Source: a virus (lineage: Duplodnaviria; Caudoviricetes). From it: a stretch of 64,000 bases of DNA. The position numbers and the translations under genes are program-made. Of this stretch, positions 1-64,000 are shown one piece after another. Positions within the stretch are counted from its first letter, which is position 1, and every line of letters begins with the position of its first letter. The DNA lies in the IMG/VR virus record IMGVR_UViG_3300027819_000006. One strand, given 5' to 3'. The notes under the pieces are model-generated. The model had not been told where the DNA came from. It searched no databases and saw only the letters and a list, made by a program, of their open reading frames with translations.

Positions 1-400
1 CAAATGGGAATGGTTTAACATTTGAAGGATGCTCTAATGACAAAAGCATTTCTCTCTTGAAATAAAGAGCAAAATGCTCAGTGTTCTTTCTATATTTAGA
101 AAAATCTTCACCATCGACAAAAATTGTCTTGTCTGGTCTAAATATGCTCTCTGCTATGCCATCTTTTGCTTCTTGATTTGAACATAAGATTATTAGATCA
201 GCTATATCTTTACCAAATTTTACAGCTACATTGTCATCATATAAAGTATGATCATATTGACCTTCTACTTTTGAATAATTGCTTTGTTCAGTACAGTAAA
301 ATTTTACTTTATTTTGAAGTGAAAGTTCATGCAAGCCCTCTATTAAAGAACTCTGACAAAAATCATAAAATTTTGATTGAATGACTAAAATTTTCAACAT
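1..400 (-). CDS. Hypothetical protein, 3'-partial (runs off window start); possibly glycosyltransferase-related
   Basis: Manual translation from ATG at 400 (MLKILVIQSKFYDFCQSSLIEGLHEL...FVDGEDF...YFKREM) is open to position 1; absent from the ORF track because no stop lies in the window. Confidence 0.45.
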   Translation of the reverse strand, partial: MLKILVIQSKFYDFCQSSLIEGLHELSLQNKVKFYCTEQSNYSKVEGQYDHTLYDDNVAVKFGKDIADLIILCSNQEAKDGIAESIFRPDKTIFVDGEDFSKYRKNTEHFALYFKREMLLSLEHPSNVKPFPF

Positions 401-509
401 TCTTCTAAAATCTCTTCTATTTCAAACACTTCATTAAATTCTACATTTCCAATAGCTGGATAACCAGCATATATCATTATAATTATCAATTACTATATAA
501 ACCAGTAAA

Positions 510-1694
510 TTAATTTTCTTTGACAGAGAGATTATAGACTCCTCTGTGCAGAATGTTTAGAGCAGCATTGAAATCTGCATCTAAACTTAGACAGCAATTC
601 AGACATAAAAATTGTTCATTCTTCCTATTTTTTTTATCTCTGAATCCACATGTAGAACAAGTTTGAGATGTATAGAAAGAAGAAACTTTCTTCAATTCTA
701 TACCCTGTTCTTGACACAGCATTTCAAATTTTGAAATAACACTTGGATAAGACCAATATTGCAACTTACTATTCATTTTTTTGCTATATTTTGATTTATG
801 CTTTACTTGTTGTAAATCTTCCAAGATGACAGTAGAAACATTTTTTAAATCAATGGAGTTGCAAATTTCGTTGATTTTATTGTTTTTGAAAGTAAGATAT
901 TGTTTATAGTTTTTAGAGCCTCTCTTCATATTTGATAGTATAGTATACATTTGTTTCATTTCTTGACCATAGACATCATTATTTGAAGAAACTATAAGTT
1001 TATTGTAACCTATATCAAAAGCAATGGAATCATGTTTTTCTTTCATCTCTACTTCTTTTTCATATGAAAATATAATATAAAAATTGTCATTTATTTTCTT
1101 TAACTGCACAGTTTTCTTTCTATTCCAGTCTTTATATTTTAAAGATTGCTTATGCCACTTTATTGGAAGATTAATTTGAATTGCTTTCTTTTTATCAGAA
1201 TAAAAATGAGGCAATTTCAGTCCTATAAACTCATTAAAATGAATAGAAGAATTTTCATAGCTGAGTAATCTGTCATCAATATTAATAGAAATATTCTTAA
1301 TGTCTATTTTGCAAATTTTTATAGCATCTTTCAATTTCAAATCTTTAAATCTTTTGTTCAGAAATTTCAGCTGTCTATTTCTTTTGATAAAGTATTTGTA
1401 GCACTTCTTATATTTTTTATATCTTTTATCTAGACAGTATTCTATATTAGATCTGACAATCTCAGAAGCTTGTTTATAGACAATTTGTCTCCACTGAGAA
1501 TGATGAATTTTGTTAATAGGAAGAATCTTAGAAGACAAATTCTTATTTAATTCTAATTTTTGAGATAAAATAAGCTCTATATAAAATTTGACGTCTATTT
1601 CATAATCTTCAAATAGTTGTTCTAAATATTTAATTTTATTTAAATTAGAAAATTTTAAAATATGTCTACTACTTCTTATCAAGATCAATCTCAC
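510..1694 (-). CDS. tnpB: TnpB-family RNA-guided endonuclease (IS200/IS605/IS607 type), no TnpA adjacent
   Basis: RuvC-I AFDIG, RuvC-II VILEDL, zinc finger CSTCG...CLNC, RuvC-III DADFNAALNI; 394 aa. Confidence 0.9.
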   Translation of the reverse strand: MRLILIRSSRHILKFSNLNKIKYLEQLFEDYEIDVKFYIELILSQKLELNKNLSSKILPINKIHHSQWRQIVYKQASEIVRSNIEYCLDKRYKKYKKCYKYFIKRNRQLKFLNKRFKDLKLKDAIKICKIDIKNISINIDDRLLSYENSSIHFNEFIGLKLPHFYSDKKKAIQINLPIKWHKQSLKYKDWNRKKTVQLKKINDNFYIIFSYEKEVEMKEKHDSIAFDIGYNKLIVSSNNDVYGQEMKQMYTILSNMKRGSKNYKQYLTFKNNKINEICNSIDLKNVSTVILEDLQQVKHKSKYSKKMNSKLQYWSYPSVISKFEMLCQEQGIELKKVSSFYTSQTCSTCGFRDKKNRKNEQFLCLNCCLSLDADFNAALNILHRGVYNLSVKEN

Positions 1695-1799
1695 AATAAA
1701 AATGCCAAGTATTGAACCTCAAATAGACTATGTCTATAAAGATACTTGGCAAATAGATAACATCTATTTGAGGTTCATATATAAATATATTGTGAGATT
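1687..1799 (-). promoter_or_regulatory. Structured leader upstream of tnpB (interleaved inverted repeats plus start-codon-sequestering arm)
   Basis: Perfect inverted pairs 1703-1712/1742-1751 (10 bp), 1713-1727/1763-1777 (15 bp), 1687-1698/1788-1799 (12 bp, covers the GTG start); AATATATTTAT motif at about 1781-1791. Confidence 0.75.
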
Positions 1800-1988
1800 A
1801 GAAAAAGACAAAAAGGTTAAATTTTTACATTTATTTTACATAATTTTACAGAATATAGTTACTAGTTATAATATTTATGAAAGTTGACGCTTGTTGAATT
1901 GTATCAAACTGAGATGAATTCTTTGTAACAATATTTTCTCCCCAATCTGAATCATAGCTCACTGATACTTTCACGCTGAAACTCCTTG

Positions 1989-2546
1989 TTAAATCAAAAC
2001 TTTTTGTTTAATCTGTTTTCTAGCTATTAACTCTGTTCGCATAATATCTTTATCTGTCCAGAGGTATTTTCTGAAAGTGTTAGATTTCAGAACAAAATCT
2101 GTATTTATCAAACCTTGATCATGATACAATTTAGTCCCATCTTTGCAAAAATATTCAAACCAATCATCCCCCAACTGCGTTTGGTGAGTTGGATCGCGGC
2201 GAAACGCAATATCTCCAAATGGTACTTCTATAGTTAGTAAAGCATCATGTTTCATAACTCTATATATTTCATTCATCAAAAATATGAAAGGAGTTAATTT
2301 TTCTATGTTGCCTTCTGAGTCTTGAACATATACAATTTTAGCTGTGTGTTCTAAACCATCAAATATATTTACTTTATCTATAGAACTGTCTAAATTTGGT
2401 AACGGCTGAAATCCAAGATTTAGCTTGAAAAATAGACAGTTTTCAGGTTTAGATTTAGGCTGAACTATATCTATACCAATAGTTTGATAACCTTCTTCTT
2501 CTCTAAAGTTGCTCCCTACAAAAAGCTCGAGCTTGATTTTATCCAT
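1989..2546 (-). CDS. Class I SAM-dependent methyltransferase (type 11-like)
   Basis: LELFVG...IGIDI, LP..DSSIDKV...LEH, MNEIYRVMK...LTIEVP pattern. Confidence 0.7.
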   Translation of the reverse strand: MDKIKLELFVGSNFREEEGYQTIGIDIVQPKSKPENCLFFKLNLGFQPLPNLDSSIDKVNIFDGLEHTAKIVYVQDSEGNIEKLTPFIFLMNEIYRVMKHDALLTIEVPFGDIAFRRDPTHQTQLGDDWFEYFCKDGTKLYHDQGLINTDFVLKSNTFRKYLWTDKDIMRTELIARKQIKQKVLI

Positions 2547-3046
2547 TAATTTATTCCCAATTTCTGTTCTATTAATTTTCTTGTAATATAGTGTAAATTA
2601 AATTTGTAACAATATTCTATATACCATTGTTGTATAGTATTTTTATTCTTTTTAGCTTTTGCAGCACCTTTCCAATCACATATCATTTCTTCTACATATT
2701 TTTCTGGTATTTCTAATGCTATACACTTATCATACTCTTCATCTTCTTCAATATCAATTTCTAATGGCATAATCCAATATTGCCAATGATGTTTATTTCT
2801 TGCAAAATGTAAAAATACTGCTCTATCAAATTTATCACCAGAATTATGTGTCGAATTATATACTTTCTTGCTTCTATTTCCTGCACTTTTACCATAAAAA
2901 TATTCTGAATATGCTAAAAATTCTGATGGACAAAAAGACGAAATATCATGAATTAATCCCAGCAATGGTCTACCAATTTTGCACATTTCTAAAAAAACAT
3001 ACCATTTATGAATTAATCGATATCTTAAGTGTTTTAAATATTTCAT
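2546..3046 (-). CDS. DUF5662-like putative HD-type protein
   Basis: HK...HD.S.F...H..RNKHHWQYW...EMICDW pattern. Confidence 0.55.
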   Translation of the reverse strand: MKYLKHLRYRLIHKWYVFLEMCKIGRPLLGLIHDISSFCPSEFLAYSEYFYGKSAGNRSKKVYNSTHNSGDKFDRAVFLHFARNKHHWQYWIMPLEIDIEEDEEYDKCIALEIPEKYVEEMICDWKGAAKAKKNKNTIQQWYIEYCYKFNLHYITRKLIEQKLGIN

Positions 3047-3109
3047 TTTTAACTAGTCTCAAATTGATTGGATTGCTTAGCATCCCTTGAATCGCTTAGC
3101 GTCTTTAAT

Positions 3110-4045
3110 TTACACCTTTTTATTTTTCAACATTTTTCTCAATGTTCTTACCAACTGCTTCCTTGCTTGATTCATTCTTTTGGTCTTTAAATCTCTTCTC
3201 TTCCTACGTATTGGCTTTAATCCTTGAGCAATCCTATCTTCATTGATCTTCTTTCTATTTTCTTCTTTGTCAATTTTCTTCTGTTCTCTGTTCTGTATAT
3301 CAATTAAAACAAGCTTATTTCTCTGTTCTGTAATATAGTCTAATAAATGATTTGATAAATAAGCAGATTTGCAAATTCCAGGAGTATTGCCAAGAAATTC
3401 AGAAGTTTTTGTAACGATCAGTTTTATTTCCTTGCTCAAATCTACTTTTTTAAGAGGAAGCTCTTTATCTTTGATAAAATCTTCATATATGCAGAAAGCT
3501 GTGTAGTTTGCTGCTAATGTTCGAAAATCTTTTGTAGTGAATATTTTGCCTATATTCTTCTTTAAATACTTCTTTATGCTTTTATCTGTGATATTTAGCC
3601 ATAAATCTGTTGATGATTCTTCATAAAATTTATGACCATATTCAATTAAAATTTTATCATCAGAAGTTATAAATTGGCTTACAACTTTTTTTCCTACAAA
3701 ATCTAGTATGATATGATTGTCATAAAATAGAATATGTTCCTTTTTCAGAGTAGAAGCTCCAAAAGTTTGAACAAATTCGCCTTCATGTCCTTTAACTACC
3801 GCTGTATAACCTTCAGCTGAGCCCTCATTTCCCACACGAATTCCGGTTTTGCAGAGTAGATATATAGCATATGCTTCTTTTGATCCAGTTTTAATATCTT
3901 CTACAATCTCGGGTTCAATTTTTGTCCAAACTTCAGCAAGCTTGTTTACTCTATTAAATTTAGAAGCTTTCTTATCCTTCTGCTTAATTCTATTGCTTTT
4001 AGAGAAAAATTCTACCTCTCTACCATTGAATATCAGTTTTGACAT
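3110..4045 (-). CDS. DNA topoisomerase IB (bacterial/viral type)
   Basis: TGIRVGNE, DFVGKK, KDFRT, LGNTPGICKSAY catalytic-region motifs. Confidence 0.9.
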   Translation of the reverse strand: MSKLIFNGREVEFFSKSNRIKQKDKKASKFNRVNKLAEVWTKIEPEIVEDIKTGSKEAYAIYLLCKTGIRVGNEGSAEGYTAVVKGHEGEFVQTFGASTLKKEHILFYDNHIILDFVGKKVVSQFITSDDKILIEYGHKFYEESSTDLWLNITDKSIKKYLKKNIGKIFTTKDFRTLAANYTAFCIYEDFIKDKELPLKKVDLSKEIKLIVTKTSEFLGNTPGICKSAYLSNHLLDYITEQRNKLVLIDIQNREQKKIDKEENRKKINEDRIAQGLKPIRRKRRDLKTKRMNQARKQLVRTLRKMLKNKKV

Positions 4046-4098
4046 TTTTCTCTCTATTTAATAATAACACATTGTTTATGATTAAATATAAACAAATA

Positions 4099-5247
4099 TC
4101 ATACAAATGTAAACAACTTTTTTTCATCTTTTAATAAATCTTCTTTAAACAAAATATAGAATATTTTTGATTCTTTATCGTATTTTTCAATAAAAATTTG
4201 CATTTTCTCTTTAGATTCTGGTCTCATCCAGCCTTTAACTTCTTCTATTCTTATCAAATTATTATTTTCATCATAGATAAAGAAATCAGGAGTATAAGTT
4301 GTATTTTCTAATTTATAAGTTATTTCTTCATATTTCCAATTTGCAGATATAGAATCTAGAAATTGAGCTCTTTCCAGCTCATAGGTAGATTTCATCTTTA
4401 TTTCAGCATTGTTTCTATCTGCATAAACAACTCGATGCCACTTAGGAGATACTCCATACATAGGATTTCCAGAACCAGATCTATCTATAGACCATTTTTG
4501 TTTTTGTTCGTCTGAAAAAATATATCCATACATGCTATTTTTGCTACCAGTCATAGGATTAACACGATGATTTTCTTTATGTTTATTAATTAATTTTAAT
4601 AATTTATTTTCTGCAATTTCCTCTCCATATTTAATTACCCAAGCATCAAAAAAAGACATTCCAAACATTGGGTTTTTGTCTCCTTTTAATGATTCAGAAA
4701 TGTTTCTCTTATGAGAATCTGAAAGTTTTTTATCTTGCCAAACACCAGGCCTACCCATTAAAGATTTAGATATTTTTTCTTTTACTCCAGGCTTATGTAC
4801 AGGATTTCTATCTCCAAGTTTACAACAAACTCTGCACATATTTAAATCTGCAGAAACTACATTAGTGCATCCTTCTTCAACACAATAGAAAGTTTTAGAA
4901 GCTTTACATTCATCACAAATAAAAATTTTTCTATGACCTTTAAGCATTTTATCTCCACATACTGTACATCTACAAGTATTTTTCTCAGACATATAAAATT
5001 GATGTTTTGAACATCTACTACCTTCATTTTTTACTTTATTGTTGCAATTTTCTATTAAGCATTTATATTCTATTTTATTTCTGCAATCTCCACAAATACC
5101 AATTTTATTAGTTCCGCCTATAGGATTTATTTTACAAGTTTTGCATATTAATGGAGGTTTTCCACTCTTACATCTTTTACAGATATTACTTTTATAATTA
5201 ACATTAAGTTTTTTAGGGCACGATATACAGTATCTATCTTCTTGCAT
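4099..5247 (-). CDS. Free-standing homing-type endonuclease: Cys-rich repeats + NUMOD3-like repeats + PD-(D/E)xK domain
   Basis: Many CxxC pairs, HKRNISESLKGDKNPMFG repeats, C-terminal YTPDF...EEVKGW. Confidence 0.75.
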   Translation of the reverse strand: MQEDRYCISCPKKLNVNYKSNICKRCKSGKPPLICKTCKINPIGGTNKIGICGDCRNKIEYKCLIENCNNKVKNEGSRCSKHQFYMSEKNTCRCTVCGDKMLKGHRKIFICDECKASKTFYCVEEGCTNVVSADLNMCRVCCKLGDRNPVHKPGVKEKISKSLMGRPGVWQDKKLSDSHKRNISESLKGDKNPMFGMSFFDAWVIKYGEEIAENKLLKLINKHKENHRVNPMTGSKNSMYGYIFSDEQKQKWSIDRSGSGNPMYGVSPKWHRVVYADRNNAEIKMKSTYELERAQFLDSISANWKYEEITYKLENTTYTPDFFIYDENNNLIRIEEVKGWMRPESKEKMQIFIEKYDKESKIFYILFKEDLLKDEKKLFTFV

Positions 5248-5260
5248 TACCTCTCCAAAA

Positions 5261-5370
5261 AAAAATTGTCTATAGTAGCACCCTAATAGACTGAAGTCAG
5301 AAGGCTATAGACAATTTTTCAAATATATTTATGTTTTGTCTATTAGTGTGCTTATAATAAATATATTTGA
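5261..5370 (-). promoter_or_regulatory. Structured leader upstream of endonuclease 4099..5247
   Basis: Inverted pairs 5261-5275/5305-5319 (15/15) and 5277-5291/5338-5352 (14/15); 17-mer ataataaatatatttga at 5354-5370. Confidence 0.75.
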
Positions 5371-5603
5371 TCAAGAAATAAATGCATTTGACCTATCCCT
5401 GTCTCTGCCATTAGCAGATATCCATATCCCTCTTTTGAACCAGCTTCTATATCTTTAATTATCTTTGGTTCAATAGTTCCCCAGTCTCTAGCAATTTTTC
5501 CTACACGTACAAACTTTGCAATTTTCTTGTCTTTTTGCTTTATTCTACCATTTGGATCAGAGAAGAATACTGCTGGCCTATTTTCGTAAGTGAAGTTGAT
5601 CAT
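5352..5603 (-). pseudogene. Truncated 5' paralogue of topoisomerase IB
   Basis: Aligns to the N-terminal ~70 aa of 3110..4045 (FFS, RIKQKDKK, IEP, GSKE, TGI) and diverges exactly where the catalytic Arg (TGI|R) would be. Confidence 0.8.
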
Positions 5604-5620
5604 TTAGTAATTCTCCTCTA

Positions 5621-5655
5621 TTTTGGTATGTTTAAATATAAATTTCATACCAAAA
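5621..5655 (-). promoter_or_regulatory. Hairpin with TATATTTA in the loop, just upstream of the RBS of the truncated topoisomerase copy
   Basis: ttttggtatg (5621-5630) / cataccaaaa (5646-5655); an 8-bp hairpin (4072-4079/4088-4095) overlapping the same motif precedes the intact copy. Confidence 0.5.
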
Positions 5656-5669
5656 GTAAAGGATTATTT

Positions 5670-6359
5670 TCAAAAATTACACTGACATCCTTTTAACATT
5701 AAAATGTCCATATCGCAAATACAGCCCCAAACTCTATTTGTTTTCTCTAATTGAGCTTTTATGGATTCTTTAACATTTGTAACTTCATATCGAGAAAAAA
5801 TTTTATCTGATAATTCTGCATGAGGTATAAATGGAATATAGATACTTAATATATGTCTATTATCTAATCTCTTACAAATAGAATCTATAAACTTAGTTTC
5901 ATCATCTATTTCAAAATCTAACATTCTTGTTTCAGCTGTTATTGCTGTAGCTATTACTCTATCTTTACAAGTTTCTTTGTCATACATAAATAAAACTCTA
6001 GATGGCAAATTCATACTTTCATAACCATATATTATATTTTTATTTGTCATAATTTGAAGATGATAAACTAATTTTATTATATGACTATACAGTTTATTTG
6101 TGTAATCTGAAGTAAAACATCGATTTAATTGATCATAATCAGCCAAGAATCTTTCTTGATTTCTTAATAGAGTTATAGCTGTGCATTTAGAATATTCTGT
6201 CAGTTTTTCATATTCTTCACAATTTAAAACATTTTTCAATTTAATTTTAAGTTCTTCTATAGCATTCTCATTCAAACTATAACATTCTATATCAACTATC
6301 ATATGCTGTATTTTTGAATATATGCATTTCAACCAAGGATGTATTATATCTATATTCAT
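5670..6359 (-). CDS. Hypothetical protein with C-terminal CxC-x9-CxC motif
   Basis: Ends CICDMDILMLKGCQCNF. Confidence 0.6.
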   Translation of the reverse strand: MNIDIIHPWLKCIYSKIQHMIVDIECYSLNENAIEELKIKLKNVLNCEEYEKLTEYSKCTAITLLRNQERFLADYDQLNRCFTSDYTNKLYSHIIKLVYHLQIMTNKNIIYGYESMNLPSRVLFMYDKETCKDRVIATAITAETRMLDFEIDDETKFIDSICKRLDNRHILSIYIPFIPHAELSDKIFSRYEVTNVKESIKAQLEKTNRVWGCICDMDILMLKGCQCNF

Positions 6360-6362
6360 TTT

Positions 6363-7148
6363 CTATTTAACAAATTGTTCTAAAATTTGTCCTTTCGTTA
6401 TGTTATATTGTTTTAGCAATTGCTTTTTATATTCCATATTATGCGTGTGCAGTAAAGAAATTTCAGGTGTCCACTCTAGCCGGGGTAATTCTTTGCGCTG
6501 CATGTCGTGCCAATAATATTCTAATAGATGTCGATTTATTTCTATATTAAACTCTTCATCATTTAGCATTGTGAAATTTATGATTCTGTCTCTAAGTGTA
6601 TATAGAATATATTCTTCTGTATTTTCAAATCCTAAAGATGTTGGTGCGTATTTATCAATTAGCTTTTGCTGTCTTAATCGAAAATCACAAACTTTAAATT
6701 GAAAAGGTAATATTCTGTGCAAAAATTTTCTTCTAAACATCATACAATCTGGTGCTACCAATTCATTGCAATCTATTCCTGCTGAGAATTGCTTACCAGA
6801 ATCTATAAAATTTTGAACAGCTTTTACAAATCCTTGTTCTGTTAAAAAATGCACATCAAAATTATGTATAACTACTGTATCTCTGTAGCCAGCATTAGCA
6901 TAAGACAGCCCTTCGTTTATTTCTGAAAGTGCTCCTGTAGCAGGATTTTTGTCAATCGGCATAGAAATAAATGCATTCTCAAATACTCCTGAGCAAATCT
7001 TTGTAAGATCTCCGTTGTAAACTGTTACATGTTGCAGATCTTTGTTGAAAGAATAGTTGCTAATTATATCAATTCCAGTATAATATTCAAATACTTTGTT
7101 GACAGATCCAATTCTGATCAAAATTATATTTTTAGGATCAAACATCAT
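6363..7148 (-). CDS. Hypothetical protein, possibly GT-A-like glycosyltransferase
   Basis: Weak: GLSYA...VVIHNFDVHF resembles a DxD region; located in the glycosylation cluster. Confidence 0.3.
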   Translation of the reverse strand: MMFDPKNIILIRIGSVNKVFEYYTGIDIISNYSFNKDLQHVTVYNGDLTKICSGVFENAFISMPIDKNPATGALSEINEGLSYANAGYRDTVVIHNFDVHFLTEQGFVKAVQNFIDSGKQFSAGIDCNELVAPDCMMFRRKFLHRILPFQFKVCDFRLRQQKLIDKYAPTSLGFENTEEYILYTLRDRIINFTMLNDEEFNIEINRHLLEYYWHDMQRKELPRLEWTPEISLLHTHNMEYKKQLLKQYNITKGQILEQFVK

Positions 7149-7383
7149 AATCTATAGCAATCATTTCACTTTGTTTAGTATTATATACATATTGCAACTT
7201 TCCAGATTTATATGAAGCAAAAATAACATCCAATCTTCCATACTCTATCAAATGACTTTCAGTAGCTGTATATGGATAGCTTTTTAGATCTGATAATCCA
7301 AGCTTATACTTGAATGTATTGAAATCATTCACTTCTTCATATTTCATTTTTACTGTTGTCATTTTAGCAACCCTTTATTTAAA

Positions 7384-7620
7384 TTATGGAACTATAATAC
7401 TACTTGTCATCTGTCTGTGCATTGCTTCATATATGAGTTCTGGTATCTGCAAAGTTCTACAATGCGAACATACAATTGTAGGAATGGGTCCTAAATTGAA
7501 ACCCATTAGTTTCTCATCATCTTTCTGTTCATAACCACAAGCTACACATATAAAATGATCAGATGCTTCATTTTCTTGTTTTTCTTCCGAGCCAGGGAAT
7601 TGTAATATATTGTCAGCCAT
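7384..7620 (-). CDS. Small zinc-ribbon protein
   Basis: CVAC...CSHC pairs in 78 aa. Confidence 0.45.
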   Translation of the reverse strand: MADNILQFPGSEEKQENEASDHFICVACGYEQKDDEKLMGFNLGPIPTIVCSHCRTLQIPELIYEAMHRQMTSSIIVP

Positions 7621-8191
7621 TTTCCTCCACTATTTTTTCAATGATGCCGTGTATCAAACAAATGCTTGATATCTCATGAACTCCATATCCACTTTCTTTA
7701 AACCATATAATATCGTCAAAACACTTTTTAGATTCTTCATATGTATTTTGAAATCCAAATATTCCAATTGTTTTGCACTTAACAGATTTTGCATATGCAG
7801 AAGCATGTAAAATATTCTTAGACTTACCACTAGAAGATATAGATATTAGTAAATCATTTTCATTTAGATTAAATCTTTTTAGCCATTCAATATAAATATT
7901 TTCAAAAGTGTAATCATTGCCAAAACAAGTTAACATAGACCCAGAAGACATTACATGAGCTTCTATATTACATCTTTTAAATAGATCATTTGCTATATGA
8001 TCGCAGTTGCTCCAAGATCCCCCATTTCCTGCAAGGAATATTCTTTTACTTGATTTTATAGCATTATATAAATTATATACAGAGTTAATATTTGTAGAAC
8101 ATACAAATTTATTTACTTCACACGAGAACTTTGCTACAAAATCATTTACTTCATAAACATCTTTCAGCTGTTCTTCCATACTACTTTGCAA
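7613..8191 (-). CDS. gmhA: Phosphoheptose (sedoheptulose-7-P) isomerase, SIS domain
   Basis: LAGNGGS..CDH, GNDY, SISSSGKSKNI..A, VHE motifs. Confidence 0.85.
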   Translation of the reverse strand: MQSSMEEQLKDVYEVNDFVAKFSCEVNKFVCSTNINSVYNLYNAIKSSKRIFLAGNGGSWSNCDHIANDLFKRCNIEAHVMSSGSMLTCFGNDYTFENIYIEWLKRFNLNENDLLISISSSGKSKNILHASAYAKSVKCKTIGIFGFQNTYEESKKCFDDIIWFKESGYGVHEISSICLIHGIIEKIVEENG

Positions 8192-9021
8192 CTCTTGTAG
8201 TTACCTTCACTTCTTTTCTGTTCAACACTCTGTCTTTAACTTCTGATACTACTTGAGCAAGATGTGCTTCAACATGTTTTACATATTCAGCAACTACTAG
8301 TTCTTCTGCTTTAGCCTTGCTTTCTACATCTTCAAAAACATGTGTAAATGCAGGAACTACATGCAGTGCATCTTCTACTAGCTCTACTACTTTAACTTTT
8401 ACTTTCATTTTGTTTCTCCATAAATTTAGTTGTGATTTCTTGTGTCATAGTTCTATATTCGTAAAAATCTGACTCTGGTCTTTTGATAATTTGCAATAAT
8501 GGTTGCTCTATACTATTAGATATTAAACAGTAGTGCACAAAAGTATATGGATCTATAAAGTGTTTACCAGTTTTAAGATCACTTCTTCCATCGAACTGTT
8601 TAAAATCTTTTACTATAGCTGTAATTACTTTTTTAGGAAATGCTTTTATCATTTAGTTAGTATGTTGTCCTGTTTGATTTCTGCTAATTTTGTTTCTTTA
8701 AACTGTTCTACATTGATATTTTTTTTAAATAGCTCATATTTAAATCGAACCATATCTTCTATGCCTATCATAGCTTCTTTTACAGCATCTACTTTATGCA
8801 ATGCTTCTAAAGTTAATAGAGCTTCAGCATCTAAATTTGCATCTTTTAATAGATTCACACATTTGCTCCTATTTAGTTAGAATATCTTGTTTAATTTCTG
8901 ATATTAGTTTACTTATTTCTTGTAGCTTTAATAAAGTTCTTTCATTTTTTAAACGTAATTTTTCATTTTCTTCATTTAAATTGAAATTATCTTGTTGTAG
9001 CTGCTTTAAATCTTTTTTCAT

Positions 9022-10020
9022 CTATTCCTCAATATTGAAAATAATACGACTCCCATAAGAATCTATCTCAAAATGTTCTTCTGTCAAGCCTAAGCTATTC
9101 ATTGAAGCTCTTACATTCTCTTGTTTGTCTGGTTTGGCGTATAGTATTAAATATCCTCCCCCACCGGCTCCTGTAATCTTACCACCTGTTGCTCCAGCTT
9201 GTATTGCTGAATTATAAAGATTGTCAATATGCTCATTGCTTATATTACTACTAAATGTTTTCTTTAACTCCCAGTTCTTAGACATTGTTCGGCCAATAGC
9301 ATCAAAATCTCTATTTTTCAAACTAACATTTAGATGTTTAGCTAATTCTACATTTAGATGCATTGCTTCTATTACTTTTTGATTGTCAATTAAATTGCTA
9401 TTCTGTTCATTGAGCACAGAAGATGATTCTCTAGTTATTCCAGTATTAAACATTAAAATGTTTCTAGATATGCTTTTTAGCTCATCATCTGAGAAGTCAT
9501 ATCTCGATATTCCTACATAGTCATTCTTCTCAAATAGAAATCTGTTGAAACCACCAACTGATGCCCAGTATTGATCCTGAACACCGATATTACGGTTGCA
9601 CATGTTTATCTCTATATGACAAGCCTCTTTAGCTAATCTTTCTTTAGAAACTTGCTGACCATTCATAGTATATAAAGCATTCAATAGAGACACTAAAAAT
9701 GAGCTAGAAGACCCAAGTCCTGTGCCCTTTAAAGAAATATCAGAAAAACAAACTATTTCTAGTCCACAATCTATATTTAGATATTTTAAAGTATTTTTAA
9801 CAAAATCATGCTTTATCGAATTTATATTATTTACATCAACTATTTCATTTTCTGAATATTTAAGAAATATCTTATTATCTTTTCTTTTCTTAACCAGAAC
9901 ATATGTAAATTTATTTATAGAAAAACCTATACATATTCCGCCATATTTTTTAAAATATATTGGAGAATCACTTCCTCCACCGCAGAGTCCCAAACGAGTC
10001 GGAGATTTACTTAAAATCAA
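9022..10020 (-). CDS. hddA: GHMP kinase, D-glycero-alpha-D-manno-heptose-7-phosphate kinase-like
   Basis: PTRLGLCGGGSD, GTGLGSSSS, GVQDQY, KITGAGGGGY. Confidence 0.85.
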   Translation of the reverse strand: MILSKSPTRLGLCGGGSDSPIYFKKYGGICIGFSINKFTYVLVKKRKDNKIFLKYSENEIVDVNNINSIKHDFVKNTLKYLNIDCGLEIVCFSDISLKGTGLGSSSSFLVSLLNALYTMNGQQVSKERLAKEACHIEINMCNRNIGVQDQYWASVGGFNRFLFEKNDYVGISRYDFSDDELKSISRNILMFNTGITRESSSVLNEQNSNLIDNQKVIEAMHLNVELAKHLNVSLKNRDFDAIGRTMSKNWELKKTFSSNISNEHIDNLYNSAIQAGATGGKITGAGGGGYLILYAKPDKQENVRASMNSLGLTEEHFEIDSYGSRIIFNIEE

Positions 10021-10032
10021 GTTTTAAAATCC

Positions 10033-10416
10033 TTATCTTTCTAAATCATTTAGATATTCAACTAATTCGCTATATTTCTTAAACCATAGAGCTACGTTGT
10101 CTTCTATCATTTTACCTACAGCTTTTAAAGATTTTATCTGAGCTTTATCAAATTCTGAATCTCCATCTTTTGTGAAGAAAAAGAATAGAGTTTTATATGG
10201 TATCTTATTACTATCGTCTACAACTTCAGCTATAGAATAAACTCCAACTATCTTGGGAGTTATGTACTTTATCACAAATTTTTCTTTGTTTAATTTCTTC
10301 TGCTTGACATTCTGGAATCCAATCTTCTACTACAGGATTAAAATAATCAATTTTTAACTGATTAATTTATTTCTCCATTTGCTATCTGTACAAGTACCCA
10401 TTAATGCTACTTTCAT
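10033..10416 (-). pseudogene. Nucleoside 2-deoxyribosyltransferase-like gene with two frameshifts
   Basis: Three consecutive frames give MKVALMGTCTDSKWRNKLI / QLKIDYFNPVVEDWIPECQAEEIKQRKICD / YITPKIVGVYSIAEVVDDSNK; shifts near 10358 and 10272. Confidence 0.7.
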
Positions 10417-11468
10417 TGTTTACTCCTTATAGATTCTACTGTATCTTTTATCATATCGTTGATATTCTTTTTATGGTGCCAATCAAAATATTTACTTGTT
10501 TTTGTAATATCTGCTAAAGTTATTTGCGCTTGTTTCACAACGTCCGGTAAATAATCTATATTAGGCCACAGTAATTCATCATCTTTACCAGTGACATATT
10601 TTGCTACTAATCTGTATATTTCATACACACTGTAATTTTTGTTAGTGCCCACATTAAATGTTTCTGAATCTTTCATACATATTCTTTTTTCCAAAGCTAG
10701 CATGTGTAAATCTACAACATCATCTATATGAATGTAATCTCTTCTTCTACAGCGATCCCCATAGATTATTGGGTTTTCATCATTCAGCATTTTTGATGCA
10801 AATGCGCCCATTACAGGAGGGACATCACGCAAGATGTTCTGAGACTTGCCGCAGACATTGAATAATCTGAATAAAGTAGATCCAAATCCAAAATCTTTGC
10901 TCATAGACCTGACAAATTGTGATGCTGCCATTTTAGTTATAGCATAATAACCCATTGGAGTAGATGTATTAGGTGCTTGATTTTCATTAGAGGGATATGT
11001 AGAACCATAATTATATACTGTCCTTGACTCTATATCTACAACTTCTTTTGCTTCTACATATGGTATACTATCATATTCAGCACTTGTATCTGCAAAGAAA
11101 AAGTGTTTACATTCAAACTCTTTAGCTATTTTTAGCATCTGAATTGTACCATTAACATTTATATCTATAGCTTTTTCTGGATGATCATTACAGAAATTTA
11201 ATTCACCTCGTGCATGGCCACATACTACTGCATCTAATTTATCTATGCGTAATATACAGTCAAGATATTCAAATATAGTGTCATAATTTCTTGCATCTAT
11301 GACAGCAAAATGAAAATTAAGGTTGTCTTGCAAATCTTCTATATTCTTTTTAAAACCACAGCTAAGATCATCTATTCCTATCACATTATAGTTGCCATTA
11401 TTCACTAATCTTCTAGCTAAATGAGAATAGACGAAACCTGCACAGCCAGTTATTAGAATATTTTTCAT
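10413..11468 (-). CDS. NAD-dependent nucleotide-sugar epimerase/dehydratase (extended SDR)
   Basis: ILITGCAGFV, YAITK (YxxxK), RLFNVCG, RDYIHIDDV. Confidence 0.9.
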   Translation of the reverse strand: MKNILITGCAGFVYSHLARRLVNNGNYNVIGIDDLSCGFKKNIEDLQDNLNFHFAVIDARNYDTIFEYLDCILRIDKLDAVVCGHARGELNFCNDHPEKAIDINVNGTIQMLKIAKEFECKHFFFADTSAEYDSIPYVEAKEVVDIESRTVYNYGSTYPSNENQAPNTSTPMGYYAITKMAASQFVRSMSKDFGFGSTLFRLFNVCGKSQNILRDVPPVMGAFASKMLNDENPIIYGDRCRRRDYIHIDDVVDLHMLALEKRICMKDSETFNVGTNKNYSVYEIYRLVAKYVTGKDDELLWPNIDYLPDVVKQAQITLADITKTSKYFDWHHKKNINDMIKDTVESIRSKQ

Positions 11469-11728
11469 TGTTTATTCCTAAATTCTATATATCTATTTAG
11501 ACACCATATAGCTTTATTTATATCTTCTGTTTCTGATCCTTTATATGCTGCTCTACATATATATTTTATAGCATTACCCAGATGGAATCCAAAATTTTGA
11601 TCTTCCAAAAAATCTATAGTTTCAATTTTCCCTACATTATAATGTGATGGATGATTTACTTTTTCTTTTAATTGTGGAACTATAAAGCCTGTTCTATTTT
11701 CTTTATTCTTCTTTGTTGTTTTCTGCAT
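11465..11728 (-). CDS. DUF3310-family phage protein
   Basis: VNHPSHY...IETID...GNAIKY..R...K...EDI.KA.W.L. Confidence 0.85.
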   Translation of the reverse strand: MQKTTKKNKENRTGFIVPQLKEKVNHPSHYNVGKIETIDFLEDQNFGFHLGNAIKYICRAAYKGSETEDINKAIWCLNRYIEFRNKQ

Positions 11729-11930
11729 CTATTTCATCTCTTTCAGTCCAAGACATTTCAAAATATAGATCTTCCATTTTTGATAGCAATTCTTTTTCTT
11801 TTTCAGTATATTCAATTGTGTGTTCTTCTAATGCATTTTGCAAATTTTCTAGTTGTAGTCTTAATTCTCTGTATGTGTCTAATTGTAGCATTTCTCAGTT
11901 CTCCAATTGTTGCTATTAATTTATAATAAA

Positions 11931-12971
11931 TTATGACAAGCTTTTATAAATATCTAATTGTTTTTTGCCCATATCTAGTGCATAGCACATATTTTTCCAA
12001 AGTGATTTTGCATTATTACTAAAATATTCATAATCTACTTTTTTATCTGCAAATGCTTTCATTATTCTTGAATATTCATCTACATCTCCATATTTTGTCA
12101 CGAATCCTGAGTTCTGTATGCATTCTATATGTCCTTGATAATGTAATCCGTAATGACTTATTATTGGTTTACCTCTTGATTGAGCATTCCATATTGCTGA
12201 AGAATTACATTCGCCATCTTTTCTTGAGTGAGTCATCACATTTAGAGTGTTATAAAATCTATTTATTCTGTCTGTATCAATAGATTTATTTATCAATCTA
12301 TAATTTTTAATATTTAGCTTTTCAAATGATTCTTTAGCATATTCTTCTACTCCCATTATAACAAAACAAGTTTTGTCAGTTTCTATTTTAGAGTAAGCTA
12401 ATAAATTTAGATTATCAAAAGTCTGAGGATCTGGTCGACCAATATGACCGAAGACAAAAGTATCTTCGTCTATATTCAGTTCTTTTCTTAAATTTTCATT
12501 ATTCAAAGGATCTTCTACTGGATTTCTTACAACTAAATGATTTGAATCATTTTGCTTATTTACAGCATTTCTAATCCAGCTTGATACATATATTACTTTT
12601 GATATATCTATTGTCTCATCTTGATTTCCAAAAACTGAAGTAGATATAAAATGTTTGCAATGCTGTTTAATTTCTTTTATAAATGGAAACTCTGGAATGC
12701 CCGCAGAATATCTATGAGTAATAAAAGGCTTAATCTCTCTCGTTATATAAACTAGCTCTGGTCTTGATCCATAAGCAAATACTCTATCTTTACCCAATAT
12801 TTTTGAAAATTGTTCAAATCTTAAACTGTCTTTATCTGCAGGATAAAATACTGTATGAATAAAATTGCTCTCTTTATCAATAATATTCATGTGTTTACAT
12901 AGCAGTAATAACATCTCTTGTGTCCCGCCAATTCCTAAGTCTCCTATATGATGAAGTACTGTTTTTTTCAT
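11931..12971 (-). CDS. Glycosyltransferase, GT-B (GT4-like)
   Basis: LGIGGTQ, VVRNPV, FVFGHIGR, GE...AIWNAQSRGKPII. Confidence 0.8.
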   Translation of the reverse strand: MKKTVLHHIGDLGIGGTQEMLLLLCKHMNIIDKESNFIHTVFYPADKDSLRFEQFSKILGKDRVFAYGSRPELVYITREIKPFITHRYSAGIPEFPFIKEIKQHCKHFISTSVFGNQDETIDISKVIYVSSWIRNAVNKQNDSNHLVVRNPVEDPLNNENLRKELNIDEDTFVFGHIGRPDPQTFDNLNLLAYSKIETDKTCFVIMGVEEYAKESFEKLNIKNYRLINKSIDTDRINRFYNTLNVMTHSRKDGECNSSAIWNAQSRGKPIISHYGLHYQGHIECIQNSGFVTKYGDVDEYSRIMKAFADKKVDYEYFSNNAKSLWKNMCYALDMGKKQLDIYKSLS

Positions 12972-14020
12972 ACTTCATCCTTATAGATATTTTCTTTTAT
13001 TTTTATAGCTCTTTCTTTATAATATTCATCTAAATCTCTATCTAGATATTCGCCAAAAACTATATGATATATTTGAGATTGCTCAGGATATAGTTCGACA
13101 AATTTAGATATTTTTTCTCTCGATTTATTTAAAGTATATTCGCATTTCACTTCCTCTATTCTGATCAAATTATTATTTTCATCATAAATATGAAAATCAG
13201 GGATATATTTGCATGTCAATAAATCATATTTTATTTCTTCATAAGTCCATATTATATTTTTAGAATCTAAGAATATTGCTCGTTTAACTTCATATGAAGA
13301 TCTCATATTATATCCATTGTATGGATATCTGCTTTTTACTTTTATAGTGTTTTTTCTACATTTTTCACATATTCCATTTTTATTACCTTTATGAATAGGT
13401 GCAGGGCACAATGAACAAAAAACACCATGATTCTTAACTTTATCTTTAACATTAGAGCATTCTAATATTATATTTGGATAATCTTTTCTTATATGAATAG
13501 CATTCATATATTTATGTTTTGTCATCATATGTCTAGTCAGTTGCTGTTTCACTTTACTGCATATTGGACATATTAAATAATCAACGAATTCCTGTCCTGT
13601 CAGCAACTGTTTTATAATATCTAATCTTATATTTTTATTATGTTCAACTATATGCTGTTTGCTTTTTGATGCAGAGCAACTTCTGCATAAATCGCTTCTG
13701 CCAGTAGTTTCTCCACCACAATTAGAGCAGTAATATTTTTTAAGTTTTCTGCAATTATTACATTCTTCGAAACCATTAGATATAGTCCTTTTTGGAAGTA
13801 CTTTTCCACATGATATGCAGCTAATATCTTTTTTAAAATCTTCATCTCTGCATTCGACACACATATCAATATTTTTTAATACAGTATGATAATGAAGTAT
13901 TTTATTGCATGATATGCAACGAGCTCTGCTATTCAATCTACAATTTTTGCATATTTTTAAACCAGCTGCTATTGTATGATGATGAAGATTTTTATTGCAT
14001 TTTTCACATTTCTTATTCAT
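12968..14020 (-). CDS. Free-standing endonuclease: three Cys-rich repeats + zinc finger + PD-(D/E)xK domain
   Basis: Three ~27-aa CxxC...CxxCR repeats; C-terminal YIPDFHIYDENNNLIRIEEVK, nearly identical to 4099..5247. Confidence 0.75.
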   Translation of the reverse strand: MNKKCEKCNKNLHHHTIAAGLKICKNCRLNSRARCISCNKILHYHTVLKNIDMCVECRDEDFKKDISCISCGKVLPKRTISNGFEECNNCRKLKKYYCSNCGGETTGRSDLCRSCSASKSKQHIVEHNKNIRLDIIKQLLTGQEFVDYLICPICSKVKQQLTRHMMTKHKYMNAIHIRKDYPNIILECSNVKDKVKNHGVFCSLCPAPIHKGNKNGICEKCRKNTIKVKSRYPYNGYNMRSSYEVKRAIFLDSKNIIWTYEEIKYDLLTCKYIPDFHIYDENNNLIRIEEVKCEYTLNKSREKISKFVELYPEQSQIYHIVFGEYLDRDLDEYYKERAIKIKENIYKDEV

Positions 14021-14324
14021 TTCACTATATTTTCTTCTTGCTCTATAAACTCTGTCAATTTCTTATGCAAAACTTTTGCTTGCTCAATATTCATCTGTTC
14101 AAAATTTAAATCTTCTGGCACTAATATGAAACTACAGCTTTCATCTAATTTCTGTGAAGCAAAGAAATCTTGCAAGCTTTTAGATATACTCGATAACCAA
14201 TCGCTGCTATGTTTTGTTCTAGAACTATATTTAACTATGAAAAGCTTTCTATTTAGAGATAGAACAGAACATTCAGATATGAAACTATGCAAATCATTCA
14301 TAGAATTTAGTTTTTTAAATATGT

Positions 14325-14811
14325 TCATGATTTCTCCATATCTAATAAAGCTTTCTTCCATTCTGCACCAAATGCATAATTTCCTAAACCTCTATCTGAT
14401 TTAACTACTCTGTGACAAGGTATCAATATTGGCAGAATGTTCTTACTCATTATAGTTCCTACAGCTCTATATGCTTTGCTATTACATAGTTCTGCTAATT
14501 CTTTGTACGATAAAGTTTTACCTCTGTAAGTGTTTTGTATCAGTTGCTTATATTTTATAGCTAAAAGTTGAATGAGCAGTAATTCCAATGCAATAAGCTA
14601 AATTTTTATAGAATGATATTTCTTTTCCATTGTCAAAATATTCTCTGAAGTCTGATGCTATAGATTGTATAGTTTTGTTATCTAATTCTAATTCTTCTAT
14701 ACTAAATTTAACATCAGATTGTTTGAAGTCTAATAACTCTATTTTTAGAATCAAACCATCTATATAATAAACTTTTATTTTGCCAAATCTTGTGTTAAAT
14801 ATTGCTGTCAT
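14325..14811 (-). pseudogene. ogt: Methylated-DNA-protein-cysteine methyltransferase split by a frameshift
   Basis: Active site IPCHRVV, SYKELA, RAVG in 14325..14588; N-terminal domain in overlapping 14548..14811. Confidence 0.8.
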
Positions 14812-16087
14812 TGAGCATATCTAACTTCATCAGATCCTTCTTTTATCATTCTGATATTTGGAGCCTCTGGTTTTTCTATTGTCTCTTGCAAAGGTTTAAT
14901 TTCTAATTTATATCTATACCAATTTCTCTCATCTTTACTTGTTTCTTTAAAATAAACATCTTCATATCTTTTAACAGAAGCAACCCAGCCAAATTTCTGC
15001 AATTCTTCATTTATATGTGGCAATGCATGATCTATCCTATTAAAACACGGTAAATCTATTTATCCACCATTAGATGATATTCTTCTGTTAAGACTATTAA
15101 ATTCATACTCGATAGAAAACAAAACATTCTTTATTAGCTGTTCAGCATAATTTTTAGATATTTTGTGTTCTGTTTCTTTTAATTGCTGTGGAGTTGGAAT
15201 GTTCATAGATTGTCTGTAAATTTTAGAAATTGATGAATATCAGTGAAAACTTGATTATTTGCTACTATTCTGTAACCTTTTCTGTAAATATCTGATACAT
15301 TTGAAAGTAAAGATTTAACAACCTCTCCATTGATACATTCATAATAATGTATTCTTATGTTTTTATCATCTTTTTCTATAGAATACCAGCCATCTTTATG
15401 TAATAGATCATAATTCATAATTACTTGTCAAGTCCTAATTCTAATTCATGGCTCTTGACTGTCAGAATACTTTCTATCAAATTCAATCTTTCTCTTATAG
15501 CATATACTTCATTATAAAATTGCTCTATTTGTTCTGCTGAACAATTCATATCTCTTATACAATGTTCATAGCTAATTATATGATCTCTAATATTCATAAA
15601 ATCTTCAGTGACTTGCTTTTTCTGTTTATTTTTGTTCATTTTATATTTCTCCAATTAATTCAGCATTTTTGTCTATCCAATCAATATCTATAGCTTACTT
15701 GTGAAATCTGACATAGTCATTTTCACCAAAATCTATTTCATACATTTTGCTATATACAAAAGATATATTTCCTATCATCTCTATTTCTTGTCCATATCCA
15801 ATTTTAACTTTTATTCTATCATTTAACTTGAATTTATTACTGTTTTTTGGAGATATATAGCTTTCAAAAAATAGTATATTATCTTTTAATCTGATATTGT
15901 CATATTTCATGTTATCTCTCGAGTTTTGTTTTCTCTACCATACCATTTTTCTCTTTTATTAACAGCATTGTTGTATGCTTCTAAACAATTTATTAAATAT
16001 TCGGCTAATATAAAATCAGGAGTATTACTATAGTTTTCTATGGAATATTTATTTATAAGTTGCGTTAATTCTCTTTGAAAATCAATT

Positions 16088-17695
16088 TCATTCATCTTTA
16101 TAAATCCTTTCTTTAACTTTTTTAGCTGTTAATTCATATTGAAGCTCTTCTCTTTGCAAATCTCTTTTCTGTTTATCTATTGATTTTCTATGGATTATAT
16201 GATTGCCGATCAATATAAATTCTTTTTTAGCTCCAATAACTTGCTCATGCGTTTCACCACGAAACTGACATACGTTTTTATTAAATAATCTTTTTTGAGC
16301 GTCATGTTCATAATTTATCCATTTAAATCCAGACATATTCCACCCTCTAGATTGACAAAATTCTAATAATTCCTGATCAGATAGTCCATCTAAAATATTC
16401 TTTCTTGGAATAGAAATACAATCTATATTTTTATTTTGCATCTCCCATATGCACCAGTTTATCTGATTTAGAAAATGATGTTCATATGTTTCATCTGAAT
16501 CTATAAATAGAATATAATTATTTTTAGCATTCTCTAAAGATGCATTTTTTTGTATTTCAAAGTTATCTTTCCACTCTCTTTCTATAACTTTTACTTTATC
16601 TACTCCAACTTTATTTTGAAAGCTATATAGAATATTTTTAGTTCCGTCAGAAGATTTGCTATCTATTACAGATACAAATTCATTATTTATATATAGCTCT
16701 ATATTATCTAAAGTTCTTTTAATAGTTTCTTTGTCACTTCTTGCAATGTTGCAAATACTATATTTTACATCTGGCTTTTTATGATGTTCATACAAATACA
16801 TAAACTTGTCAAACACATCTTGAACTTCTGCATTTACATTAGTTTCTACATATAAATTATTGTAAATTTCTGAACTTCTCTGTGGCAAGTGCACTGGCAA
16901 GAAAAACGTGTTTTTTGTATAGATGCATACAGTTGGTATTCTATTTCTTGCTGCAACTTCCCACAGCCAACTATTGGTTGCTATACATCCTTGAGCGTAT
17001 TCTTGAATTAGTGCTATAGTTTCTTCTACAGACAATCCCATAGCATCAAAATATTCTACTTCTTTATTCAATGCTTCTTTTAATCCATAATCTTCATCGT
17101 TTATTCCTACTAGCATTGGAGTAAATTCATTTTCATATAACTTTCTACAAATAGAAACCCATTTTTCTTTTGATAAAAATCTACCCTGCTGTAAATCAAC
17201 ATCAAATCCCTCAGGAGAACCACTAGATGTGATAGGATTAATAATGACATATTTATATTTTAATCGTAATTTTAAATTTTTACATCTATTTGGTTCATCC
17301 AAATATTTTCTTAGTCTTATATGAGGGTAATATTCAGTTTTATATTTATAGAAATCTTCCATATCATAATTTGAAATGAAAGAGGGAGTTTCATTGTTAA
17401 AAATTTCAGCACAGAAACATGCATCAATGAGCATGTCGCCATCTTTCAATATAGATTTTTTCAACCATTCTTTGAAATATTCTACTTGTGAATGATTTGT
17501 GAAATTTTTTATTACAGAAGATTTATATCCTTCTCTTGTAGCTTGTTCTTTACATAAAATAGGACTTTTACCCCAGCCGCCAAAATAGAAAACTATCTCA
17601 TGATCTGAATGTTTTTCTTTTATAGATTTACATCTAGTCAAGAAAGATAGAAAATCTCCATAGCCTGCCATATGTAAAATCACTATTTTATTCAT
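16088..17695 (-). CDS. Fused glycosyltransferase: GT9 (heptosyltransferase-like) + GT2
   Basis: N-terminal GYGD...H.I, EKW, LEETI-like/A..CIATNS; C-terminal D..SSDGT, F..QKN.SL, LFIDSDE, GETHE. Confidence 0.7.
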   Translation of the reverse strand: MNKIVILHMAGYGDFLSFLTRCKSIKEKHSDHEIVFYFGGWGKSPILCKEQATREGYKSSVIKNFTNHSQVEYFKEWLKKSILKDGDMLIDACFCAEIFNNETPSFISNYDMEDFYKYKTEYYPHIRLRKYLDEPNRCKNLKLRLKYKYVIINPITSSGSPEGFDVDLQQGRFLSKEKWVSICRKLYENEFTPMLVGINDEDYGLKEALNKEVEYFDAMGLSVEETIALIQEYAQGCIATNSWLWEVAARNRIPTVCIYTKNTFFLPVHLPQRSSEIYNNLYVETNVNAEVQDVFDKFMYLYEHHKKPDVKYSICNIARSDKETIKRTLDNIELYINNEFVSVIDSKSSDGTKNILYSFQNKVGVDKVKVIEREWKDNFEIQKNASLENAKNNYILFIDSDETYEHHFLNQINWCIWEMQNKNIDCISIPRKNILDGLSDQELLEFCQSRGWNMSGFKWINYEHDAQKRLFNKNVCQFRGETHEQVIGAKKEFILIGNHIIHRKSIDKQKRDLQREELQYELTAKKVKERIYKDE

Positions 17696-18705
17696 TTATT
17701 TAACTCTATTGTCAAGAAATTATCTGCATTTCTAATATTATAATTTAAATGAGACATTATCCATCTATCTAAACAAATATTAGTATCTTCTATTTCTTTT
17801 TCTGCATATACTATCGTAGGATTTTGCATGCAAAGAGTAAAATCTTTATCTAAGTAGTGCTTTCCAGTATGAATAAATAAAAGTTTATTTTTAAGTATGT
17901 CTGTAACACCAGTATAAGAATATATGTTGCATTTTCTATGATTTAATGATATAGCTCCATATCTTTGAATACTATTATAATTAGAGTATTTATCTGGTCT
18001 AAAACTTTTTCTTTGCTCTATAGAAGCCAATACTTTATGTGAACATAATAGATTTATAGTATCTAAACTTTTATTTTCTGACCACTTACTATACAAATGA
18101 TCTATGTTGTCGATTGAATTGACATGTAATTTATATGAGCAAGCTATAATTCTATCTATGCAAGAAGATTCTATATCATAAAATGAATTTTCAGCGATTA
18201 TAGTAGAAAATTCAACTTCTGCATCTAATCTATTATATGATTTGAAATTTTTACTAACATCATCTTTAGATATCCATCTCTGTCTTAACTTTCTAGTCTG
18301 AATAGAAATCTCTCTATCTATTATTGAGACCTTGTTACATTTACAACCATTCAAACTTAAATCTCTTATACTGCAGCTACAGCTATTTTTATAATATATT
18401 GGAATCGTTCTATTCGTATTAGTACATATCCGTATGTTAAACAAGTTATGACAAAAACTTCTATACATTCTAACCCATATTGACAATGCTAAAGATTTGA
18501 AATATTCATCAGCATAATCAGATTTATTCAGAACACTAAAATTATCTAATATTCTCTTTATTGCAATTTTATGATATAATGATTTATTGAAACCCCTTAA
18601 AAATGACTGCTCTATTAGACTTATCCATTTTTCTGGTTTGTTATTATATTCATCTAATAGCTTATTTTCATAATCTTCTATATTAATTTTGCTCTGCATT
18701 GACAT
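17692..18705 (-). CDS. Hypothetical protein with internal CxC-x9-CxC motif
   Basis: CSCSIRDLSLNGCKC at 18337-18381. Confidence 0.55.
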   Translation of the reverse strand: MSMQSKINIEDYENKLLDEYNNKPEKWISLIEQSFLRGFNKSLYHKIAIKRILDNFSVLNKSDYADEYFKSLALSIWVRMYRSFCHNLFNIRICTNTNRTIPIYYKNSCSCSIRDLSLNGCKCNKVSIIDREISIQTRKLRQRWISKDDVSKNFKSYNRLDAEVEFSTIIAENSFYDIESSCIDRIIACSYKLHVNSIDNIDHLYSKWSENKSLDTINLLCSHKVLASIEQRKSFRPDKYSNYNSIQRYGAISLNHRKCNIYSYTGVTDILKNKLLFIHTGKHYLDKDFTLCMQNPTIVYAEKEIEDTNICLDRWIMSHLNYNIRNADNFLTIELNK

Positions 18706-19067
18706 CCAATAGACATTAGAATATTCAAATCACAGCTACATTTCATATCATCAAACATTTTAACTACTTCTACATAATCTTCATCTTTTTCAAAATCTAG
18801 AGCATCATCTTCATCAAATATAGCATACTCATAATAGTCTTCTAACATTATATTATATGTAGTCTTATTCATAGCATATATTATTATTTTTGATATTTGA
18901 TCATTATCAAACTCAGCATTCAAACAATAAGTAATGTCCCAACTATTCAAACTAGCTGCATCAAAAATAGATTCTATACTAGAATAGATGTCATTTTTAT
19001 CAGAAGTACTAGTTAATTCTGTGTCTTTATAGTAGAGCTGTAGAATATCTGTAATATCTAATTTCAT
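18678..19067 (-). CDS. Acidic hypothetical protein with C-terminal CxC-x9-CxC motif
   Basis: Ends CSCDLNILMSIGCQCRAKLI. Confidence 0.6.
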   Translation of the reverse strand: MKLDITDILQLYYKDTELTSTSDKNDIYSSIESIFDAASLNSWDITYCLNAEFDNDQISKIIIYAMNKTTYNIMLEDYYEYAIFDEDDALDFEKDEDYVEVVKMFDDMKCSCDLNILMSIGCQCRAKLI

Positions 19068-19253
19068 TGATGCAAGCTCTCTTCTAATAACTTAAAATTT
19101 TTGTTCAGCGATTCAATTATAGAAGTTATTTGTAGTTCTGTGTATGACTTGTTTAATCTCTTTTTGCTATTTTTTAAACTTTCAAATACCAAAGATGCTG
19201 TACACAAATTATCTATTGTTTTTTCTACAATAGATCTATCTAAAGCAATTTTG

Positions 19254-19736
19254 TCATCCATTGATCTTTTCTATTATGTTAGTTGTTGAAACTCCTTCAA
19301 TCATTGTAAATTGTAATACTTTTCCACCATATGATTTAACATAGTCTGAGCCTATTATTTTCTTTACAGAATATTCTGAACCCTTTACAAGAACATCTGG
19401 TTTGACAGATTTAACTAAATTTAACACAGATTTATCATTGAATGCTACTATATAATCAACAAATGATATAGCAGATAGTACTTTACTTCTGTTTTCTAAA
19501 TTGTTTATTGGTCTGTCTGGTTCTTTATTCTGTTTAGTAGATTTATCTGAATTTATTCCTACTATAACTATATTGTTAGCATTTATATTTTTGCAGAAAT
19601 TTAATAGGTCAGTATGCCCTGCGTGGATCAGATCCCAGATTCCATTAGTAAATATGACAGTTTTATTGCTGAATTTTGCATTCTGTATGCTGAATAATAA
19701 ACTCTTTAGATCGACAATTTTTTCTCTATATCTCAT
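19254..19736 (-). CDS. Heptose-1-phosphate nucleotidyltransferase (RfaE/HldE domain II, HxGH cytidylyltransferase-like)
   Basis: FTNGIWDLIHAGH, VGINSD.S...K...RPI, LVKGSEY, GVSTT.II. Confidence 0.88.
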   Translation of the reverse strand: MRYREKIVDLKSLLFSIQNAKFSNKTVIFTNGIWDLIHAGHTDLLNFCKNINANNIVIVGINSDKSTKQNKEPDRPINNLENRSKVLSAISFVDYIVAFNDKSVLNLVKSVKPDVLVKGSEYSVKKIIGSDYVKSYGGKVLQFTMIEGVSTTNIIEKING

Positions 19737-19857
19737 TTTTGTTCTCTATATACAAAACTTTCTAATTCATTATCATACAAAAATATTAATCTGTATTTCA
19801 ATTTCGAAATTTCTTCTTCTGTTTTTATTGGTATGATAGATATTATCTTTTCTGATA

Positions 19858-20433
19858 CTAAATTTGATTTTTGCATTGGCAACCTTTTAATATTAAAGTG
19901 TCTATGTCACAAGTGCATCTATTAATTAAGGGTATTTTTATATGTAATTTATGCATTCTATCAGACCTTACTATAGCGTCACATTCTTCTATCAGTTTTG
20001 CAGATTTATTTTTACCATTTTTATACAAGTGCATTGCATCTTCAGATGGAGAAATTACAAACAATGGAGCAAAAATTTTTTGAATTTCATTGAGATTATT
20101 TTTATCATAATTACTTTTTTTGAATTTTGCTATATCTTGAGAAGTTTCTATGTTAGTTTTTAATCTTCTTTCTATCATAGGTACTCCGATAAAATCATCT
20201 ATACAAACATTTAACATTATATCATTCATCATATTATCTTCAGAAGTAATTTTCCATATGTTTATATTTGATTGACATTCAAAACAATCACAGCTATGAA
20301 TTTTATATTCTGGCATTACATGCTGACTATAATATATGGCAGCATACTGATTAATTACAGAATATATAAATCCTTTTACAAATGATTTAGATTCACTTTG
20401 AAAATGTTTATTAACATACTCTTCTAATGTCAT
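19858..20433 (-). CDS. Hypothetical protein with C-terminal CxC-x9-CxC motif
   Basis: Ends CTCDIDTLILKGCQCKNQI. Confidence 0.6.
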   Translation of the reverse strand: MTLEEYVNKHFQSESKSFVKGFIYSVINQYAAIYYSQHVMPEYKIHSCDCFECQSNINIWKITSEDNMMNDIMLNVCIDDFIGVPMIERRLKTNIETSQDIAKFKKSNYDKNNLNEIQKIFAPLFVISPSEDAMHLYKNGKNKSAKLIEECDAIVRSDRMHKLHIKIPLINRCTCDIDTLILKGCQCKNQI

Positions 20434-21479
20434 TTCAATCCTCTTTTCAATAAGATACTATCAACACATTCATCAATTATTTCTATTACAGTTTTCTCTT
20501 GTTTTCCAAAAAAACTATGCAATAATGATGTATCACCAAGTCTTCTTTTTACCAAATTTGGATCATGTTCTTCATATATAATTTTGCTTCTAGTGCAGTC
20601 AATTCCTTTGCTTGTAAGCAACTGCTCTATTATTTCTGTTAATTGTAATACAGATGTTTCTTTACCAGAACAAGCATTTATAAAGCCCTCAAAATAGTCT
20701 GGATTCTTCTTACAAATACCTGATTGTGCAGCTAAAATGTTATATCTAGCTACATCTTCAGCATGTATAATATCTAGTGTCTGCTGTCCATTTCCATAGA
20801 TAGTTATATCTTTTCCATCAATGAATGCATTTATAAATTTAGGTACAATCTGCACATAGATATTTTTATCTGACTGTCTTGGACTAGTTATATTAAAAGG
20901 TCTAAAAGATATAAACTTTAGTCCATCATTATCTGAATATGATTTTGCTATATGCTCTACAGATATTTTATTAGCTCCATATAGCAATGAATTATTTCTG
21001 AAATGATGTCTTTCATCTGTAGGAAAATAATCTGAATTTCCATACACAGAAGCAGATGAAGCAAATATTACTTTCTCTACTCCATATCTCAAAGACAACT
21101 CAAACATGTTGACAGAACCCATTACGCCACATTCTATTGCTTCGTATCTTGCTGATCTACTATCAAGAGTTAAAAGCGACGCTTGATGAAATACATAATT
21201 TGGTCTGAAAACATCAAATATGAAATCCATCTTTCTATAATTCGTTATATCATCTCTATAAAAATGTATTCTATTATCATTTTCAGAAGCATATTCATAG
21301 GCCCTGTCTAGATTAGACAGATTGCCATTATACATATTATCAATTACGACAATATTAGAACCTTTGTAGTATTTAGCTAATAACTCTACTATATAACTTC
21401 CAACATTTCCCGCGCCGCCAGAGATTACAGATGTAGTGCAATCTTTCTGCTCTATCTGTTTGATGTTACTATTCATCAA
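20430..21479 (-). CDS. NAD-dependent nucleotide-sugar epimerase/dehydratase
   Basis: ISGGAGNVGS, FASSASVYG, YGANK, GNGQQTLD.IH.EDVA. Confidence 0.9.
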   Translation of the reverse strand: MMNSNIKQIEQKDCTTSVISGGAGNVGSYIVELLAKYYKGSNIVVIDNMYNGNLSNLDRAYEYASENDNRIHFYRDDITNYRKMDFIFDVFRPNYVFHQASLLTLDSRSARYEAIECGVMGSVNMFELSLRYGVEKVIFASSASVYGNSDYFPTDERHHFRNNSLLYGANKISVEHIAKSYSDNDGLKFISFRPFNITSPRQSDKNIYVQIVPKFINAFIDGKDITIYGNGQQTLDIIHAEDVARYNILAAQSGICKKNPDYFEGFINACSGKETSVLQLTEIIEQLLTSKGIDCTRSKIIYEEHDPNLVKRRLGDTSLLHSFFGKQEKTVIEIIDECVDSILLKRGLK

Positions 21480-21764
21480 CCTCCACTATCGTCGTCTTCA
21501 TCATCTGATTCTTCATCTTCAGAATCAAGATCTGAATCTTTGTCTTTATAGCCATGATAAACATGTTCAGCATCTTCAAATCCCCATTCTAACATTGTCA
21601 ACATGTTCTCTAATTCTTCTTTTACTATTTTAAGTTTACTTCTGTAATACTTGACCGAGCCTTCAGATCTTCTCAAATCTATCATGTCTAAAATGTCTGA
21701 TGATTCTTCTGACAATACATTTAGAGCATCTTCTAATCTATTGCTGATTCTCACTGAGGCCATT

Positions 21765-22111
21765 TTAATTTCTCCTGTTTTGTTTGCATTGACAGCCTTG
21801 TAGCATTAATGTATTCATGTCGCATAAACATTTTCTGCTATAATCAGATTCAAAATGAAAAAATGTATCAGTTGGTTTTTTCATGGGTTGAGTAACTGCA
21901 AATTCTTCTATTATATAGCTAGACTATGTTTTTATCAGCTCTTTCTAAGTATTCATTAAATATTTCTATTGGAGCATCTTCTATGGATGGAAAAGTAACA
22001 GACATCTCTATATCGTTGTTTACATAGAGCATTCTGTTCCAATCTCTTTTAAAATTTCTGTTGCTTAATTCTTTACAGCGCTAATATTTCAATTTCAGAT
22101 TGCTCAGTCAT
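21765..22111 (-). pseudogene. Frameshifted ORFan ending in the CxC-x9-CxC motif (not in ORF track)
   Basis: Manual translation: terminal frame reads ...SRKCLCDMNTLMLQGCQCKQNRRN* (motif 21786-21830); the upstream part is in other frames from ATG at 22111. Confidence 0.6.
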
Positions 22112-22499
22112 TTTTCAGCTCTTTCATTCTATCTGAATAGCACCCACATCCATATCTAGTTAAATTATCTACACTACAAATACATTCTGTAAATTCAAAG
22201 AAATCATCTAATATAATTGATTCAAGTGTTACAGTTATTTCTGGTATTTCATTAGGTTCTGTTTTGCTTGTTTCATATTTAAGATAGAAATATAGAGGTT
22301 TGAAATTAACTTCTTGGCATTTATCTCTTAAAGTTGTTATCTGTCCAACAAAATTTTTCGGTGCTGGCATTTCATATGTACCATTATTTTGTTTGAACTG
22401 TAATTCTTCTTTTGATATTTCTTTTCTGAGAAATTGACTCAGTAATGTATCTGATTGATCTTTATAAGATTTAATTGCTCTTGCTTTTGATACTGTCAT
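22104..22499 (-). CDS. Hypothetical protein with near-terminal CxC-x9-CxC motif
   Basis: CICSVDNLTRYGCGC at 22140-22184. Confidence 0.55.
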   Translation of the reverse strand: MTVSKARAIKSYKDQSDTLLSQFLRKEISKEELQFKQNNGTYEMPAPKNFVGQITTLRDKCQEVNFKPLYFYLKYETSKTEPNEIPEITVTLESIILDDFFEFTECICSVDNLTRYGCGCYSDRMKELKND

Positions 22500-23410
22500 A
22501 ATAGCTCCTTGCTTTTATATAGTTTTTCTAGTTCTTTTAAATGATTGAACTTCAGCTCATTATTTATCAATTTTTCTGACATTTCAGAATATATTTTATG
22601 CCAATCTTTCAGATATGCTGAACTAACTGTTAAGTTAATTTCAACATCTTTATCTTGTTTTGCCATTTTAGTAAGTTTTTTCAGATCAAGTTCAGAATTA
22701 GAATTCAAATAAAACAACATTGGTCTGATATTATTTCCTAAAAATCTAGATAAGAATGCTCCTTCTAATTGTTTTTCGGGAGTAGCTTTACCTATAGGGT
22801 ATTTATTCTCAGGATTATATGTCTTGCCTTTCTCTAAAGGTTTTATAGCATTAAATTCTTCTAATGTTATTTCACGCAAATCAAACTTGAATTTCTCTTT
22901 TCCTTGTTGTAACCTATTTAAGAAATTATAAGCATATTTATTGAAATCGTCTAAAACAGCTGAATAAGGTTTTTGTTTAGTATTAAATCCTAAAAGTTCT
23001 TTTTCATTATACTTTTCGTCATATTCAGAATATCTAAATTCTTTAATCTGATAACCATCCATTCTATCTCTGATCATTTCTTCTATTTGCTGTCTTGAAT
23101 CTGTAAAAACAATTGTATCTCCATTTTTATATTTGTTTTTATGTATTTCTTCATTTTGAGAGCTTCTTTTACTGTCATAACTATAGTCTATCTCCTATGA
23201 ATTCTTTCTTCTGTTTTTTAGCATATTTTTCCATTACTTGTTCATCACTCATTTCATCAAATCCAAGTTCACACCATCCAAGGTACCAAAATTTCTTGCT
23301 ATGCCATTTATTTTTAGTATGATAAGGATTGATGCTTACTGATAAGCCAATATTTTTTATTGATTTACCTTTTAGATAAGCTGAAATCTTCTTGTTTTCT
23401 CTCTTTTTGT

Positions 23411-23908
23411 TCATAGTTCATTCCTTCTGTATGATCCACAAGTACATCCCTGCAATATCAATGTATCAATGTTGCATGTGCACTTTTTAATTATTGATTG
23501 CATGTTTTCTGCAGTTATTGGTCCTAATTTGTATTCTGCTACTATGCTTTTTGCTACATTGCAACAAATAGATTCATGAAGATTTTCTAAATCATATAGT
23601 CTATTTTTTAGAATGTAATCATAATGTTCATTAATTTTCATAGTTGTAATATCATTATTGAACAATTTATCTGATTTTGTTAAAGAAGCTTCATCTACTG
23701 TTTCTTTAAATAGAATTATATTATCAATATTTTCATGAATATCTACTTTTACTCTATCAAGAGCAACTTTTTGGGTCCTGTAAGTGAAACATAATTCTAA
23801 ATAAAATTTAATATCTTCTATACAAGCATAGCATAAATCATATTCTTTATAATTTTCATCAATTTCAAAATATTTAGAATGATCTACTGTTTTATTAGCA
23901 CATCTCAT
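23411..23908 (-). CDS. Hypothetical protein with C-terminal CxC-x9-CxC motif
   Basis: Ends CTCNIDTLILQGCTCGSYRRNEL. Confidence 0.6.
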   Translation of the reverse strand: MRCANKTVDHSKYFEIDENYKEYDLCYACIEDIKFYLELCFTYRTQKVALDRVKVDIHENIDNIILFKETVDEASLTKSDKLFNNDITTMKINEHYDYILKNRLYDLENLHESICCNVAKSIVAEYKLGPITAENMQSIIKKCTCNIDTLILQGCTCGSYRRNEL

Positions 23909-24819
23909 TTAATTTTCTCAATTTCTTGTAAGAATCTCTTAACTGCATCTTTCCAATCTGGCATCTGTTTTAGCTCTTTGCATTTTCTCAATCTATAGCA
24001 ATCTAAAGCTGAAAAATTTGGTCTCTTGACATTGGAGTAAAACTCTGAAGCTTTTACTGCTTCTAATAAATTAACATCCCAACCCATCAATTCGTAAATA
24101 TATTTGGCAAACTTATACCAGCTCAGAACTCCTCTGTTAACTATATTCCATGTCCCATATTCTTGTACATCATGAATTAGCATATCTACTAAAACTTCAC
24201 TAATGTCTTTAGTATATGCTATGGAGATAATCTGGTATGACACTACTTTTGTTACATCTTTTCCATTATATTTGTTCATGATCATATATGGAAAATTGCT
24301 CCAATTTTTAGCTGAACTACCTTTCTTGCCAAATAGAGATGATACTCTTATATTAAAATATTTATTGCATATAGCTTTCAGAGTCATTTCTCCAGCAGCT
24401 TTTGTTACTCCATAGAAATTCAGAGGATCTACTTTTGCAAATTCTGTGAATCCTTCAGATGTTAGAGCTTGAGATGAATCCGAGCCAAGCACATAGTCAG
24501 TACTAAAATTAATGAGCAGACTATCGTATTTATTTGCCAACTGAGCCATATTTTTTACAGCAACTATATTGACCTCGCAAGCTAAAGATGGATTATTTTC
24601 AATTTGTTCAACATTATGACATGATGCTCCGTTAATTACGATGTCAGGACGTAAATCTTCAAAATAGTGCTCTATAAGTTTAGGATCAGTAACATCTAAT
24701 TCTTCTCTATTTCTAGCTATAGTTAAAAATTTATCTCCATGCAGTTTTAGATTACTATAGAGATCAGAGCATAATTGCCCATCGCTGCCAGAAATTAAGA
24801 CTCTCTTTACTAAACTCAT
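23905..24819 (-). CDS. rmlD: dTDP-4-dehydrorhamnose reductase-like SDR
   Basis: LISGSDGQL, FSTDYV, P.NFYGVTK.AGE, RP.FSALD, W...V..F. Confidence 0.85.
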   Translation of the reverse strand: MSLVKRVLISGSDGQLCSDLYSNLKLHGDKFLTIARNREELDVTDPKLIEHYFEDLRPDIVINGASCHNVEQIENNPSLACEVNIVAVKNMAQLANKYDSLLINFSTDYVLGSDSSQALTSEGFTEFAKVDPLNFYGVTKAAGEMTLKAICNKYFNIRVSSLFGKKGSSAKNWSNFPYMIMNKYNGKDVTKVVSYQIISIAYTKDISEVLVDMLIHDVQEYGTWNIVNRGVLSWYKFAKYIYELMGWDVNLLEAVKASEFYSNVKRPNFSALDCYRLRKCKELKQMPDWKDAVKRFLQEIEKIK

Positions 24820-25400
24820 TACTTAGTTTCCCTCTTCCAATCCCAACCCATTATATCGACAGAAGCTCTATATTCATCAGATCCGTTATATTTGTTATTT
24901 ATAAAGTAGAGTAAAATAGCTTCTTCATTTGTAAAATTAAAAGAGCCATGTTGTAATCCTCTTCTCACTATTACAGGGCCGTTATTAGTGTTCCTATCAG
25001 ACAAATAAAACCATTTACATACTGGTCCATTTATAAAATCAGAATATAAATCTTTATTCTGTTTAAAATAATCTGAATTCATAAAATCAAACCACTGATT
25101 AACTAATTTTAGTCGTTGAATTTTTGAATAATCAGATGTTTTTTTAATGAAATCATCAAGAGTTTTATTATCATATCTCTCTCTATATAAATCATAAACT
25201 GCTTGACTATAATTTGGAACATTACAAATTCCAATTTTTAGAGAACCTTTGAGCACAATTTGATAATCATCTTGAGCATAATGCATGTGGAAAGCTGCTA
25301 GTGTACCTGGATAAACTATACTGCAATTTATGTCTCCCTCTTTCATAGAAGAAAATATGTCACAGTATCTCTGAGCTCTATCATCTCCACCTGCTCGCAT
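24819..25400 (-). CDS. RmlC-like cupin (dTDP-4-dehydrorhamnose 3,5-epimerase-like) with an internal insertion
   Basis: S..YPG...AFHMH..QDD..VLKG.LKI and V.V.RGL.HG..N; adjacent to rmlD. Confidence 0.65.
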   Translation of the reverse strand: MRAGGDDRAQRYCDIFSSMKEGDINCSIVYPGTLAAFHMHYAQDDYQIVLKGSLKIGICNVPNYSQAVYDLYRERYDNKTLDDFIKKTSDYSKIQRLKLVNQWFDFMNSDYFKQNKDLYSDFINGPVCKWFYLSDRNTNNGPVIVRRGLQHGSFNFTNEEAILLYFINNKYNGSDEYRASVDIMGWDWKRETK

Positions 25401-25639
25401 TAGATCAATTCCTTTCTACAAATACACCCTTTTAATGTCAAAGTATCTATATCACAGACACATTCTATATTATTAGTAGCAATTTTATTAGCAAATCTTT
25501 CAAATTTAAAGTTATTCCTCATCACACTTCTCATGCCATTTTCTATATACCACTCAGAATAATTTTTTACTGATCTTATTTCATAGCCACTATTTTTAAG
25601 ATATCTCTGAATATCTTCTGGTAATTTACTTTCATTCAT
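25400..25639 (-). CDS. Small protein with C-terminal CxC-x9-CxC motif
   Basis: Ends CVCDIDTLTLKGCICRKELI. Confidence 0.6.
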   Translation of the reverse strand: MNESKLPEDIQRYLKNSGYEIRSVKNYSEWYIENGMRSVMRNNFKFERFANKIATNNIECVCDIDTLTLKGCICRKELI

Positions 25640-25654
25640 AACGCACCTCTTAAT

Positions 25655-26119
25655 TTAATATAGCATCGAAACTTTTAAAGCATTATCGAGCACTTCGTCA
25701 AGCTTGTCAATCGTCAAATTACGCTTCTTATTATAAACTGCTACTTCATCAGCTGCTTCTAATCTTTCTTTATCAGATAATTCTTTATTTCTTCTAGCAT
25801 CCTCAAGCGACCACAGCTTCTTCGTGTAAGTATTCAAATCTGCTATCAAATCTAGAAAATAATCATCTTGTTCTGCATGTACTGTTTTATCGTAATTCTT
25901 ATATTTTTTATACGTAGCTGGTCTATCCCAATTAATTATACTGACAAGTATAGATGATAATTCTTTTATTAACCAGCCTCTCTGTTCTAGAAGTCTGTCT
26001 ATTACTTCTAATTCTTCTTCAGATCTTGCTGTTTCTCTGTTTACTTTAATTCTTTGCTCTAATATGCAAAGCTGATCAATTATTCCACCTAAAGTTTGAA
26101 TTTTATAACACTCCATCAA
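25655..26119 (-). CDS. Helical protein, DUF4254-like (often found near glycosyltransferases)
   Basis: GIIDQLCIL..RI and L...LW.LED..R...N.KRN..ID pattern; recognition is from memory only. Confidence 0.35.
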   Translation of the reverse strand: MMECYKIQTLGGIIDQLCILEQRIKVNRETARSEEELEVIDRLLEQRGWLIKELSSILVSIINWDRPATYKKYKNYDKTVHAEQDDYFLDLIADLNTYTKKLWSLEDARRNKELSDKERLEAADEVAVYNKKRNLTIDKLDEVLDNALKVSMLY

Positions 26120-26757
26120 CTAATTCATCTATTTCATGCAACATGCCGTGATTGACATGTTTAATTCTGAGTAATACAGTAGATAGTTCTAAAATTTTAT
26201 TATCTTGATCTTTCAATTCTGCTAACAGTTTTATCTCTCTTGAAGTCAGAGAATTCTGATACATGAATATCTTTACATCATGAAAGAAATCATTTAGAAT
26301 TTTTCTTTGTTTCCATCTTTTCAAAATTTTCTCTTTTTATTACAATTTTCTATTTCTTTTAGCATTTTGTTAAATTGAATCTTGTTTATATGAATGTAGC
26401 TGCTAGCAGATAGTGAATCTATGAATAGTTCATAGTAGTTATTATCTTTTTCTGAGTCTAAAATTGTATGAGAATGAAAAATCATATTAGTATAACAACC
26501 AATCTAGCATCAAAAAATGTAATATTCTATATGTAACAGATATTCTGTGACTAAATTTTATGTTGTATGTTTTGTCATCTATTTGCTGCATAGAAAATTT
26601 CAGCTTTTTATCAACTAGAAAATTATAATTGCCAAATGTTTCATGCTTGTCATGCATGATAGCATATTTTATTTTCTCTTTCAATCTATAATACACTATT
26701 TCTGATATATCTATATTATAGATTTTATTTTCATAGTTTATATGAATCATCTATCTA

Positions 26758-27084
26758 TTATACAAAAGTCATTTCAAATTCTTTTTTGCATATACAACCC
26801 TGCAATATCAGAGTTTGCATGTCGCATGTACATATGTCATTAATTGTACTTATTCCATTATTTTTATCTTTGCAATTGTGCAAACATTCAAAGATATATT
26901 TTATGTTATCTTCTGTATATTTGTGAGTGTCAGGAAAATGTATAGCATCTCTATAACAAAATTCACATGTCAATCTCAGCTTTTCTTTATAGTTGTCCCA
27001 AGTGTCTAATTTTGAATTATATGTGAAACCCAAATGTTTTAAAAATTTTTGTATAGTAGCTATATCTTTATTCATTTCCAGCAT
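26758..27084 (-). CDS. Hypothetical protein with C-terminal CxC-x9-CxC motif
   Basis: Ends CTCDMQTLILQGCICKKEFEMTFV. Confidence 0.6.
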   Translation of the reverse strand: MLEMNKDIATIQKFLKHLGFTYNSKLDTWDNYKEKLRLTCEFCYRDAIHFPDTHKYTEDNIKYIFECLHNCKDKNNGISTINDICTCDMQTLILQGCICKKEFEMTFV

Positions 27085-27109
27085 CTCAATTAAATTTTAA
27101 TACAATAGA

Positions 27110-27973
27110 TTAGCAAATTATACGCCAAACTATATCTATTTCGTCTTCCCAGATGCGAATTAGTCTATAACCATTATCTTCAGCTATTCTATTTTTTCTA
27201 TTATCATTATCAATCTTTCCCTTTTGCCATTCATTTACAGGTCCATTAACATATATTCTAGGATTACAGTGATAATAGTTACCATCAACTTCTATTAACA
27301 TGTTATATTCTGGAATATAAAAATCAAAATAAGATTTATTTAAATAAAACTGACTCTTATACTCTATATTTAAACTATCTAAAATCTTAGCTATTTTTAT
27401 TTCAGGTTTACTTATTCTATATTTAAGACATTTTTCATTTCTATTTTTATTTCTTGCAATCCACATTTCTTCTGCTTTTTCAAGACCATGTTTTTCTATC
27501 CATATATCTTTAAGTGATTTACCATACATGGGATTTTTGCTTCCAGAAACATCTGCATGATTTTCTGACATACTAACAGTTGATTTTTTTATTCTTTCAT
27601 CAGTTTCTTTAGTTAAGCCTTTATTCCATGTTATTATAGATCCTTGTTCAAGCCTTTCTATTCGTGTTTCAGATATTTTATTACATGATTCGATAGAATG
27701 TTTTCTACCATACATGGGATTATTTTCACCCTTTGCTAAACCTTTTTCTATTCTAGTTTTAGATATTTTAGCTTTAGTTTCTTCAGATGCTTTTCTCCCT
27801 TTCAACTTTCCTGAATTTTTACATTTATGACATTTTCTATTCAGCCCAGTAACTTCGTTCAAGCAATTTGTCGCAGCACATTTATATTTGATATATTCTA
27901 TGCATTCTTGACATATTCCAGATTTATTTCTATTGCCTAATTCATTAATACCACAAATATAGCATAATAGCAT
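27110..27973 (-). CDS. Free-standing endonuclease: Cys-rich + NUMOD3-like repeats + Vsr/DUF559-like domain
   Basis: SEETKAKIS...GENNPMYG repeats; SKPE...FDF...LIEVDGNYYH...D..KN..A...GY.LIRIWE. Confidence 0.8.
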   Translation of the reverse strand: MLLCYICGINELGNRNKSGICQECIEYIKYKCAATNCLNEVTGLNRKCHKCKNSGKLKGRKASEETKAKISKTRIEKGLAKGENNPMYGRKHSIESCNKISETRIERLEQGSIITWNKGLTKETDERIKKSTVSMSENHADVSGSKNPMYGKSLKDIWIEKHGLEKAEEMWIARNKNRNEKCLKYRISKPEIKIAKILDSLNIEYKSQFYLNKSYFDFYIPEYNMLIEVDGNYYHCNPRIYVNGPVNEWQKGKIDNDNRKNRIAEDNGYRLIRIWEDEIDIVWRIIC

Positions 27974-27979
27974 TATACA

Positions 27980-28092
27980 TTCTCAAATAAAAAGACTTAC
28001 AGTGTGGATAAGAAATAATAGCAAAGCTATTTTCACTGTAAGTCTTTGTAAACTACTATTATTTCTTATCCAATAATAAATATATTTGAGAA
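27980..28092 (-). promoter_or_regulatory. Structured leader upstream of endonuclease 27110..27973
   Basis: Perfect inverted pairs 27991-28004/28034-28047 (14 bp), 28005-28021/28056-28072 (17 bp), 27980-27989/28083-28092 (10 bp, covers the RBS region); 17-mer ataataaatatatttga at 28073-28089. Confidence 0.8.
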
Positions 28093-28105
28093 AATGCAAA
28101 ATGCA

Positions 28106-30484
28106 TTATTTTAGTTTACATTTTATAAAAAATCCCTTATCGATATCTTGTAAATATTCATATTCTAAATTTACTAAATTTAACAAATATTCTATAGCTT
28201 TAGGAGTTGGTAGCCATACGTGCTCTCCCTTACCTATGGTTTGCCATCTCTGCATATGTTCTTGTGCTTCTATGCATCTAAAATTTGGACATCCTATAAA
28301 TAATAGTGAATTTTCATGCATCAAATTTTTACAATTATTTAAGAATTCTAAAGGATTTGTATGCTCTATTACTTGATCAGAAAATAGAATATCAAATTTT
28401 TTATCAGTAAATAGTTCAAAACTACCATATAGAAGCTTGTTTTTTAATTCTGGGAATAATTCTAATCCTTTATCTATGCTGGGCTTATTTATATCTACTC
28501 CTACAGCATCATAGCCTTCTTCTATAGCAGCTTTTACAACCAGTCCGCAGTTAGCTCCAATATCTATAAAAGAACCTGAATTTTTGTACTGCTTAGCTTT
28601 CAAAACATTGGGTTTAGAATGATTATTAAAAACTTCTTGCCATCTAAAACTATATTCATCAGATATATTCTTCTCTTGATCTATATGTATATTGTAATCA
28701 TTTTTCTGTATGAAATCTAATTCCTCATTTACATAGTATTGACTTCCTGGAATATTAAAATAGAATTTAGATTTTTTGCTATTATCTATCATTAGCTTAG
28801 GTTTTTCTAAGAATTTATCAATAGCTGCTATAACATGCTCTGGTTCGATGCTAGACATGCATATAAATTGACTAGTGTTTACGCATTTTGGAATAAAAGT
28901 TAATCCACCATTGTCTAACAAGTTAAAAAATTGTGAATGTTTGCATGAAATGCATTCTAGAGCATTATTCTGTATATAGTATATATATTCTCTGTTAGCA
29001 TTGCTTAAATAAGTAGAAGCTGCTCCATTGATAGCGATAGAGGGAATATTAAATGATCTTGCTATATGAATTGGACCATTATCTCCACCTAAGAAAAATT
29101 CGCTATGTTTAATTAGAGATAATAGTGTTTTTAAATCGACTTTATGATACTTGCTGTCTGTCAATTCAGAAAAATCAGATAGACCAGGCTCTATTACTTT
29201 ATGACCTTTTTTTTGTAAATATTCTATTATAGATTTATATTTAGCTTGTCCTAAAGTTTTTCCTCCCCACCCGCTACCATCTGCTACTACCACAACATAG
29301 GGTTTTAAATGAGAAAAATCTTCATATAGATGATTACTATTATCTAGTTCAGCATATTTATCTTTTGGATTATTAAACGTTATATCTGCTGTTCTAGCAT
29401 AGGAATCAATGAATAATTTATTTTTTGAGCTCTCATATGATAGATCGAGAGAGATTTTTAACTGATGATTAGTATTGTTTAAATGATCTTCTAATATTAA
29501 TTTGTCATCTATTTTTACTATTTCATCGGGCTTATGAGCAAAATATTCTACTATTTCAGGTTTAGCTGTATAGAAAGTAATTTTGCATCCTTCATATTTT
29601 TGTCTTAATTTCTTTACTATCGGCTCACATAGCAATATATCTCCAATACCAACTACACGAGAAATTCCAATGTCAACTATTCCAGATGTCTGTTTTAGTA
29701 TATCTAATATTCTATTATTGTGTTCTGTAAATGCAGCATTTCCCATCAGAGTTGGAAATGTTCTCTTTATTTCTATATCATCATCTTTTTCTATAATTTC
29801 TTCTTTAATGTCTACAGATTTAGGTGCTCCAATTTGCTTAGCTATATCTTCCAAAGACATCTGCTGTTTTCCACCACCAAATTTGACCCATTGAACAACA
29901 GTAATTTCTGCTGGTATGCAACCTCTATATCCTTTTTCTGCCCATTGCTTCAGTACAAGCCCAGGCATGAATAGAGGCTGTCCATCTTTTACTTCTACAC
30001 ATTTATTCCAGTCTACTTCTACATCTTTGAAATGACAGATTTCATCTAAACATATTTCTTCTATTTTTGGAGGATTTGATATTCTGAAACCAATTGTATT
30101 CAGAGGATGATCTGGAATATCTACATTTCTATATTCGCAATGTCCAAGAGCATATTTACAGTGCTTATTATTTGCAAAATCTTCTAAATGTGCAGCTATA
30201 TGTCTTGGAAACCACATTATGTTATTGACAGTCTTGTAAAAAATAATATCAGCAGAAGCTAACTTAAGTGCCTCATTGAATAGAGAGACACTCTCGTCAG
30301 TTTTAATAAATCTTATATTTAGAGATATTTCTTTACACTTCTCTTTAACAGTATCTAAATCTCTTATAGAAGACACAATTAAATCTATATTTTTATGAGT
30401 CTGTTCAAACACATTCTTGATAGAGTTTTGAACATGTATGTCATCTGAATTTTCAGCTATTAATATGACGGTTACTAAATCCAA
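28106..30484 (-). CDS. Three-domain enzyme: GT2-like + GT9-like + class I methyltransferase
   Basis: N-terminal VTVIL...S...FNEAL; middle GIGDILL...LRQKY, FFLGGDNGP.HIA; C-terminal IDIGANCG, GVDI, FDI...VIEH. Confidence 0.7.
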   Translation of the reverse strand: MDLVTVILIAENSDDIHVQNSIKNVFEQTHKNIDLIVSSIRDLDTVKEKCKEISLNIRFIKTDESVSLFNEALKLASADIIFYKTVNNIMWFPRHIAAHLEDFANNKHCKYALGHCEYRNVDIPDHPLNTIGFRISNPPKIEEICLDEICHFKDVEVDWNKCVEVKDGQPLFMPGLVLKQWAEKGYRGCIPAEITVVQWVKFGGGKQQMSLEDIAKQIGAPKSVDIKEEIIEKDDDIEIKRTFPTLMGNAAFTEHNNRILDILKQTSGIVDIGISRVVGIGDILLCEPIVKKLRQKYEGCKITFYTAKPEIVEYFAHKPDEIVKIDDKLILEDHLNNTNHQLKISLDLSYESSKNKLFIDSYARTADITFNNPKDKYAELDNSNHLYEDFSHLKPYVVVVADGSGWGGKTLGQAKYKSIIEYLQKKGHKVIEPGLSDFSELTDSKYHKVDLKTLLSLIKHSEFFLGGDNGPIHIARSFNIPSIAINGAASTYLSNANREYIYYIQNNALECISCKHSQFFNLLDNGGLTFIPKCVNTSQFICMSSIEPEHVIAAIDKFLEKPKLMIDNSKKSKFYFNIPGSQYYVNEELDFIQKNDYNIHIDQEKNISDEYSFRWQEVFNNHSKPNVLKAKQYKNSGSFIDIGANCGLVVKAAIEEGYDAVGVDINKPSIDKGLELFPELKNKLLYGSFELFTDKKFDILFSDQVIEHTNPLEFLNNCKNLMHENSLLFIGCPNFRCIEAQEHMQRWQTIGKGEHVWLPTPKAIEYLLNLVNLEYEYLQDIDKGFFIKCKLK

Positions 30485-30491
30485 GTTTTTA

Positions 30492-31004
30492 TTAACCTAC
30501 CTTTTCTTCATCATACTGATCTTCTAAATCAGATCTCTTATGAATAATTTTTACAAGTCTTGTGTCAATTTTCTTAATTTCAGATACATTCTCAGAATTA
30601 TGTTTAGTCAGAACAATACAATTTCTATAATTAGACCAGTCAACCATGAATTTGTTGTCTAAATTTCCATTGTTCTGTATTTTTACAAGCTCATTAAGAG
30701 CATTCAAAGTATATAGAGTGTTTGTATCTTTCTTTCTGTGTAGAGATACAGTATTTTCTACTATATCAGAAAATTTATTAATCTTGTCCTTGTCAACATT
30801 ATAAGTCAGAACATATTGATGTGGTTTTGTAGTGTCTCTAAGAAGAAATACTTTCTCATTGATGACACTAAAATTATTAAAAATGTCATAAACAGTGTTT
30901 CTAATACTTCCTTTTTTGACGAATGTTGCTAATAACATTAGATTTACATTCTGTCCATTGTAACCCTTATTTTCTGATTCTATAACAACCTCTTGATCTT
31001 CCAT
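30492..31004 (-). CDS. Conserved-looking phage hypothetical protein
   Basis: LLATF...TYNV...SLHRKK.TNTLYT.NALN...DW..Y.N..; long clean ORF; function unknown. Confidence 0.5.
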   Translation of the reverse strand: MEDQEVVIESENKGYNGQNVNLMLLATFVKKGSIRNTVYDIFNNFSVINEKVFLLRDTTKPHQYVLTYNVDKDKINKFSDIVENTVSLHRKKDTNTLYTLNALNELVKIQNNGNLDNKFMVDWSNYRNCIVLTKHNSENVSEIKKIDTRLVKIIHKRSDLEDQYDEEKVG

Positions 31005-31011
31005 GACAAAA

Positions 31012-31737
31012 CTAATCCTTTCTTGAAACTAATATGTTTAATTGTTTGTGAACCAATTCGTGTAGAAGATCTAATGATTCTTTTTCTTCTACTTTCATTT
31101 CACTTAATATTTTTATAAAACTAACAGCAAAATTTTTAAACTTGTAGTCTTCAAAAAATTCTACTAGATATTCTTCTGGAATTTTATTTAGGATAGTAGA
31201 GGCAATATCTTCTTTACTGATTATCTTCACTATTTCTTTAATCTCATCTACTATTACAGCCTTATTCATGTCATCTAAATCTCTACCATCCAATAAAGAG
31301 TTTAATTCATCTACTACATTTTTAAACACTCTATATAGTTTTCTTTTATCTTTTACTATCCAGTTCTCATATTGCTCAGCATTACCAGTAAAAGAAACTA
31401 TGTCATTCACATTAATATAGTGAGTACCATCAGATCTGCTTCTGATTTTGTTGACTAAATATGATTCTAGTAGATGTTTAACTTTCTTAAACATCTCTTC
31501 ATCATGCATGAATTTGTTTCTTAGAGCCATCATGGACTCACTTACTACAAATTCATAGATGTTTTTAATTTTTTCTAATAGCTCTGATTTGCTACTTTCA
31601 TCTGAAACTTTAGATGTTCTAATGTTGTTTTTGTCTTGAATATGCTTTTTAAATTTGTCAAAAACATCTTCTTTATTGATTCTAAATAATATTTCTATAG
31701 GAGCTGTAGCTTTGTCTGCTGTTTCTTCTGACATCAA
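31012..31737 (-). CDS. Hypothetical protein
   Basis: 241-aa ORF in an operon-like overlap arrangement. Confidence 0.5.
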   Translation of the reverse strand: MMSEETADKATAPIEILFRINKEDVFDKFKKHIQDKNNIRTSKVSDESSKSELLEKIKNIYEFVVSESMMALRNKFMHDEEMFKKVKHLLESYLVNKIRSRSDGTHYINVNDIVSFTGNAEQYENWIVKDKRKLYRVFKNVVDELNSLLDGRDLDDMNKAVIVDEIKEIVKIISKEDIASTILNKIPEEYLVEFFEDYKFKNFAVSFIKILSEMKVEEKESLDLLHELVHKQLNILVSRKD

Positions 31738-33062
31738 ATTTCTCCAATTTTGTTACATTTTAGAGTATAAAGAACAAATTCATTTTCTAAAATATTTAAT
31801 GATTCTTTTACTATATCAAATAGCAAATGATGCTCTTCTACAAAACAGTCTAATATAATAGAATCATGCTTTGTAGCTATTATTTTTGACTTCAAGTTGT
31901 TTCTAATAATGTTTGATTGAAAATTTGACACAAACTTTAAGAATATACATACTGCTTCATTCTGACAAAGATTATTAATGCTCTTGTCTTGAACATCTTC
32001 TAAACTGGTGTAAGATATGCTCTTTCCAGAAGAGCATACTATCTTCCTATTTTCTATACTCTTTATGTATTGTAAGATTCTAAATTTTAATTCTTTAATT
32101 TCTTTAATAGTTTCTAATTCTTTATTTCTATTTTTGTAACCATAAAGAAATGGTATAATAGAATTTTTTAAATTAGTTCTATTCTTTTTTAGAATTTTAG
32201 AATAATAAGTATAAAAATCAGTTTCTAAAAGCTTGATTCTAAAGATTTTATATAGCGTCTTAATCTCAAAATTTGAAAAGTCAAGAGACACAATTATACC
32301 CTGATCATCAAATCTACTCACAATACATTTTTCATACTTCTTCTGAATTGTGTGAAAACTTGAAGATAACCTTCCAGTACTGGTTTTAGTAAGGCTATAA
32401 CTTAAGTTAGCTATTTTACTATTCTCTATATAGTCATTGTAATAATTTTTTATGTGGCTATAAACATAGTTTGCATGATTTATATCAATATTTATTTTAT
32501 TTGTTTCTATAATAGAATATGTTATAGAAACTTCATGCAATAGTTTCGTAAATTCATTTTCTTTATAGTTATTCTCTATATAGTTCTTAAGTTTATTTAA
32601 TACTACTGTCTCATCTATTAAACTTTTATTTAATAAATTTTCATTAAATATTTGATAAGGGACTATAGATAGATCATAGCTTTTATTAACAAAGCTTTTC
32701 AGATCATTTCTATATTTTGTTCCAGTAATATTTCTGATCTCTTCATCATCTAGATCTAAATCTTTGTTCAGAATATTGCTTAAAGCTATTCTGACATCAA
32801 TAAATTTAGTATGATCTAATATTATATTTTGTTCAGCAAATGCTTTTGAAAATTCTTTTAAGTCATAAATGTATAATCTATTCAACTTATGAATGTTTTC
32901 TGCTATCAGCTTTATATCTATACAATTTAGAACATAAATTTCATCATTGCTGCAAAAGCAGAATCTGACTAGTTTGTTGTCAGAACTGCTTTTGTAATTT
33001 ATGATGCTGTCATCTTTGAAATTGCTGAAAAATATGTCTTCGTTTACATAGAACACTTTCAT
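31734..33062 (-). CDS. Compact family A DNA polymerase-like protein
   Basis: TSTGRLSS, motif A SLDFSNFE, motif B R..LK.....FLYG, N..CQ..A, motif C KHDSIILD. Confidence 0.7.
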   Translation of the reverse strand: MKVFYVNEDIFFSNFKDDSIINYKSSSDNKLVRFCFCSNDEIYVLNCIDIKLIAENIHKLNRLYIYDLKEFSKAFAEQNIILDHTKFIDVRIALSNILNKDLDLDDEEIRNITGTKYRNDLKSFVNKSYDLSIVPYQIFNENLLNKSLIDETVVLNKLKNYIENNYKENEFTKLLHEVSITYSIIETNKINIDINHANYVYSHIKNYYNDYIENSKIANLSYSLTKTSTGRLSSSFHTIQKKYEKCIVSRFDDQGIIVSLDFSNFEIKTLYKIFRIKLLETDFYTYYSKILKKNRTNLKNSIIPFLYGYKNRNKELETIKEIKELKFRILQYIKSIENRKIVCSSGKSISYTSLEDVQDKSINNLCQNEAVCIFLKFVSNFQSNIIRNNLKSKIIATKHDSIILDCFVEEHHLLFDIVKESLNILENEFVLYTLKCNKIGEI

Positions 33063-33068
33063 GTAGAT

Positions 33069-34235
33069 CTATCCGATCTTTATTGACTTAACGATATGCT
33101 GTCCAGGCAGAGAACATAAATAATTCTGCATTATTTCAGTAGCAGACAAACTTCTATTAAATATTCTAGTAAGCCCTATAACTCCTGTCAGTCCTGAATT
33201 AGACAAATCTAATGATTTACCAATCACCAATCTTGAATTTGCTATCAGTTGTGGAATTGATGTAAAAGCACTATAAGAAGCACATGCTCCATTTATATAG
33301 ATTGTAGCACCAGAAAAACTTCCAGTACTTCCATCAAATGTAGCAGCAACATGATACCATTTGCCTAAAGCCAAAGGACCAGCAGTGAAACTATTAGTCC
33401 CTATGTTCAATTTTAATACACCTGAATCTTCTTTTAATCCCAAAGTTTCAGTAGCACCAGATCCTATAGACATTATCTGGCTGTGACTGGTAGCAGCAAA
33501 TTTCACAAAGCATAATACAGACATTCCTGATAATGCTGTGCTAACAGGATTGAATAAAGCTGATGACGCACTTTCCATCCAAGATTTACCATCAAATCTA
33601 AATCCGCCATCACAAGGAGAATAAGTCCAACCTGTCACAGTAGCACTTAATCCATCTCCTGAAGCGCAACCTTTAATACTAGCATTCAGAGAATTTCCTG
33701 ATCTATCTGCTACAGCAGTTAAAGAAGTACTCAATTCTTGTCTGTTATATGTATAATATAATACAAGACTTGATCCAGTTACACCATTAGAGGGTAGTTG
33801 ATCAATATTTGGTCTTATTCCTGTACCAAAATAATTTAGAAGACCTAGTCTCTGAAAACCACTTAGAGAAATATCTCCAAAATAAACTCCTAAATCGTTT
33901 ATAATGACACTCAATTTATTATAATTAGACATAGCTGTACTGATAATATATTGAGTAGAGTCAGAAGTCATGCTTCCTTGCTGAGCTGTATGAGACTGAC
34001 AATACAAAGCTTGAGAACCTGTAACTGAAGATAGACCGGCTGTAGTTCCAATAGTCAAATATAGAGTTCCGCTGCCACCATCATTAGTATTGCTTCTGAT
34101 TCTGCCTACAGAGATAAAATTATTTCCTGTAAGAGCATCAGATTGTACTAAATTGAATATAGGCTGCTCATTGAAAGATCCGGTATTACCAAGGAACTTT
34201 AGTTTTGTCTCAATAATGAAATTGTCAGTCTGCAT
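33069..34235 (-). CDS. Virion protein with LamG/concanavalin A-like domain
   Basis: FDG...W.HVAATFDG...IYING...IG...G.IG..RIFNRSLS..EI..NY; Ser/Thr/Gly-rich. Confidence 0.75.
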   Translation of the reverse strand: MQTDNFIIETKLKFLGNTGSFNEQPIFNLVQSDALTGNNFISVGRIRSNTNDGGSGTLYLTIGTTAGLSSVTGSQALYCQSHTAQQGSMTSDSTQYIISTAMSNYNKLSVIINDLGVYFGDISLSGFQRLGLLNYFGTGIRPNIDQLPSNGVTGSSLVLYYTYNRQELSTSLTAVADRSGNSLNASIKGCASGDGLSATVTGWTYSPCDGGFRFDGKSWMESASSALFNPVSTALSGMSVLCFVKFAATSHSQIMSIGSGATETLGLKEDSGVLKLNIGTNSFTAGPLALGKWYHVAATFDGSTGSFSGATIYINGACASYSAFTSIPQLIANSRLVIGKSLDLSNSGLTGVIGLTRIFNRSLSATEIMQNYLCSLPGQHIVKSIKIG

Positions 34236-35037
34236 TTATTTCACCATTATACCAAATTTCTATAAATTTACATTTAAGAAAATTTTTTATTTCATTTTTT
34301 CTTGTTTTATCTTTTTCAATTGCATATTCATGTCTTTTTTCATAGTATTCTATAACAATATTTTTTTCTTTATCATATCCATCTACAAAATATCCTAATT
34401 CTTTTATATGAAATTCTCCACCGTTCATTCCATGCTGAAAATTATAGTTATACTGCTTACCATATTCATCAATAATTTCACAAGCTTTGGGACTGAATAT
34501 AGGAAATACTTTACCTATTTTTTCTAAAAATGCTATAGCTTTTATTTTTTTTTTAATTTTAGTTTCGTCAGATTGTTTAAATTTCATTCCTTTGTTCCAA
34601 GCTATTTGTCCCTTATGAGCTTTACTATTTTTCAATCTGTGTTCTTTAGTTTGAACTCTGCCTGTCATAGCTTTCGATCTTTTAATATTGGATTCTTCCG
34701 AATTCCAAACTTCATTATTATTTTTTCTACTTCTAATTCTTTTATTGTTTCTTTCTAAATCTTTTTTATAATTTTTCTTATTTCCTTCACTTATATTCTT
34801 TTTATGCTCTTCTGTTTGAGGACTCGATTTTCTTTTCTTACCTTATTGTCTACAACCATCTCTATTTCCTATTTTTGAACAACTTCTACATAATGTTGAA
34901 AAAACATTAATTGTATTGTTACACAAATCATTACTACATTTCTTTGTATTAATTCTATGTTTACCACAATACTCTATACCCCTCTTTTCTGAATTTATAT
35001 TTATTTTTTTATTACAATTTTCAGTTTTACATTTCAT
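34225..35037 (-). pseudogene. Endonuclease (Cys-rich + NUMOD3-like + PD-(D/E)xK-like) interrupted by one in-frame TAA at 34843-34845
   Basis: ORFs 34843..35037 and 34225..34668 are in the same frame; the 58 codons between them are open (GKKRKSSPQTEEHKKNISEG...); C-terminal FVDGYD...VIEYYE..H. Confidence 0.8.
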
Positions 35038-35055
35038 GGTGTTTCTCTAAATTAA

Positions 35056-35150
35056 AATTGCTAAGTATTGGATCTTAAAAGACTATATGTCTAAAGATGC
35101 TTAGCAATTAGAATTTAAGTCTTTTAAGATCCAATAATAAATATAACTGA
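35056..35150 (-). promoter_or_regulatory. Structured leader upstream of endonuclease 34225..35037
   Basis: Perfect inverted pairs 35056-35065/35100-35109 (10 bp) and 35066-35084/35118-35136 (19 bp); ataataaatataactga at 35134-35150. Confidence 0.75.
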
Positions 35151-35286
35151 ATATAAAAAAAACAAAATTGACACTATTGAAGCTCCTTTATAGATATTTC
35201 TCAATAAATTCTCTACTGTTAAACCACTTTTCATGAAAATTGTTATTTTAGTAATCTGGATTATATCAAATTTAGAGAACCATTCC

Positions 35287-35916
35287 TCATATTTTTTTAA
35301 ATTTTTTGCAAATATTTCTATATAATGCTGAGTTTATTTTTATAGCATAAAATCCACTAGAATTTGTTATCATTATTTCATGTTTACTTTTTATTGCTCT
35401 ATCCAAATTTTCTGAAGAATATGTATTTACATGATCTTTGAAAAAATCATATCCAGATTTTAATTCTTCCTCATATGTTTCTCTGGGTAATCTATGTATT
35501 AAATCATAATCATCTCTATTCTTTTCGACATAATCAACATAATGAATTAAAGAATCACTAAAAGCTCTACTCCATAAGTATTTAAAATCATCTATCATGA
35601 ATATTCTATATATTGTCCCATGTAGATTGGCTGTCACTTTTGATCCTGTACAAAAAGTTGAATCACTCATTTTTATAAATCCAAAATATTTAGCAGCATT
35701 ATCAAATCCTTTTACAAATCCTTTATTATCTTGTAATCCTGTTGGTATATTTTTTGCAATTATAGATTTGAAAAAAAATTCTCTTGTAACAGATATTCCT
35801 TTGTATAGAGGCAAATTTTTAGACTCAGTTAAAAAATGTGAACAATCTTTTGTAATAAGATTGTATACTTCTTGAACATTAACAGATAATATTTCTATAG
35901 CTTCTTTTAGTTTCAT
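35287..35916 (-). CDS. MKLK-leader protein, possible ADP-ribosyltransferase-like fold
   Basis: LPLYKG...FCTGS...A..HG..Y.IF pattern; paralogous to 46440..47040. Confidence 0.4.
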   Translation of the reverse strand: MKLKEAIEILSVNVQEVYNLITKDCSHFLTESKNLPLYKGISVTREFFFKSIIAKNIPTGLQDNKGFVKGFDNAAKYFGFIKMSDSTFCTGSKVTANLHGTIYRIFMIDDFKYLWSRAFSDSLIHYVDYVEKNRDDYDLIHRLPRETYEEELKSGYDFFKDHVNTYSSENLDRAIKSKHEIMITNSSGFYAIKINSALYRNICKKFKKI

Positions 35917-35918
35917 AA

Positions 35919-37385
35919 TTAATTTACTAACTGATAAATTGTCTGTCCTGGTTTTCTAAGTCTACTTGGTGCTATAAAAGCTTTAAAATCGTCTCCTTCG
36001 GAGATCTGAATTCCATCTATCTGAATGAGTCCTCTAGTTTGTATAACTTGAAAACCAACACTTCCAGTCAAAACTGATCCAACTAATGTATTCTTAACTA
36101 CAACTGGCTGCCATGTTCCTGTATCTGTGACCGCAGTTAATGTAACAGCTGAACTTCCCAATGTAAATATTATTCTACCTGATGTAGAACCAGATATAGA
36201 TCTATATCTTAATGAGCAGACATAATCATTTCCAGTAAATAGAAGTGCTGAATTTGATATATTCTGTAAAACTCCAGTATCTGCTGAAACAGCATTAATT
36301 CTAATACCAGATGCTCCATAAAAAATATTATTATTATCTTGAACTATAATAGGATTTGGAGAACCAGAGGGTGTCCAAACATTCTGAGAATTTTGAATCA
36401 GGTTTTCTGATCCCATTTCAAATCTTATAGTATCATCTGAAGGATCAATTGCTAAGAATCCTCCATGATCTAGAGAGCCTCCTTGTAATGATAATAAATC
36501 ACCAGAAGCAGATAAGCCCATGATAATTGTTTGTTCTGATGAAATAATATCTGAACCCTGAAAACCTGAAGGTGTTCCATCTAGATGATTTGGCGTTGAA
36601 TCTGTAATAGACCCAGATATAGCAGAAAACAATTGAAATGCAGATACTGAATCTAATCTCCACCATCCAGCTAAAACATTTGAAGAAGTGGTAAAATCAT
36701 TTATAGCTAAATCTTCTGGTGCCTTGCCAATAGATGTCAATGATGCTAATCTATTTATAGAACTTACAGAACCCGTAGCAAGCCATAGTCTCATTTCATC
36801 TATGACTCCACCAAATGCAATATTTCTTTCGCCTAACTGAGAAGCAGTCAAAACAGATGTAGTCCCAATAGTTCCTGATGCATATGCAGCACCATTTAAA
36901 AATATATTCATTGTCTTTGCACCAGATGCATATAAACAAAAAACATGATTCCAAGCTGTAGTAACTATAGAAGAAGTGCCAGACAACACATAAGTTAAAT
37001 CATGATCAATTCTAAATTCTATTACTGAAGATGTTCCTGCAGATAAAATATGTGCACTATATATTCCATCAAATCCAGAAGATGTAGCACAAGATGATCT
37101 CATTATAGAGACATCAAAGAATGTATTATGTGTATTACCAGATATATTAGGTTTTATCCAACAATCAAAAGACAAATTAGCAGCAGAAGTTCCTGATGTT
37201 CCAATATCTTCTGTAATTATTATGCTATCAAGAGTAATAGAGTTATTGATTCCATTAAAGGGAATAGATTTTAAAGACAGAACTCCTGGAGTATCTAGAA
37301 GGTTTATCACCTCTGGATTCTCGATCTGGCGCGAAAGTATGCTCTGAAAACTGCCAGAACTTATTGGGTTTAAATAGTTGAACAT
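35919..37385 (-). CDS. Virion protein with LamG-like domain
   Basis: SFDCWIKP, W.HV..Y...IFLNG, G.IDEMRLW, LAGWWRLD. Confidence 0.7.
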   Translation of the reverse strand: MFNYLNPISSGSFQSILSRQIENPEVINLLDTPGVLSLKSIPFNGINNSITLDSIIITEDIGTSGTSAANLSFDCWIKPNISGNTHNTFFDVSIMRSSCATSSGFDGIYSAHILSAGTSSVIEFRIDHDLTYVLSGTSSIVTTAWNHVFCLYASGAKTMNIFLNGAAYASGTIGTTSVLTASQLGERNIAFGGVIDEMRLWLATGSVSSINRLASLTSIGKAPEDLAINDFTTSSNVLAGWWRLDSVSAFQLFSAISGSITDSTPNHLDGTPSGFQGSDIISSEQTIIMGLSASGDLLSLQGGSLDHGGFLAIDPSDDTIRFEMGSENLIQNSQNVWTPSGSPNPIIVQDNNNIFYGASGIRINAVSADTGVLQNISNSALLFTGNDYVCSLRYRSISGSTSGRIIFTLGSSAVTLTAVTDTGTWQPVVVKNTLVGSVLTGSVGFQVIQTRGLIQIDGIQISEGDDFKAFIAPSRLRKPGQTIYQLVN

Positions 37386-37780
37386 TTTTTAAACAAACCT
37401 ATATTTTTCAATATAAAGGGGAATTTACGTGTCTCATATGATTTATATATCATTCTATTTTTAAACAAGTCTACATAAATTGTATCTATACTTTTAGATT
37501 TTTCTAATTCATTTATTAGATTTTCCATAGCTCTTTTTGATACATTTTCTTTAGAGTATTCTAATCCTAAGCTAGTGATAGACTCATCTTTTAATCTTAT
37601 CCATCCTAAATTTTCATAAACATAAATAAATATATCATCTATATTCTTAAATTTATAGCTCTTTCCAAATTTTCTCACTAATAGATCTTTATGTAGCTCA
37701 CTAGAGTATCCTATAAATTTACCTGTATCATCTATAAATAGAGAATTTTGTAAGCTTTCTAATAAAGTTTTTAATTTCAT
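37370..37780 (-). CDS. MKLK-leader small protein
   Basis: Starts MKLKTLLES; shares the FI...G...H...GW.R pattern with 37850..38275 and 46945..47454. Confidence 0.55.
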   Translation of the reverse strand: MKLKTLLESLQNSLFIDDTGKFIGYSSELHKDLLVRKFGKSYKFKNIDDIFIYVYENLGWIRLKDESITSLGLEYSKENVSKRAMENLINELEKSKSIDTIYVDLFKNRMIYKSYETRKFPFILKNIGLFKKCSTI

Positions 37781-37849
37781 AATTATAGATCCAGAGACAA
37801 AATTACAAACGCGCTAGTAAAATTTTTTGCATCATATAATCTTACATAG

Positions 37850-38275
37850 TTAATATGTTTTATGTATGATAAAGTCATTAGTATATTCCAAAATGATCAT
37901 AAAAATATATTGATCAATGTCTCTTAACTTAATTATTCTATATTTCCAAAAACTTTTAAAAACATCATCGATATAAATTTTAAAAGGATTATATTTAACT
38001 ATAAAGTTAAATATTTCTTTTTTAGCTAAATTTGTTAACATTCTATAATTAAAAGATATACACATATCTGTATTACTTAAAACAACTCTTGTATATCCAT
38101 GAGAATAAGCTTCATCATACATCTCATCCCCAGAATTATGTTGATCTATATTGTGAAATATTTGTTTATTTCTAGATAAATATTCAAAATGGTCTTTAAC
38201 TTCAATAAATATTCCATCATCATTAACCCAATATAGTCTGTATTTAATATATTCTAATAATGTTTTTAATTTCAT
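37850..38275 (-). CDS. MKLK-leader small protein
   Basis: Starts MKLKTLLEY; YWV..G..I...H...AY..GY.RV. Confidence 0.55.
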   Translation of the reverse strand: MKLKTLLEYIKYRLYWVNDDGIFIEVKDHFEYLSRNKQIFHNIDQHNSGDEMYDEAYSHGYTRVVLSNTDMCISFNYRMLTNLAKKEIFNFIVKYNPFKIYIDDVFKSFWKYRIIKLRDIDQYIFMIILEYTNDFIIHKTY

Positions 38276-39087
38276 AAATCAAGCTGCAAAATTACAGATG
38301 TCGAGGTAAAATTTAATTTTTTAATAGGTTGTGCAAGTTTTGAGATTGCTAGAAGTTCTCCTTCTTGATTATATAGTCCCACAGAACTTATAATCGGAGA
38401 AAAATCCAATCCAGAACTAACTAAAAATGGAGCAAATTCTGCTGCTGTTGTAGAAGATGTCAATGGATCAGACATCCAGTTTCCAACTCTACCAGAATTG
38501 AAAAACGTTGGGTTTAGAGAGTAGTTTTGCTCGTCATGAGGACAGCGACAGAAGACATTCAATCCTGTATGATTTACTTTTGATGAATATGAAATAGATG
38601 TAATTGCCAAAGTCAAATTTGCTGAACCAGCTGCTGTAACTACAAACATTCCATCATCTACTAGAACACAGCCTACAGTAGCACTTGTTGATTTTTGTAG
38701 CAACTGACCAGAACCAGAGTCTATATAGTCTCCAGCAAAATCTCCAGTTACAGTAGCTGTCAGAGAACCTTTTTGAAACCCTGTGTCATAGAATCTTTTC
38801 TTCAATGAAAATATTCCAATATATAAAGAAGTCAGACCAGAATATGAATTATAGAATCCTCTGTTGAATAGAGTCATCTGTGCATTATTGTAATGTCCAC
38901 TAAAACTCCCTGTTACTGCTGCTGTTAGAGAACAAGCAGAAGAATTTAGAGTGTCTAAAGCTGTTATAGAGAAATTGCGGCTAGTATAAAAATTTGTATA
39001 CAGAATATCAGAAGGATTTAATTGAACATAGGCAGATTCTATATCAGAGTTGACAACGATAGGAGTTTTGGGAGTGTTGAAAGCCAT
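38272..39087 (-). CDS. Baseplate/tail structural protein with C-terminal GLYN..GELLA..KL..P domain
   Basis: SVGLYNQEGELLAISKLAQPIKK; paralogous C-terminus in 39959..42133 and 42688..43554. Confidence 0.6.
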   Translation of the reverse strand: MAFNTPKTPIVVNSDIESAYVQLNPSDILYTNFYTSRNFSITALDTLNSSACSLTAAVTGSFSGHYNNAQMTLFNRGFYNSYSGLTSLYIGIFSLKKRFYDTGFQKGSLTATVTGDFAGDYIDSGSGQLLQKSTSATVGCVLVDDGMFVVTAAGSANLTLAITSISYSSKVNHTGLNVFCRCPHDEQNYSLNPTFFNSGRVGNWMSDPLTSSTTAAEFAPFLVSSGLDFSPIISSVGLYNQEGELLAISKLAQPIKKLNFTSTSVILQLDL

Positions 39088-39089
39088 TA

Positions 39090-39524
39090 TTACATTCCAA
39101 TATTTCTATAAATATCATAAATAAATTTATCTACATTCTGTATAATATTTTTTGGCACTTTATTAAATGATAGATATGGATCAATAAAATAATCTTTATA
39201 TTTTATGAAAGAATGCCCATTGACATATCCACTTATCATATCTTCTATGAGATTATTAACAATTTTATTTTTAAAATCTATTCTTTTTATATCTACATTT
39301 TTTCTCATATAATCTATAAAATTATCTATTTTATCTTCATCCCAAAAAATGAATTCTAAGTCTTTATAATATGGTTTATTTTTAAACTTTTCTTCTATAT
39401 TATACACAGAATCATGACATTCTTCGCCATATGAACAATCTTCAGATTTTAAAACAAAATCAATAATTTCATTTTCTACATTATTAACAGAAAATGTTTC
39501 ATTTATTAGATGTTTAAGTTTCAT
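39090..39524 (-). CDS. MKLK-leader small protein
   Basis: Starts MKLKHLINE; C.H...GH...IDP pattern. Confidence 0.45.
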   Translation of the reverse strand: MKLKHLINETFSVNNVENEIIDFVLKSEDCSYGEECHDSVYNIEEKFKNKPYYKDLEFIFWDEDKIDNFIDYMRKNVDIKRIDFKNKIVNNLIEDMISGYVNGHSFIKYKDYFIDPYLSFNKVPKNIIQNVDKFIYDIYRNIGM

Positions 39525-39844
39525 ATTTTAATGTTGTAATCTGACTTATATGTAGAATTATAAAACTGTTGTTTTAATTTCTGTAATTCTCTAATCAATT
39601 CATCAAAAAATGTCTGTGTGACAGATTTAGATGTATCTGCTGCTAACATCAGAGCTTCTGGCATTCTATTCTTAATAACTTTAAGTATTGTATGCTTCAA
39701 TGGTATTAATTTTTGTGCAGCTTCTTTTGGATGTCCAAGAGCAGAACCACGAGATTTTAGAAACATGTCAAGAGTTCCAGTTTCTTTTATCAACTCTTTT
39801 TCTATCTCTTCTTTGATAAGTTTTTTTAATTGTTTTTCAGTCAT
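39521..39844 (-). CDS. Small protein with KQLKKLIKEE leader
   Basis: N-terminus resembles that of 57159..57410. Confidence 0.45.
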   Translation of the reverse strand: MTEKQLKKLIKEEIEKELIKETGTLDMFLKSRGSALGHPKEAAQKLIPLKHTILKVIKNRMPEALMLAADTSKSVTQTFFDELIRELQKLKQQFYNSTYKSDYNIKI

Positions 39845-39958
39845 TTTTATCTCCTAAGATCTTATAACATTATAGCACTTCTGCATCTTCCGCAAGTATC
39901 AAACACAGATTTTATTGTGCTTTTGAACAATGTTCTCGGACATGTTTTACATTTCATA

Positions 39959-42133
39959 TCAAAAATCCATCAAATTTTGAATTATTATATCTGTATTAGA
40001 ATCTTTTCTTATAGGGTTTGCAAGTTTAGAAATTGCTAAAAGATTCCCCCAGTCGTCATACAACCCCACAGTTGTAATATAAGTTGCTGGTGAATCTAAC
40101 AAGCTATCATTTGTATCAGGTGAAACAGATGTTGGGTTCTCTGAATAATTATATTCTGAACCAGAGATTGTAGCATTCAGCATCAGTCTTCCTCTATTTT
40201 CTATAGAATCAAAAGCTATTCTTCTGATATTGAAAGCTGAATTATTATTTCCTGTAACTGTAAATCCAAAGTCTCCAGTAGTTCCAGATGCAGGATATAA
40301 CCAAAATAGTCCAGCATTTGCATCATTATTATCTAATATGATAGTTTTCAGATCATAATAGATTAATCCTACTCTTGTAATTGTGCCATCACCACCAGAT
40401 CTAAATATTCTACCTTGTTTCATTCCATTTTGCAAAACAGTTTCAGGTTGATCTGTATATAAATATGTCCTCAGAATAGAAGATGCAGAAGATTCTGATA
40501 TTGGCATAGCTGTAGTTGTAATATCGTCATGATCAAATAAATCTATTCCACTATTTCCAACTAGAACTCCAGTATTTGAATATTTGCTTATATCGTCAGC
40601 AGACAGAGTATTTCTTTCATTGAAATTCCACCAAGCAACTATATTTGTAGAAGTAGATCCTCCTGTCAATGTAGGATCCCAAAAATTGCTGAATAGAATG
40701 CCAGCTGTTGATGAAGCAGTAACCAATTTATTTATCTGATCTTTAATTCCTGTGCTACCATCTGTAAATCTTTTATTCCACATTCTTATATGTTGAATCT
40801 GTCCATCATAGCCACCATCTAAATTTGTATCACCAGATAAAGCTAAAGATACTCTATCACCAGTAGTATCAGTTTTTGCTCTATTATAGTTAGAAATTCC
40901 TATGTATAGATTATTGGCAGAGTTTGTAGCACCATCTACCATATCTCCATAAGAAATACTTGTGGTCTTCAAAGGAATTCTCTGGTCAAACATATTAGTC
41001 TGAACTACTGGTCCATTTGCTGCATCTGAACCGTTTAACCTTGGATCAACTTGTTCACTATTATATAATTTGTAACCATCAATATAACCAAATACTGCTC
41101 CAGCACCAGATTCTACAGTATTTGAACCATCTACACCAGATATTCCCCAACTAACTATTAATCTATGAAACTTGCCATCATAGATATTTATGCCTACATC
41201 ATCTGGAATGAATAGACCAGAAGCTTGAACATCTTTCTGAGCAAATGTATTTGTAAAATCTGTATCTGAAGAAGAGCCTCTTATATAAAATCTAAATGCT
41301 GATTTCTGTTTGTCTGGTGATTCACAGAGTTCTAACTTCATAAAAGCATTTTGAGTGCTGATATTTGATCCATCAAAACCAGAGTTTGAAAGTCTTCTCC
41401 ACAAAATAGTAGAATTAACATTATATGGTCTTATCACAGCTTCTATTGTCAGAGCACTTGTTGCTAAATCTAAACTGCTATTAGGTGCCCATCTGACTCC
41501 AAAGAATGATTTTGTAGGAACACCAATATCTCCGCCATAGGAATTTTTTAAATCTAAAGCTGTAGTAAATCCCGTGGCATTTCCTGTCACTATTCCCGTA
41601 GCAGAACTATTTGAGTTATTAAATTCCATTCTAAAAGAAGAAGGTAATATATGATCTTTTGCTAAATCTCTTCTTAATGATATGACTCTAGCTACAGTCA
41701 AGTTTATAGATGTAGTAGAGCTAATTATAGAAGTACTACTTTGAGCAGAATATATATTATCTTGTCTGTATAGATATCCTTGTAGATAATTGAACAGAGC
41801 TTGATGAGACATTGAAGAATTGTCATTAGAGCTGCTTTTATAATTCTGCACAGCAGAGTTAGATAGGAAACATCCAACTGGTCTTTCAGCTGTCAGAGAA
41901 CTTCCAGGTATAGTAGTTTTGTCAAAATTCCATAGATATTTTACTTCTTGAGCTTGAGTTAGGCCAAATTGTAGAGGAACATCTGTTCTTAAAAGATTTA
42001 CTTTACCAAGAGATTTGATAGCTGTAAAGAAATGAACATTAGAAGCACAAGGACTTATATTAGAGATAGAAATAGTCTCTTGATTATCAAACTTTATAGG
42101 AATTATCTGCGAAGGTTCAAAGACTTTAAACAT
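39959..42133 (-). CDS. Large baseplate/tail structural protein (LamG-like insert, GLY..GNLLA C-terminus)
   Basis: 724 aa; GQIQHIRMW, VAWWNFNE, TYITTVGLYDDWGNLLAISKLANPIRK. Confidence 0.65.
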   Translation of the reverse strand: MFKVFEPSQIIPIKFDNQETISISNISPCASNVHFFTAIKSLGKVNLLRTDVPLQFGLTQAQEVKYLWNFDKTTIPGSSLTAERPVGCFLSNSAVQNYKSSSNDNSSMSHQALFNYLQGYLYRQDNIYSAQSSTSIISSTTSINLTVARVISLRRDLAKDHILPSSFRMEFNNSNSSATGIVTGNATGFTTALDLKNSYGGDIGVPTKSFFGVRWAPNSSLDLATSALTIEAVIRPYNVNSTILWRRLSNSGFDGSNISTQNAFMKLELCESPDKQKSAFRFYIRGSSSDTDFTNTFAQKDVQASGLFIPDDVGINIYDGKFHRLIVSWGISGVDGSNTVESGAGAVFGYIDGYKLYNSEQVDPRLNGSDAANGPVVQTNMFDQRIPLKTTSISYGDMVDGATNSANNLYIGISNYNRAKTDTTGDRVSLALSGDTNLDGGYDGQIQHIRMWNKRFTDGSTGIKDQINKLVTASSTAGILFSNFWDPTLTGGSTSTNIVAWWNFNERNTLSADDISKYSNTGVLVGNSGIDLFDHDDITTTAMPISESSASSILRTYLYTDQPETVLQNGMKQGRIFRSGGDGTITRVGLIYYDLKTIILDNNDANAGLFWLYPASGTTGDFGFTVTGNNNSAFNIRRIAFDSIENRGRLMLNATISGSEYNYSENPTSVSPDTNDSLLDSPATYITTVGLYDDWGNLLAISKLANPIRKDSNTDIIIQNLMDF

Positions 42134-42135
42134 TT

Positions 42136-42662
42136 CTATGTTACTCTAATTTTATATTTTTTATCATTCTTGCTTGAATATATAATACATTTAGCTATAA
42201 AACATAAATTATTGAATTCTTTATTGTTTTCTAAATGGTTACAACTATCTTTTTTAACATAAGCTACTGTGACATGTGGTTTGTAATCAGGATATGAATT
42301 TTTATTATCAAAATTGTCTTCTATATCGTAGTGTAATTTTTCTAAATCTTTACTTGCTATTCTTATAGTTACTACATCATGATCACTTGAATCTCTGAAT
42401 ATTTGAACATTTTCAAACAGAATCTAACTTGTCCATAGTTGTCAAGATAATCTCTAATTTTATCTGCTTTTTCATCCGTTAAGCCATAGAGAACTGTAAC
42501 GTGTATATCATTTTTAGATTGTCTACCCATGTCATCTTTTGCATATATAGAATTCTGGGGAATATTTTCAATTCCCCATTTGTAGATTCTACTTGAGATA
42601 TTTGTTGGTAGATCAATCTGAGTAGATGAATAAGAATGTTCTAGTAGATAAGATAGTTTCAT
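42136..42662 (-). pseudogene. 2H phosphoesterase (two HxT motifs) with one frameshift
   Basis: IHVTVLYGL in 42372..42662; alternate frame continues VQIFRDSSDHDVV...YPDYKPHVTVAYVKK...* to 42136; shift in an A-run near 42411. Confidence 0.75.
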
Positions 42663-42687
42663 TATATTATTTAATATTACTTAATAT

Positions 42688-43554
42688 CTAGTACTGAAGA
42701 GTGGTAACTATCGAAATTTCTTTTGTGAACAGCTTTCTAACTGGTGGACTAACTTTACCGACTGCCAAAATTTCTCCTGAATCATTATACAATCCAACAG
42801 TTGTGACATACGTTGTTGGAGAACTTGTTAACGATCCAGAAATCGTTCCCAATGTAGGATTAGATATGGCTGTCGGATTTGTAGTATAATTACATTCATT
42901 TGGAAATGCTCTACAAAAATACATTGTCTGCTTTAAGATATTCAGAGCTTGAAATGACAGAGAAGTACATACAACAAAACCTGCAGATGCTGCTCCAAAT
43001 GTAAATCCTGAAGCTGAGTCACAGAGAAAATGTGGCCATCCTGTTCCACCATGAAATAGTAAAGAAGCTGTATCATAAAATACAGTTCCTACTATATTAG
43101 ATGTATTACTTTGCGAAACTAAAGATCCTTTTCTACCAACAGATCCAGTAATAGAAGATTCTGGTATATCTATATATGTATTATTAGCAGAAGTTCCGAA
43201 TGTAAAAGTAGCAGTAACAGTACCAGAAACTATTCCATCATCAGAAGTAGTTCTACCAATAGTCATAGCTCTAATAAGAGATGTAGTAGAAGCCAAATTA
43301 TGAGCAACAGGAACTACAGCTGAGGCAGTTGATGAGAAATAGTAATTAGCTATATTTCTAAATGCAGAACTCAGAGGAGTAGTTGTCACAGTTCCTTGAG
43401 CATTATTCATATATGCTGTATCTGAAGCTTGAGCTACAAATGAATTTATATTCTTATTTTGTGCAGCTGAAAGAGAAGTCAGAGCAAAAGATGTTTTATT
43501 TGATATCTCATTCTGCACGATATCACGGTTTTCTTGTAAAGATATGAGACTCAT
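42688..43554 (-). CDS. Baseplate/tail structural protein, GLYND.GE.LA family
   Basis: FCRA...E.NYTTNPT, TYVTTVGLYNDSGEILAVGKVSPPVRK. Confidence 0.6.
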   Translation of the reverse strand: MSLISLQENRDIVQNEISNKTSFALTSLSAAQNKNINSFVAQASDTAYMNNAQGTVTTTPLSSAFRNIANYYFSSTASAVVPVAHNLASTTSLIRAMTIGRTTSDDGIVSGTVTATFTFGTSANNTYIDIPESSITGSVGRKGSLVSQSNTSNIVGTVFYDTASLLFHGGTGWPHFLCDSASGFTFGAASAGFVVCTSLSFQALNILKQTMYFCRAFPNECNYTTNPTAISNPTLGTISGSLTSSPTTYVTTVGLYNDSGEILAVGKVSPPVRKLFTKEISIVTTLQY

Positions 43555-43591
43555 TCTTGTTCCTCTAAAGTTATTATTTTAAATGTCATTT

Positions 43592-44689
43592 TTAACTTCC
43601 ACTCGCAGAAACTGTTAGCTGAAAAACACCGCGGGCACCACTTTGCAGACCTACACAGTCTACTAAAACAGTTCCAGAATTTCCCAAAGCTGTTTTCATT
43701 TGAAATGTAGCTATACCTTGTGAATTTTGTTGTACTTTAGAATTCACCAGTGTTGCTATACTTGTATCTCTAGATATTCCAGCATATCCAGACACATCTG
43801 TTCCATTTGTAGTTTCTACTGTAAAAGAGACTGTGTCTCCATATTTTACTGTAGCTATAGAGGGCTTTATAGATAATACAGACACTTTTAGAGAACCTTT
43901 AGGCAAAGTTATCAGACGGTATCTTTGAGCTATGTCAGGATTTGATGTAGGCTCAAGAATAGGCAAATTCAGAATATTTATGTCTGGATTCGATGGGTTG
44001 CTGACATCGTATAACTGATAATTTATTTCCACTTATTCTGGTTGTCACCAACCAGGTTAGACTATATCTTCATATTATTACTTCTAATATGCTCTGCTTT
44101 TCGATCTATTTTATAAGATCTACTCTACTCTGTGAATATTTTATTATTCCATTTCGATAGTCGTTGAGCTGACTTCATTTTACAGAAGATTAGTTGCTGG
44201 TTGACTCTAATTAAATATTTTTAAGCATTCACATTCATTATTTCTAATCATGTTGTAGCTATTTAATTTTAGCAAGCTATTCCAACAATTAACAGAGTTT
44301 ATAGACGACTCAATAATTTATCTTACAGGATCGTCCCCGAACGAAAATTTTGTAATTTTAAAACTGCCATCGTTCTTGGCAAGCAATTCTCTTCCTTTGG
44401 TCGTTAAAATGCAATCTATGATCGCCGAATTGTTAACTTATAGTTATAATTCCTATAAGACCGGACTATTTCTTCAACTGGTATATGTTTCAGTTGCTCG
44501 GGGCTTTATGAGATATTATTAGTAAGATTCTTCAATCTCTAGTCTCTGCACCTTTCTATATACTTATTATCTATTCTATAGAGTAGGCTCAAGATTGGCA
44601 TTTCAGCTTTCCTTGAGTTTACCGAGTTTTTCATTATATATCGCTATATAAGCTACCTATGATCAAGTAGATGAATCAAGATATGCCAC
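43592..44689 (-). CDS. Spliced virion structural gene (exons 44666-44689, 44330-44425, 43592-44029; 185 aa)
   Basis: RBS aaggag + GTG at 44689; the joined exons read MAYLDSST|AIIDCILTTKGRELLAKNDGSFKITKFSFGDD|EINYQLYD..., with all junctions on codon boundaries. Confidence 0.85.
44030..44329 (-). ncRNA. Group I intron (300 nt, ORF-less; IA/IB-like core)
   Basis: P1 GACGAU/GUCGUC with U.G at the 5' splice site; R UCAACGACUA (44158-44167); S AAGAUAUAGUCU (44059-44070); P9 CUGGUUG-GUGA-CAACCAG; terminal G at 44030. Confidence 0.9.
44426..44665 (-). ncRNA. Group I intron (240 nt, ORF-less; IC3/tRNA-Leu-like core)
   Basis: P1 CUACU/GGUAG with U.G; P AAACUCAAGGAAA; Q AAUCUUGAGC; R GCAGAGACUAG; S AAGAAAUAGUCC; P3 CUCGG/CCGAG; terminal G at 44426. 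Confidence 0.88.
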
Positions 44690-45571
44690 TATTTATTCTC
44701 CTTTAAATTTAATTCTTTCTCATGTTTTTCTATATCTTTTAAAAACCAAACTTCTAATTCATAATTTAAATTTCTTACAGCTTGCCATTTCAATTCATCA
44801 GTGCTTGTTTTGAAACCTTTAATTTCTAAATATTTAAATGAATTATCTATATTATTTTAAAATCGATACAGTATGAATGATTTTTATCATCTTCTCCAAC
44901 ATATTGCACTCTGTCGTTAGTGTATTCCCAATCTTTAATAATACCTGCATCTTTCATTTTATCTAATATAAAGCAAGATCTATATTCATAGCTTCCTAAA
45001 ACTTTTAAATTTTCATTATATTGTATCCATTTTGAAAAAGACTGTCCAGATGGATTTCTACCATTTATATAAGTATTCTTTGCAGATTTCGACATCTTGT
45101 CTTTAGTTTTTTCAGTTTGTTTAAACCCTTTTCTATTCTTTTTGCTCTAATTTTATCTCTAGTTTCTTTAGAAACAGGTTTATTATATCGACCATTTTTA
45201 TCACCTTCAGTTAAATAACCCTTATTATAATGGCCATTCTTACTTCTTGATACTAGATGACCCTTGCCATACATTCCATTTCTTTCACCTTGACTATGAT
45301 ATTTAGAAACACATTTTATGCTGCAAAACTCATGCTTTAAAGTATCTGTTGGCAAATGATAGCTATTTTCAAACCAACTATTGCATTGTAAACATTTAGT
45401 GAAGCAGTTAAATACTATATTAGATAGCCAAAATTTACATTTTCTAGAGCAGCAATTTGATTTATAGATTACAGCAGAGTCATTTTTAACTTCTGTTTCA
45501 AACCACTGACAACATGCATCACATTTCTTACTACATGTATAATATTTTGCTTTCATATAACTAAATATCAT
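44689..45571 (-). pseudogene. Decayed free-standing endonuclease (Cys-rich + NUMOD-like + PD-(D/E)xK) with two frameshifts
   Basis: Frames 45065..45571, 44847..45095 and an unlisted third (DNSFKYLEIKGFK...W...KENK*) whose TAG overlaps the GTG of the intron-containing gene. Confidence 0.8.
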
Positions 45572-46433
45572 CTTTCTCTGTTTTTTGTCCTTCTTCTGCT
45601 ACTGCTTCTTCAACTACTTCACTGCTATCTTCATTATTCAGTTCTTTCATTACTTCTATTATACTTTCACTATTATCTTTCACAAATGCTTCTAATCCTT
45701 TATCTGCTTGTTCTCTAGTATCTGTCATAATTTCTTCTTTAGCTGTATCTTGTTCGATCTCTTGTTTACTTCTTCGTTTTCTTGTTCTTTTTTCTTCTGC
45801 GGGTTCAATCTGTTCTATAGTTTCTGTTTTAGTTTCTTCTGCAATTGACACCGCTACATCTGTTTGTACAAAATTCAGTACACCAAATCCATTAGGGAAA
45901 CCACCATCATCATTGGTTTCTATCAGCTTTACCGACTTTTCATCATAAGTTCTCTGCCAAGATTCAAATAAAGCTTTTGACTGCATTTCATCTGTAACTG
46001 CACACTGTACATCGTGTATTACAATTGTGCATTTACCTGCAACATTTTTCTTTATGATGTTCCACAATATGTATAATTTATCTATACTCAAGCATTCATC
46101 TATTAGAATAAAATCAGCATTTTTAAGAATATCTAAATGATTGTCTAAATATTCTATTATATTGGGACTAGTCTTTACTGTTACATCATGAATGTTGTTA
46201 TCTTTTAGATTGTCATAGACTGAGGGTAGCAGATCTCTGTAATAATCTAATGTTATTATTTCTGCTCCTGTTTCTCTTGCTGCATATGCTAAATATAGAG
46301 TGTTAAACCCAGCATATGTGCCAATCTCTACTATATTTTTGCAATTGTTTTCTTTGACTAGATTGTAGAGAATCTCGCCTTCAGTATGAGTTGAAAGACG
46401 CGAGCCTTTAAAGTTGAATCCTTGTAAGTTCAT
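45561..46433 (-). CDS. Class I SAM-dependent methyltransferase (Methyltransf_24-like) with acidic C-terminal tail
   Basis: IVEIGTYAG.NT...LA, ITLD, DFILID, IVIHDV. Confidence 0.75.
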   Translation of the reverse strand: MNLQGFNFKGSRLSTHTEGEILYNLVKENNCKNIVEIGTYAGFNTLYLAYAARETGAEIITLDYYRDLLPSVYDNLKDNNIHDVTVKTSPNIIEYLDNHLDILKNADFILIDECLSIDKLYILWNIIKKNVAGKCTIVIHDVQCAVTDEMQSKALFESWQRTYDEKSVKLIETNDDGGFPNGFGVLNFVQTDVAVSIAEETKTETIEQIEPAEEKRTRKRRSKQEIEQDTAKEEIMTDTREQADKGLEAFVKDNSESIIEVMKELNNEDSSEVVEEAVAEEGQKTEKDDI

Positions 46434-46439
46434 TTATTT

Positions 46440-47040
46440 CTAATCCTTTCTATTTTTTATTATTTCTGTATATAGTTCTTTTTCATATATAACTTCTACT
46501 GCATAATATTTGTCACAAGTAATCATTACTTCATATTTCGATCTTATAGCTCTTACTAAATTTTTATCTGTATAGTATTCCTTTACTTCATCCCACCATC
46601 TCTTTATTTGCTCTATATATCATGTAGATTTACATACTCCAATCCTACATCTCTACCAGTATCTTTTATAAATTTTTCAAGATAGTCTTTACATCTTGTA
46701 CTATATGTGAGAAATGAAATGTTTCTATAGGAAAAATTAAGTGTACAGCTCCATATTCAGCAGCTTTTTTAGAATCACCTGTACATAGTATAGAATTAGA
46801 TCTATGAGCTATAAAATTTTTGCTCAATTCACTGTCAACATAATTAAAGAAAAGTTCATGCTTAGTCTTTGATCTCCTATCTTTTCTGACTGTTCTTATT
46901 AATTCTCCTCTTTCTGTTCCTCTATATAATGGTAACAATTTTGATTAGTCTAAAAACTTTGAACAGTCTACGATTATAGATTTAGCTAATTGTTTTATGT
47001 CAGTGCTATTTATAGCTTCTTTTAATAGTATTTTTGTCAT
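46440..47040 (-). pseudogene. Disrupted paralogue of 35287..35916 (in-frame TAA plus frameshifts)
   Basis: DCSKFLD*SKLLPLYRG vs DCSHFLTESKNLPLYKG; a later frame gives NLVRAIRSKYEVMIT vs NLDRAIKSKHEIMIT. Confidence 0.65.
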
Positions 47041-47454
47041 ATGAATATTTTCTATTAATCCTGAATAATATTCAAAAAATTCATCTAAATTTATATCTAT
47101 GTATTTTTGTTGTTTATTGTCTATACTAATCTTTTTGGGTTTATTATTTACAATTAGATTTACAGCTACTTTAAGTGATTTTTTTGAAACTTTTAGTTTA
47201 TCATAATGCATATATGCATCACCATATAAAAATCCTATCCTAATATATCCAAAAGTAAACGATTTTTCATATAAATCTTTATAGTTTGTTTCATCTTTAA
47301 TAAATGCTGTCATTTCTGGAAATTTTTCTGGATGCAAAAACATCCAATATTTATGTCCTTCATTTCTATTCACTTTCAGAGCTTTAGCTAGTGGTGTAAT
47401 CCAATAAAGAGTTGGATAATAGTCATGTAGTTCTAATATTAGTTTTAGTTTCAT
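46945..47454 (-). CDS. MKLK-leader small protein (3' end runs into the disrupted gene)
   Basis: MKLKLILE; YWITP...H..W...GYIRI. Confidence 0.5.
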   Translation of the reverse strand: MKLKLILELHDYYPTLYWITPLAKALKVNRNEGHKYWMFLHPEKFPEMTAFIKDETNYKDLYEKSFTFGYIRIGFLYGDAYMHYDKLKVSKKSLKVAVNLIVNNKPKKISIDNKQQKYIDINLDEFFEYYSGLIENIHMTKILLKEAINSTDIKQLAKSIIVDCSKFLD

Positions 47455-47457
47455 TTA

Positions 47458-50400
47458 TTAGCTCTGTATACGAATTCCAACTTGTTGTGAAGATTCGCCC
47501 AAAATATTATTATCGTTTGTAATGCCTACTCTTATCACTTGTGTAACATTGCTAAACAAATTAGTAATTCTTATTGGAACTATTCCCAGAGTACCAGATA
47601 ATGATGTAGTGTCTGTTGAAAGTGCTCTGACTACATCTGCTAATTGCAAGTTCATCTCTATTGTTGCAATATCAGTTTTAGTGCTGAATATTCTATCTTT
47701 GCCACTGATATCTCTATATTTATTGTTTGCTATATCTCCAATCTGTGCTTTAAATAAGTTTGTAGTTCCATCACCAGATACAGGGAATTCAAATCTCATT
47801 GCTGGTACATTTGACAGCACAGGTTTTCCACCTCTCAATATTCTGAACCTTCCATAGATATTTCCATTGAAAGCTGAAGGAGATGCTGTAGGAGATAAAA
47901 CTATTCTGCTAACAGTTATATCTAATTCTGTTTTCTCTGGTGAAGATGGTGTTGATTTTACTGTCAACAATCTACCAACTCTAGTAGAAGAAAATCTTGG
48001 TGTGTTGACAGAGCTGTTAGTAGAAAGATTGGGCAAATTTCTTTCAGAAGAAATAGAATTGCTTATAAATTGTTGTAATGGATTTTGTATTCTATATCCT
48101 TGGAAACTAGAAACTGTTGCAGCAGATACAGAAGTGTCTGATAGCAAAAAGTGATTACTTATTCCAAATTTAAATGAAGTCAAACTAGAAACTGTATAAT
48201 ATTCTCTCTGATTCTTTGGTCTTTCTAATATATGATTTTTAATTGTCAAACCTTCAGACAGCATATTAGATTTAGCAGGAATAAATTGGTACATGAATAC
48301 AAACATGTTTCCGATTGTATCACTGAAATTTTTCAGAGATCTGTTGAAGCTATTAAAATCTATAGGTAGCTTATGATTGAATCTAGTAAATATATCTTGT
48401 CTGATTGTAACAAATGGACCAGTATAAGATGGTCTGTATAGATCTTCTGGATCTCCTAATGAATTTGCTATATTCAGATCTCTTTTACTATTCAATATTT
48501 CTCTATTCAGCACATTTATAGGATCAAACGCTACAGAAATATATCCTGGATCTAACATGTTTTTTGAAACATCATCTTGTGTAATCTTGTCATCATCTAT
48601 AGCTAAAGATGCAGGATACCAGAATGAGAATTTCTCCATGCTTGGTATCATCTTATATCTATTTACAGATTGAAAATTTATTGGTATAGCTGAAGCATTT
48701 GCTGTAGTAGAATCAACTATAAAATTATATGCACCAGTAAGGACATGATTTTCTTTTAATCTATAGTGAGCTCTCAAACTACCATAAGTAGCAGAATTAG
48801 AAGCAGTCGAATTTTGAAAATCAATACTTTGGAAATTTCTACAATGTTCTTTTAAATCTTCTTCTTCTAATGCAACATTCCATACTCTAATTTCTTGCAT
48901 ATATCCAGAAAATGATCCTGAGCCGGGAAAATAAGTTCCAAAAGTCATAGCTCCACCAGATGAATGCAAATTTATTGCTTGTAATCCTGTAGTTACTCCT
49001 GAAGCTAATATAACTATATCATCATTTCCAGATCCAGAACCAGATAATCCCATAGTCCATATTTTTAAATTATCTCCAATTCTTGAAGCTATAATATTTA
49101 TAAAATTATTATCTCTGCTCTGTATAAAAGATGATAAAGAAGATTGAGTTGTTGAAGAAGTTATAGAAGCCCCTAAAGTTGCATTTATGCAAGCTGATAC
49201 AGAATCTATTAAAGCAGTATTGGATACAAATACAGGAGATGCTGTAATATTATCAATAAATACTTGGCTACTTACAGAATTGTTAGCAAAAATAGACAAC
49301 CAAGCAGTAGTAGCTGTATTACTCCATGATCCTGTTAACTGAATATATGATCCAGATGTAGAAGAAGTAGTTGAAAAATAGGGAGCTCCTGTTTGACTAG
49401 ATATAGTTCCTAATCTCATTCCATATGTACCTGGAACTTGAATATTTATAAAACTACTCAATCCATAAACAGTATTAGCTGTCAATCCAGTAAGCTGAGT
49501 AGCAAAAACTTGACTACCACAAGTGCTATTTGTACTTGCTGAAAATGATACTACTTGAGCAGAAGTTCCTGTATATTGCCCTCCACCAGCAGTAATTGTC
49601 GTAGTTATACTAGAATCTTTAATCCATCCAGATGCAGTATTATTGACATCAAAACCAATTTCAAACCCGGTGTTAGAAATATAATTGTATATATTACCAG
49701 TAGGTAATATAAAATAATCTTGTAACCAAACCCACACAGTTGAAGCAGTATTAGTCCATGTTAATACAGATTTCCCATATGTTCCAGTTGTAGTTGCTGT
49801 TGTAGATGTTTGCCAATCACTTAATCCGCTATTTGGACCTATTCTAAATACTAAAGTATGCTGATTTGAACCTGTAAGTGTAGTTATATCTATAAATCCA
49901 GTAATCCCATAGGGAATAGAATTAGTAGGTAATCCTGTCAATTGTTGAGCAAATACTGTTCCAGTTCTACTTGCATGATCTGGCCAAGTACTAAATTCTA
50001 ATCTTTGAGCTGAAGATCCAGCATGAACAGTTGTAGTTTCTGCAGAAGCTATAATAGATGGAGATTTAATCCATGCAGAAGCTAATCCCGTAGTTCCATT
50101 CTCAAAAGCGCTATTAGAAACTATATTTGCATATATTCCTGATATGGTATTAGTTATAAAATAAGCTCTACCAGATGCATCTATTTGCATTCTATATGCA
50201 GGATGTGTTAATAATCTATGAGTAGTTGCTGCTGTTGCAGAAACTCTCATTTCTATTGTGAAGTTGCTCGATGCTCCAAAATCAAAAGATGATATGCTAG
50301 CTGTTGGAGTTTGAGCATAAACATCTCCTGTGCTGAATAATACTGGAGTATCTAAATATTCTGGTATCTTTACATATAATGGATTTTTGAATGTAGAATA

Positions 50401-51381
50401 TTCATTTATTCGCACAAAGTTCTGATTCAGTCCATACAGATTTGTAATAGCTTCTATGCATTTCTTTGTACCTTTTGTCTTTATCAGATACATCAAATTG
50501 TTCAGAATTCTATTCCATATCTCAAATGATATTTCTTCTGATCTTAAACCAGAAACAGAATCTGTAAAGAAGTCATCAAATGAGGAATTTACTGCTGTCT
50601 GAAATAGATCTACTCCAAATTGTTTTGCCACTGTTGGTAAATATTTATTTGGAGTTCTGTCAAAGTCACCATAGCTCAAATGTCTAACATGAGACATCTG
50701 ATCAATAAAACTTTTTAGATTATCTAGTTCATCTCCAAGTACAGCAAGTAACCTTTCTAAATTGTTATCAGTGTCATTTAAAAATAGAATATCTGGCAGA
50801 GTTTCTTTCAGATTAATATTTCTTGCTACATATTGTTCTGCTGTTGCAGCATAGATTGTACCATCATTTGCAGAACCAGGAGTTTGGTATACAAAGTTTA
50901 GGCCAGATTCAAAAGAAGTAGCTGAAGCAGATACAGAATTTGTTATAGCTGTTTGAGACCCAGTAATAACATTTACAGAATTTCTATAAACTACAGTAAG
51001 AGGTATAGTCTGACCTTTGGCATTTGTAGCTCCAGCAGTCAGAGTTCCAGATAGACTAAATTGATCTAGTAGCCATAGTTGGAAACCAGTAGAATTTTTT
51101 CGAAAATTATCAGCAGCATAAATATTTGCAGCACATAAAGATGCAGTAGTAAAACCATTTAGTCCAATAGGATAGTTTTGAATGATACCAGTCAGAGCTA
51201 CATTGAATTTTCTGACAGCATCACCAAAATAGACATGCTTGGAAAAGTCGCTGTAATCTACTAGAGGTAACACTTTTGTATGTGCACCTGTCACAGAATG
51301 AACAGCAAAATTTCCTGAAGCTGCTCCCATGCTAGACAAACTAGATACTAGCGTGTCAAATGAAAATCCTGCATCTACCAC
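47458..51381 (-). CDS. Large baseplate wedge/tail protein with carbohydrate-binding-like and LamG-like inserts
   Basis: 1307 aa; LP..LF...LERLL...G.ELD, L..LIKTKGT...IEAI..LYG (P2 gpI/T4 wedge-like), two N..FE.G repeats, G..QEIRVWN.AL. Confidence 0.65.
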   Translation of the reverse strand: MVDAGFSFDTLVSSLSSMGAASGNFAVHSVTGAHTKVLPLVDYSDFSKHVYFGDAVRKFNVALTGIIQNYPIGLNGFTTASLCAANIYAADNFRKNSTGFQLWLLDQFSLSGTLTAGATNAKGQTIPLTVVYRNSVNVITGSQTAITNSVSASATSFESGLNFVYQTPGSANDGTIYAATAEQYVARNINLKETLPDILFLNDTDNNLERLLAVLGDELDNLKSFIDQMSHVRHLSYGDFDRTPNKYLPTVAKQFGVDLFQTAVNSSFDDFFTDSVSGLRSEEISFEIWNRILNNLMYLIKTKGTKKCIEAITNLYGLNQNFVRINEYSTFKNPLYVKIPEYLDTPVLFSTGDVYAQTPTASISSFDFGASSNFTIEMRVSATAATTHRLLTHPAYRMQIDASGRAYFITNTISGIYANIVSNSAFENGTTGLASAWIKSPSIIASAETTTVHAGSSAQRLEFSTWPDHASRTGTVFAQQLTGLPTNSIPYGITGFIDITTLTGSNQHTLVFRIGPNSGLSDWQTSTTATTTGTYGKSVLTWTNTASTVWVWLQDYFILPTGNIYNYISNTGFEIGFDVNNTASGWIKDSSITTTITAGGGQYTGTSAQVVSFSASTNSTCGSQVFATQLTGLTANTVYGLSSFINIQVPGTYGMRLGTISSQTGAPYFSTTSSTSGSYIQLTGSWSNTATTAWLSIFANNSVSSQVFIDNITASPVFVSNTALIDSVSACINATLGASITSSTTQSSLSSFIQSRDNNFINIIASRIGDNLKIWTMGLSGSGSGNDDIVILASGVTTGLQAINLHSSGGAMTFGTYFPGSGSFSGYMQEIRVWNVALEEEDLKEHCRNFQSIDFQNSTASNSATYGSLRAHYRLKENHVLTGAYNFIVDSTTANASAIPINFQSVNRYKMIPSMEKFSFWYPASLAIDDDKITQDDVSKNMLDPGYISVAFDPINVLNREILNSKRDLNIANSLGDPEDLYRPSYTGPFVTIRQDIFTRFNHKLPIDFNSFNRSLKNFSDTIGNMFVFMYQFIPAKSNMLSEGLTIKNHILERPKNQREYYTVSSLTSFKFGISNHFLLSDTSVSAATVSSFQGYRIQNPLQQFISNSISSERNLPNLSTNSSVNTPRFSSTRVGRLLTVKSTPSSPEKTELDITVSRIVLSPTASPSAFNGNIYGRFRILRGGKPVLSNVPAMRFEFPVSGDGTTNLFKAQIGDIANNKYRDISGKDRIFSTKTDIATIEMNLQLADVVRALSTDTTSLSGTLGIVPIRITNLFSNVTQVIRVGITNDNNILGESSQQVGIRIQS

Positions 51382-51408
51382 TTATATTTTCTCATTAAAA
51401 ATGAATTA

Positions 51409-51876
51409 CTACAGACTGATAATAGAATTACCAGTTCCAGCTAAATATCTATTGTACAAAGACATAAACCCTATTTTGAAAGAACTTGTCTTGATAGAAT
51501 CCAATATTCCATCTAAATAGCCATCACTTATAGCATATTTGCCTTCTGCTGCCAATGCTCTTGCATTCTCTACATAGTTAATTAGATCATCTTTTCTTTT
51601 CTTTGTAGCAAATCCTGATAGTTCTTGATTATGATCTATGATATATTTTGTGAAAGATTTCTTTTCAGATATATCTACTACTTCAGACATGACTTTTCTG
51701 ATTTCATCTTTTACGATTCTTCTGATTATCTGTGCTTCTGTTAGTTGCTGTTTCTGTTTCATGTTTTTAAGTCTCCTTTTTAATTCTTTATAGATGTAAT
51801 TGTTCCAGCTTTGAGTAATACTGCTTATTTTCTTTAAGGTGGGCCCAAGCAATCTTTCCTGTCTTGATTGGATCAT
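51409..51876 (-). CDS. Hypothetical protein
   Basis: IIRRIVKDEIRKVMSE leader-like segment; the true start may be internal. Confidence 0.4.
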   Translation of the reverse strand: MIQSRQERLLGPTLKKISSITQSWNNYIYKELKRRLKNMKQKQQLTEAQIIRRIVKDEIRKVMSEVVDISEKKSFTKYIIDHNQELSGFATKKRKDDLINYVENARALAAEGKYAISDGYLDGILDSIKTSSFKIGFMSLYNRYLAGTGNSIISL

Positions 51877-52048
51877 CGTCTGTTATGTTTGTTTCTGGAT
51901 CTTTTAACCCATGCTCGCTCTCAATATTTAAGCCCATTGTAAACTGATCTAAGCTGATCTGTTTCCAATCAATGCCAAGCTGGTTTCCAATGTCTTTAGC
52001 TCTTTTCTTAGATATTTGTTTTGATTCTAATAAGATGTTGAGTTTCAT
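51788..52048 (-). CDS. DUF5661-like protein with MKL leader
   Basis: G...E.EH...TDDD....KIA.AHL.E...YY..L. Confidence 0.65.
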   Translation of the reverse strand: MKLNILLESKQISKKRAKDIGNQLGIDWKQISLDQFTMGLNIESEHGLKDPETNITDDDPIKTGKIAWAHLKENKQYYSKLEQLHL

Positions 52049-52692
52049 TATGGTTTGCCAATTTTAGCAAGAGGATGATATATTAAATCTTCATCTCTTT
52101 TAATTGAGTTCATATAATATTCATAAGATTGTAATCCAAATTTTTCTAATCTTTTAAATTTATATGCTCCTTGAGTAGTAGATGTATCTATTTTATCTCT
52201 ATTTTCATAGTCTTCTTTTGCTTTTTGAGCATTTTCTAATCTTTTTGAAATGCTATTCTTAACTTCTTCAAATATTTTTGGCACAATATAAATTTTAATC
52301 AGATATCTATCGAGAGGTTTTATTGGACCATTTATTAGCAATTCTTCTGCTTCAACTTTATTTTTTTGACTTTCTTTTCTTCTATCATGAAAAGCATATG
52401 CATAAGGTCTAATTTTATATCTAGCTCTTAATTTATCCCAGTCTAATTCAAAACAAACATCCATAGATTTGCTGCCTATAATAACATATCTGTCTCTAGT
52501 AAGTGATACGACACCTGATTCAAAATGAGGATTCTTAAATGTAGCTACATCTTCATATTCTACTTTGCCTATACCATTCATAGCAACTATATTTTCTGCC
52601 CACCCTACATAAGTCCAATGATATAGAGATTGTCTAGATTGTTCTAATATTAAATCTTTAAGTTTCACTTTCTCATTTGCTCCAATATCCAA
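52048..52692 (-). CDS. Putative ADP-ribosyltransferase-fold protein
   Basis: LYHWT...VSLTRD...FELD...EAEE pattern (H-x-T / S-x-T / ExE). Confidence 0.4.
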   Translation of the reverse strand: MDIGANEKVKLKDLILEQSRQSLYHWTYVGWAENIVAMNGIGKVEYEDVATFKNPHFESGVVSLTRDRYVIIGSKSMDVCFELDWDKLRARYKIRPYAYAFHDRRKESQKNKVEAEELLINGPIKPLDRYLIKIYIVPKIFEEVKNSISKRLENAQKAKEDYENRDKIDTSTTQGAYKFKRLEKFGLQSYEYYMNSIKRDEDLIYHPLAKIGKP

Positions 52693-52773
52693 TCTGTTGC
52701 TTTATACAGATAGCTCATGATTATCAAAACTATCATTATATGAACGAAATCTGAAATGTATATCAATCATATT

Positions 52774-54162
52774 CTATTGCACAGAGAAAAACCATTTCTG
52801 TTTATTGGCATAGATATATGTAGATCCTTTTAATGACAGTTTTAACAAAATATAGTATTTCTTATTTGCATATAAGTCCTGACAGTTAAATTGTAGGAAA
52901 TTTCCAACCTTATCGAATGATAAAGTGTCAGCTGGAATCTCCGTCGAATCTGTATCTAGCTCATGTAGCTCCCAGGTGCTATTTGTGGCAATAAAATTCT
53001 GTTGCGCTGTTGTAGCTCCAGTTGCAGCTACCAATGATACAGAGTTGTCTTTTATGTTTATTCTAATTCTTGGTTGTGAATTCTTGTCATAAACATTGCT
53101 CAAATTCTGCAATATAACTCTATAAGAAGAAGTCTGATAATTATCAAATCCAGAAGCTGGATTTATTGTTGTAAATGAAAATGTATAATTTGCTGTAGGA
53201 GATGCAGAGATATACCAATTGTCTTTGAATGAAGTAGCAGCAAATGCATTTGAAGTCAGGGGCATTGTTCCAATATTACACTGATAAATACCTTTAGACC
53301 ATCTTTTAGCTGTCAAACTTGTTTTAATTGCAGAAACAGCATTGTTTGAAGATGAAGTTCCAGATAGAGTAATGTTTCCAGGGAAATCTCCAGATGCTAC
53401 AGCATTCAAATCTGTTAGCTGCCCATTGACTATATTATAGAAAAATAGATTAGCTGTTGAATTAAATGCAACAAAATTTCTGAAATCTTGTATTGCTCCA
53501 GGCCACTCTAGAGAAATAAATGGCCTATTCGTAGTGTTAGTCTGACGAGAATAAAATTTCTTTGTATAGTAACTGAATGCTGATAAAGAGCCTGCTTTAT
53601 TCTCTTCTGTATTAGACATTCTAATCATTAAGCCCTGATTGGCTGTTTGAGAGTTTGTCCATGCCTTAAAAATATTTGTAATGTTGATTCGGAGATTTTC
53701 TTCTCCCTGAGGGAAATATTGAGTAGCAGAATTTGCATCAATTACATAATCTCCACCAGAAGCATTCCAAGCAGTAGAATTTGTAGCAGACACAGCATTT
53801 GCAAAACCAGTTTGAGACATAGAATTGTTTTCTAACCCAGAAGATTCAGACCAATTACTAGTTACTGGATATACATTTAAATTGAAATTAGAAGCTAATG
53901 GATCTCCATGTTTACAGTTGAAAAGATTTAAATATGCAGACACAGTAGTGTCAGTTATTATGTCGGGCAAATCTCTATTTATAATATTAGCTGTGCATGA
54001 AGATATATTGAAAGATATTAATATTCTTGCCCAATTTTTAATGTTAGTATTATTATTGAACAATGTCCAAGTTTCTAATATGGGAGATGCTCCAAAATTA
54101 GAAGTTATGGATTTATCTGTTATAAAAGTGTCTTTATCTGACCAAGATCTAAACACGCTCAT
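52774..54162 (-). CDS. Virion structural protein (DNRLRE/disaggregatase-like domain)
   Basis: DTFI...NFG....LE, R.LI.F, A.LNL, W..SGGD, N.GL.I, K.FYSR.T....P. Confidence 0.6.
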   Translation of the reverse strand: MSVFRSWSDKDTFITDKSITSNFGASPILETWTLFNNNTNIKNWARILISFNISSCTANIINRDLPDIITDTTVSAYLNLFNCKHGDPLASNFNLNVYPVTSNWSESSGLENNSMSQTGFANAVSATNSTAWNASGGDYVIDANSATQYFPQGEENLRINITNIFKAWTNSQTANQGLMIRMSNTEENKAGSLSAFSYYTKKFYSRQTNTTNRPFISLEWPGAIQDFRNFVAFNSTANLFFYNIVNGQLTDLNAVASGDFPGNITLSGTSSSNNAVSAIKTSLTAKRWSKGIYQCNIGTMPLTSNAFAATSFKDNWYISASPTANYTFSFTTINPASGFDNYQTSSYRVILQNLSNVYDKNSQPRIRINIKDNSVSLVAATGATTAQQNFIATNSTWELHELDTDSTEIPADTLSFDKVGNFLQFNCQDLYANKKYYILLKLSLKGSTYIYANKQKWFFSVQ

Positions 54163-55358
54163 TTATTATCTCCATAATTCATAACAAATTCTATGTTATT
54201 GTTTGAGCAATAAATCTTAGCAGCTTCTATTTTTAAATTTAACTTTTCCTGATCAAATATTCTGCCTTTTGTTTCTTCTAATACTATTTTATTTTTATAT
54301 TGTATTAAAAAATCAGGTATATATCGTCTCAATCTGTCATATTCATATTTTATAACTATATGATGTTTTTTTGTCCATTTTATAACATTCATATCTTTAT
54401 CTAATTCTTTCATTCTTTGCAGCTCAAGTCCACTAGCATAAAATTCTTCTATTCCAGTTTTTATAGAAGTATAATACCCTCTTTTAAAATATTTTACTCC
54501 ATAATTTTCGCATCTATTTGCTGCAGCTATACTCATTTTTTGTTTTGTTTCTTCAGATATTATAAAATGTCTGCCAGTACTAATTTTAGACTGATGTTCA
54601 CATTTGACTTTCCACATCTCTTCAGCTTTTTCAATTCCATATTTATCTATCCAAACAGATTTTACAGACACTCTATACATTGGATTACCAGAACCAGAAA
54701 TCTTTTCAGAAATGTTTGCATTTCTTTCTGCCCACATTTCTTTGGCTATTTCAATACCGTATTCTTTTATCCAAATATCTTTTACTGAAACTCCATACAT
54801 TGGATTCAAATCACCTACTCTATTTGACCCAAACATAGGATTGTTTTCTCCTGACATATTCTTTGAGCCAACTATTTTAAATTTATCGCTTAATATATCA
54901 TTAACTGTTTTGCTATCTGGAAATTGTTTTCTATATTTTTCAGAACTAATATTATGTTTGGATTTTAAATGTACACACAAAGCTTCAAAATATCTGTGAC
55001 ATATTAAACATTCTATTTTATTTTCATCTGCATTAAAAGAATTGTCAATATAGATTTGTTTTTTTGATTTTGGTCTTTTATTTCGTATTTCTTGAATTTT
55101 TTCTTCGCTAAACATTTCTTTATATTTTTTATCTTTACTCCAAATAACTATCTCTTTATTTAAATGTCTTCTTTTTAAAGTTTCAGAAATGCGTCTTTTT
55201 CTACATACTAAACATCTTCTGTTTATATCTTTTGTAATATTAGAACAATCTTTTTCTATACAATAGAAAGTTTCATTGTCTCTATGTTTAGAGCAAGTAG
55301 TATATCCTTTGTTTATAGTTTTTTCTCTTAATTTAGCTGCACAGTATTTACAATTCAA
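54159..55358 (-). CDS. Free-standing endonuclease: Cys-rich + C2H2/MucR-like + NUMOD-like + TnsA-like PD-(D/E)xK domain
   Basis: CLIC...L..HL...H, GENNPMFG repeats, YASGLE...YIPDFLI...LEETKG. Confidence 0.78.
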   Translation of the reverse strand: MNCKYCAAKLREKTINKGYTTCSKHRDNETFYCIEKDCSNITKDINRRCLVCRKRRISETLKRRHLNKEIVIWSKDKKYKEMFSEEKIQEIRNKRPKSKKQIYIDNSFNADENKIECLICHRYFEALCVHLKSKHNISSEKYRKQFPDSKTVNDILSDKFKIVGSKNMSGENNPMFGSNRVGDLNPMYGVSVKDIWIKEYGIEIAKEMWAERNANISEKISGSGNPMYRVSVKSVWIDKYGIEKAEEMWKVKCEHQSKISTGRHFIISEETKQKMSIAAANRCENYGVKYFKRGYYTSIKTGIEEFYASGLELQRMKELDKDMNVIKWTKKHHIVIKYEYDRLRRYIPDFLIQYKNKIVLEETKGRIFDQEKLNLKIEAAKIYCSNNNIEFVMNYGDNK

Positions 55359-55398
55359 AACTATACCTCCATTTATCTGCCCATGATCTAAATATCAT
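55348..55398 (-). pseudogene. Short 5' duplicate of the start of 52774..54162
   Basis: MIFRSWADK(WRYSFEL*) vs MSVFRSWSDK; tttagatcatgggcagataaa vs tttagatcttggtcagataaa (19/21 nt). Confidence 0.7.
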
Positions 55399-55517
55399 TT
55401 TTAATTCTCTTCAATATGAAATCATGTTTATGTCTAATTCTATCGATAATATATCCATAATTTAAAATATATTAATTAATTTCCTATAAAGATCTTCTTT
55501 TTCTTCTTCATTAGCAG

Positions 55518-55814
55518 TTATGTGTATATATTTTCTTTTTCTAAAAAATCTCTAACTGCATTTATAACATTAGAAAATACTATAAATTCATGACCAGATT
55601 TAGAAATCAGTGGATCGTAATATACTGTATTATCATTTTTTGTTTTTATACCAAAATAAACATCCCAATAAGTATTTCCTATATTTTTAGAAACTACATG
55701 TTTTGATATGCTTGTTCTATACTTTAATTTATCTACTGTAAAATAATATTCTATTCTATCAACAGATCTTCTTTTGGTAAATTTTTTAGTGTCAAACAAT
55801 TCTTTAAGCAGCAT
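55518..55814 (-). CDS. Small leader protein, shorter paralogue of 56497..56919
   Basis: F.VD...YR...W.V.F...G.EF.VFS.V..A...FL shared. Confidence 0.5.
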   Translation of the reverse strand: MLLKELFDTKKFTKRRSVDRIEYYFTVDKLKYRTSISKHVVSKNIGNTYWDVYFGIKTKNDNTVYYDPLISKSGHEFIVFSNVINAVRDFLEKENIYT

Positions 55815-55816
55815 CT

Positions 55817-56500
55817 CTAATTTCTCTTTTTAGGAATAGATCCACATTTGCAGCCATATAGAATCAAAGTACTCATATCGCATTCACAGTCATGAATCTT
55901 TTTAGTCTTACTATCTGGTACAGTATTTACAATCCATTCACTCTCATGATCATATTCTGGAGGATCACATGCATTATAATCTATATCTGCATCTTCTTCA
56001 AATATTTCACAGAAGAAATTACCAAGACATTCTCTATGATATAAGTCTTCTGTAAATAGATGAGAATAGCTAAGTTGTTTCATATCTTCTTGGTTTATTG
56101 AATATTTCTTATAGAAATTATCATTAACATTTACAAGCTCTAATAATATATCTCTATCTATGCCATGTGCAAAATTATAGTAATCTTTCTCTGTTCTCAT
56201 TTTCATAGGAGTAGTACAGTAATATCCATCTTCTAATATTGGAACTTTATTATCCATAAAATCAAATTCATCAAAATATATTTTATGATTGTCATACATA
56301 GTCCAGTCTAAGATGTAATCTTTATATGTTACACAATCGAAACTACCAGCATAATTATGACTGTCAACTATGTTAATCATGTTATTTTTATTATGTATTA
56401 CTGTCACTACATTGATACCAGCTGTAATATTTTTTATTACATCTTTGATCAATCTTGTAGTTTTACCAGATCTTCTACCAGATATTTCTAAATACATCAT
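55817..56500 (-). CDS. P-loop NTPase-like protein with C-terminal CxC-x9-CxC motif
   Basis: ISGRRSGKTT (Walker A), IYFDEFD (Walker B), ends CECDMSTLILYGCKCGSIPKKRN. Confidence 0.6.
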   Translation of the reverse strand: MMYLEISGRRSGKTTRLIKDVIKNITAGINVVTVIHNKNNMINIVDSHNYAGSFDCVTYKDYILDWTMYDNHKIYFDEFDFMDNKVPILEDGYYCTTPMKMRTEKDYYNFAHGIDRDILLELVNVNDNFYKKYSINQEDMKQLSYSHLFTEDLYHRECLGNFFCEIFEEDADIDYNACDPPEYDHESEWIVNTVPDSKTKKIHDCECDMSTLILYGCKCGSIPKKRN

Positions 56501-56919
56501 GATTCCTCTCGTATTAATCTAAAAAATCCGTTATTGGCATTACTACTTTTAGATAACTTAAATCCAATAGTAGGAGCTAGTTTTTTAATCATTCTTTTGT
56601 ATAATTTAATTCTAGAATATTCTTTAGCTGTAAAGTTCAAAAAATTAGTTTTTTCTTGTTTTAAAAATTCTTTTATTGCATCGACGACAATAGAAAATAC
56701 TTTAAATTCATTACCGAGATTATTTAAATCTACATAATTATTTGCTTCAAATCTTATATTCCATTGTTTGTCGACAGTTCCATTATAATGAAAAACAATT
56801 TTCTCTATGAATACTCTATATTCTACATCATCTATTTCAAATTTACCAACCCATTCATCTTCTTTTTTAGTAACCCATTGAATTTTATCAACAGTATTGA
56901 ATATTTCTATAAGTTTCAT
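56497..56919 (-). CDS. MKL-leader small protein
   Basis: MKLIEIFN; FTAKE.SR..LY.RM pattern. Confidence 0.5.
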   Translation of the reverse strand: MKLIEIFNTVDKIQWVTKKEDEWVGKFEIDDVEYRVFIEKIVFHYNGTVDKQWNIRFEANNYVDLNNLGNEFKVFSIVVDAIKEFLKQEKTNFLNFTAKEYSRIKLYKRMIKKLAPTIGFKLSKSSNANNGFFRLIREES

Positions 56920-57419
56920 AACAATTATGTGATGTCAACTTCTAGCTTTGCACTGCCAGCAGTAGCTTTGACGTTCACGCATACTTCGTATTGTATAGTT
57001 TCTCCAAGATGTTCATTCTTGAAATCTAATAGTTTAGCTACTTGAGCATTATTCTTTCCAAACTGACCTATGAGCTGAGATACTTCTGTATATGTTACAG
57101 GTATCATAGATTCTGTTAATATATCTTTCAGTTTTATTCTCACTACAATTTCTCCAATTTATGTTAGATCAAACTTTTTTATACCCAGACTCTGAGATTT
57201 TACTTCTACTTCTATGTGTATAAGAATTCTTTCTTCTCCATGATCTTTTTCATGTGCTTTTTTCATGAAAGCAAAAAGTTCATTACGCTTATTTTTATTA
57301 AGTAAAGATGCGCTATTGCTGAGAAAATTTCTTATTTCATCAGCATCTGAATGCACCAGTTCTTCTTTGATCAATTTTCTTAATTCTTTTACCGTCATTT
57401 TATACTCCAAATTTTTAGT

Positions 57420-59231
57420 TTAAGCTATCCGCATAACGATATCATTATTTGCATTCTTTAATTCCCAGCAAGCTGTCTCAGGAAATCTTAATACTCCGCC
57501 TTTTGTATTAGCCAAAATGTTATATTCTGTATTAGAATAAACTCTTCCATCTACTGTACCAGCAATGTTGACAATATTAAATTCTGCCACCGACCTTACT
57601 TCTGGCAAACCCTGAATTTTTGAGATCATATCAGGAATCACAATGTAGTCATTAAAATTGGATTGGCTTATGTCCAATTCATTCTTAATGACAAAGTAAG
57701 ATTTGATTAATGCTTCATTAGGGTTAATGTCAGGTTCGGGTACGATGGCAAAATTTACACCAATATTGATTATACTTCCATTTGTTAATTTTACTGAATC
57801 AGAGAATGATCTGTATCGTGATATAAATATTTCTATATTATTTTTTAAGACACTGTCAGGTGCTACTAAATAACCTTTTGTATCTCGAGCTATAGTAATT
57901 AGCTCTACGCCTAAATTGTTTGTAGGGTCTTTTCTAGCATAACTTCTGAATACAGTTCCAAAGTTTTGTGGCATAGATAGAGCTATAACTTGATAATCTT
58001 GTAGAGTAACAGCTCTATTCTGAGCATTGAAGAATGCAGATGTTCTCTGTCTTATTTCATCTAGAGTTTCTCTTTCAGATCCTCCAAATGCTGGTGATAT
58101 ATTATTGGCTGACAGACTTCTCAGAATATTAGAAGCAATATTTGATGAAACAGATTCAAAATTTGCAGTTTTGAATGAATATCGCAAATTTCTAATTGTT
58201 TTCAATGTATTTGCAGCAACATTTGTAGCAATCCCCCCGCCTACTCTGTAATTCACTGTAACAGCTATATTTCTTGGTGCTACACCCAAACTATTGCCAT
58301 CAATAAAATTTGTAGGATCTATTGTAGCTGGTGAGAACCCAGATGGAGAACCCCTTAATGTTGGAGGTAAAGCATAGTCTTCAGGATTTGGTATAATCTC
58401 TGTATCTTCTACTCCAAGAGTACCTGAACCGAATACAAGAGAAGTTCTTCCTTTTGTTTCTCTTTCTGTTACAAATCTTCTTGGTGATCTTTTAAATGCC
58501 AGCACAAATGGAGTATTACCAGAACTAGAAGTTGTGTTAGGTATTCCAGAGAATATTACATCTTGAGCTAAATAATCTACTTTATTCCATTCTGTATTAT
58601 CAGATCCAGATACAGCTACTATTTCTGTAACATCTGGTTCTGGTAGAATAATCTTAAGAAATGGAGTAGCAATAGCTCCTGCTGTATAGATAAAAGTTTT
58701 AGTAGTACCAGCTATAGCCGATATTCCAGATATAGATAAAGTTGTAGTTCCTGCAGCTGTATTGTTAGTAGCAGTTCTATTTGCTGTCAAAGAAAAGTCT
58801 ACATCTTGCATTATCTCAAATGGAATAGATGGCAATAAATTGGTCAATACTCCAGTACCCTTATTGATTGTAAACAGAGAATTAGCAGAAACAGATGTTG
58901 GTACAGAAGCGCTTAATGAAATATTTACTAGAGCAGGAACTCTTGATTTGGGCTGCCTACCGAAAGTCTTAGCATTAGATAGAACATTTCTTTCTTCAAT
59001 AGCTCTATTTGGATCTACTTCATTGATCTGTCTGTCTATGTAGAAAGAAAGCATGTCTCCGACAAATGCTTCCATTTCTAGTATAGCAAGACCTCCAGAA
59101 GCTTGGTTGAAATCAGAATACTGATCTGGAAAGTGATTGCGAAGATATGTCAGCAGTTCAAGCTTGATGCTGTCGAAGTCTTTAGAAACATATCCGATTT
59201 GGCGTATTTCTTTTGGTGCATTTACTGCCAT
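57420..59231 (-). CDS. Baseplate wedge protein (T4 gp6 / baseplate J-like)
   Basis: DFD.IK..L..YL...Y.DF, L.FY.D.Q.NE, GG...ET.DEIR, QNRAVT.QDY. Confidence 0.9.
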   Translation of the reverse strand: MAVNAPKEIRQIGYVSKDFDSIKLELLTYLRNHFPDQYSDFNQASGGLAILEMEAFVGDMLSFYIDRQINEVDPNRAIEERNVLSNAKTFGRQPKSRVPALVNISLSASVPTSVSANSLFTINKGTGVLTNLLPSIPFEIMQDVDFSLTANRTATNNTAAGTTTLSISGISAIAGTTKTFIYTAGAIATPFLKIILPEPDVTEIVAVSGSDNTEWNKVDYLAQDVIFSGIPNTTSSSGNTPFVLAFKRSPRRFVTERETKGRTSLVFGSGTLGVEDTEIIPNPEDYALPPTLRGSPSGFSPATIDPTNFIDGNSLGVAPRNIAVTVNYRVGGGIATNVAANTLKTIRNLRYSFKTANFESVSSNIASNILRSLSANNISPAFGGSERETLDEIRQRTSAFFNAQNRAVTLQDYQVIALSMPQNFGTVFRSYARKDPTNNLGVELITIARDTKGYLVAPDSVLKNNIEIFISRYRSFSDSVKLTNGSIINIGVNFAIVPEPDINPNEALIKSYFVIKNELDISQSNFNDYIVIPDMISKIQGLPEVRSVAEFNIVNIAGTVDGRVYSNTEYNILANTKGGVLRFPETACWELKNANNDIVMRIA

Positions 59232-59242
59232 AGTTTAGCTCT

Positions 59243-59641
59243 TTAAATAGTTAGTGCTACTGTTTCTGAAAAATTTGGTGCATTTTTCAAAGAATATGTA
59301 ATCTTTATCATGATCGACGTATCGTCTAAATAGTCTAATTCTGATTTTGTAAGCAGCTGTATATCATTCAATGTAATATTTGGCAAGAAATTTGTAACAG
59401 CAGAAGTTATTTCATTTCTCATTTTCAGAAGCATTTCATCTCTATTGATATTGTTAAATAATTCTCCACCAATAGTAGTGATGTTTGTACCAATAGTAGG
59501 AAACAATAATCGTTCTCCTTTTCTAGTCATAAGAAGAACTTTTAAATCTTCTCTAGTAGCATTTACTGTAGTCTTGTTTCCTTCTGGGATTCCCTCATTA
59601 CCTTTGATGAACGGAAATTTCCAATTAATCGTTTTAGACAT
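59243..59641 (-). CDS. Baseplate protein, GPW/gp25 family
   Basis: L..LLMTRKGER...P..G...LF...I......LP.I.L. Confidence 0.88.
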   Translation of the reverse strand: MSKTINWKFPFIKGNEGIPEGNKTTVNATREDLKVLLMTRKGERLLFPTIGTNITTIGGELFNNINRDEMLLKMRNEITSAVTNFLPNITLNDIQLLTKSELDYLDDTSIMIKITYSLKNAPNFSETVALTI

Positions 59642-59653
59642 TTATTCTCTGCA

Positions 59654-60847
59654 CTAATTGATAAACTGATGTTTGCTTAAATGATCTTCTAACTGCGTTT
59701 TATATGTGTCTAGCAACTGAGTCAATATCTCACTTTCAAATAAAACTGTATCTATAGTTCCTGCTGCATCATCTAATATAGTTACTTCTCTTGCTGGTAC
59801 AGCTGTAGTTACATTAATATTCCTTGTACCTTCTTTGCCAATATCTATAGTATATGTTGTATTGCTAGTATATGCTGGGAAAACATGTGTATGATTCTTT
59901 AACAGAGTAATGATGTCGCTGTTATTTTTCATTACTGTCTGCAGCAGAAGCATGATATTGTTTAAGAATAAATTCTGTTTTTCTCCAAGCACTTGTCTAA
60001 ATAATTGTTTCTCTGATTCTTTAGAAGTAGAAATATTATATATTTCTTCTGATTGATTTAATATTATATTTCTGTCTGTGTCATCATCTATTTCATTTAT
60101 AGCTGGAGTTTCTGCTAATGTAGCATTAAGAGATACTTTTATTTTCTTGAAATTAATAACATCTTTAATTTTAGACAGAGCTAAATGGATAGTTTTAGTT
60201 AAAGTTTTTCCTATGCTGACTGAAGTATTAGTCAGAGCAGGATATTTTATTGCATCTTTTATCCCTGATTCAAGTATTCCTTGCTTATTATTAGGATTGA
60301 AAGAATGTCTGATATAACTGCCAGATCTACCTTGCTGAAATACATCTCCGTTTCTGACTGGTATAGAGAATATAATTCTTTCTTTCTGAGGGCCGGCTTG
60401 TTCTATAGATTCTAATGTAAAATCAAATCCATATTTCTGTAAAGGAGTTCCATTGAGATAAGTTCTAGCTAAATACTTGTTCAGATTGTTGTTGTCATTT
60501 ACTCTACATATCCAAAACCCATTAGCATTTATATCATCAGACTCTTTCAGTATCCATATTTCTTCACCAGGTTCTGGTAGTTCTAAACTATGTATTGGAA
60601 ATAAAGGAGGGTACCATTTTCTGACATCTGATAGTGGACTTCTTGTGTTTACATCTTCTCCAATAATCTTGGCATATATACTGAATGGTGGCACGAAAGA
60701 AGCATTTGTTCCATTGTCTATATTTTTCAGAACATCTATGACAATTCCTTTATATAATATAAATATAACGGAGTTAGCAGATCTTGCACTTGCATATGTT
60801 TCTTTGACAAACTTTGTTCCTGGATACAGAATGTTTCTAATTTGCAT
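59654..60847 (-). CDS. Baseplate hub/spike gp5-like protein (OB-fold N-terminus, H-x-H tip motif)
   Basis: PL.P....LPEPGE.IW, GD....GRSGS.IR, NHTH near the C-terminus; adjacent to gp25. Confidence 0.55.
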   Translation of the reverse strand: MQIRNILYPGTKFVKETYASARSANSVIFILYKGIVIDVLKNIDNGTNASFVPPFSIYAKIIGEDVNTRSPLSDVRKWYPPLFPIHSLELPEPGEEIWILKESDDINANGFWICRVNDNNNLNKYLARTYLNGTPLQKYGFDFTLESIEQAGPQKERIIFSIPVRNGDVFQQGRSGSYIRHSFNPNNKQGILESGIKDAIKYPALTNTSVSIGKTLTKTIHLALSKIKDVINFKKIKVSLNATLAETPAINEIDDDTDRNIILNQSEEIYNISTSKESEKQLFRQVLGEKQNLFLNNIMLLLQTVMKNNSDIITLLKNHTHVFPAYTSNTTYTIDIGKEGTRNINVTTAVPAREVTILDDAAGTIDTVLFESEILTQLLDTYKTQLEDHLSKHQFIN

Positions 60848-61074
60848 TTTCTATTTTCTCTGTCTTCAATTCAATTCCCATCAATTTCAATTCTGAACAA
60901 ACATCTGATAATTCTTTTCTACAATTTGCCAATTTGATCACTTCTTTTTCTAAAGTATATAAAAAATGTTCATTTGCAGGGTTTAAATCAGAAATACTCT
61001 TGATTAAAGAATCTATGATTAGGAGATGCTCTTCATAGTTTCTCATCAGTTCAGAGAACCTTTCCAGTGTTTCT

Positions 61075-61794
61075 TTAGAGTTCATAGTCTATTGATTTCA
61101 ATTCTTCTTCTGTTGCTTCATGAAATTCTCTAGAGTTCATGTAGTCAGCTCTCGCTTTTTCATATAGAGATTTTATTTTCTTAACAGATTTAGTAATCTT
61201 TCTAGTAGGGAGGTTTGTAGCTTCTCGAATATAAATATATAGTTGTTTTTTATTGAAGATGTCAAAATTGAAGGTATATTCTTTCAGAATAACTTCTATA
61301 ATGTCAAGAACTACATAATCTTCTGGATCTAATTCAGACTTATATGTCTTGATATGAAAGATAATAGCAGCCATGAATTCTCGTATATCATCTCTGCTCT
61401 TATTCTCATTATGTCTATGAACACTGATGTCATGCAATATCTTTAGCTTGTTCTCATCATCTATATCATAATGATTTTTGTTCTTCTTGTACTCTTGTAT
61501 TAGCCAATTTTTAGCAATAGTGCCGAAATAAGAAAAAGATTTGAATCCTTTAGTAGGATCAAATTTATCAAGTCTTTCATATAGATATAGTAGTAAATCT
61601 TTCTTAACATAATCATAGTTTTTTACAGTTCTGTTAAAGTTGTATGTGAAGTATATGTTCTCTATCAGTTTTTCTAATTTGCTATGAATATTTTTTTGAT
61701 ATATAGAATGTTTTAATTCTGTTGTATCTGCTGCAATGTAATTTTTAATAGCTTCTTCTTCATCACTACCCCAGTACATTTTTCCTTCTGCCAC
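61075..61794 (-). CDS. Sigma-factor-like protein (region 2 only; T4 gp55-like)
   Basis: L.KFDP.KG.K.FSYF..IAKNWLI region-2 pattern. Confidence 0.7.
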   Translation of the reverse strand: MAEGKMYWGSDEEEAIKNYIAADTTELKHSIYQKNIHSKLEKLIENIYFTYNFNRTVKNYDYVKKDLLLYLYERLDKFDPTKGFKSFSYFGTIAKNWLIQEYKKNKNHYDIDDENKLKILHDISVHRHNENKSRDDIREFMAAIIFHIKTYKSELDPEDYVVLDIIEVILKEYTFNFDIFNKKQLYIYIREATNLPTRKITKSVKKIKSLYEKARADYMNSREFHEATEEELKSIDYEL

Positions 61795-61862
61795 TAATTG
61801 TCCTCGTTCATAAATTGTTCGATGCTAAATTATTTTTAATCTAAATTTGAAGCATTTTAAAC

Positions 61863-64000
61863 TCATGCTGTCTGATCCATCCCACCTGGATTTGTGGGTT
61901 CTACTGTAGTAGAGTTCATTGGAGAGTCTGCAGGTAAACTGCTATATCTTTGAGCTGAACTATCTACTGTAGGATTATTTTTGTCATATGTAGTAGATTT
62001 TTCTACTGTGTTACTAATTAATGATGGAGATATTAATCTTGCTTCTATTACAGTAGAGAATGTACCTAAGTCTAGTTGCTCTGTAAGCTGAGTAATGTTA
62101 TATATTCCAGATAGATTATCTATAACTCCTTTAAGTATTATGGCATTGTAAGGTTCTAATCCTACAGTGCCATGTATAGTTATAGTAGTTTGCTTCAAAT
62201 AATAACCCATTAGTCTAGCAAATAGATCATTTTCATCTAAAGATGCTTGCACTACGTTAGCATATCTGACAGTATTTTGTTGAATAAATCTTTCTAATAG
62301 AGTGGTGTCATTCTGTGCTCTTATTATAGCATCTGAATTAGATATATCTTTACTATTTATATCCAATTTGACAAAGTTGAAAAAATCTTTAGCTATTGTA
62401 GAACTTAAATCTGCTTTTTCTCCTATCAGTCCTAAATTTGTCAATATTTTTGTGGTAGCTGCAGCTGTGTCCTGCTGAGTATCTCCAAATATGATTGGAA
62501 GATTGTACACATCCATAGCATTTGGATCTAATTTAGATGACAAGTCTATAGTTTCACATAATGAACCTCTAGTACCAAACTCTATTGTAAATACATTTTC
62601 TTGCTGAGCCATTTTTTTAGCATCTATTCCTATTATAGATATAGATACTTTGTTATTCATAAATGCTAAAGCTAAAGTTAATCCCTTTGGGCTATCTATA
62701 ATGTCAGAATCTGTTAATGCTCTAACTACATCTAATAATGAAGCAACAGAATTTGTAAATATTTTCTTCACTTTATCTGCATTCAACATAAAATCTTCTG
62801 CAGTTTTAGGAGTTGTTGCTATTTGAGAAGAAGGATATTCAAAAGCTAAATCTAAATAAGAATGAGATGCTGTATTTATAGGAACAGCTGTAGAAGTTTG
62901 TTGCTGCTTTAATGAAAGCTCTAAAGCATTTACTTGATCTGTAAATTCTTTTTCTGTTATAACACTTGAATCTGCTTGCTGTACTAAATCTTGATATTGT
63001 TGTGTTTGAGTAACATCTATTTGAGCTGTAGAGACTGAAGGCGTGGCTGGAATTCCAGTGTTTGCTTCATGAACAGCAGTTTGAATTTGATCAAATACAT
63101 CTTTTAATCTGTAATGAGTAATTACAGCTTGACTTGTAGTAGGACTGACAGGGTCTGTAAATGTTTTAACTTTTGCAGAATCATTTAAATTTGTAAGAAC
63201 AGATTTAGATATATTAGCCATTTTTATAAATGATAATAATCCCTGATTTGGAGACATAAATTCTAATGTTCCATTCATATGCCCTACTTCATCAAAGCTA
63301 AAATTATATCTGTATAATCTGAACAGCATTGCTCTCCAATAACCAAAATTTATTTCATCTAGATCTATGGACAGATTATTAGGAGTATTCTCAAAATTTG
63401 GAGGGTTTGTAAATTGCAATCCTTCAGAAGATGACCAGCCATAAGATACTAGAAATAGAGAGTTTAGTGTAATTAAATTATTCAACTCTACTCTGTCTTT
63501 GAATATGTTTATATCTGTGATTGTAACACTCATTGTAGCTGAATAGTTATGCTGGGCACCTCTAGTGATACTAAAAGATGTAATTCCTTCTCCACCTCTT
63601 TGGTTAAGAGTATTTAGTTGAGATTCTATTCCTAATATTGGAACAAATTTAAATTCAATAGATGTCTGTCCCGATAAAATAGATTTAAAGTCGGCATTAG
63701 ATGCATTGAATTTATCGTCTATAACAGAGTTACTAAATTGATTGACTGTAGTTCCTTTTATAGATATTGGTTTCAATCTGCTTACTAATTGCTGCCACTT
63801 ATTTGTATTAGCAGCAACTCTAGTTAACTCTGTAACATCTTTGCTATCATATAAGGCAAGTAAATTTATAAATGGAGACAGTTTAGATAAATTCAAAGAA
63901 CCCATAGAAAGTTTAGACTTCCAACCTGCAACCAGTTTATCATTTGCATTTTGTAAATCTTTGCTTCCAGGTAGAGTTACTGGTCGAGCATATGTATTTA
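61863..64000 (-). CDS. Baseplate hub-like protein (gp27/late-control-D-like C-terminus); 5'-partial, the frame stays open to the window end
   Basis: ITIHG.VG...I.L......SG.Y.I......L....F.T.IEA; the frame upstream of ATG 63905 has no stop up to 64000. Confidence 0.5.
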   Translation of the reverse strand, partial: NTYARPVTLPGSKDLQNANDKLVAGWKSKLSMGSLNLSKLSPFINLLALYDSKDVTELTRVAANTNKWQQLVSRLKPISIKGTTVNQFSNSVIDDKFNASNADFKSILSGQTSIEFKFVPILGIESQLNTLNQRGGEGITSFSITRGAQHNYSATMSVTITDINIFKDRVELNNLITLNSLFLVSYGWSSSEGLQFTNPPNFENTPNNLSIDLDEINFGYWRAMLFRLYRYNFSFDEVGHMNGTLEFMSPNQGLLSFIKMANISKSVLTNLNDSAKVKTFTDPVSPTTSQAVITHYRLKDVFDQIQTAVHEANTGIPATPSVSTAQIDVTQTQQYQDLVQQADSSVITEKEFTDQVNALELSLKQQQTSTAVPINTASHSYLDLAFEYPSSQIATTPKTAEDFMLNADKVKKIFTNSVASLLDVVRALTDSDIIDSPKGLTLALAFMNNKVSISIIGIDAKKMAQQENVFTIEFGTRGSLCETIDLSSKLDPNAMDVYNLPIIFGDTQQDTAAATTKILTNLGLIGEKADLSSTIAKDFFNFVKLDINSKDISNSDAIIRAQNDTTLLERFIQQNTVRYANVVQASLDENDLFARLMGYYLKQTTITIHGTVGLEPYNAIILKGVIDNLSGIYNITQLTEQLDLGTFSTVIEARLISPSLISNTVEKSTTYDKNNPTVDSSAQRYSSLPADSPMNSTTVEPTNPGGMDQTA

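Follow-up and report, generated by a model that had tools for sequence, protein, structure and literature searches.

In the T-even phages, expression of the homing endonuclease genes I-TevI, I-TevII, I-TevIII, segB, and Aeh1 mobE involves a hairpin that sequesters the ribosome-binding site (RBS) and an adjacent late promoter (PMC2988022). The sequestering structure restricts translation of the phage homing endonucleases to transcripts from the adjacent late promoter, and the T-even transcripts are also limited by terminators and RNase E sites (PMC2988022). In addition, T4-like phages carry promoter-early stem-loop cassettes (PeSLs), a repeated motif composed of a promoter and a stem-loop (PMC2839356, PMC4122927). 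A phage can tolerate many selfish nuclease genes only as long as these stay silent until they can do no harm, and nearly all known ways of achieving this come from T4.

The present study describes what may be a different and more elaborate solution. In the genome of an uncultured groundwater phage (272 kb), which was found in DNA sequencing runs only, a leader of approximately 100 bases consists of a promoter-like motif followed by two long, mutually exclusive hairpins. In all four copies in the window (the whole stretch of 64,000 nt analyzed), the promoter-like motif is followed by A, B, A*, B*, a U-rich tract, and the RBS, with stems of 15-19 bp (A) and 10-15 bp (B) and with A* abutting B*. 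The fuller module runs from a pyrimidine-rich box C through the motif P (TATATTTAT), A, P* (the reverse complement of P, seen in approximately half of the copies), B, and a mini-hairpin M to A*, B* (abutting A*), the U-rich tract, a strong Shine-Dalgarno (SD) sequence, and the start codon. As in the T-even phages, a selfish nuclease gene lies in a co-directional operon with a putative promoter immediately upstream, an upstream segment of the read-through RNA can pair with the ribosome-binding region (c1, c3, e5, e8, and others), and the proposed purpose is nuclease synthesis from one class of transcript. However, T4 uses a single hairpin, whereas two long helices, and in half of the copies three, are interleaved here (P-A-P*-B-A*-B*), and topology rather than shared bases makes them mutually exclusive. 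One leader module is common to 13 genes, including TnpB genes, and the promoter motif is TATATTTAT in place of the T4 late TATAAATA. The features of the four copies are as follows.

1788-1799, minus strand: segment C of copy 1 (AATCTCACAATA), located 5' to the promoter-like motif; pairs with C* (12 nt, 100% complementary)
1781-1790, minus strand: copy 1 promoter-like motif P (ATATATTTAT; core TATATTTAT)
1763-1777, minus strand: copy 1 arm A (TGAACCTCAAATAGA), starting 3 nt past the motif
1742-1751, minus strand: copy 1 arm B (TGCCAAGTAT)
1723-1737, minus strand: copy 1 mini-hairpin M (ATAGAC-ATA-GTCTAT), read from the sequence; its 3' arm overlaps the start of A*
1713-1727, minus strand: copy 1 arm A*
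1703-1712, minus strand: copy 1 arm B*, directly adjoining A*
1687-1702, minus strand: copy 1 U-rich tract (TTTTTATT), then C* (TATTGTGAGATT), which spans the SD-like GTGAGA
510-1682, minus strand: TnpB gene, 390 aa, TTG start at 1682, Cas12f1-like TNB domain (PF07282, 3.4e-17)
5261-5370, minus strand: copy 2 leader, with P 5370-5357, A 5352-5338, P* 5332-5319, B 5319-5305, A* 5291-5277, and B* 5275-5261; 3' of B* follow U9, GGAGAGG, and ATG at 5247
5247-4099, minus strand: copy 2 downstream gene, NUMOD3 plus PD-(D/E)XK-like
27980-28092, minus strand: copy 3 leader, with C 28092-28083, P 28085-28076, A 28072-28056, B 28047-28034, A* 28021-28005, B* 28004-27991, C* 27989-27980, and ATG at 27973
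27973-27110, minus strand: copy 3 downstream gene, NUMOD3 plus Vsr/DUF559-like
35056-35150, minus strand: copy 4 leader, with P 35146-35137, A 35136-35118, B 35109-35100, A* 35084-35066, B* 35065-35056, and ATG at 35037
35037-34843 and 34668-34225, minus strand: split nuclease downstream of copy 4, a 64-aa zinc-finger ORF and a NUMOD3 ORF, respectively

In copy 1, on the minus strand, the three stems are perfect, as given in a preliminary description of this DNA: A/A* comprises 15 bp (1777-1763 with 1727-1713), B/B* 10 bp (1751-1742 with 1712-1703), and C:C* 12 bp (1799-1788 with 1698-1687). Segment C would be carried by read-through RNA only. The same description placed C* on the start codon; however, the gene call starts TnpB with TTG at 1682, not with GTG at 1694, and C* therefore covers the SD-like GTGAGA and not the start codon. 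The A-B-A*-B* order shared by the four copies was confirmed. Copy 2 has one A.G mismatch in its 15-bp A stem and a perfect B stem of 15 bp; both stems of copy 3 are perfect (A, 17 bp; B, 14 bp), and those of copy 4 comprise 18-19 bp (A) and 10 bp (B). The mini-hairpin M is also found in c3, c4, e9, and e13.

At least 13 copies are present in approximately 133 kb of the genome, with 4 in the window (c1 to c4) and 9 elsewhere (e numbers), and all 13 are intergenic and on the coding strand. Since MAFFT was unable to align the divergent stems, we used a sequence-agnostic helix scan. Under strict settings (two perfect stems of at least 12 and at least 10 bp, interleaved, with A* and B* within 3 nt of each other), 3 architectures were detected in the window, each on the coding strand, while none appeared in 200 composition-matched windows simulated with a second-order Markov model. 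The leader thus recurs non-randomly. The strict scan found only 7 cases, in pure-AT low-complexity sequence, in 1.12 Mb of other AT-rich viral DNA. When the scan was linked to the motif, 10 matches were obtained in 114 kb of this genome (11 with e9, which the scan missed) versus 1 match in 1.68 Mb of other loci.

The leader is associated with nuclease genes. All 13 copies lie upstream of nuclease-type genes, versus none of approximately 176 other genes (Fisher p = 2.8e-15), which extends the link noted for the first four. Two of the downstream genes encode TnpB, and the other 11 encode zinc-finger/NUMOD3 homing-endonuclease-like proteins that are either truncated or carry Vsr/DUF559-type or PD-(D/E)XK-type domains. 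By domain content, 11 of the 13 genes match the homing-endonuclease type, with the activity being predicted. The window copies had been said to precede four unrelated nucleases; however, zinc-finger and NUMOD3 modules are common to the three nucleases other than TnpB, and only TnpB is unrelated to the others. Several nuclease genes of this genome, including two OrfB_IS605-type TnpBs, do not have the leader. It is also absent from the TnpB relatives in other contigs, at 83% (L210), 62% (L129), 58% (L127), and 51% (L211) identity, and from 80 IMG/VR loci with related Vsr/NUMOD3 nucleases. A general phage safety-catch for nucleases had been suggested. Given that none of the TnpB or nuclease relatives examined in other phages carries the leader, it is not a device of such generality. 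The best explanation is that it is specific to this phage lineage, in which it sits on the selfish nuclease genes. We rejected the ends of IS200/IS605 or IS607 transposons and the TnpB omega-RNA as its identity because TnpB relatives have no leader and because the same leader precedes non-TnpB nucleases.

Searches for closer relatives gave the following results. A 6-kb piece queried by Megablast matched none of 50,697 phage records, IMG/VR scans with TnpB and with a DNA polymerase fragment produced no relatives, and an exact 38-mer found nothing in one JGI metagenome. An IMG/VR scan with a 16-nt motif returned 119 unrelated AT-rich loci, none with the leader architecture. Contigs from three other groundwater runs contained only short identical fragments of positions 17000-36900 or unrelated pieces, and thus provided neither orthologous variation nor empty sites.

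In 114 kb, the 9-mer of P is enriched in sense intergenic DNA, with 14 occurrences versus 5 in sense genic DNA. In every copy, the core of A starts 3-6 nt past TATATTTA, such that a start of the T4 late type (6 nt past the 8-mer) would put A at the 5' end of the RNA. We infer a promoter and start site at P from the position of this motif. The phage encodes its own sigma factor (phrog_351, 7e-25; locus L120, 334-954), which probably reads P. A generic scan for sigma-70 promoters and terminators did not flag the leaders and showed no enrichment. A fixed -35 element upstream of P was rejected, with ATGCAT-like boxes occurring at varying spacing. Since all genes and the other copies of the motif share one direction, the resemblance to a T4 late promoter (TATAAATA) on the opposite strand was attributed to the near-palindromic AT motif, and such a promoter was rejected.

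We propose that the leader acts as RNA and senses the origin of the transcript, thereby limiting nuclease production to the cassette's own promoter. We assign this reading a probability of approximately 45%, slightly below even odds. We infer RNA-level action, the start of the transcripts, a terminating role for B, and the switch direction as follows. RNA begun at P would have its 5' end at, or a few nt from, A. A* would be transcribed ahead of B*, such that the A:A* hairpin would form at the 5' end of the RNA and topologically exclude B:B*. The U-rich tract and RBS would then stay open, and the nuclease would be translated. Read-through RNA from the upstream genes would additionally contain P and C. 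In this RNA, P:P*, or another upstream partner, would loop out A ahead of the synthesis of A*, and M and B:B* would form instead of A:A*. With A-rich and U-rich tracts on its flanks, B:B* would have the appearance of an intrinsic terminator set against the RBS, and C would pair with the RBS in any RNA that continues past B. The nuclease would consequently be made only from the cassette's own promoter.

The pairing of the upstream segment C with the ribosome-binding region, as previously claimed, was significant in c1 (duplex of -25.3 kcal/mol, z = -6.2) and c3 (z = -4.4). It was also significant in e5 (p ~0.015) and was borderline in e8, while in e10, e11, e13, and e14 complementary CU-rich boxes were read by eye. 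C:C* is weak or absent in c2, c4, e7, and e9, and is statistically clear in only 3-4 copies. Its strength in c1 and c3 favors plain T4-type control, in which C:C* alone would be functional and hide the RBS in read-through RNA, transcripts from the own promoter would escape, and no A/B switching would occur. A and B would then be stabilizing or spacing hairpins, such as a 5'-terminal protective stem or a clamp for C and C*. The minimum-energy fold of the full-length RNA combines C:C* with A:A*, A sits at the predicted 5' end in the manner of 5'-terminal stabilizer hairpins, and the T-even homing endonucleases provide a precedent (PMC2988022). However, this explanation does not account for the conservation and compensatory upkeep of B:B*, M, and P*, for the constant interleaving of B with A, which are never nested or side by side, or for the copies with weak or no C:C*. 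We consider it unlikely.

The two main helices had been described as mutually exclusive or as a pseudoknot. Mutual exclusion of A:A* and B:B* stands, whereas a full pseudoknot appears to be sterically impossible. The A*/B* junction comprises 0-2 nt (a 3-nt overlap in e9), A often abuts B, and the helices are 10-21 bp long; geometrically, a linker of zero length could not span a helix of 15-20 bp. An H-type RNA pseudoknot was thus rejected, with the A*/B* linker being too short for both helices at once. The P3/P7 pseudoknot of group I introns was rejected on account of its different order and stem lengths and the lack of an Rfam match for the leader. In the window, the only gathering-level matches to Rfam 15 were two group I introns away from the leaders, and permissive Rfam scans of the four leaders yielded only chance-level miRNA-like hairpin matches. 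An explicit P:P* helix is present in only about half of the copies, and comprises 8-14 bp in c2, e8, e10, e13, and e14.

In all 13 copies, a U-rich tract of 8-13 nt (60-100% U, on a strand with 31% T) separates B* from the SD sequence, although e10 does not have a clean U run. An A-rich tract often precedes B, and a strong SD sequence and start codon follow within 0-13 nt in every copy. In a simple terminator scan, 3 copies passed in the B fold. The loop of the B hairpin is 25-45 nt long and partly closed by M, and the stems are GC-poor; such a loop is atypical for intrinsic terminators. The order of promoter-like motif, structured region, hairpin, and U-rich tract would also suit a small non-coding RNA gene, in which P drives a short RNA (70-100 nt) that terminates at the B hairpin and U tract and has its own function, the nuclease being made by read-through only. 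We regard this as very improbable because the copies have no conserved single-stranded seed, their sequences are almost completely divergent, and the SD sequence and start codon are always immediately downstream.

The folding z-scores of the leaders range between -3 and -6. At equilibrium, c1, c4, and e9 favor the A state, and e5, e8, e10, and e11 favor the B state, with either type of transcript, and the A/B probabilities differ among copies without a consistent rule. In a crude co-transcriptional model, the A state formed in 8-9 of 11 own-promoter RNAs versus 4 of 11 read-through RNAs, a result that is sensitive to the choice of barrier threshold. In several copies, the A and B states are nearly equal in free energy, as expected if a trans-acting factor set the switch. 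The leader may then be a site for a phage RNA-binding repressor or RNase III, or a partial pseudoknot like that of the T4 gene 32 leader, with the factor either deciding between A and B or degrading the mRNA. The long, near-perfect duplexes (15-21 bp) and the heptamer AUAGUCU, conserved at the loop/A* border in approximately half of the copies, are consistent with such a site. However, no candidate factor was found, the heptamer is missing from the other half, and the stem sequences differ almost entirely between copies, such that recognition by shape would be needed. We consider this explanation improbable, and less likely than the two that we set beside it, namely, plain T4-type control and the DNA-level module described below.

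The stem sequences had been reported to differ between copies, which mostly holds, except that c1, c4, and e9 align at 70-89% identity. In the alignment of these three, 4 of 21 pairs changed on both sides and none on one side, and 98% of the cells are paired versus 25-44% when the partner is slid; the stems have evolved by compensatory change. The e9 leader, which precedes a TnpB gene, is 89% identical to the c4 leader, which precedes an unrelated zinc-finger nuclease gene, and only 72% identical to the other TnpB leader. This indicates that leaders have been exchanged between unrelated genes, and the copies are related by descent. Across all copies, conservation is confined to the 9-nt motif. 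PeSLs are similar in being short composite motifs of a promoter and a stem-loop that are repeated many times per genome, flank accessory genes, and show signs of exchange between unrelated genes. However, the sequence of PeSLs is conserved, they contain a single stem-loop, and they lie before miscellaneous ORFans of hyperplastic regions, whereas the leader diverges in sequence, retains two interleaved helices, and precedes nuclease genes only. A cassette of the PeSL type was rejected on the grounds that only the 9-nt motif is common to all copies and that two interleaved helices are present, not one stem-loop.

Over the 13 copies, the stems are 94% Watson-Crick. With symmetric scoring, G.U exceeded A.C by 11 to 8 in 13 copies and by 9 to 7 in 11 copies, which was not significant. 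The absence of a wobble strand bias and the predominance of Watson-Crick pairs leave room for a role at the DNA level. The leader may be a mobile promoter/terminator cassette that resembles PeSLs (PMC4122927) and serves mainly as a homology patch for the exchange of nuclease cassettes, with inverted repeats acting in DNA as hairpins or cruciforms or in recombination or replication intermediates. The 89% identity of the e9 and c4 leaders before unrelated genes favors this explanation. However, recombination requires homology and not two interleaved helices maintained by compensatory substitutions, the leader has a single orientation relative to its gene with the U tract and SD sequence fixed 3' of B*, and the arms are separated by spacers of 30-45 nt. 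Spacers of this length are too long for easy cruciform extrusion. Furthermore, shuffling and a role as RNA are mutually compatible. We consider a module acting mainly as DNA to be quite unlikely, less so than the factor site and more so than plain T4-type control.

The proposed origin-sensing RNA also resembles attenuators and riboswitch expression platforms, with a chain of three helices that exclude one another, a U tract after the last of them, and the outcome decided by the helix that forms first. Neighboring helices of known attenuators compete for the same nucleotides, whereas the leader helices have no nucleotides, or at most 3 nt, in common and are mutually exclusive through interleaving. 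The proposed input is the 5' end of the transcript; attenuators use a ribosome, tRNA, protein, or ligand. The leader of the MS2 maturation gene and the hok mRNA are delayed-folding or bistable leaders that limit the translation of low-copy or toxic proteins. As in these RNAs, a metastable 5' hairpin would form first and compete with a more stable alternative, and the product is required only in small quantity or is harmful. However, long-range pairing covers the SD sequence directly in MS2 and hok, while that of the leader lies outside A and B. The leader may be a "topological attenuator" in which P:P*, A:A*, and B:B* share no nucleotides, exclude each other by interleaving, read the 5' origin of the transcript, and set both termination and translation, as a portable module on RNA-guided (TnpB) and protein-guided homing nucleases of a huge phage. 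We offer this more specific proposal as a doubtful possibility. If the proposed switching logic is correct, the leader would represent RNA switching through helix interleaving instead of competition for shared bases, and a compact, sequence-programmable part that makes expression depend on the promoter of origin.

The phage uses the leader at least 13 times, and the leader has apparently passed between unrelated families of nucleases, among them TnpB, the regulation of which in phages is little known. Its architecture provides a simple annotation signature for mobile nuclease cassettes in huge-phage genomes. A degenerate version of the leader, which we left out of the count, lies upstream of a NUMOD3-Vsr gene at 16050-16177 of locus L120.

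Every part of the TnpB leader listed in the preliminary description was present 5' of the TnpB gene on the minus strand, which carries the genes throughout the window. In this leader (c1), A* and B* adjoin and are followed by TTTTTATT. The order of parts is identical in the other three window copies (c2, c3, and c4). In the following list, P is the promoter-like motif, C is a segment 5' of P, and starred arms are pairing partners.

1799-1788 with 1698-1687, minus strand: C/C* of c1, 12 bp, perfect
1790-1781, minus strand: promoter-like motif of c1, ATATATTTAT
1777-1763 with 1727-1713, minus strand: A/A* of c1, 15 bp, perfect
1751-1742 with 1712-1703, minus strand: B/B* of c1, 10 bp, perfect
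1682, minus strand: TTG start of TnpB (gene call in an overlapping public contig)
5370-5261, minus strand: c2, A of 15 bp with one mismatch, B of 15 bp
28092-27980, minus strand: c3, A of 17 bp, B of 14 bp, and C/C* of 10 bp as well
35150-35056, minus strand: c4, A of 18-19 bp, B of 10 bp

Since TnpB starts at TTG 1682, C* of c1 covers the SD-like GTGAGA and not, as previously proposed, the start codon. Unusually long gaps lie upstream of c1 and c4 (1695-1988 and 35038-35286, minus strand), each with a short ORF and its own SD; the ORF at c4 spans the promoter motif and reaches arm A.

The window is part of an approximately 272-kb contig from groundwater metagenomes. This huge phage has T4-type structural genes, for a gp13-family neck protein and for a baseplate wedge subunit, and no close relative was found in phage or IMG/VR collections. 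The occurrence of the same architecture at three more window sites was borne out, and nine further copies (e-numbers) in other parts of the contig extended the set from four to 13 in approximately 133 kb, about half of the genome. A degenerate fourteenth site (L120 16050) was left out of this count.

L120 14255 and 18783: further leader copies
L123 17584: further leader copy
L124 110, 4820, ~9900, and 13655: further leader copies
L213 5787: further leader copy
L214 11361: further leader copy

In 13/13 copies, the A core begins 3-6 nt past TATATTTA, and between B* and a strong SD, usually GGAG, there are 8-13 nt that are 60-100% U. The A*/B* gap is 0-2 nt, with a 3-nt overlap in e9; A often adjoins B too, given extended pairing, and an A-rich run often lies 5' of B. 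A mini-hairpin (M) between B and A*, the 3' arm of which overlaps A*, was found in c1, c3, c4, e9, and e13, and AUAGUCU marks the M/A* border in approximately half of the copies. The reverse complement of the promoter motif (P*, 8-14 bp) occupies the A-B spacer in c2, e10, e13, e14, and e8, which consequently read P-A-P*-B-A*-B*. The SD region is a potential pairing partner of a pyrimidine-rich box 5' of the motif; this complementarity was significant in c1, c3, and e5, borderline in e8, and visible by eye in e10, e11, e13, and e14.

Chance does not readily produce this arrangement. A strict scan (two perfect interleaved stems, the one ≥12 bp and the other ≥10 bp, second arms at most 3 nt apart) matched the window three times, always on the coding strand, versus none in 200 second-order Markov simulations of it. 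The same scan of unrelated viral DNA rich in AT (1.12 Mb) returned seven cases, all pure-AT and of low complexity. A tolerant scan yielded 10 motif-linked matches in 114 kb of the phage genome versus one in 1.68 Mb of other loci; it missed e9 because of the A*/B* overlap. Folding z-scores of the four window-copy RNAs ranged between -3.1 and -6.1.

Stem sequences had been described as differing between copies. Across all 13, the motif alone is invariant; however, c1, e9, and c4 align at 70-89% identity. In this alignment, four of 21 pairs changed on both sides (three in A and one in B) and none on one side only, and 98% of cells pair versus 25-44% after sliding the 3' partner by 1-3 columns. 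By this alignment, the leader copies share a common origin, and their stems have diverged through compensatory substitutions. A role at the DNA level, such as that of a PeSL-like recombination module (PMC4122927), is possible and may coexist with an RNA role; consistent with it, wobble pairs lack strand bias under symmetric scoring, and 94% of stem pairs are Watson-Crick. The leader may also be subject to a shared trans-acting factor or to processing by RNase III.

The leader e9, which precedes a TnpB gene, is 89% identical to c4, which precedes a zinc-finger nuclease gene, but shares only 72% identity with the second TnpB leader. Therefore, the leader is a module that moved between unrelated genes.

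TnpB paralogs, 67% identical to each other, follow two of the 13 leaders. The remaining 11 precede one modular protein family with N-terminal CxxC zinc-finger repeats and NUMOD3 motifs, in which the C-terminal domain is Vsr/DUF559-type, PD-(D/E)XK (endonuclease I/resolvase-like), or missing; two of these genes are split. The nucleases had been regarded as unrelated. This holds for TnpB, whereas the three other window nucleases are related via their shared DNA-binding modules. The c4 nuclease is split (34225-35037, minus strand) into a 64-aa zinc-finger ORF and a 147-aa NUMOD3 ORF separated by 174 nt, and is probably a decaying gene with its leader still intact. Similar decay was noted at L124 13761-14599 (a zf-C2H2/NUMOD3 ORF and a DUF559 remnant out of frame) and L123 14270-15222.

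None of approximately 176 other genes in the examined DNA carries the leader (Fisher p = 2.8e-15). It is missing from no fewer than eight nuclease-type genes, among them one TnsA-like gene, two Vsr-type genes that follow neighbouring genes closely, one broken gene, and two OrfB_IS605-type TnpBs. Two TnpBs of another subfamily, with the OrfB_IS605 domain, lie at L213 1-571 (plus strand) and 2873-4099 (minus strand). The latter, the sole gene seen on the opposite strand, lacks a hairpin leader and has TATATTTAT 12 nt 5' of its ATG.

The leader was not found at TnpB relatives of 83%, 62%, 58%, and 51% identity on other contigs, including other huge phages, at 80 IMG/VR loci with related Vsr/NUMOD3 nucleases, or in Rfam. 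These absences speak against the general phage nuclease "safety-catch" previously envisaged; on present evidence, the leader is specific to this phage lineage. The nearest TnpB outside the phage genome (83% identity; L210 1-135, on a 1.3-kb contig of a different sample) lacks the leader and overlaps the tail of an upstream ORF, which suggests that its phage counterparts were fitted anew with the phage's own nuclease leader.

In T4, translation of I-TevI, segB, and mobE depends on RNA started at a neighbouring late promoter, because the RBS is concealed in longer transcripts; terminators and RNase E sites act as additional brakes (PMC2988022). The proposed leader logic extends this scheme. The leader, known by sequence from a single uncultured phage genome, is best classed as a new form of leader-based homing-endonuclease control, unusual in its chain of interleaved helices. 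The preliminary interpretation was upheld in part.

A:A* and B:B* had been proposed to be mutually exclusive or a pseudoknot. Given zero-length junction linkers and helices of 10-21 bp, the two helices cannot, on geometric grounds, form at once as a pseudoknot, which leaves two alternative folds: hairpin A with B inside its loop, or hairpins M and B with A* inside the loop. As A* is transcribed ahead of B*, hairpin A should prevail as long as A is unpaired. If the motif is a T4-type late promoter, with a start approximately 6 nt past the 8-mer, own-promoter RNA would begin at A and take the A fold, leaving the U tract and SD open. Read-through RNA would also carry P and C; P:P* would enclose A before A* exists, and would exclude A:A* because of the same topology as A:A* versus B:B*. 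In c3, a 9-bp upstream partner of the 3' end of A may take this role. B and M could then form, placing an intrinsic-terminator-like hairpin between the A-rich and U-rich tracts, against the SD, and C could close over the SD in any continuing RNA. We infer the promoter, start site, termination at B, and direction of the switch from these features. A crude co-transcriptional heuristic, dependent on the barrier threshold, showed a trend in line with this logic, with the A fold reached by 8-9 of 11 own-promoter RNAs versus 4 of 11 read-through RNAs. The equilibrium A/B outcome was not uniform among copies; therefore, the switch, if real, would be kinetic. A phage-encoded sigma factor (L120 334-954; phrog_351, 7e-25; weak Pfam Sigma70_r2 match) is a candidate reader of TATATTTA-type motifs.

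A second class of promoter-like motif, TTGTTTATATTTAAAC, often with ATTACAAAATGG after it, is found in front of ordinary genes and has no hairpins. Some instances come immediately 3' of a nuclease cassette, a placement that would suit renewed transcription of the following gene.

Window ~4080 and ~5640, minus strand: second motif class
L120 2770 and 3150: second motif class
L124 11400 and 16900: second motif class

At 5604-5669 (minus strand), a perfect 10-bp hairpin (TTTTGGTATG/CATACCAAAA) holds the promoter-like motif TTTATATTTAAA in its loop and is followed by GGAG and the ATG of an 83-aa ORF, the plain arrangement of a promoter within a hairpin. A hairpin like it stands before a nuclease gene on another phage contig (L122, ~9950-10000). 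An 814-nt "gap" between the ORFs 43592-44032 and 44847-45095 contains two group I introns (Rfam RF00028; 44038-44355 and 44442-44676, minus strand; 50.8 and 63.7 bits), which presumably interrupt one gene.

Follow-up and report, generated by a model that had tools for sequence, protein, structure and literature searches.

How did a gene for a homing-type endonuclease come to lie between a broken and a complete copy of a type IB topoisomerase gene, and what was displaced or imported when it did? The locus occupies positions 3,110 to 5,655 of a 64,000-nucleotide stretch of phage DNA (IMG/VR record IMGVR_UViG_3300027819_000006), the whole of which is called the window below. The source is a large uncultured groundwater phage. 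According to the sequence and the list of open reading frames, the order on the minus strand is a topoisomerase IB 5' remnant, a cassette module, a structured leader, the nuclease gene and a complete topoisomerase IB gene, as a preliminary description of the same DNA had already proposed for the fragment, leader, endonuclease and complete topoisomerase. The left flank is marked by the upstream gene for a protein of 229 residues (5670..6359, minus strand), which gave no Pfam or PHROG match and no relatives in scans of viral and metagenome contigs. The right flank is marked by the downstream gene for a DUF5662 protein (2546..3046, minus strand; Pfam PF18907, E 2.2e-30), whose matches reached only 31-37% and showed no synteny.

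The two topoisomerase copies

The intact gene (3110..4045, minus strand) encodes a type IB topoisomerase of 311 residues, recognized by the Pfam family Topoisom_I (PF01028, E 1.9e-16) and by PDB matches to the vaccinia/variola and Deinococcus TopIB enzymes. Residues R70, K119/K120, R175, N220 and Y229, invariant in the alignment of the topoisomerase family, are all kept by this copy. R175, N220 and Y229 align with the segments KDLRT and GHTPSISKRAY of the vaccinia topoisomerase and also with GNTPAV..SY of Deinococcus TopIB. The PDB alignments begin at residue 93, and the assignment of R70 (codon CGT at 3838-3836), which we take to be the first catalytic Arg, therefore rests on the RxGNE motif. 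Judged from these alignments, the intact copy appears to carry the type IB set Arg, Lys, Arg, His/Asn and Tyr in the conserved order.

A second, incomplete copy lies upstream (5394..5603, minus strand). It comprises codons 1-70 of a topoisomerase IB gene, ends in T-G-I and forms the greater part of an open reading frame for 83 residues (5603-5352, minus strand). BLASTP aligned residues 1-70 of the fragment with residues 1-69 of the intact copy at 36 identities in 70 positions (51%, E 3e-21), so that the earlier estimate by eye of roughly one half over about 70 residues was accurate; at the DNA level the identity is about 60% and a long identical run is absent. The similarity ends just past T-G-I (the last codon being ATA, 5396-5394), and in place of the invariant Arg of the family the fragment continues with the codon GGT. 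The break therefore falls at TGI|R, as previously noted, and the family alignment places it at the starting edge of the longest and most conserved block, TGIR-I/V-GNE-x-SAEGY. Conserved blocks of this kind are the usual targets of homing endonucleases. The rest of the reading frame (5352..5393, minus strand) is a tail without homology in the alignments (GQMHLFLDQIYLL, followed by the stop), which begins with the junction pentanucleotide GGTCA at 5393-5389 and runs into the cassette. The frame of the fragment is open and 34 of its 45 majority-consensus columns agree with the family, which suggests that it was until recently part of a working gene.

Each copy has its own promoter-like element. 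The intact gene is preceded by a sigma-70-like promoter (TTTACA, 17 nt, TATATT; 4085..4113, minus strand), the best in the region according to the promoter scan with 10/12 matches, and the -35 hexamer together with part of the spacer falls within the last codons of the nuclease reading frame. The fragment is preceded by a promoter-like element (TTTACT, then TATATTTA at 5640-5633) combined with a hairpin of 8-10 bp (5624..5660, minus strand) and followed by the ribosome-binding site GAGGAG. The element TATATTTA overlaps the sigma-70-like pattern TTTAC[A/T], spacer, TATATT, and a promoter of this type also precedes the topoisomerase genes of most of the closer relatives. The promoter region of the intact gene has the 11-mer TTTATATTTAA in common only with the region upstream of the fragment. 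A hairpin of its own had been ascribed to both copies. The one before the fragment is clear (-10.1 kcal/mol taken alone), but its weak counterpart upstream of the intact gene (-4.5 kcal/mol) lies outside the minimum free energy (MFE) fold of its region.

The nuclease and its leader

The left end of the cassette is a module of the form AATGCATTT-N9-TCAAATATATTTAT (5357..5388, minus strand), which is probably the cassette's own promoter. It starts at 5388, 5 nt past the last topoisomerase codon (5394), a distance considerably shorter than the gap of about 25 nt that had been proposed. The window contains two exact copies of the module, the other one at 28107-28076, in front of a nuclease gene at 27973-27110; 0.02 copies would be expected by chance, and two were reached in 0 of 100 shuffles. 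The leaders of the two nuclease genes can be aligned, their longest exact common repeat being 17 nt.

The leader itself (5261..5370, minus strand) was found by repeat search and folding to contain three interleaved inverted repeats of 14-15 nt with a complementarity of 93-100%, namely a/a' (5370-5357 pairing with 5332-5319), b/b' (5352-5338 pairing with 5291-5277) and c/c' (5319-5305 pairing with 5275-5261). Downstream of c/c' come nine consecutive U residues and then the ribosome-binding site GGAGAGG. Its MFE of -38.5 kcal/mol corresponds to z = -3.6 against shuffled sequences, and the structured leader of the preliminary description is thereby corroborated. Forcing the b/b' pairing makes the fold about 7 kcal/mol costlier. 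The c/c' hairpin with its U-run was not flagged by the terminator scan, because the stem is AT-rich and the loop long, and a terminator at this place is only a suggestion. The predicted arrangement is that of the T4-type hairpins, in which a stable RNA structure would lie between a dedicated promoter and the ribosome-binding site of the nuclease gene.

The nuclease gene (4099..5247, minus strand) encodes a protein of 382 residues, classified by Pfam NUMOD3, PHROG and its predicted fold. The N-terminal part is rich in Cys, with about eight CxxC-type pairs between residues 7 and 143 that are taken as zinc ribbons. NUMOD3 was matched at E 1.3e-10 and DUF1064 weakly, and the PHROG families matched (E 3.6e-9) are annotated as 'Holliday junction resolvase'. 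The C-terminal part contains a PD-(D/E)xK motif (P-D at 320-321, E336, K338), whose P, D, E and K positions show little or no variation among 14 homologues. In the structural model (pLDDT 84) the top fold matches all have the restriction-endonuclease fold, including Bax1, TnsA (TM 0.54-0.56) and T7 endo I; the best E value was 4e-3 and none was below 1e-3, so that the assignment of the C-terminal domain to the PD-(D/E)xK fold is made with moderate confidence on the basis of the model. A search of solved structures with the whole nuclease sequence yielded only chance matches to zinc fingers. Taken together, the protein is predicted to be a free-standing nuclease of homing type whose catalytic motif is intact and which has a DNA-binding module. 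Its gene appears to stand outside any intron or intein, with its own promoter-like module, leader, ribosome-binding site and ATG. The relatives are free-standing as well, one of them directly upstream of a ribonucleotide reductase gene, and the designation as a free-standing homing-type endonuclease may be retained. Beside the other nuclease paralogues of the window, tblastn of the window against itself revealed no gene remnants.

Origin of the arrangement

A cassette at the break of one topoisomerase copy, followed by an intact and very different copy, makes the locus resemble the scar of a nuclease-driven replacement. An identity of 51% in amino acids and about 60% in DNA indicates diverged alleles rather than a recent duplicate, and the divergence together with an orthologous promoter on each copy points to diverged orthologues, not to a fresh duplication. 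As far as can be judged from sequence, the import of foreign DNA fits better than local duplication. We read the locus, with modest confidence, as the scar of a one-sided, illegitimate intron-less homing event that imported the cassette and, of a foreign topoisomerase allele, at least the 5' part.

According to this reading, a self-contained cassette consisting of a promoter, a two-state hairpin leader and a NUMOD3/PD-(D/E)xK nuclease would normally lie directly upstream of a topoisomerase IB gene. A double-strand break would have arisen in a different, cassette-free topoisomerase allele at or next to the TGIR-I/V-GNE codons. The downstream end would then have been repaired from the cassette-bearing donor, and the repair would have copied in the cassette, the donor's topoisomerase promoter and no less than codons 1-69 of the gene, if not all of it. 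The other, upstream end, having too little homology at about 60% DNA identity, would have been joined illegitimately to the left edge of the cassette, and the resident promoter with codons 1-69 would have been left behind as a dead remnant. We infer that the break was made by this nuclease, and in the same way the direction of transfer and the foreign share of the intact gene; the latter may be a hybrid gene, the product of a whole-gene replacement or a pre-existing second copy.

The relatives were surveyed with these points in mind. About 50 related topoisomerase loci were all uninterrupted, with neither cassette nor remnant; they are distant (at most 56% identity), so that the comparison is one between lineages and not between strains. 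The distribution of the cassette appears to be sporadic, related genomes lacking it at the same position. Two other lineages carry unrelated nuclease genes (HNH and DUF559) directly 3' of the topoisomerase gene, which suggests that topoisomerase IB is a recurrent landing zone. The preliminary description had expected the topoisomerase 5' end of cassette-free relatives to match the fragment. The close cassette-free relatives were only 38-54% identical to it, a poor match that reflects sparse sampling and is not contrary evidence. A near-identical cassette-free allele was absent from the databases searched. No longer protein matching the 70-residue fragment was found, phage GenBank records contained only distant topoisomerase IB genes, the intact topoisomerase gave no match in viral contigs, and searches with the topoisomerase, the fragment or the 229-residue neighbour did not reveal a cassette-free genome close to this phage. 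Short contig pieces from four public groundwater runs contained no joints skipping the cassette and no cassette-free variants, which is not evidence of absence.

Nor was the fragment significantly closer than the intact copy to cassette-free alleles, the discordant consensus columns being divided 9 vs 5 between fragment and intact copy (sign test, p = 0.42). In a regression of N-terminal on core identity over 18 relatives, both N-termini fitted equally well, with rms residuals of 0.059 and 0.063 against a background sd of 0.061. Of the proposed invasion of the topoisomerase gene, the part that stands is that the nuclease abuts an allele truncated at the Arg codon; the replacement of the gene start alone receives no backing from this regression. 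The absence of a compositional boundary (neither codon 70 nor the cassette was marked by a foreign/native boundary in the profiles of GC, GC3 and codon usage), the want of a close cassette-free genome and the consensus test count against the scar reading. So does the join itself, which lies within 5 nt of the conserved edge of the cassette and is unexpectedly precise for random end-joining; the cassette may move as a discrete unit by a mechanism so far not understood.

The coincidence of the fragment end (codon 69/70) with the left boundary of the cassette leads to a more specific possibility, in which a hypothetical unit of 1,555 nt (3839..5393, minus strand) was inserted once, between I69 and R70. 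It is tempting to speculate that the mobile unit consists of the cassette plus a portable topoisomerase promoter, ribosome-binding site and 69 foreign codons, and that by inserting at the catalytic-Arg codon of naive topoisomerase IB genes it would rebuild a working hybrid topoisomerase, with the 5' end from the unit and the core from the host, and silence the start of the host gene, but this proposal is a tentative one. To our knowledge, a homing element that replaces gene starts has not been described in phages.

A further point against the scar reading concerns the second copy. Complete, diverged topoisomerase IB genes stand in tandem with no nuclease between them on a large phage-like contig of 340 kb and on two related contigs (L071-L073), so that a second copy need not have come with the cassette. 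The cassette could accordingly have been all that was imported, entering the upstream member of a pre-existing pair of paralogues at the Arg codon, after which the remainder of that copy was deleted. The native-looking promoters on both copies and the lack of any compositional sign of foreign origin agree with such a history. It would, however, require an insertion and, as a second event, a deletion of about 720 nt ending exactly at the boundary of cassette and promoter; moreover, tandem pairs are rare, being confined to one lineage among the approximately 50 loci, a distant subfamily whose members have long N-terminal extensions. Pre-existing paralogues are therefore considered rather unlikely.

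The roles of the copies could also be reversed, the intact one being resident and the fragment foreign, if a block made up of a topoisomerase promoter, codons 1-69 and the cassette had moved together and the remnant were baggage of the cassette. The tight junction of 5 nt between fragment and cassette would be accounted for, as would the GC content (0.36) and GC3 (0.29) of the fragment, which are the highest at the locus on the strength of 70 codons only; the similar promoters and 5' ends could have served as an upstream recombination anchor. Nevertheless, the spacing to the upstream 229-residue gene is normal and a second junction is not visible, and the 3' end of the nuclease reading frame is interlocked with the -35 element of the intact copy, which suggests that the cassette has long been associated with the intact copy rather than with the fragment. 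This explanation ranks behind that of pre-existing paralogues and is improbable.

Phage group I introns do occur at catalytic-site codons, and the fragment, after its codon 69, would join in frame to codon 70 of the intact copy, so that the intervening 1.55 kb might be taken for an intron with a nuclease gene, giving two topoisomerase isoforms. A group I or group II intron was rejected: between 2500 and 6500 Rfam yielded no intron or other RNA family at E <= 1, splice sites could not be placed so as to combine U at the end of the 5' exon, G at the end of the intron and the frame T-G-I-R, and the interval holds a complete promoter, ribosome-binding site and start of its own. An intron is thus very hard to sustain. 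Finally, the locus is real and not an assembly artefact: although the leader of the cassette recurs in this genome, so that two strains might have been joined there into a chimera, the 17-nt exact repeat is shorter than assembler k-mers, an independent Logan assembly of a public run is identical across 14,045 nt including the whole locus, and the same intact topoisomerase protein occurs in four contigs with similar surroundings, which makes a chimera scarcely credible.

Comparison with known homing systems

A common view holds that free-standing homing endonucleases remodel phage genomes by carrying adjacent alleles along with them, and natural homing products mostly erase their own tracks through co-conversion. 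Here the start of the displaced allele survives in frame, which places the probable point of cleavage or insertion, with an uncertainty of 5 nt, at the catalytic-Arg codon of topoisomerase IB. Under the scar reading, the locus would show one-sided, illegitimate homing as it occurs in nature between alleles whose divergence precludes recombination, and it would provide an enzyme/target pair for a poorly studied architecture of zinc ribbons, NUMOD3 and PD-(D/E)xK.

The closest precedents appear to be the co-conversion by SegF, SegG and MobE of T4, one-sided homing in T4 and the mobile ORFs of fungal mitochondria. Genes split by homing endonuclease genes, such as nrdA of Aeh1 with mobE and the T4 genes 39 and 60 with mobA, are similar in that a DNA-metabolism enzyme has its coding sequence interrupted by the nuclease gene, next to a catalytic region. 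In those cases, however, both pieces form a working enzyme, whereas here the downstream gene is complete and the upstream piece redundant.

Intron-less homing by free-standing endonucleases of the T-even phages is represented by SegF with gene 56, SegG with gene 32 and MobE with nrdB (PMC2988022). The present locus shares with them a free-standing nuclease gene beside its presumed target gene, a donor's adjacent allele that would travel with the nuclease gene and a break presumed to lie within conserved coding sequence. A structured leader and a separate promoter before the nuclease gene are also features of I-TevI-III, segB and Aeh1 mobE (PMC2988022). The differences are that the nuclease is a predicted PD-(D/E)xK enzyme with zinc ribbons and not of the GIY-YIG or HNH type, that the target is topoisomerase IB, and that the displaced allele is kept as an in-frame 5' remnant instead of being erased by co-conversion. 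According to the review PMC2988022, Parker et al. (1999) demonstrated one-sided homing with illegitimate junctions experimentally in T4. An illegitimate junction would be expected here in the same way, where one flank is without homology.

Mobile ORFs with replacement gene ends are known from fungal mitochondria, in atp6 of Allomyces macrogynus and in atp6, atp9, cox2 and nad3 of Glomus (PMC3630166). In both settings, here according to the scar reading, an endonuclease ORF was inserted along with a diverged copy of the displaced part of the gene, the native part persists alongside, and the duplicated parts have a low DNA identity, 64-81% in the fungi vs about 60% here (PMC3630166). The native remnant of the fungal genes is 91-100% identical to cassette-free relatives (PMC3630166), by which the direction was proven, whereas the best cassette-free match to the present fragment is 54%. 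Moreover, the fungal elements replace the 3' end and leave the native C-terminus downstream, but here the 5' end with its promoter and ribosome-binding site would be replaced and the native N-terminus stranded upstream. If the intact gene is a hybrid, phages would join fungal mitochondria as a setting in which an endonuclease brings along a substitute for part of a gene, and the part substituted could be the start of a gene as well as its end; an element that truly replaces gene starts would mirror the mobile ORFs of fungal mitochondria.

Layout of the locus and the two topoisomerase genes

The preliminary description placed an endonuclease cassette between a broken and an intact topoisomerase IB gene, an observation that was confirmed and sharpened. 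All genes of the 64-kb window, whose parent contig of about 272 kb comes from a groundwater metagenome assembly, lie on the minus strand. From its 5' end the locus comprises a 229-aa gene of unassigned function (6359-5670), a 66-nt spacer with promoter-like TTTACT...TATATTTA, a hairpin and a GAGGAG ribosome-binding site, an 83-aa ORF containing the topoisomerase fragment (5603-5352), a structured spacer of 105 nt, the 382-aa nuclease ORF (5247-4099), a 53-nt spacer, the 311-aa ORF of the intact topoisomerase (4045-3110) and a DUF5662 gene (3046-2546).

The 311-aa protein is, judged from its sequence, a type IB topoisomerase. It matched Pfam PF01028 (E 1.9e-16) and, in a PDB sequence search, the solved vaccinia/variola and Deinococcus enzymes. 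Alignment with eleven relatives showed R70, K119/K120, R175, N220 and Y229 to be invariant; at the positions of R175, N220 and Y229 the solved enzymes have their catalytic Arg, His/Asn and Tyr. R70 sits within an RxGNE motif and on that ground is taken by us as the first catalytic arginine, the PDB alignments beginning only at residue 93.

The 83-aa ORF shares 36 of 70 residues with positions 1-69 of the intact protein (E 3e-21), in agreement with the original estimate of about half; at the DNA level the two are about 60% identical and share no long exact stretch. The similarity stops, as had been claimed, after T-G-I: the next codon, Arg in every relative, is GGT, followed within 13 unrelated codons in all by the stop. 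The break falls where TGIR-I/V-GNE-x-SAEGY begins, the longest block conserved across the N-terminal half of this family.

A distant topoisomerase IB relative on a human gut metagenome contig (L064:3990-4060, coverage about 2.5x) loses its reading frame right after the codons for H-T-G-I. Of its subfamily's R-I-G-N-E-G all six codons are absent and one extra T precedes S-A-E-G-Y, a net 17-nt deletion that begins at the catalytic-Arg codon, as does the break in the window. Repair at a nuclease target common to both could have left this scar; an error of the low-coverage assembly would be another explanation.

The intact copy is preceded by the top sigma-70-like match of the region in a promoter scan (TTTACA, 17 nt, TATATT), and the fragment by TTTACT plus the same TATATTTA. 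A TTTAC-type hexamer and/or a TATATT-type box occurs 5' of the topoisomerase genes in most of the closer relatives, and the window contains the 11-mer TTTATATTTAA at two sites only, one ahead of each topoisomerase copy. Each copy therefore represents a complete 5' transcription unit, and the two are of one ancestral type. The hairpin earlier reported to overlap TATATTTA before each copy is, on these motifs, better described as a promoter; of the two hairpins, the fragment's is predicted to be stable (-10.1 kcal/mol) and the intact copy's only marginally so (-4.5 kcal/mol). The last codons of the nuclease ORF contain the intact copy's -35 element, so that nuclease gene and topoisomerase promoter are physically interlocked. 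The last five codons and stop of that ORF (4099-4113) span the -35 hexamer and spacer, and therefore the right end of the cassette and the promoter share bases.

The nuclease cassette

The module AATGCATTT-N9-TCAAATATATTTAT was found exactly twice in the window, at 5388-5357 and 28107-28076 (expected 0.02). The first copy begins 5 nt past the last topoisomerase-homologous codon of the fragment, which therefore ends where a recognisable, self-contained nuclease cassette begins; the leader had been placed about 25 nt away, and the cassette is indeed close by, the distance to the module being 5 nt. The second copy precedes another nuclease gene (27973-27110), again with interleaved repeats after the module. 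It starts within the stop codon (28106-28108) of an upstream 792-aa glycosyltransferase/methyltransferase gene, so that this cassette, like that at the fragment, abuts its upstream neighbour with no spare bases.

The spacer 5' of the nuclease gene contains three interleaved inverted repeats of 14-15 nt each (a/a', b/b' and c/c' at 5261-5370; two in the copy at 27988-28072). The predicted fold (-38.5 kcal/mol, z = -3.6) has two helices, the second followed by nine U; a fold with the third helix excludes this one and is about 7 kcal/mol less stable. Between arms a and b lies the stop codon of the fragment ORF, so that ribosomes translating the remnant could influence the choice of helices.

The N-terminal third of the 382-aa nuclease is Cys-rich, with about eight CxxC-type pairs read from the sequence, and a NUMOD3 region was detected (Pfam, E 1.3e-10). 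The C-terminal domain gave a weak DUF1064 match and matches to PHROG families annotated as Holliday junction resolvase or endonuclease. Across 14 aligned homologues the P-D and K columns of its motif do not vary, and the E column hardly does. The top structural matches of the domain model (pLDDT 84) were all restriction-endonuclease-fold nucleases, including Bax1, TnsA (TM 0.54-0.56) and T7 endonuclease I, none attaining E 1e-3. Relatives elsewhere (42% identity or less) are free-standing genes, one directly upstream of a ribonucleotide reductase gene.

At least three paralogues of the nuclease are present in the window. A probable decayed or frameshifted nuclease gene occupies 34225-35150, with an ORF bearing a weak NUMOD3 (34225-34668), a tblastn match to the 382-aa protein in a stretch lacking a long ORF (34777-34938), and a leader-like motif with 2 mismatches (35150-35134) beside interleaved repeats (35048-35136). 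Nearby, a 209-aa protein (35287-35916) matches two adjacent DNA pieces about 11 kb off (46455-47025; 30% and 39% identity), perhaps a paralogue, perhaps a copy that was split. Ahead of a solo TnpB-like gene (510-1799; Cas12f1-like TNB domain, E 3.4e-17) stand a TATATTTA motif (1789-1782) and a 25-nt inverted repeat (1713-1777), an arrangement resembling the nuclease leaders.

Related loci and the resident copy

The closest topoisomerase proteins among 5.8 billion clustered sequences were 47-56% identical, and their genes are uninterrupted and free of this cassette. The fragment-plus-intact arrangement was found at none of 50 further loci in a family-alignment scan of metagenome contigs. In two other lineages an unrelated nuclease gene lies directly 3' of the topoisomerase gene, and therefore topoisomerase IB may be a repeated landing zone for nuclease genes. 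These are an HNH protein overlapping the topoisomerase 3' end (L002:8893-9375, likewise L003-L005) and a 252-aa protein with a DUF559 (Vsr-like) domain (L033:753-1511).

Against seven close cassette-free alleles the fragment showed 38-54% identity and the intact N-terminus 39-47%. Of the majority-consensus columns matched by only one of the two, nine were matched by the fragment and five by the intact copy (p = 0.42). In a regression of N-terminal on core identity over 153 relative pairs (r = 0.85, sd 0.061), each of the two N-termini was consistent with the intact core as its partner (rms residuals 0.059 and 0.063). A search for longer proteins matching the fragment found no closer allele, and no relatives of the 229-aa upstream gene were found in viral and metagenome contigs. 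Public groundwater runs gave no cassette-free variant, only short contig pieces, too little to show absence.

Origin of the arrangement

The earlier proposal, that the nuclease invaded the topoisomerase gene and brought a replacement gene start, is partly supported: the break abuts a self-contained cassette, but no step in GC, GC3 or codon usage marks codon 70 or the cassette. Intron-less homing with one side resolved by illegitimate repair is the most economical account, to which we give slightly better than even chances. An allele lacking the cassette would have been broken at its TGIR codons; the downstream end, starting with the conserved block, would have been repaired from a donor bearing cassette, promoter and topoisomerase; and the upstream end, whose DNA matches the donor at only about 60%, would have been joined without homology. 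Simple end-joining does not account for so precise a left junction, and the cassette, or the cassette with the gene start, may move as a discrete unit.

First among the rivals, and rather unlikely, is an origin from pre-existing paralogues. Two complete tandem topoisomerase IB genes without a nuclease occur in one lineage (L071-L073), so the second copy here may have a paralogous origin; the diverged pair of that lineage (about 1736-4771 in L073, a 340-kb contig) encodes 575 and 431 aa, the genes lying 13 nt apart, and both proteins have long N-terminal extensions and ETGIRPGN motifs. Ranked second, with a low probability, is that the fragment is baggage carried by the cassette. An intron between the topoisomerase parts, ranked third, is very improbable, as is an assembly chimera, listed last, since an independent Logan assembly was identical across all 14,045 nt shared with the window, so that the arrangement is not an assembly artefact.

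The locus offers a clean, testable candidate pair of enzyme and target and, on the homing account, a naturally occurring trace of events that are mostly known from crosses alone. For SegF, SegG and MobE, co-conversion of neighbouring alleles is the rule. One-sided homing with illegitimate junctions has been demonstrated in T4 (PMC2988022), and mobile ORFs of fungal mitochondria carry a foreign C-terminal gene part and leave the native part stranded (PMC3630166). The outcome at the present locus mirrors the latter, in which the C-terminal part is the foreign one.

Follow-up and report, generated by a model that had tools for sequence, protein, structure and literature searches.

Several short protein segments are known in which a Cys-x-Cys (CxC) pair contributes to a four-cysteine structural metal site. 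The CSL finger of Kti11/Dph3 (CxC...CxxC) and the C-terminal CxC...CxxC zinc centre of Hsp33 are Cys4 sites of this type and span ~15-30 residues, and in the CD4/CD8-Lck 'zinc clasp' (CxC plus CxxC) the site is intermolecular, with the CxC of a short tail contributing to a Cys4 docking site. Docking of unrelated proteins to a common partner is also achieved in T4-type phages by the clamp-binding C-terminal peptides of gp43, gp33 and gp55. Large and huge phages hold hundreds of small ORFans without assigned function, and anything that groups ORFans is valuable. Here we describe one conserved, apparently metal-stapled tail that joins at least 77 otherwise unrelated proteins, ten of them from a single 64,000-nt stretch of DNA (the window) of an uncultured giant groundwater phage. 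Like the zinc site of Hsp33 the tail is C-terminal, but unlike Hsp33 and Kti11/Dph3 it has two CxC pairs 9 residues apart, without sequence similarity to either protein or a PDB sequence match. Whereas the Lck clasp takes two Cys from each chain, each tail holds all four ligands. The T4-type clamp tails differ in being linear hydrophobic peptides without Cys or metal, and the analogy to them is one of principle only.

A six-frame regular-expression scan found exactly ten in-frame copies of C-x-C-x4-L-x3-G-C-x-C in the window, each within an ORF of the minus strand. A search of all six frames with a tail HMM recovered the same ten sites with scores of 34.8-53 bits, the next best site scoring 6.7 bits; both methods reproduce the ten identically spaced copies, with their coordinates, listed in the first-pass annotation of this DNA. 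The strict motif gave 0 matches in 200 mononucleotide shuffles of the window sequence, and a degenerate DNA pattern matched 6 times, compared with 0.00 expected from dinucleotide-preserving shuffles. In nine of the ten copies the motif is followed by only 2-11 residues before the stop, against 1.6 such placements expected if uniform (p ~7e-7). Enrichment at C-termini had been set as the test of the annotation's statement that the tail is usually C-terminal, and the placement is indeed non-random.

Carrier A (229 aa, 5670-6359) bears CICDMDILMLKGCQC at 5679-5723, 2 aa from the stop, and its orthologue P0025 is 65% identical with the tail kept. The tenth, internal copy is found in carrier B (337 aa, 17692-18705), where 214 aa follow CSCSIRDLSLNGCKC (18337-18381); this gene is missing from the related phage contig L067. 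The start codon of carrier B falls within the motif codons of carrier C (129 aa, 18678-19067; CSCDLNILMSIGCQC at 18696-18740, 5 aa from the stop), whose 127-aa orthologue in L067 matches it at 13/15 motif residues and has 50% body identity. In carrier D (191 aa, 19858-20433) the motif CTCDIDTLILKGCQC (19873-19917) lies 4 aa from the stop, and the positional orthologue P0026 has 114 aa, only the N-terminal 75 aa in common, and an H-type tail. Carrier E (39 aa, 21765-21884; CLCDMNTLMLQGCQC at 21786-21830, 6 aa from the stop) has the best tail-HMM score of all, 53 bits. This ORF has no obvious ribosome-binding site and could be what is left of the 3' end of a longer, frameshifted gene; the relative L007 has a tail-bearing ORF at the same position. 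The next gene has its ribosome-binding site (AGGAG) within the last codons of carrier E. Carrier F (131 aa, 22104-22499; CICSVDNLTRYGCGC at 22140-22184, 11 aa from the stop) has a 142-aa orthologue in L067 with 13/15 motif residues and 67% body identity, and the entire gene for carrier G (165 aa, 23411-23908; CTCNIDTLILQGCTC at 23438-23482, 8 aa from the stop) is cleanly missing from that relative. The orthologue of carrier H (79 aa, 25400-25639; CVCDIDTLTLKGCIC at 25418-25462, 5 aa from the stop) is P0030, with 130 aa, and that of carrier I (108 aa, 26758-27084; CTCDMQTLILQGCIC at 26788-26832, 9 aa from the stop) is P0020, with 9/15 motif residues and 30% body identity. Carrier J (227 aa, 55817-56500; CECDMSTLILYGCKC at 55844-55888, 8 aa from the stop) consists of a P-loop NTPase body with the Walker A sequence GRRSGKTT, an acidic linker and the motif. 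The annotation's mention of a P-loop NTPase among the carriers is therefore correct, but its size range of 79-337 aa must be changed to 39-337 aa, because the ORF of carrier E has 39 aa only.

The 15-residue motif is predicted to be the core of a self-contained protein module of ~20-30 residues. AlphaFold2, run on an alignment of 64 tails, gave a mean pLDDT of 81 and placed the four invariant Cys in one compact, apparently autonomously folding unit with a core of ~90 independent of the body. The modelled layout is a CxC loop, an N-capped 7-residue helix, a GCxC turn, and then either the stop or a second short helix; in the model, the first helix (residues 17-23) begins right after Asp and stops at Gly, and the second spans residues 29-36. 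In full-length carrier H, the tail reached a pLDDT of 92, whereas the linker joining it to the body (residues 42-52) stayed below 50. C1, C3, L8, G12, C13 and C15 are invariant, with all four Cys present in 74/74 tabulated carriers. Of these 74, 71 have D/S/N at position 4, 66 have I/M at position 5 and 56 have M at position 9; in 51, a G directly follows the motif. These positions are all fold-forming, the short helix being capped at its N-end by Asp/Ser/Asn and terminated by the invariant Gly, and the few conserved surface residues are Lys at -1 and Lys/Gln at position 14. The ten residues upstream are variable and polar, and AlphaFold2 shows no strand and low confidence there. One protein, P0012, has the module twice in tandem, which suggests autonomous units, in further distinction from the Lck clasp.

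Searches beyond the window indicate that the tail is widespread among uncultured large phages. A profile search of 1.84e9 representative proteins returned 60 matches at E<=1e-3, 59 of them with the strict motif, and 51 of these 59 come from outside the window, in proteins of 41-335 aa. The clusters with this tail that the search added number 58, nearly all of them with the tail at the C-terminus, on unrelated small proteins. The motif lies within 14 residues of the C-terminus in 67 of 77 carriers, compared with 13.3 expected (p ~1e-40), and it is internal or N-terminal in nine tabulated carriers. Several genomes and contigs have more than one copy (four in LR756511.1, two in L022, three in 20 kb of L071, three in 12 kb of L072, and five in 17.8 kb of L067). 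In each of three near-complete phage genomes there is only one carrier, so that a tag shared by several proteins is not the general rule. Cultured phages gave no match to the tail, and the closest relatives that could be identified from the baseplate protein (Microcystis phage Mel-JY01, Flavobacterium immuto phage and LR756508.1) are without a copy. At the DNA level, a narrow pattern requiring Leu at motif position 10 had no match in IMG/VR, and one from a wider consensus found five viral contigs. A pattern scan of metagenomes gave 15 matches, of which the 12 in a non-coding frame (10 of one conserved sequence and 2 of another) were left out. A word-indexed protein search limited to the tail twice returned the query alone, the motif being too short for such a search.

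The carriers are unrelated, fast-evolving accessory proteins, and the module they carry is under strong protein-level constraint. Once the motif was masked, no two of the ten window carriers were similar at blastp E<=1e-3, as their description as otherwise dissimilar had implied. Orthologue pairs keep 9-13/15 motif residues against body identities of 21-67%, falling to 21-35% with large indels in the most divergent pairs, and within the motif the codons vary synonymously (TGT/TGC; TTA/TTG/CTA/CTG; GGA/GGT/GGC/GGG), in agreement with the protein-level selection proposed earlier. RNAalifold found no common RNA structure across the motif copies; with codons varying synonymously, an RNA-level explanation was rejected. 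Portability, also claimed in the annotation, is supported by the mutual unrelatedness of the carriers and by three homologues of carrier J in other phages (162-210 aa), which consist of the body only and end before the linker and tail. In addition, the tail in the D slot of L067 has a 68-nt match of 85% identity to the tail of carrier H, with a third-codon identity of 73% to it compared with 47% to its positional orthologue. The L067 tail is thus nearer to the tail of a different gene, synonymous sites included, and one tail appears to have been swapped between non-orthologous genes in a related phage. Whole carrier genes come and go between related phages, and P0050 joins a PrkA domain to the tail. 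Judged from these comparisons, the module is gained and swapped as a unit. It offers an example of gene building in which a ~25-residue module is added by a linker to an NTPase, swapped between neighbouring genes, and retained while the remainder of the protein diverges beyond recognition.

The four-cysteine tail is an undescribed module. Scans of the carriers and the 64 isolated tails against Pfam, PHROGs, NCBIfam and PADLOC assigned no family, a PDB search with the tail profile returned two chance fragments only (E ~1), and full-text literature searches found no description of the motif; the annotation, which recognised no named family with this motif, is borne out for all five databases. 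The carriers as a whole have almost no Pfam or PHROG matches. Searches with the 37-residue model against the PDB (Foldseek, VIA-align wide), AFDB clusters and the ESM Atlas gave no usable match, the model being too small, nor did ESM Atlas feature searches with one tail and two carriers. A family model would improve the annotation of huge phages.

We consider the best reading of the tail to be a portable Cys4 metal knuckle, probably binding zinc, that acts as an interaction tag (probability approximately 0.55). Both metal binding and docking to a common partner, compartment or modification pathway had been put forward in the annotation. In this mechanism, a flexible linker would join the carrier body to the knuckle at the C-terminus, where the Cys-x-Cys loop and the Gly-Cys-x-Cys turn bracket a short helix and the four Cys hold the metal. 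It could then act as a common docking handle bringing differing payload proteins to one shared partner, which may be a phage protein, a host protein or a nucleic acid, and tail-sharing proteins would have a common partner or fate. Metal binding is strongly suggested by the four invariant Cys together with the confident, compact AlphaFold2 model, and the most likely ligand is one metal ion, probably zinc, in a 'zinc knuckle'. Counting against a metal site, CxC pairs are less usual than CxxC as zinc ligands.

The identity of the ligand and the affinities of the fold admit other readings. CxC-containing Cys4 sites such as that of Kti11/Dph3 can hold iron, and the four Cys might bind iron or an iron-sulphur cluster in a rubredoxin-like, Kti11-like or tail-to-tail arrangement, in which case the tagged proteins would be redox-active or clients of a phage IscA-type assembly protein. 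LR756511.1, with its four copies, does encode an IscA/Fe-S_biosyn protein (E 1e-15), but the gene (at ~324 kb) is not close to any carrier, three phage genomes with the motif, 91-98% complete, lack PF01521, and the tail spacing corresponds to no known Fe-S signature, with no such family matched. Co-occurrence of IscA with carriers was rejected as a general feature, PF01521 being found in LR756511.1 only, and we give the iron reading a slim chance. Slightly less improbable, though still unlikely, is that the tail belongs with the SWIM-type zinc fingers (CxC-xn-CxH) as a divergent form that binds DNA or protein, with the final His replaced by Cys. SWIM (PF04434) is likewise a small zinc module that begins with Cys-x-Cys, has its second ligand pair 9 residues on, leading into a helix, and serves in interactions with protein or DNA. 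Many of the SWIM fingers collected here have the 9-residue spacing (e.g., CNCPAYSHGGPFCKH), some tail family members read CTCPSF..., resembling the SWIM CxCPxF signature, and canonical small SWIM proteins are present in two of the same huge phages. SWIM is also the only Pfam family matched by more than one tail (3/64, best E 0.012). However, a SWIM HMM scored at most 7.1 bits on any tail. The Pfam model (gathering score 19.6 bits) matched nothing in the ten carriers at E<=1, and when run on motif-bearing phage genomes it matched other genes, not carriers. An hhalign comparison of the 64-tail profile with 26 canonical SWIM domains gave a probability of ~3.3% and a non-collinear 10-column alignment, and membership of the SWIM family itself was rejected on the HMM and hhalign tests. 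The fourth ligand is Cys in every tabulated carrier, whereas all canonical SWIMs collected end in CxH; the conserved strands ahead of the SWIM CxC have no counterpart in the variable, low-confidence region upstream of the tails; and the tails differ further in having a helix within the inter-ligand segment and in lying almost always at the extreme C-terminus. The tail might instead be a substrate or recognition sequence for Cys modification by a radical-SAM thioether enzyme, by S-glycosylation through neighbouring glycosyltransferases, or by acylation. Heptose/rhamnose and glycosyltransferase genes are interleaved with 8/10 window copies and likewise with the carriers of L072 and L067, but carriers of other phages have unrelated neighbours (genes of nucleotide metabolism in L022, PrkA/PARG in L024, an early-gene-like array in L071), and neither the window nor the inspected flanks hold a radical-SAM or other plausible Cys-modifying enzyme, Radical_SAM being without a match among the scanned window ORFs and the Pfam lists of flanking loci. 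The sole NCBIfam match was of one tail to lachnocin, at E 1.1. Because the predicted fold is confident and compact, with helix-capping residues, a structural metal site fits better than a linear substrate, and modification appears quite improbable.

A knuckle of the kind we favour need not dock to anything: it could simply stabilise or protect the C-terminus of poorly structured small proteins, for example against C-terminus-directed host proteases. The fold alone can explain nearly all of the conserved residues, which leaves few surface residues to define a binding site; the carrier bodies are ORFans of low predicted order, and 28/74 carriers end within 3 residues of the motif. This explanation leaves out carrier J, in which a well-defined P-loop fold bears the tail through a long acidic linker, as well as the nine internal or N-terminal carriers, and we regard it as having a low probability, similar to that of the iron reading. 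Least credible of all is that the motif-coding DNA is itself what functions, as a site of recombination or homing by which gene ends are shuffled, the peptide being a by-product. The tail swap in L067, the clean presence or absence of genes G and B between relatives, and the abundance of homing-type nucleases in the phage genome are in its favour, but the invariant bases are only those set by Cys, Leu and Gly codons, synonymous sites are free to vary, paralogue DNA identity across the motif is only 47-76%, and the same peptide is kept in phages spanning 25-56% GC. The annotation had offered a recombination cassette that spawns ORFans as an alternative; the one swap and the clean gene indels lend this weak support as a side effect, whereas a DNA-level element is unsupported since the DNA is conserved no further than the peptide requires.

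Taking the interaction-tag reading one step further, it is conceivable, though we think it rather unlikely, that the tail serves huge phages as an addressing tag, in which a metal-stapled handle at the C-terminus would send a changing set of fast-evolving accessory proteins, for host takeover or anti-defence, to one hub. The hub might be the virion, which would allow co-injection, a factory for replication or glycosylation, or a host machine, and simple recombination of the tail onto new payloads would recruit them. If true, such a tag would be a bacteriophage protein-sorting signal, so far found only in uncultured lineages. The 25-residue peptide could be used as bait for the partner and, if it is an addressing signal, to deliver cargo. 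No partner came to light, and no gene consistently adjoining the carriers across phages was found. DUF5662 (HD-like) was considered as a partner and rejected, as three DUF5662 phages are without the motif and 80 IMG/VR DUF5662 loci (1.3 Mb) hold none. DUF5662 does occur in 6/7 of the genomes or contigs with the motif, and in two IMG/VR genomes it follows the sole carrier 0.4-0.7 kb downstream, leaving its link to the carriers as a weak lead.

The ten cysteine tails of the window are real, non-random and conserved. A six-frame pattern scan for C-x-C-x4-L-x3-G-C-x-C recovers exactly the sites listed in the first-pass annotation, with identical coordinates, all on the minus strand and all within ORFs (carriers A to J), and the strict motif had no match in 200 shuffles of the window. 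At the DNA level, a degenerate pattern for the motif had six matches versus 0.00 expected. A looser pattern, CxC-x6-12-CxC, picks up just two more sites in the six frames: one runs across a stop codon and the other directly follows a stop in a frame that is not coding. With an HMM trained on 64 tails, the ten sites reached 34.8-53 bits and nothing else in the six frames exceeded 6.7 bits; the window is therefore free of degenerate extra copies. Nine of the ten copies lie 2-11 residues before the stop codon, versus 1.6 expected at random (p ~7e-7), which agrees with the C-terminal position originally assigned to them. The carriers had also been described as otherwise dissimilar, and pairwise blastp among the ten with the motif masked indeed returned no similarity. 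Their reported size range of 79-337 aa does not hold at the lower bound, since ORF E has only 39 aa.

Using a profile of 13 tails to search 1.84 billion representative proteins at E ≤ 1e-3, we obtained 60 matches, 59 of them with the strict motif; eight of these are the window's own proteins and the other 51 are clusters from other DNA. Together with carriers from DNA pattern scans and flanking DNA, the profile matches give 77 carriers of 39-335 aa (median 109, with 74 tabulated). In 67 of the 77, no more than 14 residues separate the motif from the C-terminus, compared with 13.3 expected (p ~1e-40), so that C-terminal enrichment over chance is found both in the window and in the wider set. 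The consensus of the 74 tabulated carriers is (H)K-C-[TIS]-C-[DSN]-[IM]-x-x-L-M-x-x-G-C-[KQ]-C-G, followed by either G-[KIEV]-stop or a short x-[FIL]-x-R-E helix; in the variant of the window phage, positions 9-10 read I/M-L, the tail is basic and the following Gly is mostly missing.

All of these carriers come from uncultured phages with a GC content of 25-56%. LR756511.1 (595 kb) has four copies of the motif, IMG/VR genomes of 167, 373 and 390 kb have one each, and several metagenomic contigs have two or three in 12-20 kb. When two tails were compared by tblastn with all GenBank phage records, LR756511.1 was the only match; thus, no cultured phage is known to carry the module. The motif is also missing from the window phage's three closest identifiable relatives. 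There is no model for the tail in Pfam, NCBIfam, PHROGs or PADLOC or among PDB sequences, in line with the initial failure to place it in a named family, and literature searches returned no description of the motif. The tail constitutes an undescribed family within a known class of elements, small metal-binding modules built around cysteines, to which it is predicted to belong. What is unusual is its use as a shared, swappable C-terminal element on many ORFans, unrelated to one another, from large uncultured phages.

AlphaFold2 applied to the 64-tail alignment gave a model with a mean pLDDT of 81 (core ~90), in which an extended CxC leads into a helix, a GCxC turn and a second helix. The first helix begins directly after position 4, where 71 of 74 carriers have Asp, Ser or Asn, the residues that classically N-cap a helix, and it stops at the invariant Gly, which forms the C-cap. 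The residues at positions 5, 8 and 9 make up a single hydrophobic face that would pack against a putative metal-thiolate centre, on which, we infer, the four sulphurs converge. It is probable from the motif and the predicted fold that the tail binds a metal, most likely zinc, as a Cys4 knuckle. In the model of full-length carrier H (79 aa), the tail has a pLDDT of 92, residues 42-52 ahead of it stay below 50 and the body scores modestly, a picture of a knuckle carried by a flexible linker. The sequence of the ten residues upstream of the motif is polar and varies between carriers, 40 of 74 having Lys at -1. Protein P0012 has two modules in tandem, which argues that each module is an autonomous unit. 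The single carriers of the two huge IMG/VR phages of 373 and 390 kb (L032, 10084-10386; L034, 5845-6204) consist of a long, proline-rich and probably extended stretch with the Cys knuckle immediately after it, a design that, from its sequence, looks like a tether plus an anchor.

A 17.8-kb contig from another sample, L067, whose conserved genes are 71-85% identical to the window at the DNA level, shares synteny with the sugar cluster of the window and contains five ORFs with tails, orthologous to carriers I, H, F, D and C; carriers G and B and the region of ORF E are cleanly missing. At the D position of L067, the tail matches the H tails at 84% of 45 nt (third positions 73%) versus 76% for its positional orthologue (third positions 47%), and BLAST finds a 68-nt match of 85% identity between these non-orthologous gene ends, which points to a tail exchange. 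Carrier J, a P-loop NTPase, has three homologues in other large phages that share its NTPase body and end before its acidic linker and tail, and another carrier, P0050, is a PrkA-domain protein. The module is therefore very probably portable, as the first-pass annotation had proposed, and added onto pre-existing proteins.

Our preferred reading, to which we assign a probability of roughly 0.55, combines a Cys4 metal knuckle and a portable module with a putative docking role. The last of these is tentative: the tail would dock diverse payload proteins onto one shared partner. The main caveat is that it could be a pure C-terminal cap with a stabilising role, which is possible because the fold itself explains nearly every conserved residue. 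The same cysteines might instead bind iron or an Fe-S centre, or the tail might be a substrate for modification; no radical-SAM or other cysteine-modifying enzyme was found in the window or in the flanking loci inspected. A further rival would make the tail a DNA-level cassette. The Cys, Leu and Gly codons of the ten copies vary synonymously, as first reported, and RNAalifold found no common RNA structure over the copies. Selection at the protein level, claimed from the outset, is upheld by seven orthologue pairs in which 9-13 of the 15 motif residues are identical versus 21-67% identity in the bodies, with indels of up to 81 columns.

The tail could also be a divergent SWIM zinc finger (CxC-xn-CxH), the only recurrent Pfam match, albeit a weak one (3 of 64 tails, best E 0.012). 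Its 9-residue spacing is common to many of the 26 canonical SWIM domains collected. However, the last ligand is always Cys in the 74 carriers and His in SWIM, the tail has nothing equivalent to the strands located before CxC in SWIM, hhalign gives a probability of 3% with a non-collinear alignment, and the SWIM HMM scores all tails below 8 bits. Membership thus fails on ligand, strands, hhalign and HMM. SWIM is the nearest named pattern, and the tail, not demonstrably a member by sequence, may by analogy work like it. Small canonical SWIM-finger proteins (90-140 aa, CxC-xn-CKH) are encoded by huge phages with the Cys tail, at loci other than those of the carriers: L040 and L041 (LR756511.1) and L042 (IMG/VR genome G003).

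With regard to a partner for the docking reading, eight copies in the window are interspersed with genes for ADP-heptose/rhamnose-type sugars and for glycosyltransferases, and the carriers of L067 and of another contig, L072, are likewise interspersed with sugar and glycosyltransferase genes. Elsewhere, carriers lie amid nucleotide-metabolism genes (L022), beside PARG-like and GSP-synthase genes (L024), or within an extended run of tiny genes of early type, among them an Acb5-like gene (L071); no constant neighbour was found across the loci compared. DUF5662 (PF18907; window 2546-3046, minus strand; L067 8555-9058; L032 11002-11469), with an invariant HD-type pattern H..HD..H..HH..D, is a weak candidate. 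Six of seven motif-bearing genomes or contigs encode it, and in two IMG/VR genomes with one carrier each its gene is found 0.4-0.7 kb downstream of that carrier; the motif is absent from other DUF5662 phages examined and from all 80 DUF5662 loci from IMG/VR. An association with IscA, present in LR756511.1, did not hold, as three near-complete motif-bearing genomes lack it. In L011 (SDBT01058569.1, 447-5472), at least eight small ORFs, many with an N-terminal 'ATHY' motif, end in a second, different shared tail, ...(I/L)-x-x-K-L-M-(E/D)-A-F, adjoining one Cys-tail carrier.

ORF E (21765-21884, minus strand) has no obvious ribosome-binding site and is one frame off an upstream 37-aa ORF (21919-22032, minus strand); together they may represent a single ~90-aa carrier interrupted by a frameshift, with E as its remnant. 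The AGGAG ribosome-binding site of the next gene sits within the last codons of ORF E. A related contig, L007 (Ga0209048_10131945), has a tail-bearing ORF at the matching position, in a low-GC phage segment (780-1884) syntenic with window 20430-21884; its first 700 nt are of high GC with overlapping long ORFs, and the contig looks chimeric. The start codon of carrier B, which has an internal motif, lies inside the Gly-Cys codons of the carrier C motif (17692-18740, minus strand), and in L067 the C orthologue abuts a GT2 gene. The portion of B after the motif has only a weak Gp23 Pfam match (E 0.13).

The 64-kb window, with a GC content of 28-33% and almost all genes on the minus strand, is part of a ~272 kb contig recurrent in groundwater metagenome assemblies and has no close match among 50,697 GenBank phage records. 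Its T4-type baseplate wedge protein shares ~30% identity with its counterparts in Microcystis phage Mel-JY01, Flavobacterium 'immuto' phages and LR756508.1 (an uncultured phage of 484 kb); the source is therefore an uncultured jumbo myovirus. This phage also encodes, on the minus strand, a eukaryotic-type topoisomerase IB catalytic core (3110-4045; PF01028, E 1.9e-16) and a TnpB/Cas12f-like gene (510-1694; PF07282, E 3e-17). Four paralogous nuclease-like genes on the same strand (4099-5247, 12968-14020, 27110-27973 and 54159-55358) encode long N-terminal regions that are rich in Cys and contain many CxxC pairs, with no relation to the tail motif; the copy at 27110-27973 matches a NUMOD3 gene call.

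Follow-up and report, generated by a model that had tools for sequence, protein, structure and literature searches.

Interleaved alternative hairpins in the leader of a homing-type nuclease gene of an uncultured groundwater phage: a candidate elaboration of T4-style translational control

The locus and the stems of its leader

The DNA discussed here is a 64-kb stretch (the window, meaning the whole stretch that was analyzed) of an uncultured phage from groundwater. It has a G+C content of 29.5%, all of its genes are carried on the minus strand, and its content includes baseplate genes and two group I introns. The introns score above the Rfam gathering score (44038-44355, 63.7 bits; 44442-44676, 50.8 bits) and lie on the minus strand just upstream of the ORF 43592-44032. 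The leader under study occupies the 132-nt gap that separates a glycosyltransferase fusion gene from a nuclease gene, and the features of this region are listed below in the order of the coding strand.

28106..30484, minus strand: upstream gene, a fusion of glycosyltransferase family 9 and methyltransferase, 792 aa (Pfam Glyco_transf_9 1.8e-7, Methyltransf_23 3.8e-9)
28059..28106, minus strand: 15-codon upstream ORF MHFAFSQIYLLLDKK; starts at an ATG that overlaps the upstream gene's stop (TAATG) and extends across C, the motif and most of the A 5' arm
28083..28104, minus strand: anti-RBS/anti-start arm, which is C (28083-28092) extended; in the minimum free energy (MFE) pair list it pairs with 27970-27989 on read-through RNA
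28092-28083 with 27989-27980, minus strand: stem C, 10 bp, perfect
28073..28084, minus strand: 12-mer TATATTTATTAT, promoter-like, with a -10-like TATTAT (28078-28073) and a -35-like TTTGCA (28100-28095)
28056..28072, minus strand: 5' arm of stem A; begins right after the 12-mer and forms 17 perfect bp with 28021-28005
28034..28050, minus strand: 5' arm of stem B, within the A loop; 14 bp perfect, 17 nt at 94%
28005..28021, minus strand: 3' arm of stem A (A'), within the B loop; the A-only hairpin is predicted at -18.7 kcal/mol
27988..28004, minus strand: 3' arm of stem B (B'), adjoining A' with a gap of 0 nt; the B-only hairpin is predicted at -17.1 kcal/mol
27970..27989, minus strand: translation initiation region, with C* (27989-27980), the GAGA RBS (27984-27981) and the ATG (27973-27971)
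27110..27973, minus strand: nuclease of the free-standing homing type, 287 aa, with NUMOD3 and a Vsr/DUF559-like PD-(D/E)XK C-terminal part (Pfam, PHROG)

In Pfam the nuclease matches NUMOD3 (4.9e-10) and, weakly, DUF559 and Vsr, and it matches the homing/HNH endonuclease families of PHROG at 7e-17. The presence of a nuclease domain and a DNA-binding module outside any intron or intein context marks the gene as a putative free-standing homing endonuclease gene. No relative of the nuclease above 41% identity was found, and the 41% match is to a paralogue that this phage also carries. For the upstream glycosyltransferase, viral and metagenome contigs yielded no relatives, and the DNA search of known phages returned a sole match of 56 nt that is chance-like. 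A terminator scan found no terminator-like sites between the upstream gene and the leader, and the transcript of the upstream gene would read through into the leader.

A preliminary description of this DNA reported three perfect stems (A, 17 bp; B, 14 bp; C, 10 bp), and every coordinate and length that it gave is correct. As it had also reported, C* covers the GAGA sequence, 7-16 nt ahead of the ATG, and C overlaps the AT motif TCAAATATATTTATTAT (28089-28073). It was wrong to call the stems nested, as the coding-strand order is C, A, B, A', B', C* and A and B interleave. The perfect core of stem B (14 bp, 28047-28034 with 28004-27991) extends to 17 nt with one mismatch (28050-28034 with 28004-27988). 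The 3' end of B' enters the T-rich tract TTTTTATTT (27993-27985), and UUUUUAUUU ends B four nt ahead of the RBS.

Since A and B are interleaved and the gap between A' and B' is 0 nt, the three stems cannot all form together. The compatible sets are C with A or C with B, and C:C* encloses either hairpin. When the long RNA was folded with one hairpin forced, the outer helix was kept in both cases (-46.0 kcal/mol with A and -42.8 kcal/mol with B). An H-type pseudoknot holding both helices was considered and rejected: the junction after A' is 0 nt, the A-B spacing is 5-8 nt, and the helices are 17 and 14-17 bp long. This geometry makes an A+B pseudoknot appear unfeasible and suggests that A and B are alternatives.

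The chance of such stems had been called very low without being computed, and the calculation bears this out. A perfect stem of at least 14 bp was found in none of 20,000 dinucleotide-preserving shuffles of the 113 nt, in which the longest stem was 13 bp, a stem of at least 10 bp occurred in 2.1%, and two such stems occurred in 0.025%. The MFE z-score of the leader is -7.7. Across the 64-kb window there are six perfect stems of at least 14 bp (span of up to 110 nt), all of them within four nuclease leaders, as compared with a mean of 0.085 in shuffled windows. Further copies of the A and B arms were not found within the window, so that a role as operator or target-site mimic is not supported. 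The search of Rfam returned no leader family (the best leader match scored 20 bits versus gathering scores of at least 43 bits), and the contigs of four groundwater DNA sequencing runs showed no variant of leader 27980-28092. The element is a real, selected RNA leader.

Sister leaders and the conserved 12-mer

Six leaders of the same design, including the one at 27980-28092, were found in ~105 kb of the 272-kb phage. The genes behind them encode a TnpB, four NUMOD3 nucleases, and a zinc-ribbon protein. The five sister leaders are as follows.

1690..1799, minus strand: leader of the TnpB gene, with the same order C, A, B, A', B', C*
5248..5391, minus strand: leader (copy 5247) of a 382-aa NUMOD3 nuclease, which shares 35 nt at 80% identity with the 27980-28092 copy, upstream of A
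35038..35279, minus strand: leader (copy 35037) of a NUMOD3 nuclease with an in-frame TAA; main part 35038-35150, distant C arm 35279-35269
L082:14355: leader with a NUMOD3 gene behind it
L083:17692: leader with a zinc-ribbon protein gene behind it

The common plan consists of a 12-mer resembling TATATTTATWAT, followed at -3 to +7 nt by the start of the A 5' arm, and then B, A', and B', with gaps of 8-18 nt and 12-15 nt and a gap of 0 nt between A' and B' in five of the six copies. At the 3' end of the plan, a T-rich run after B' is followed by a purine-rich RBS. The arms themselves are no more alike between copies (0.55 and 0.51) than random AT-rich 16-mers are (0.53), yet each pairs perfectly with its own partner. 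The six copies thus keep pairing, order, spacing, strand, and RBS position with unrelated sequences, which argues for selection on the RNA fold. The TnpB leader and copy 35037 (11 bp, 35279-35269) likewise have an anti-RBS arm on the upstream side of the motif; an arm of this C type is absent in copy 5247. Where the arm is present, it always lies upstream of the -10-like hexamer. On long RNA the start region is predicted to be clearly occluded in four of the six leaders (27980-28092, the TnpB copy, copy 35037, and L082:14355). The predicted occlusion is weak in copy 5247 and in L083:17692, and the long/short contrast of the latter is also weak.

Several observations were made on copy 35037. 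Its nuclease gene contains an in-frame TAA (34843-34845, minus strand) after 64 codons, and the leader stems of 19 and 10 bp are still perfect. In the assembly of one groundwater run, contigs are interrupted within the leader, at 35069-35144, and a second contig carries a related leader copy with seven substitutions and one deletion. Further paralogous leaders are therefore present elsewhere in the genome. Beyond this phage, 80 IMG/VR loci with distant nuclease homologues (476 kb) contained no long interleaved stems, from which it follows that the leader is not a feature of that nuclease family. A scan of IMG/VR with the motif gave 37 matches, none of which has long interleaved stems after it.

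The 12-mer was examined as a candidate promoter. The exact sequence TATATTTATWAT has five matches on the coding strand and none on the other strand (85 kb), and all five lie no more than 130 nt upstream of nuclease genes. In a sigma-70 scan, the TTTGCA, 16-nt spacer, and TATTAT of leader 27980-28092 match at 9 of 12 positions. The final six bases of the 12-mer are a perfect TATAAT in two copies; the -35 region matches poorly and shows no conservation across the leaders. The 12-mer lies directly 3' of, and overlaps, the 5' strand of the outer helix. The sequence suggests a possible promoter function, and the 12-mer could have another role. Transcription starting ~7 nt past TATTAT would begin inside the A 5' arm, and with TATATT as the -10 element the start would be the first base of A. 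Under either assignment the anti-RBS arm would be excluded from the transcript of the cassette.

Other promoter-like sequences were also surveyed. The T4-type sequence TATAAATA is absent from the leader, and its 15 coding-strand occurrences in the window are not clearly placed ahead of gene starts. Visual inspection of the regions upstream of 43 genes revealed no general promoter consensus. At L082:3540-3620, ahead of a TnsA-like nuclease gene, the same 12-mer (TATATTTATAAT) is preceded by a simple hairpin and a T-run, and no interleaved stems follow it; TTTGCTTTT, which lies upstream of the motif, is similar to a T4 MotA box, and its spacing is about right. At 4046-4098 of the window (minus strand), upstream of the gene 3110-4045, there is a GTTTACA, a 16-nt spacer, and a TATATT, which we take to resemble T4 early promoters. 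This resemblance suggests that host-sigma promoters of this phage differ from the leader motif. A 206-aa protein encoded at L082:334-954 has a weak Sigma70_r2 match and is possibly a gp55-like phage sigma factor; such a protein could be the recognizer of the -10-only motif.

Predicted folding of long and short transcripts and its interpretation

The preliminary description proposed that C:C* hides the RBS and that only read-through RNA from the upstream operon can form this helix. Folding of long and short transcripts agrees with this in silico: the RBS is hidden on read-through RNA and is open when the upstream arm is missing. On read-through RNA, the predicted probabilities of A and C are 0.99 and 0.90, and the RBS and AUG are unpaired with probabilities of 0.02 and 0.00-0.02, respectively. 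The outer helix of the MFE structure joins 28104-28083 to 27970-27989 through 19 bp in three blocks, includes the AUG, and spans -16 to +4 relative to the start. For transcripts with 5' ends at or after 28080 the RBS is predicted to be unpaired at 0.45-0.94. With the 5' end at 28080-28071, A is retained and the value is 0.45-0.60; with the 5' end at 28069 or further in, B forms (P 0.92) and the value is 0.94. The predicted flip from A to B occurs when A loses its first 3-4 nt or more, and trimming of A by 4, 6, and 8 nt changes its stability from -18.7 to -9.7, -7.0, and -2.5 kcal/mol. That C:C* could form on read-through RNA only is what these models suggest.

The same contrast was computed for the other genes of the window. 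Over -14 to +3, the unpaired probability of leader 27980-28092 is 0.09 (long) versus 0.64 (short). In 55 control genes the long value is 0.45 +/- 0.14 with a minimum of 0.18, and the difference between short and long is 0.04 +/- 0.10 with a maximum of 0.35. The leader is predicted to lie outside the range of these genes in the long/short contrast. The long-RNA accessibility varies with the amount of upstream RNA that is included (0.09 at -230 and 0.22 at -300), and this dependence of the model counts against the main reading given below.

With moderate confidence, we favor the reading that this is T4-style control, in which the gene is silent on operon RNA and translated from its own promoter, extended by a bistable A/B element. 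The element would probably move together with its free-standing homing-type nuclease gene, as the 5' leader of that gene, and act as RNA. On read-through RNA, the folding indicates that the 22 nt at 28104-28083 would pair with the RBS and AUG (27989-27970), and this long-range helix would be held by whichever internal hairpin, A or B, has formed. On full-length RNA, hairpin A would normally form, since transcription reaches A' ahead of B' and A has a slight advantage in stability. It would clamp the long-range helix and pre-empt B, and operon transcription would continue to the downstream genes. With the RBS and AUG paired, the nuclease would not be translated from operon RNA. The 12-mer, between the anti-RBS arm and stem A, may be the cassette's own promoter; RNA initiated there would lack the anti-RBS arm, so that the RBS would be open and the nuclease would be made.

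The remaining steps of the favored reading are more speculative. If transcription starts ~7 nt past TATTAT, A might lose its advantage and hairpin B might form, the form in which the RBS is predicted to be most exposed. As a conjecture, B could stabilize the 5' end of the RNA, or it could be a weak terminator of a fraction of the cassette transcripts, which would limit nuclease output and protect the downstream genes from the cassette promoter. The role of the A/B element is uncertain. Exposure of the RBS needs no two hairpins, and this point stands against the main reading, as the model leaves the conserved A/B interleaving not fully explained. A stronger version, which we regard as doubtful, is that of a swapped-halves switch in which the contiguous A'B' strand (31-34 nt) is complemented by A and then B in the wrong order, senses the 5' end of the RNA, and is portable with selfish nuclease cassettes including TnpB. 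Under such a switch, operon RNA would adopt A and C and be antiterminated, untranslated, and harmless to the host phage. RNA from the cassette promoter, starting inside A, would adopt B with an open RBS, and a weak terminator would cap the output.

The short upstream ORF bears on two of the alternatives. The anti-RBS arm (28104-28083) is wholly within this ORF (28106-28059). Upstream ORFs whose ATG overlaps the upstream stop are also found at L082:14220 and, as an ATGA overlap, in copy 35037. Translational coupling is pervasive in this phage: at 22 of 57 long ORFs an ATG overlaps the ORF's own stop (ATGA or TAATG), and 15 of these ATGs start the next long gene. Short ORFs with such an overlap are present at 7 of the 42 uncoupled junctions in the window, and the overlap of the leader ORF is weakly above this background. 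The significance of the 15-codon ORF is weak. If it were translated, ribosomes would open C and A on read-through RNA, reversing the prediction that this RNA is silent. The ORF MHFAFSQIYLLLDKK is homologous to the last 12 codons (MHLFLDQIYLL*) of an 83-aa ORF ahead of the 5247 leader (5352-5603, minus strand), because both leaders share the 35 nt at 80% identity. It was also observed that an AATGCAT box shared by these two copies is complementary to AATGC(A) at both nuclease start codons.

It is unlikely that the leader is primarily a transcription attenuator, in which B:B' and the U-run would be an intrinsic terminator, A:A' would be the antiterminator, and RBS pairing would be secondary. Exclusion would then be by topology and not by shared bases, and the choice would be set by the 5' end of the RNA or by ribosomes on the short upstream ORF. 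This idea draws on the five or more T residues directly after B' in four of the six copies (UUUUUAUUU in the 27980-28092 copy, U9 in copy 5247, UUUUUAUU in the TnpB copy, and UUUUUAUUUU in L082), on the near-isoenergetic A and B, and on the earlier synthesis of A' than of B', by which full-length RNA should escape termination. The upstream ORFs at the 27980-28092 copy and L082:14220 also fit, since their ATGs overlap a stop and they end in or just after the A 5' arm, but this overlap exceeds the background given above only weakly. The B loop is 29-34 nt long, the terminator scan found no sites, and the U-runs are weak in copies 35037 and L083:17692. Promoter transcripts that start inside A would, moreover, all tend to terminate, and no productive mRNA would be left. 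Coupling itself could be the purpose of the design, with the RBS masked by a segment inside a short ORF that is coupled to the upstream gene (TAATG); ribosomes leaving the glycosyltransferase gene would re-initiate and melt C and A, and the nuclease would be on in translated operon RNA. The location of the anti-RBS arm inside the ORF and the phage's usual stop/start overlap (15 of 57 long ORFs) agree with such a relay, as do coupled short ORFs in copy 35037, where the C arm is covered, and in L082, where the motif and A are. We consider it improbable, as the short ORFs vary in frame, length, and peptide among copies, the TnpB copy and L083 have no coupled short ORF, chance ORFs of 9-18 codons are common in this phage DNA, and the conserved 12-mer is left without a role.

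The remaining alternatives dispense with a promoter or with RNA altogether. An RNase E-type cut in the AU-rich, single-stranded 12-mer, or an RNase III-type cut of the stems, could free the RBS from the anti-RBS arm. The position of the AU-rich motif between helices and the unusual length of the perfect stems (14-19 bp) are compatible with processing, and RNase E processing has been reported for the T4 segB and segG and Aeh1 mobE transcripts (PMC2988022). The motif, however, shows strict conservation of both sequence and strand, and its last six bases form a -10-like TATWAT. These properties are a better fit to DNA recognition than to the loose preference of RNase E, and we give processing a small chance. 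Explanations at the DNA level or neutral ones (protein operators, a cruciform or recombination structure, terminal inverted repeats of a small mobile element, or replication-slippage palindromes) appear very unlikely. Inverted repeats read identically on DNA, the operator bound by I-TevI overlaps the I-TevI promoter (PMC2988022), and C and C* resemble 10-bp terminal inverted repeats flanking a 113-bp unit, but pairing, order, spacing, strand, and RBS position are kept in six sequence-unrelated copies and the arms have no other copies in the window. A MITE with C and C* as terminal repeats was rejected, as no target-site duplication is visible at 27980-28092 and C overlaps the conserved motif.

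Comparison with known systems

In the long-range coupling of RNA phages, as between the coat and replicase genes of MS2, a translatable frame far upstream contains a segment that pairs with the downstream start and masks it. The leader is similar in that its start is predicted to be masked by a distant upstream segment in such a frame, and it differs in that the frame is a 15-codon ORF of doubtful reality whose peptide is not conserved among the copies.

Attenuators and the expression platforms of riboswitches also contain two alternative helices, one of which has a U-run after it, shortly ahead of the regulated gene, and in both cases the helix that is made first can pre-empt the second. In the leader, the alternatives share no nucleotides, and exclusion arises from contiguous A' and B' with A and B in swapped order. 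The terminator-like loop of the leader is ~30 nt, and no ligand, tRNA, or protein sensor is evident. Two standard assignments were rejected on these grounds. A standard intrinsic terminator has a G+C-rich stem, a loop of 3-8 nt, and a U-run; here the U-run TTTTTATTT is present, but the loop is 29 nt and the scan gave no sites. A classical antiterminator shares bases with the 5' arm of the terminator, and A and B share none, their exclusion being topological.

The closest comparison is with T4. For I-TevI, I-TevII, I-TevIII, segB, Aeh1 mobE, and the genes e, soc, and 49, a helix sequesters the RBS on RNA initiated upstream, and a promoter in or next to the DNA of the 5' strand of the helix yields transcripts that lack that strand and are translated (PMC2988022, PMC3014915). 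Like these systems, the leader belongs to a selfish nuclease gene inside a co-oriented phage operon, its RBS and AUG are predicted to be paired on upstream-initiated RNA, and it has a promoter-like element in or next to the 5'-strand DNA whose own transcripts would lack the 5' strand. T4 uses one simple hairpin, whereas in the leader the strands lie ~90 nt apart (93 nt), with two hairpins between them that are long (14-19 bp), interleaved, and mutually exclusive. The leader carries TATATTTATWAT in place of the gp55-type late motif TATAAATA of T4, and several unrelated nuclease types of this one genome, TnpB included, are served by the same design.

Selfish nuclease genes need to be expressed without harm to the host operon. 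The answer found in T4 is one hairpin and a late promoter, and this phage shows a modular and more elaborate answer that is reused before at least six different genes with fully diverged stems. Stems that diverge and keep their pairing amount to natural covariation, which is evidence that the leader is a structured element not yet catalogued. The design is also of use in annotation, as a marker of nuclease cassettes and of their likely promoters in uncultured jumbo phages. If the A/B element truly reads the 5' end of the transcript, it would be a compact, ligand-free, promoter-dependent RNA switch, and such a switch, which would respond to the promoter that the RNA came from and not to a ligand, would represent a new class of RNA device, of interest to mobile-element biology and synthetic biology. 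By analogy, the best-supported reading is that the leader elaborates the control known from T4 and that its addition is a bistable A/B element between the two strands.
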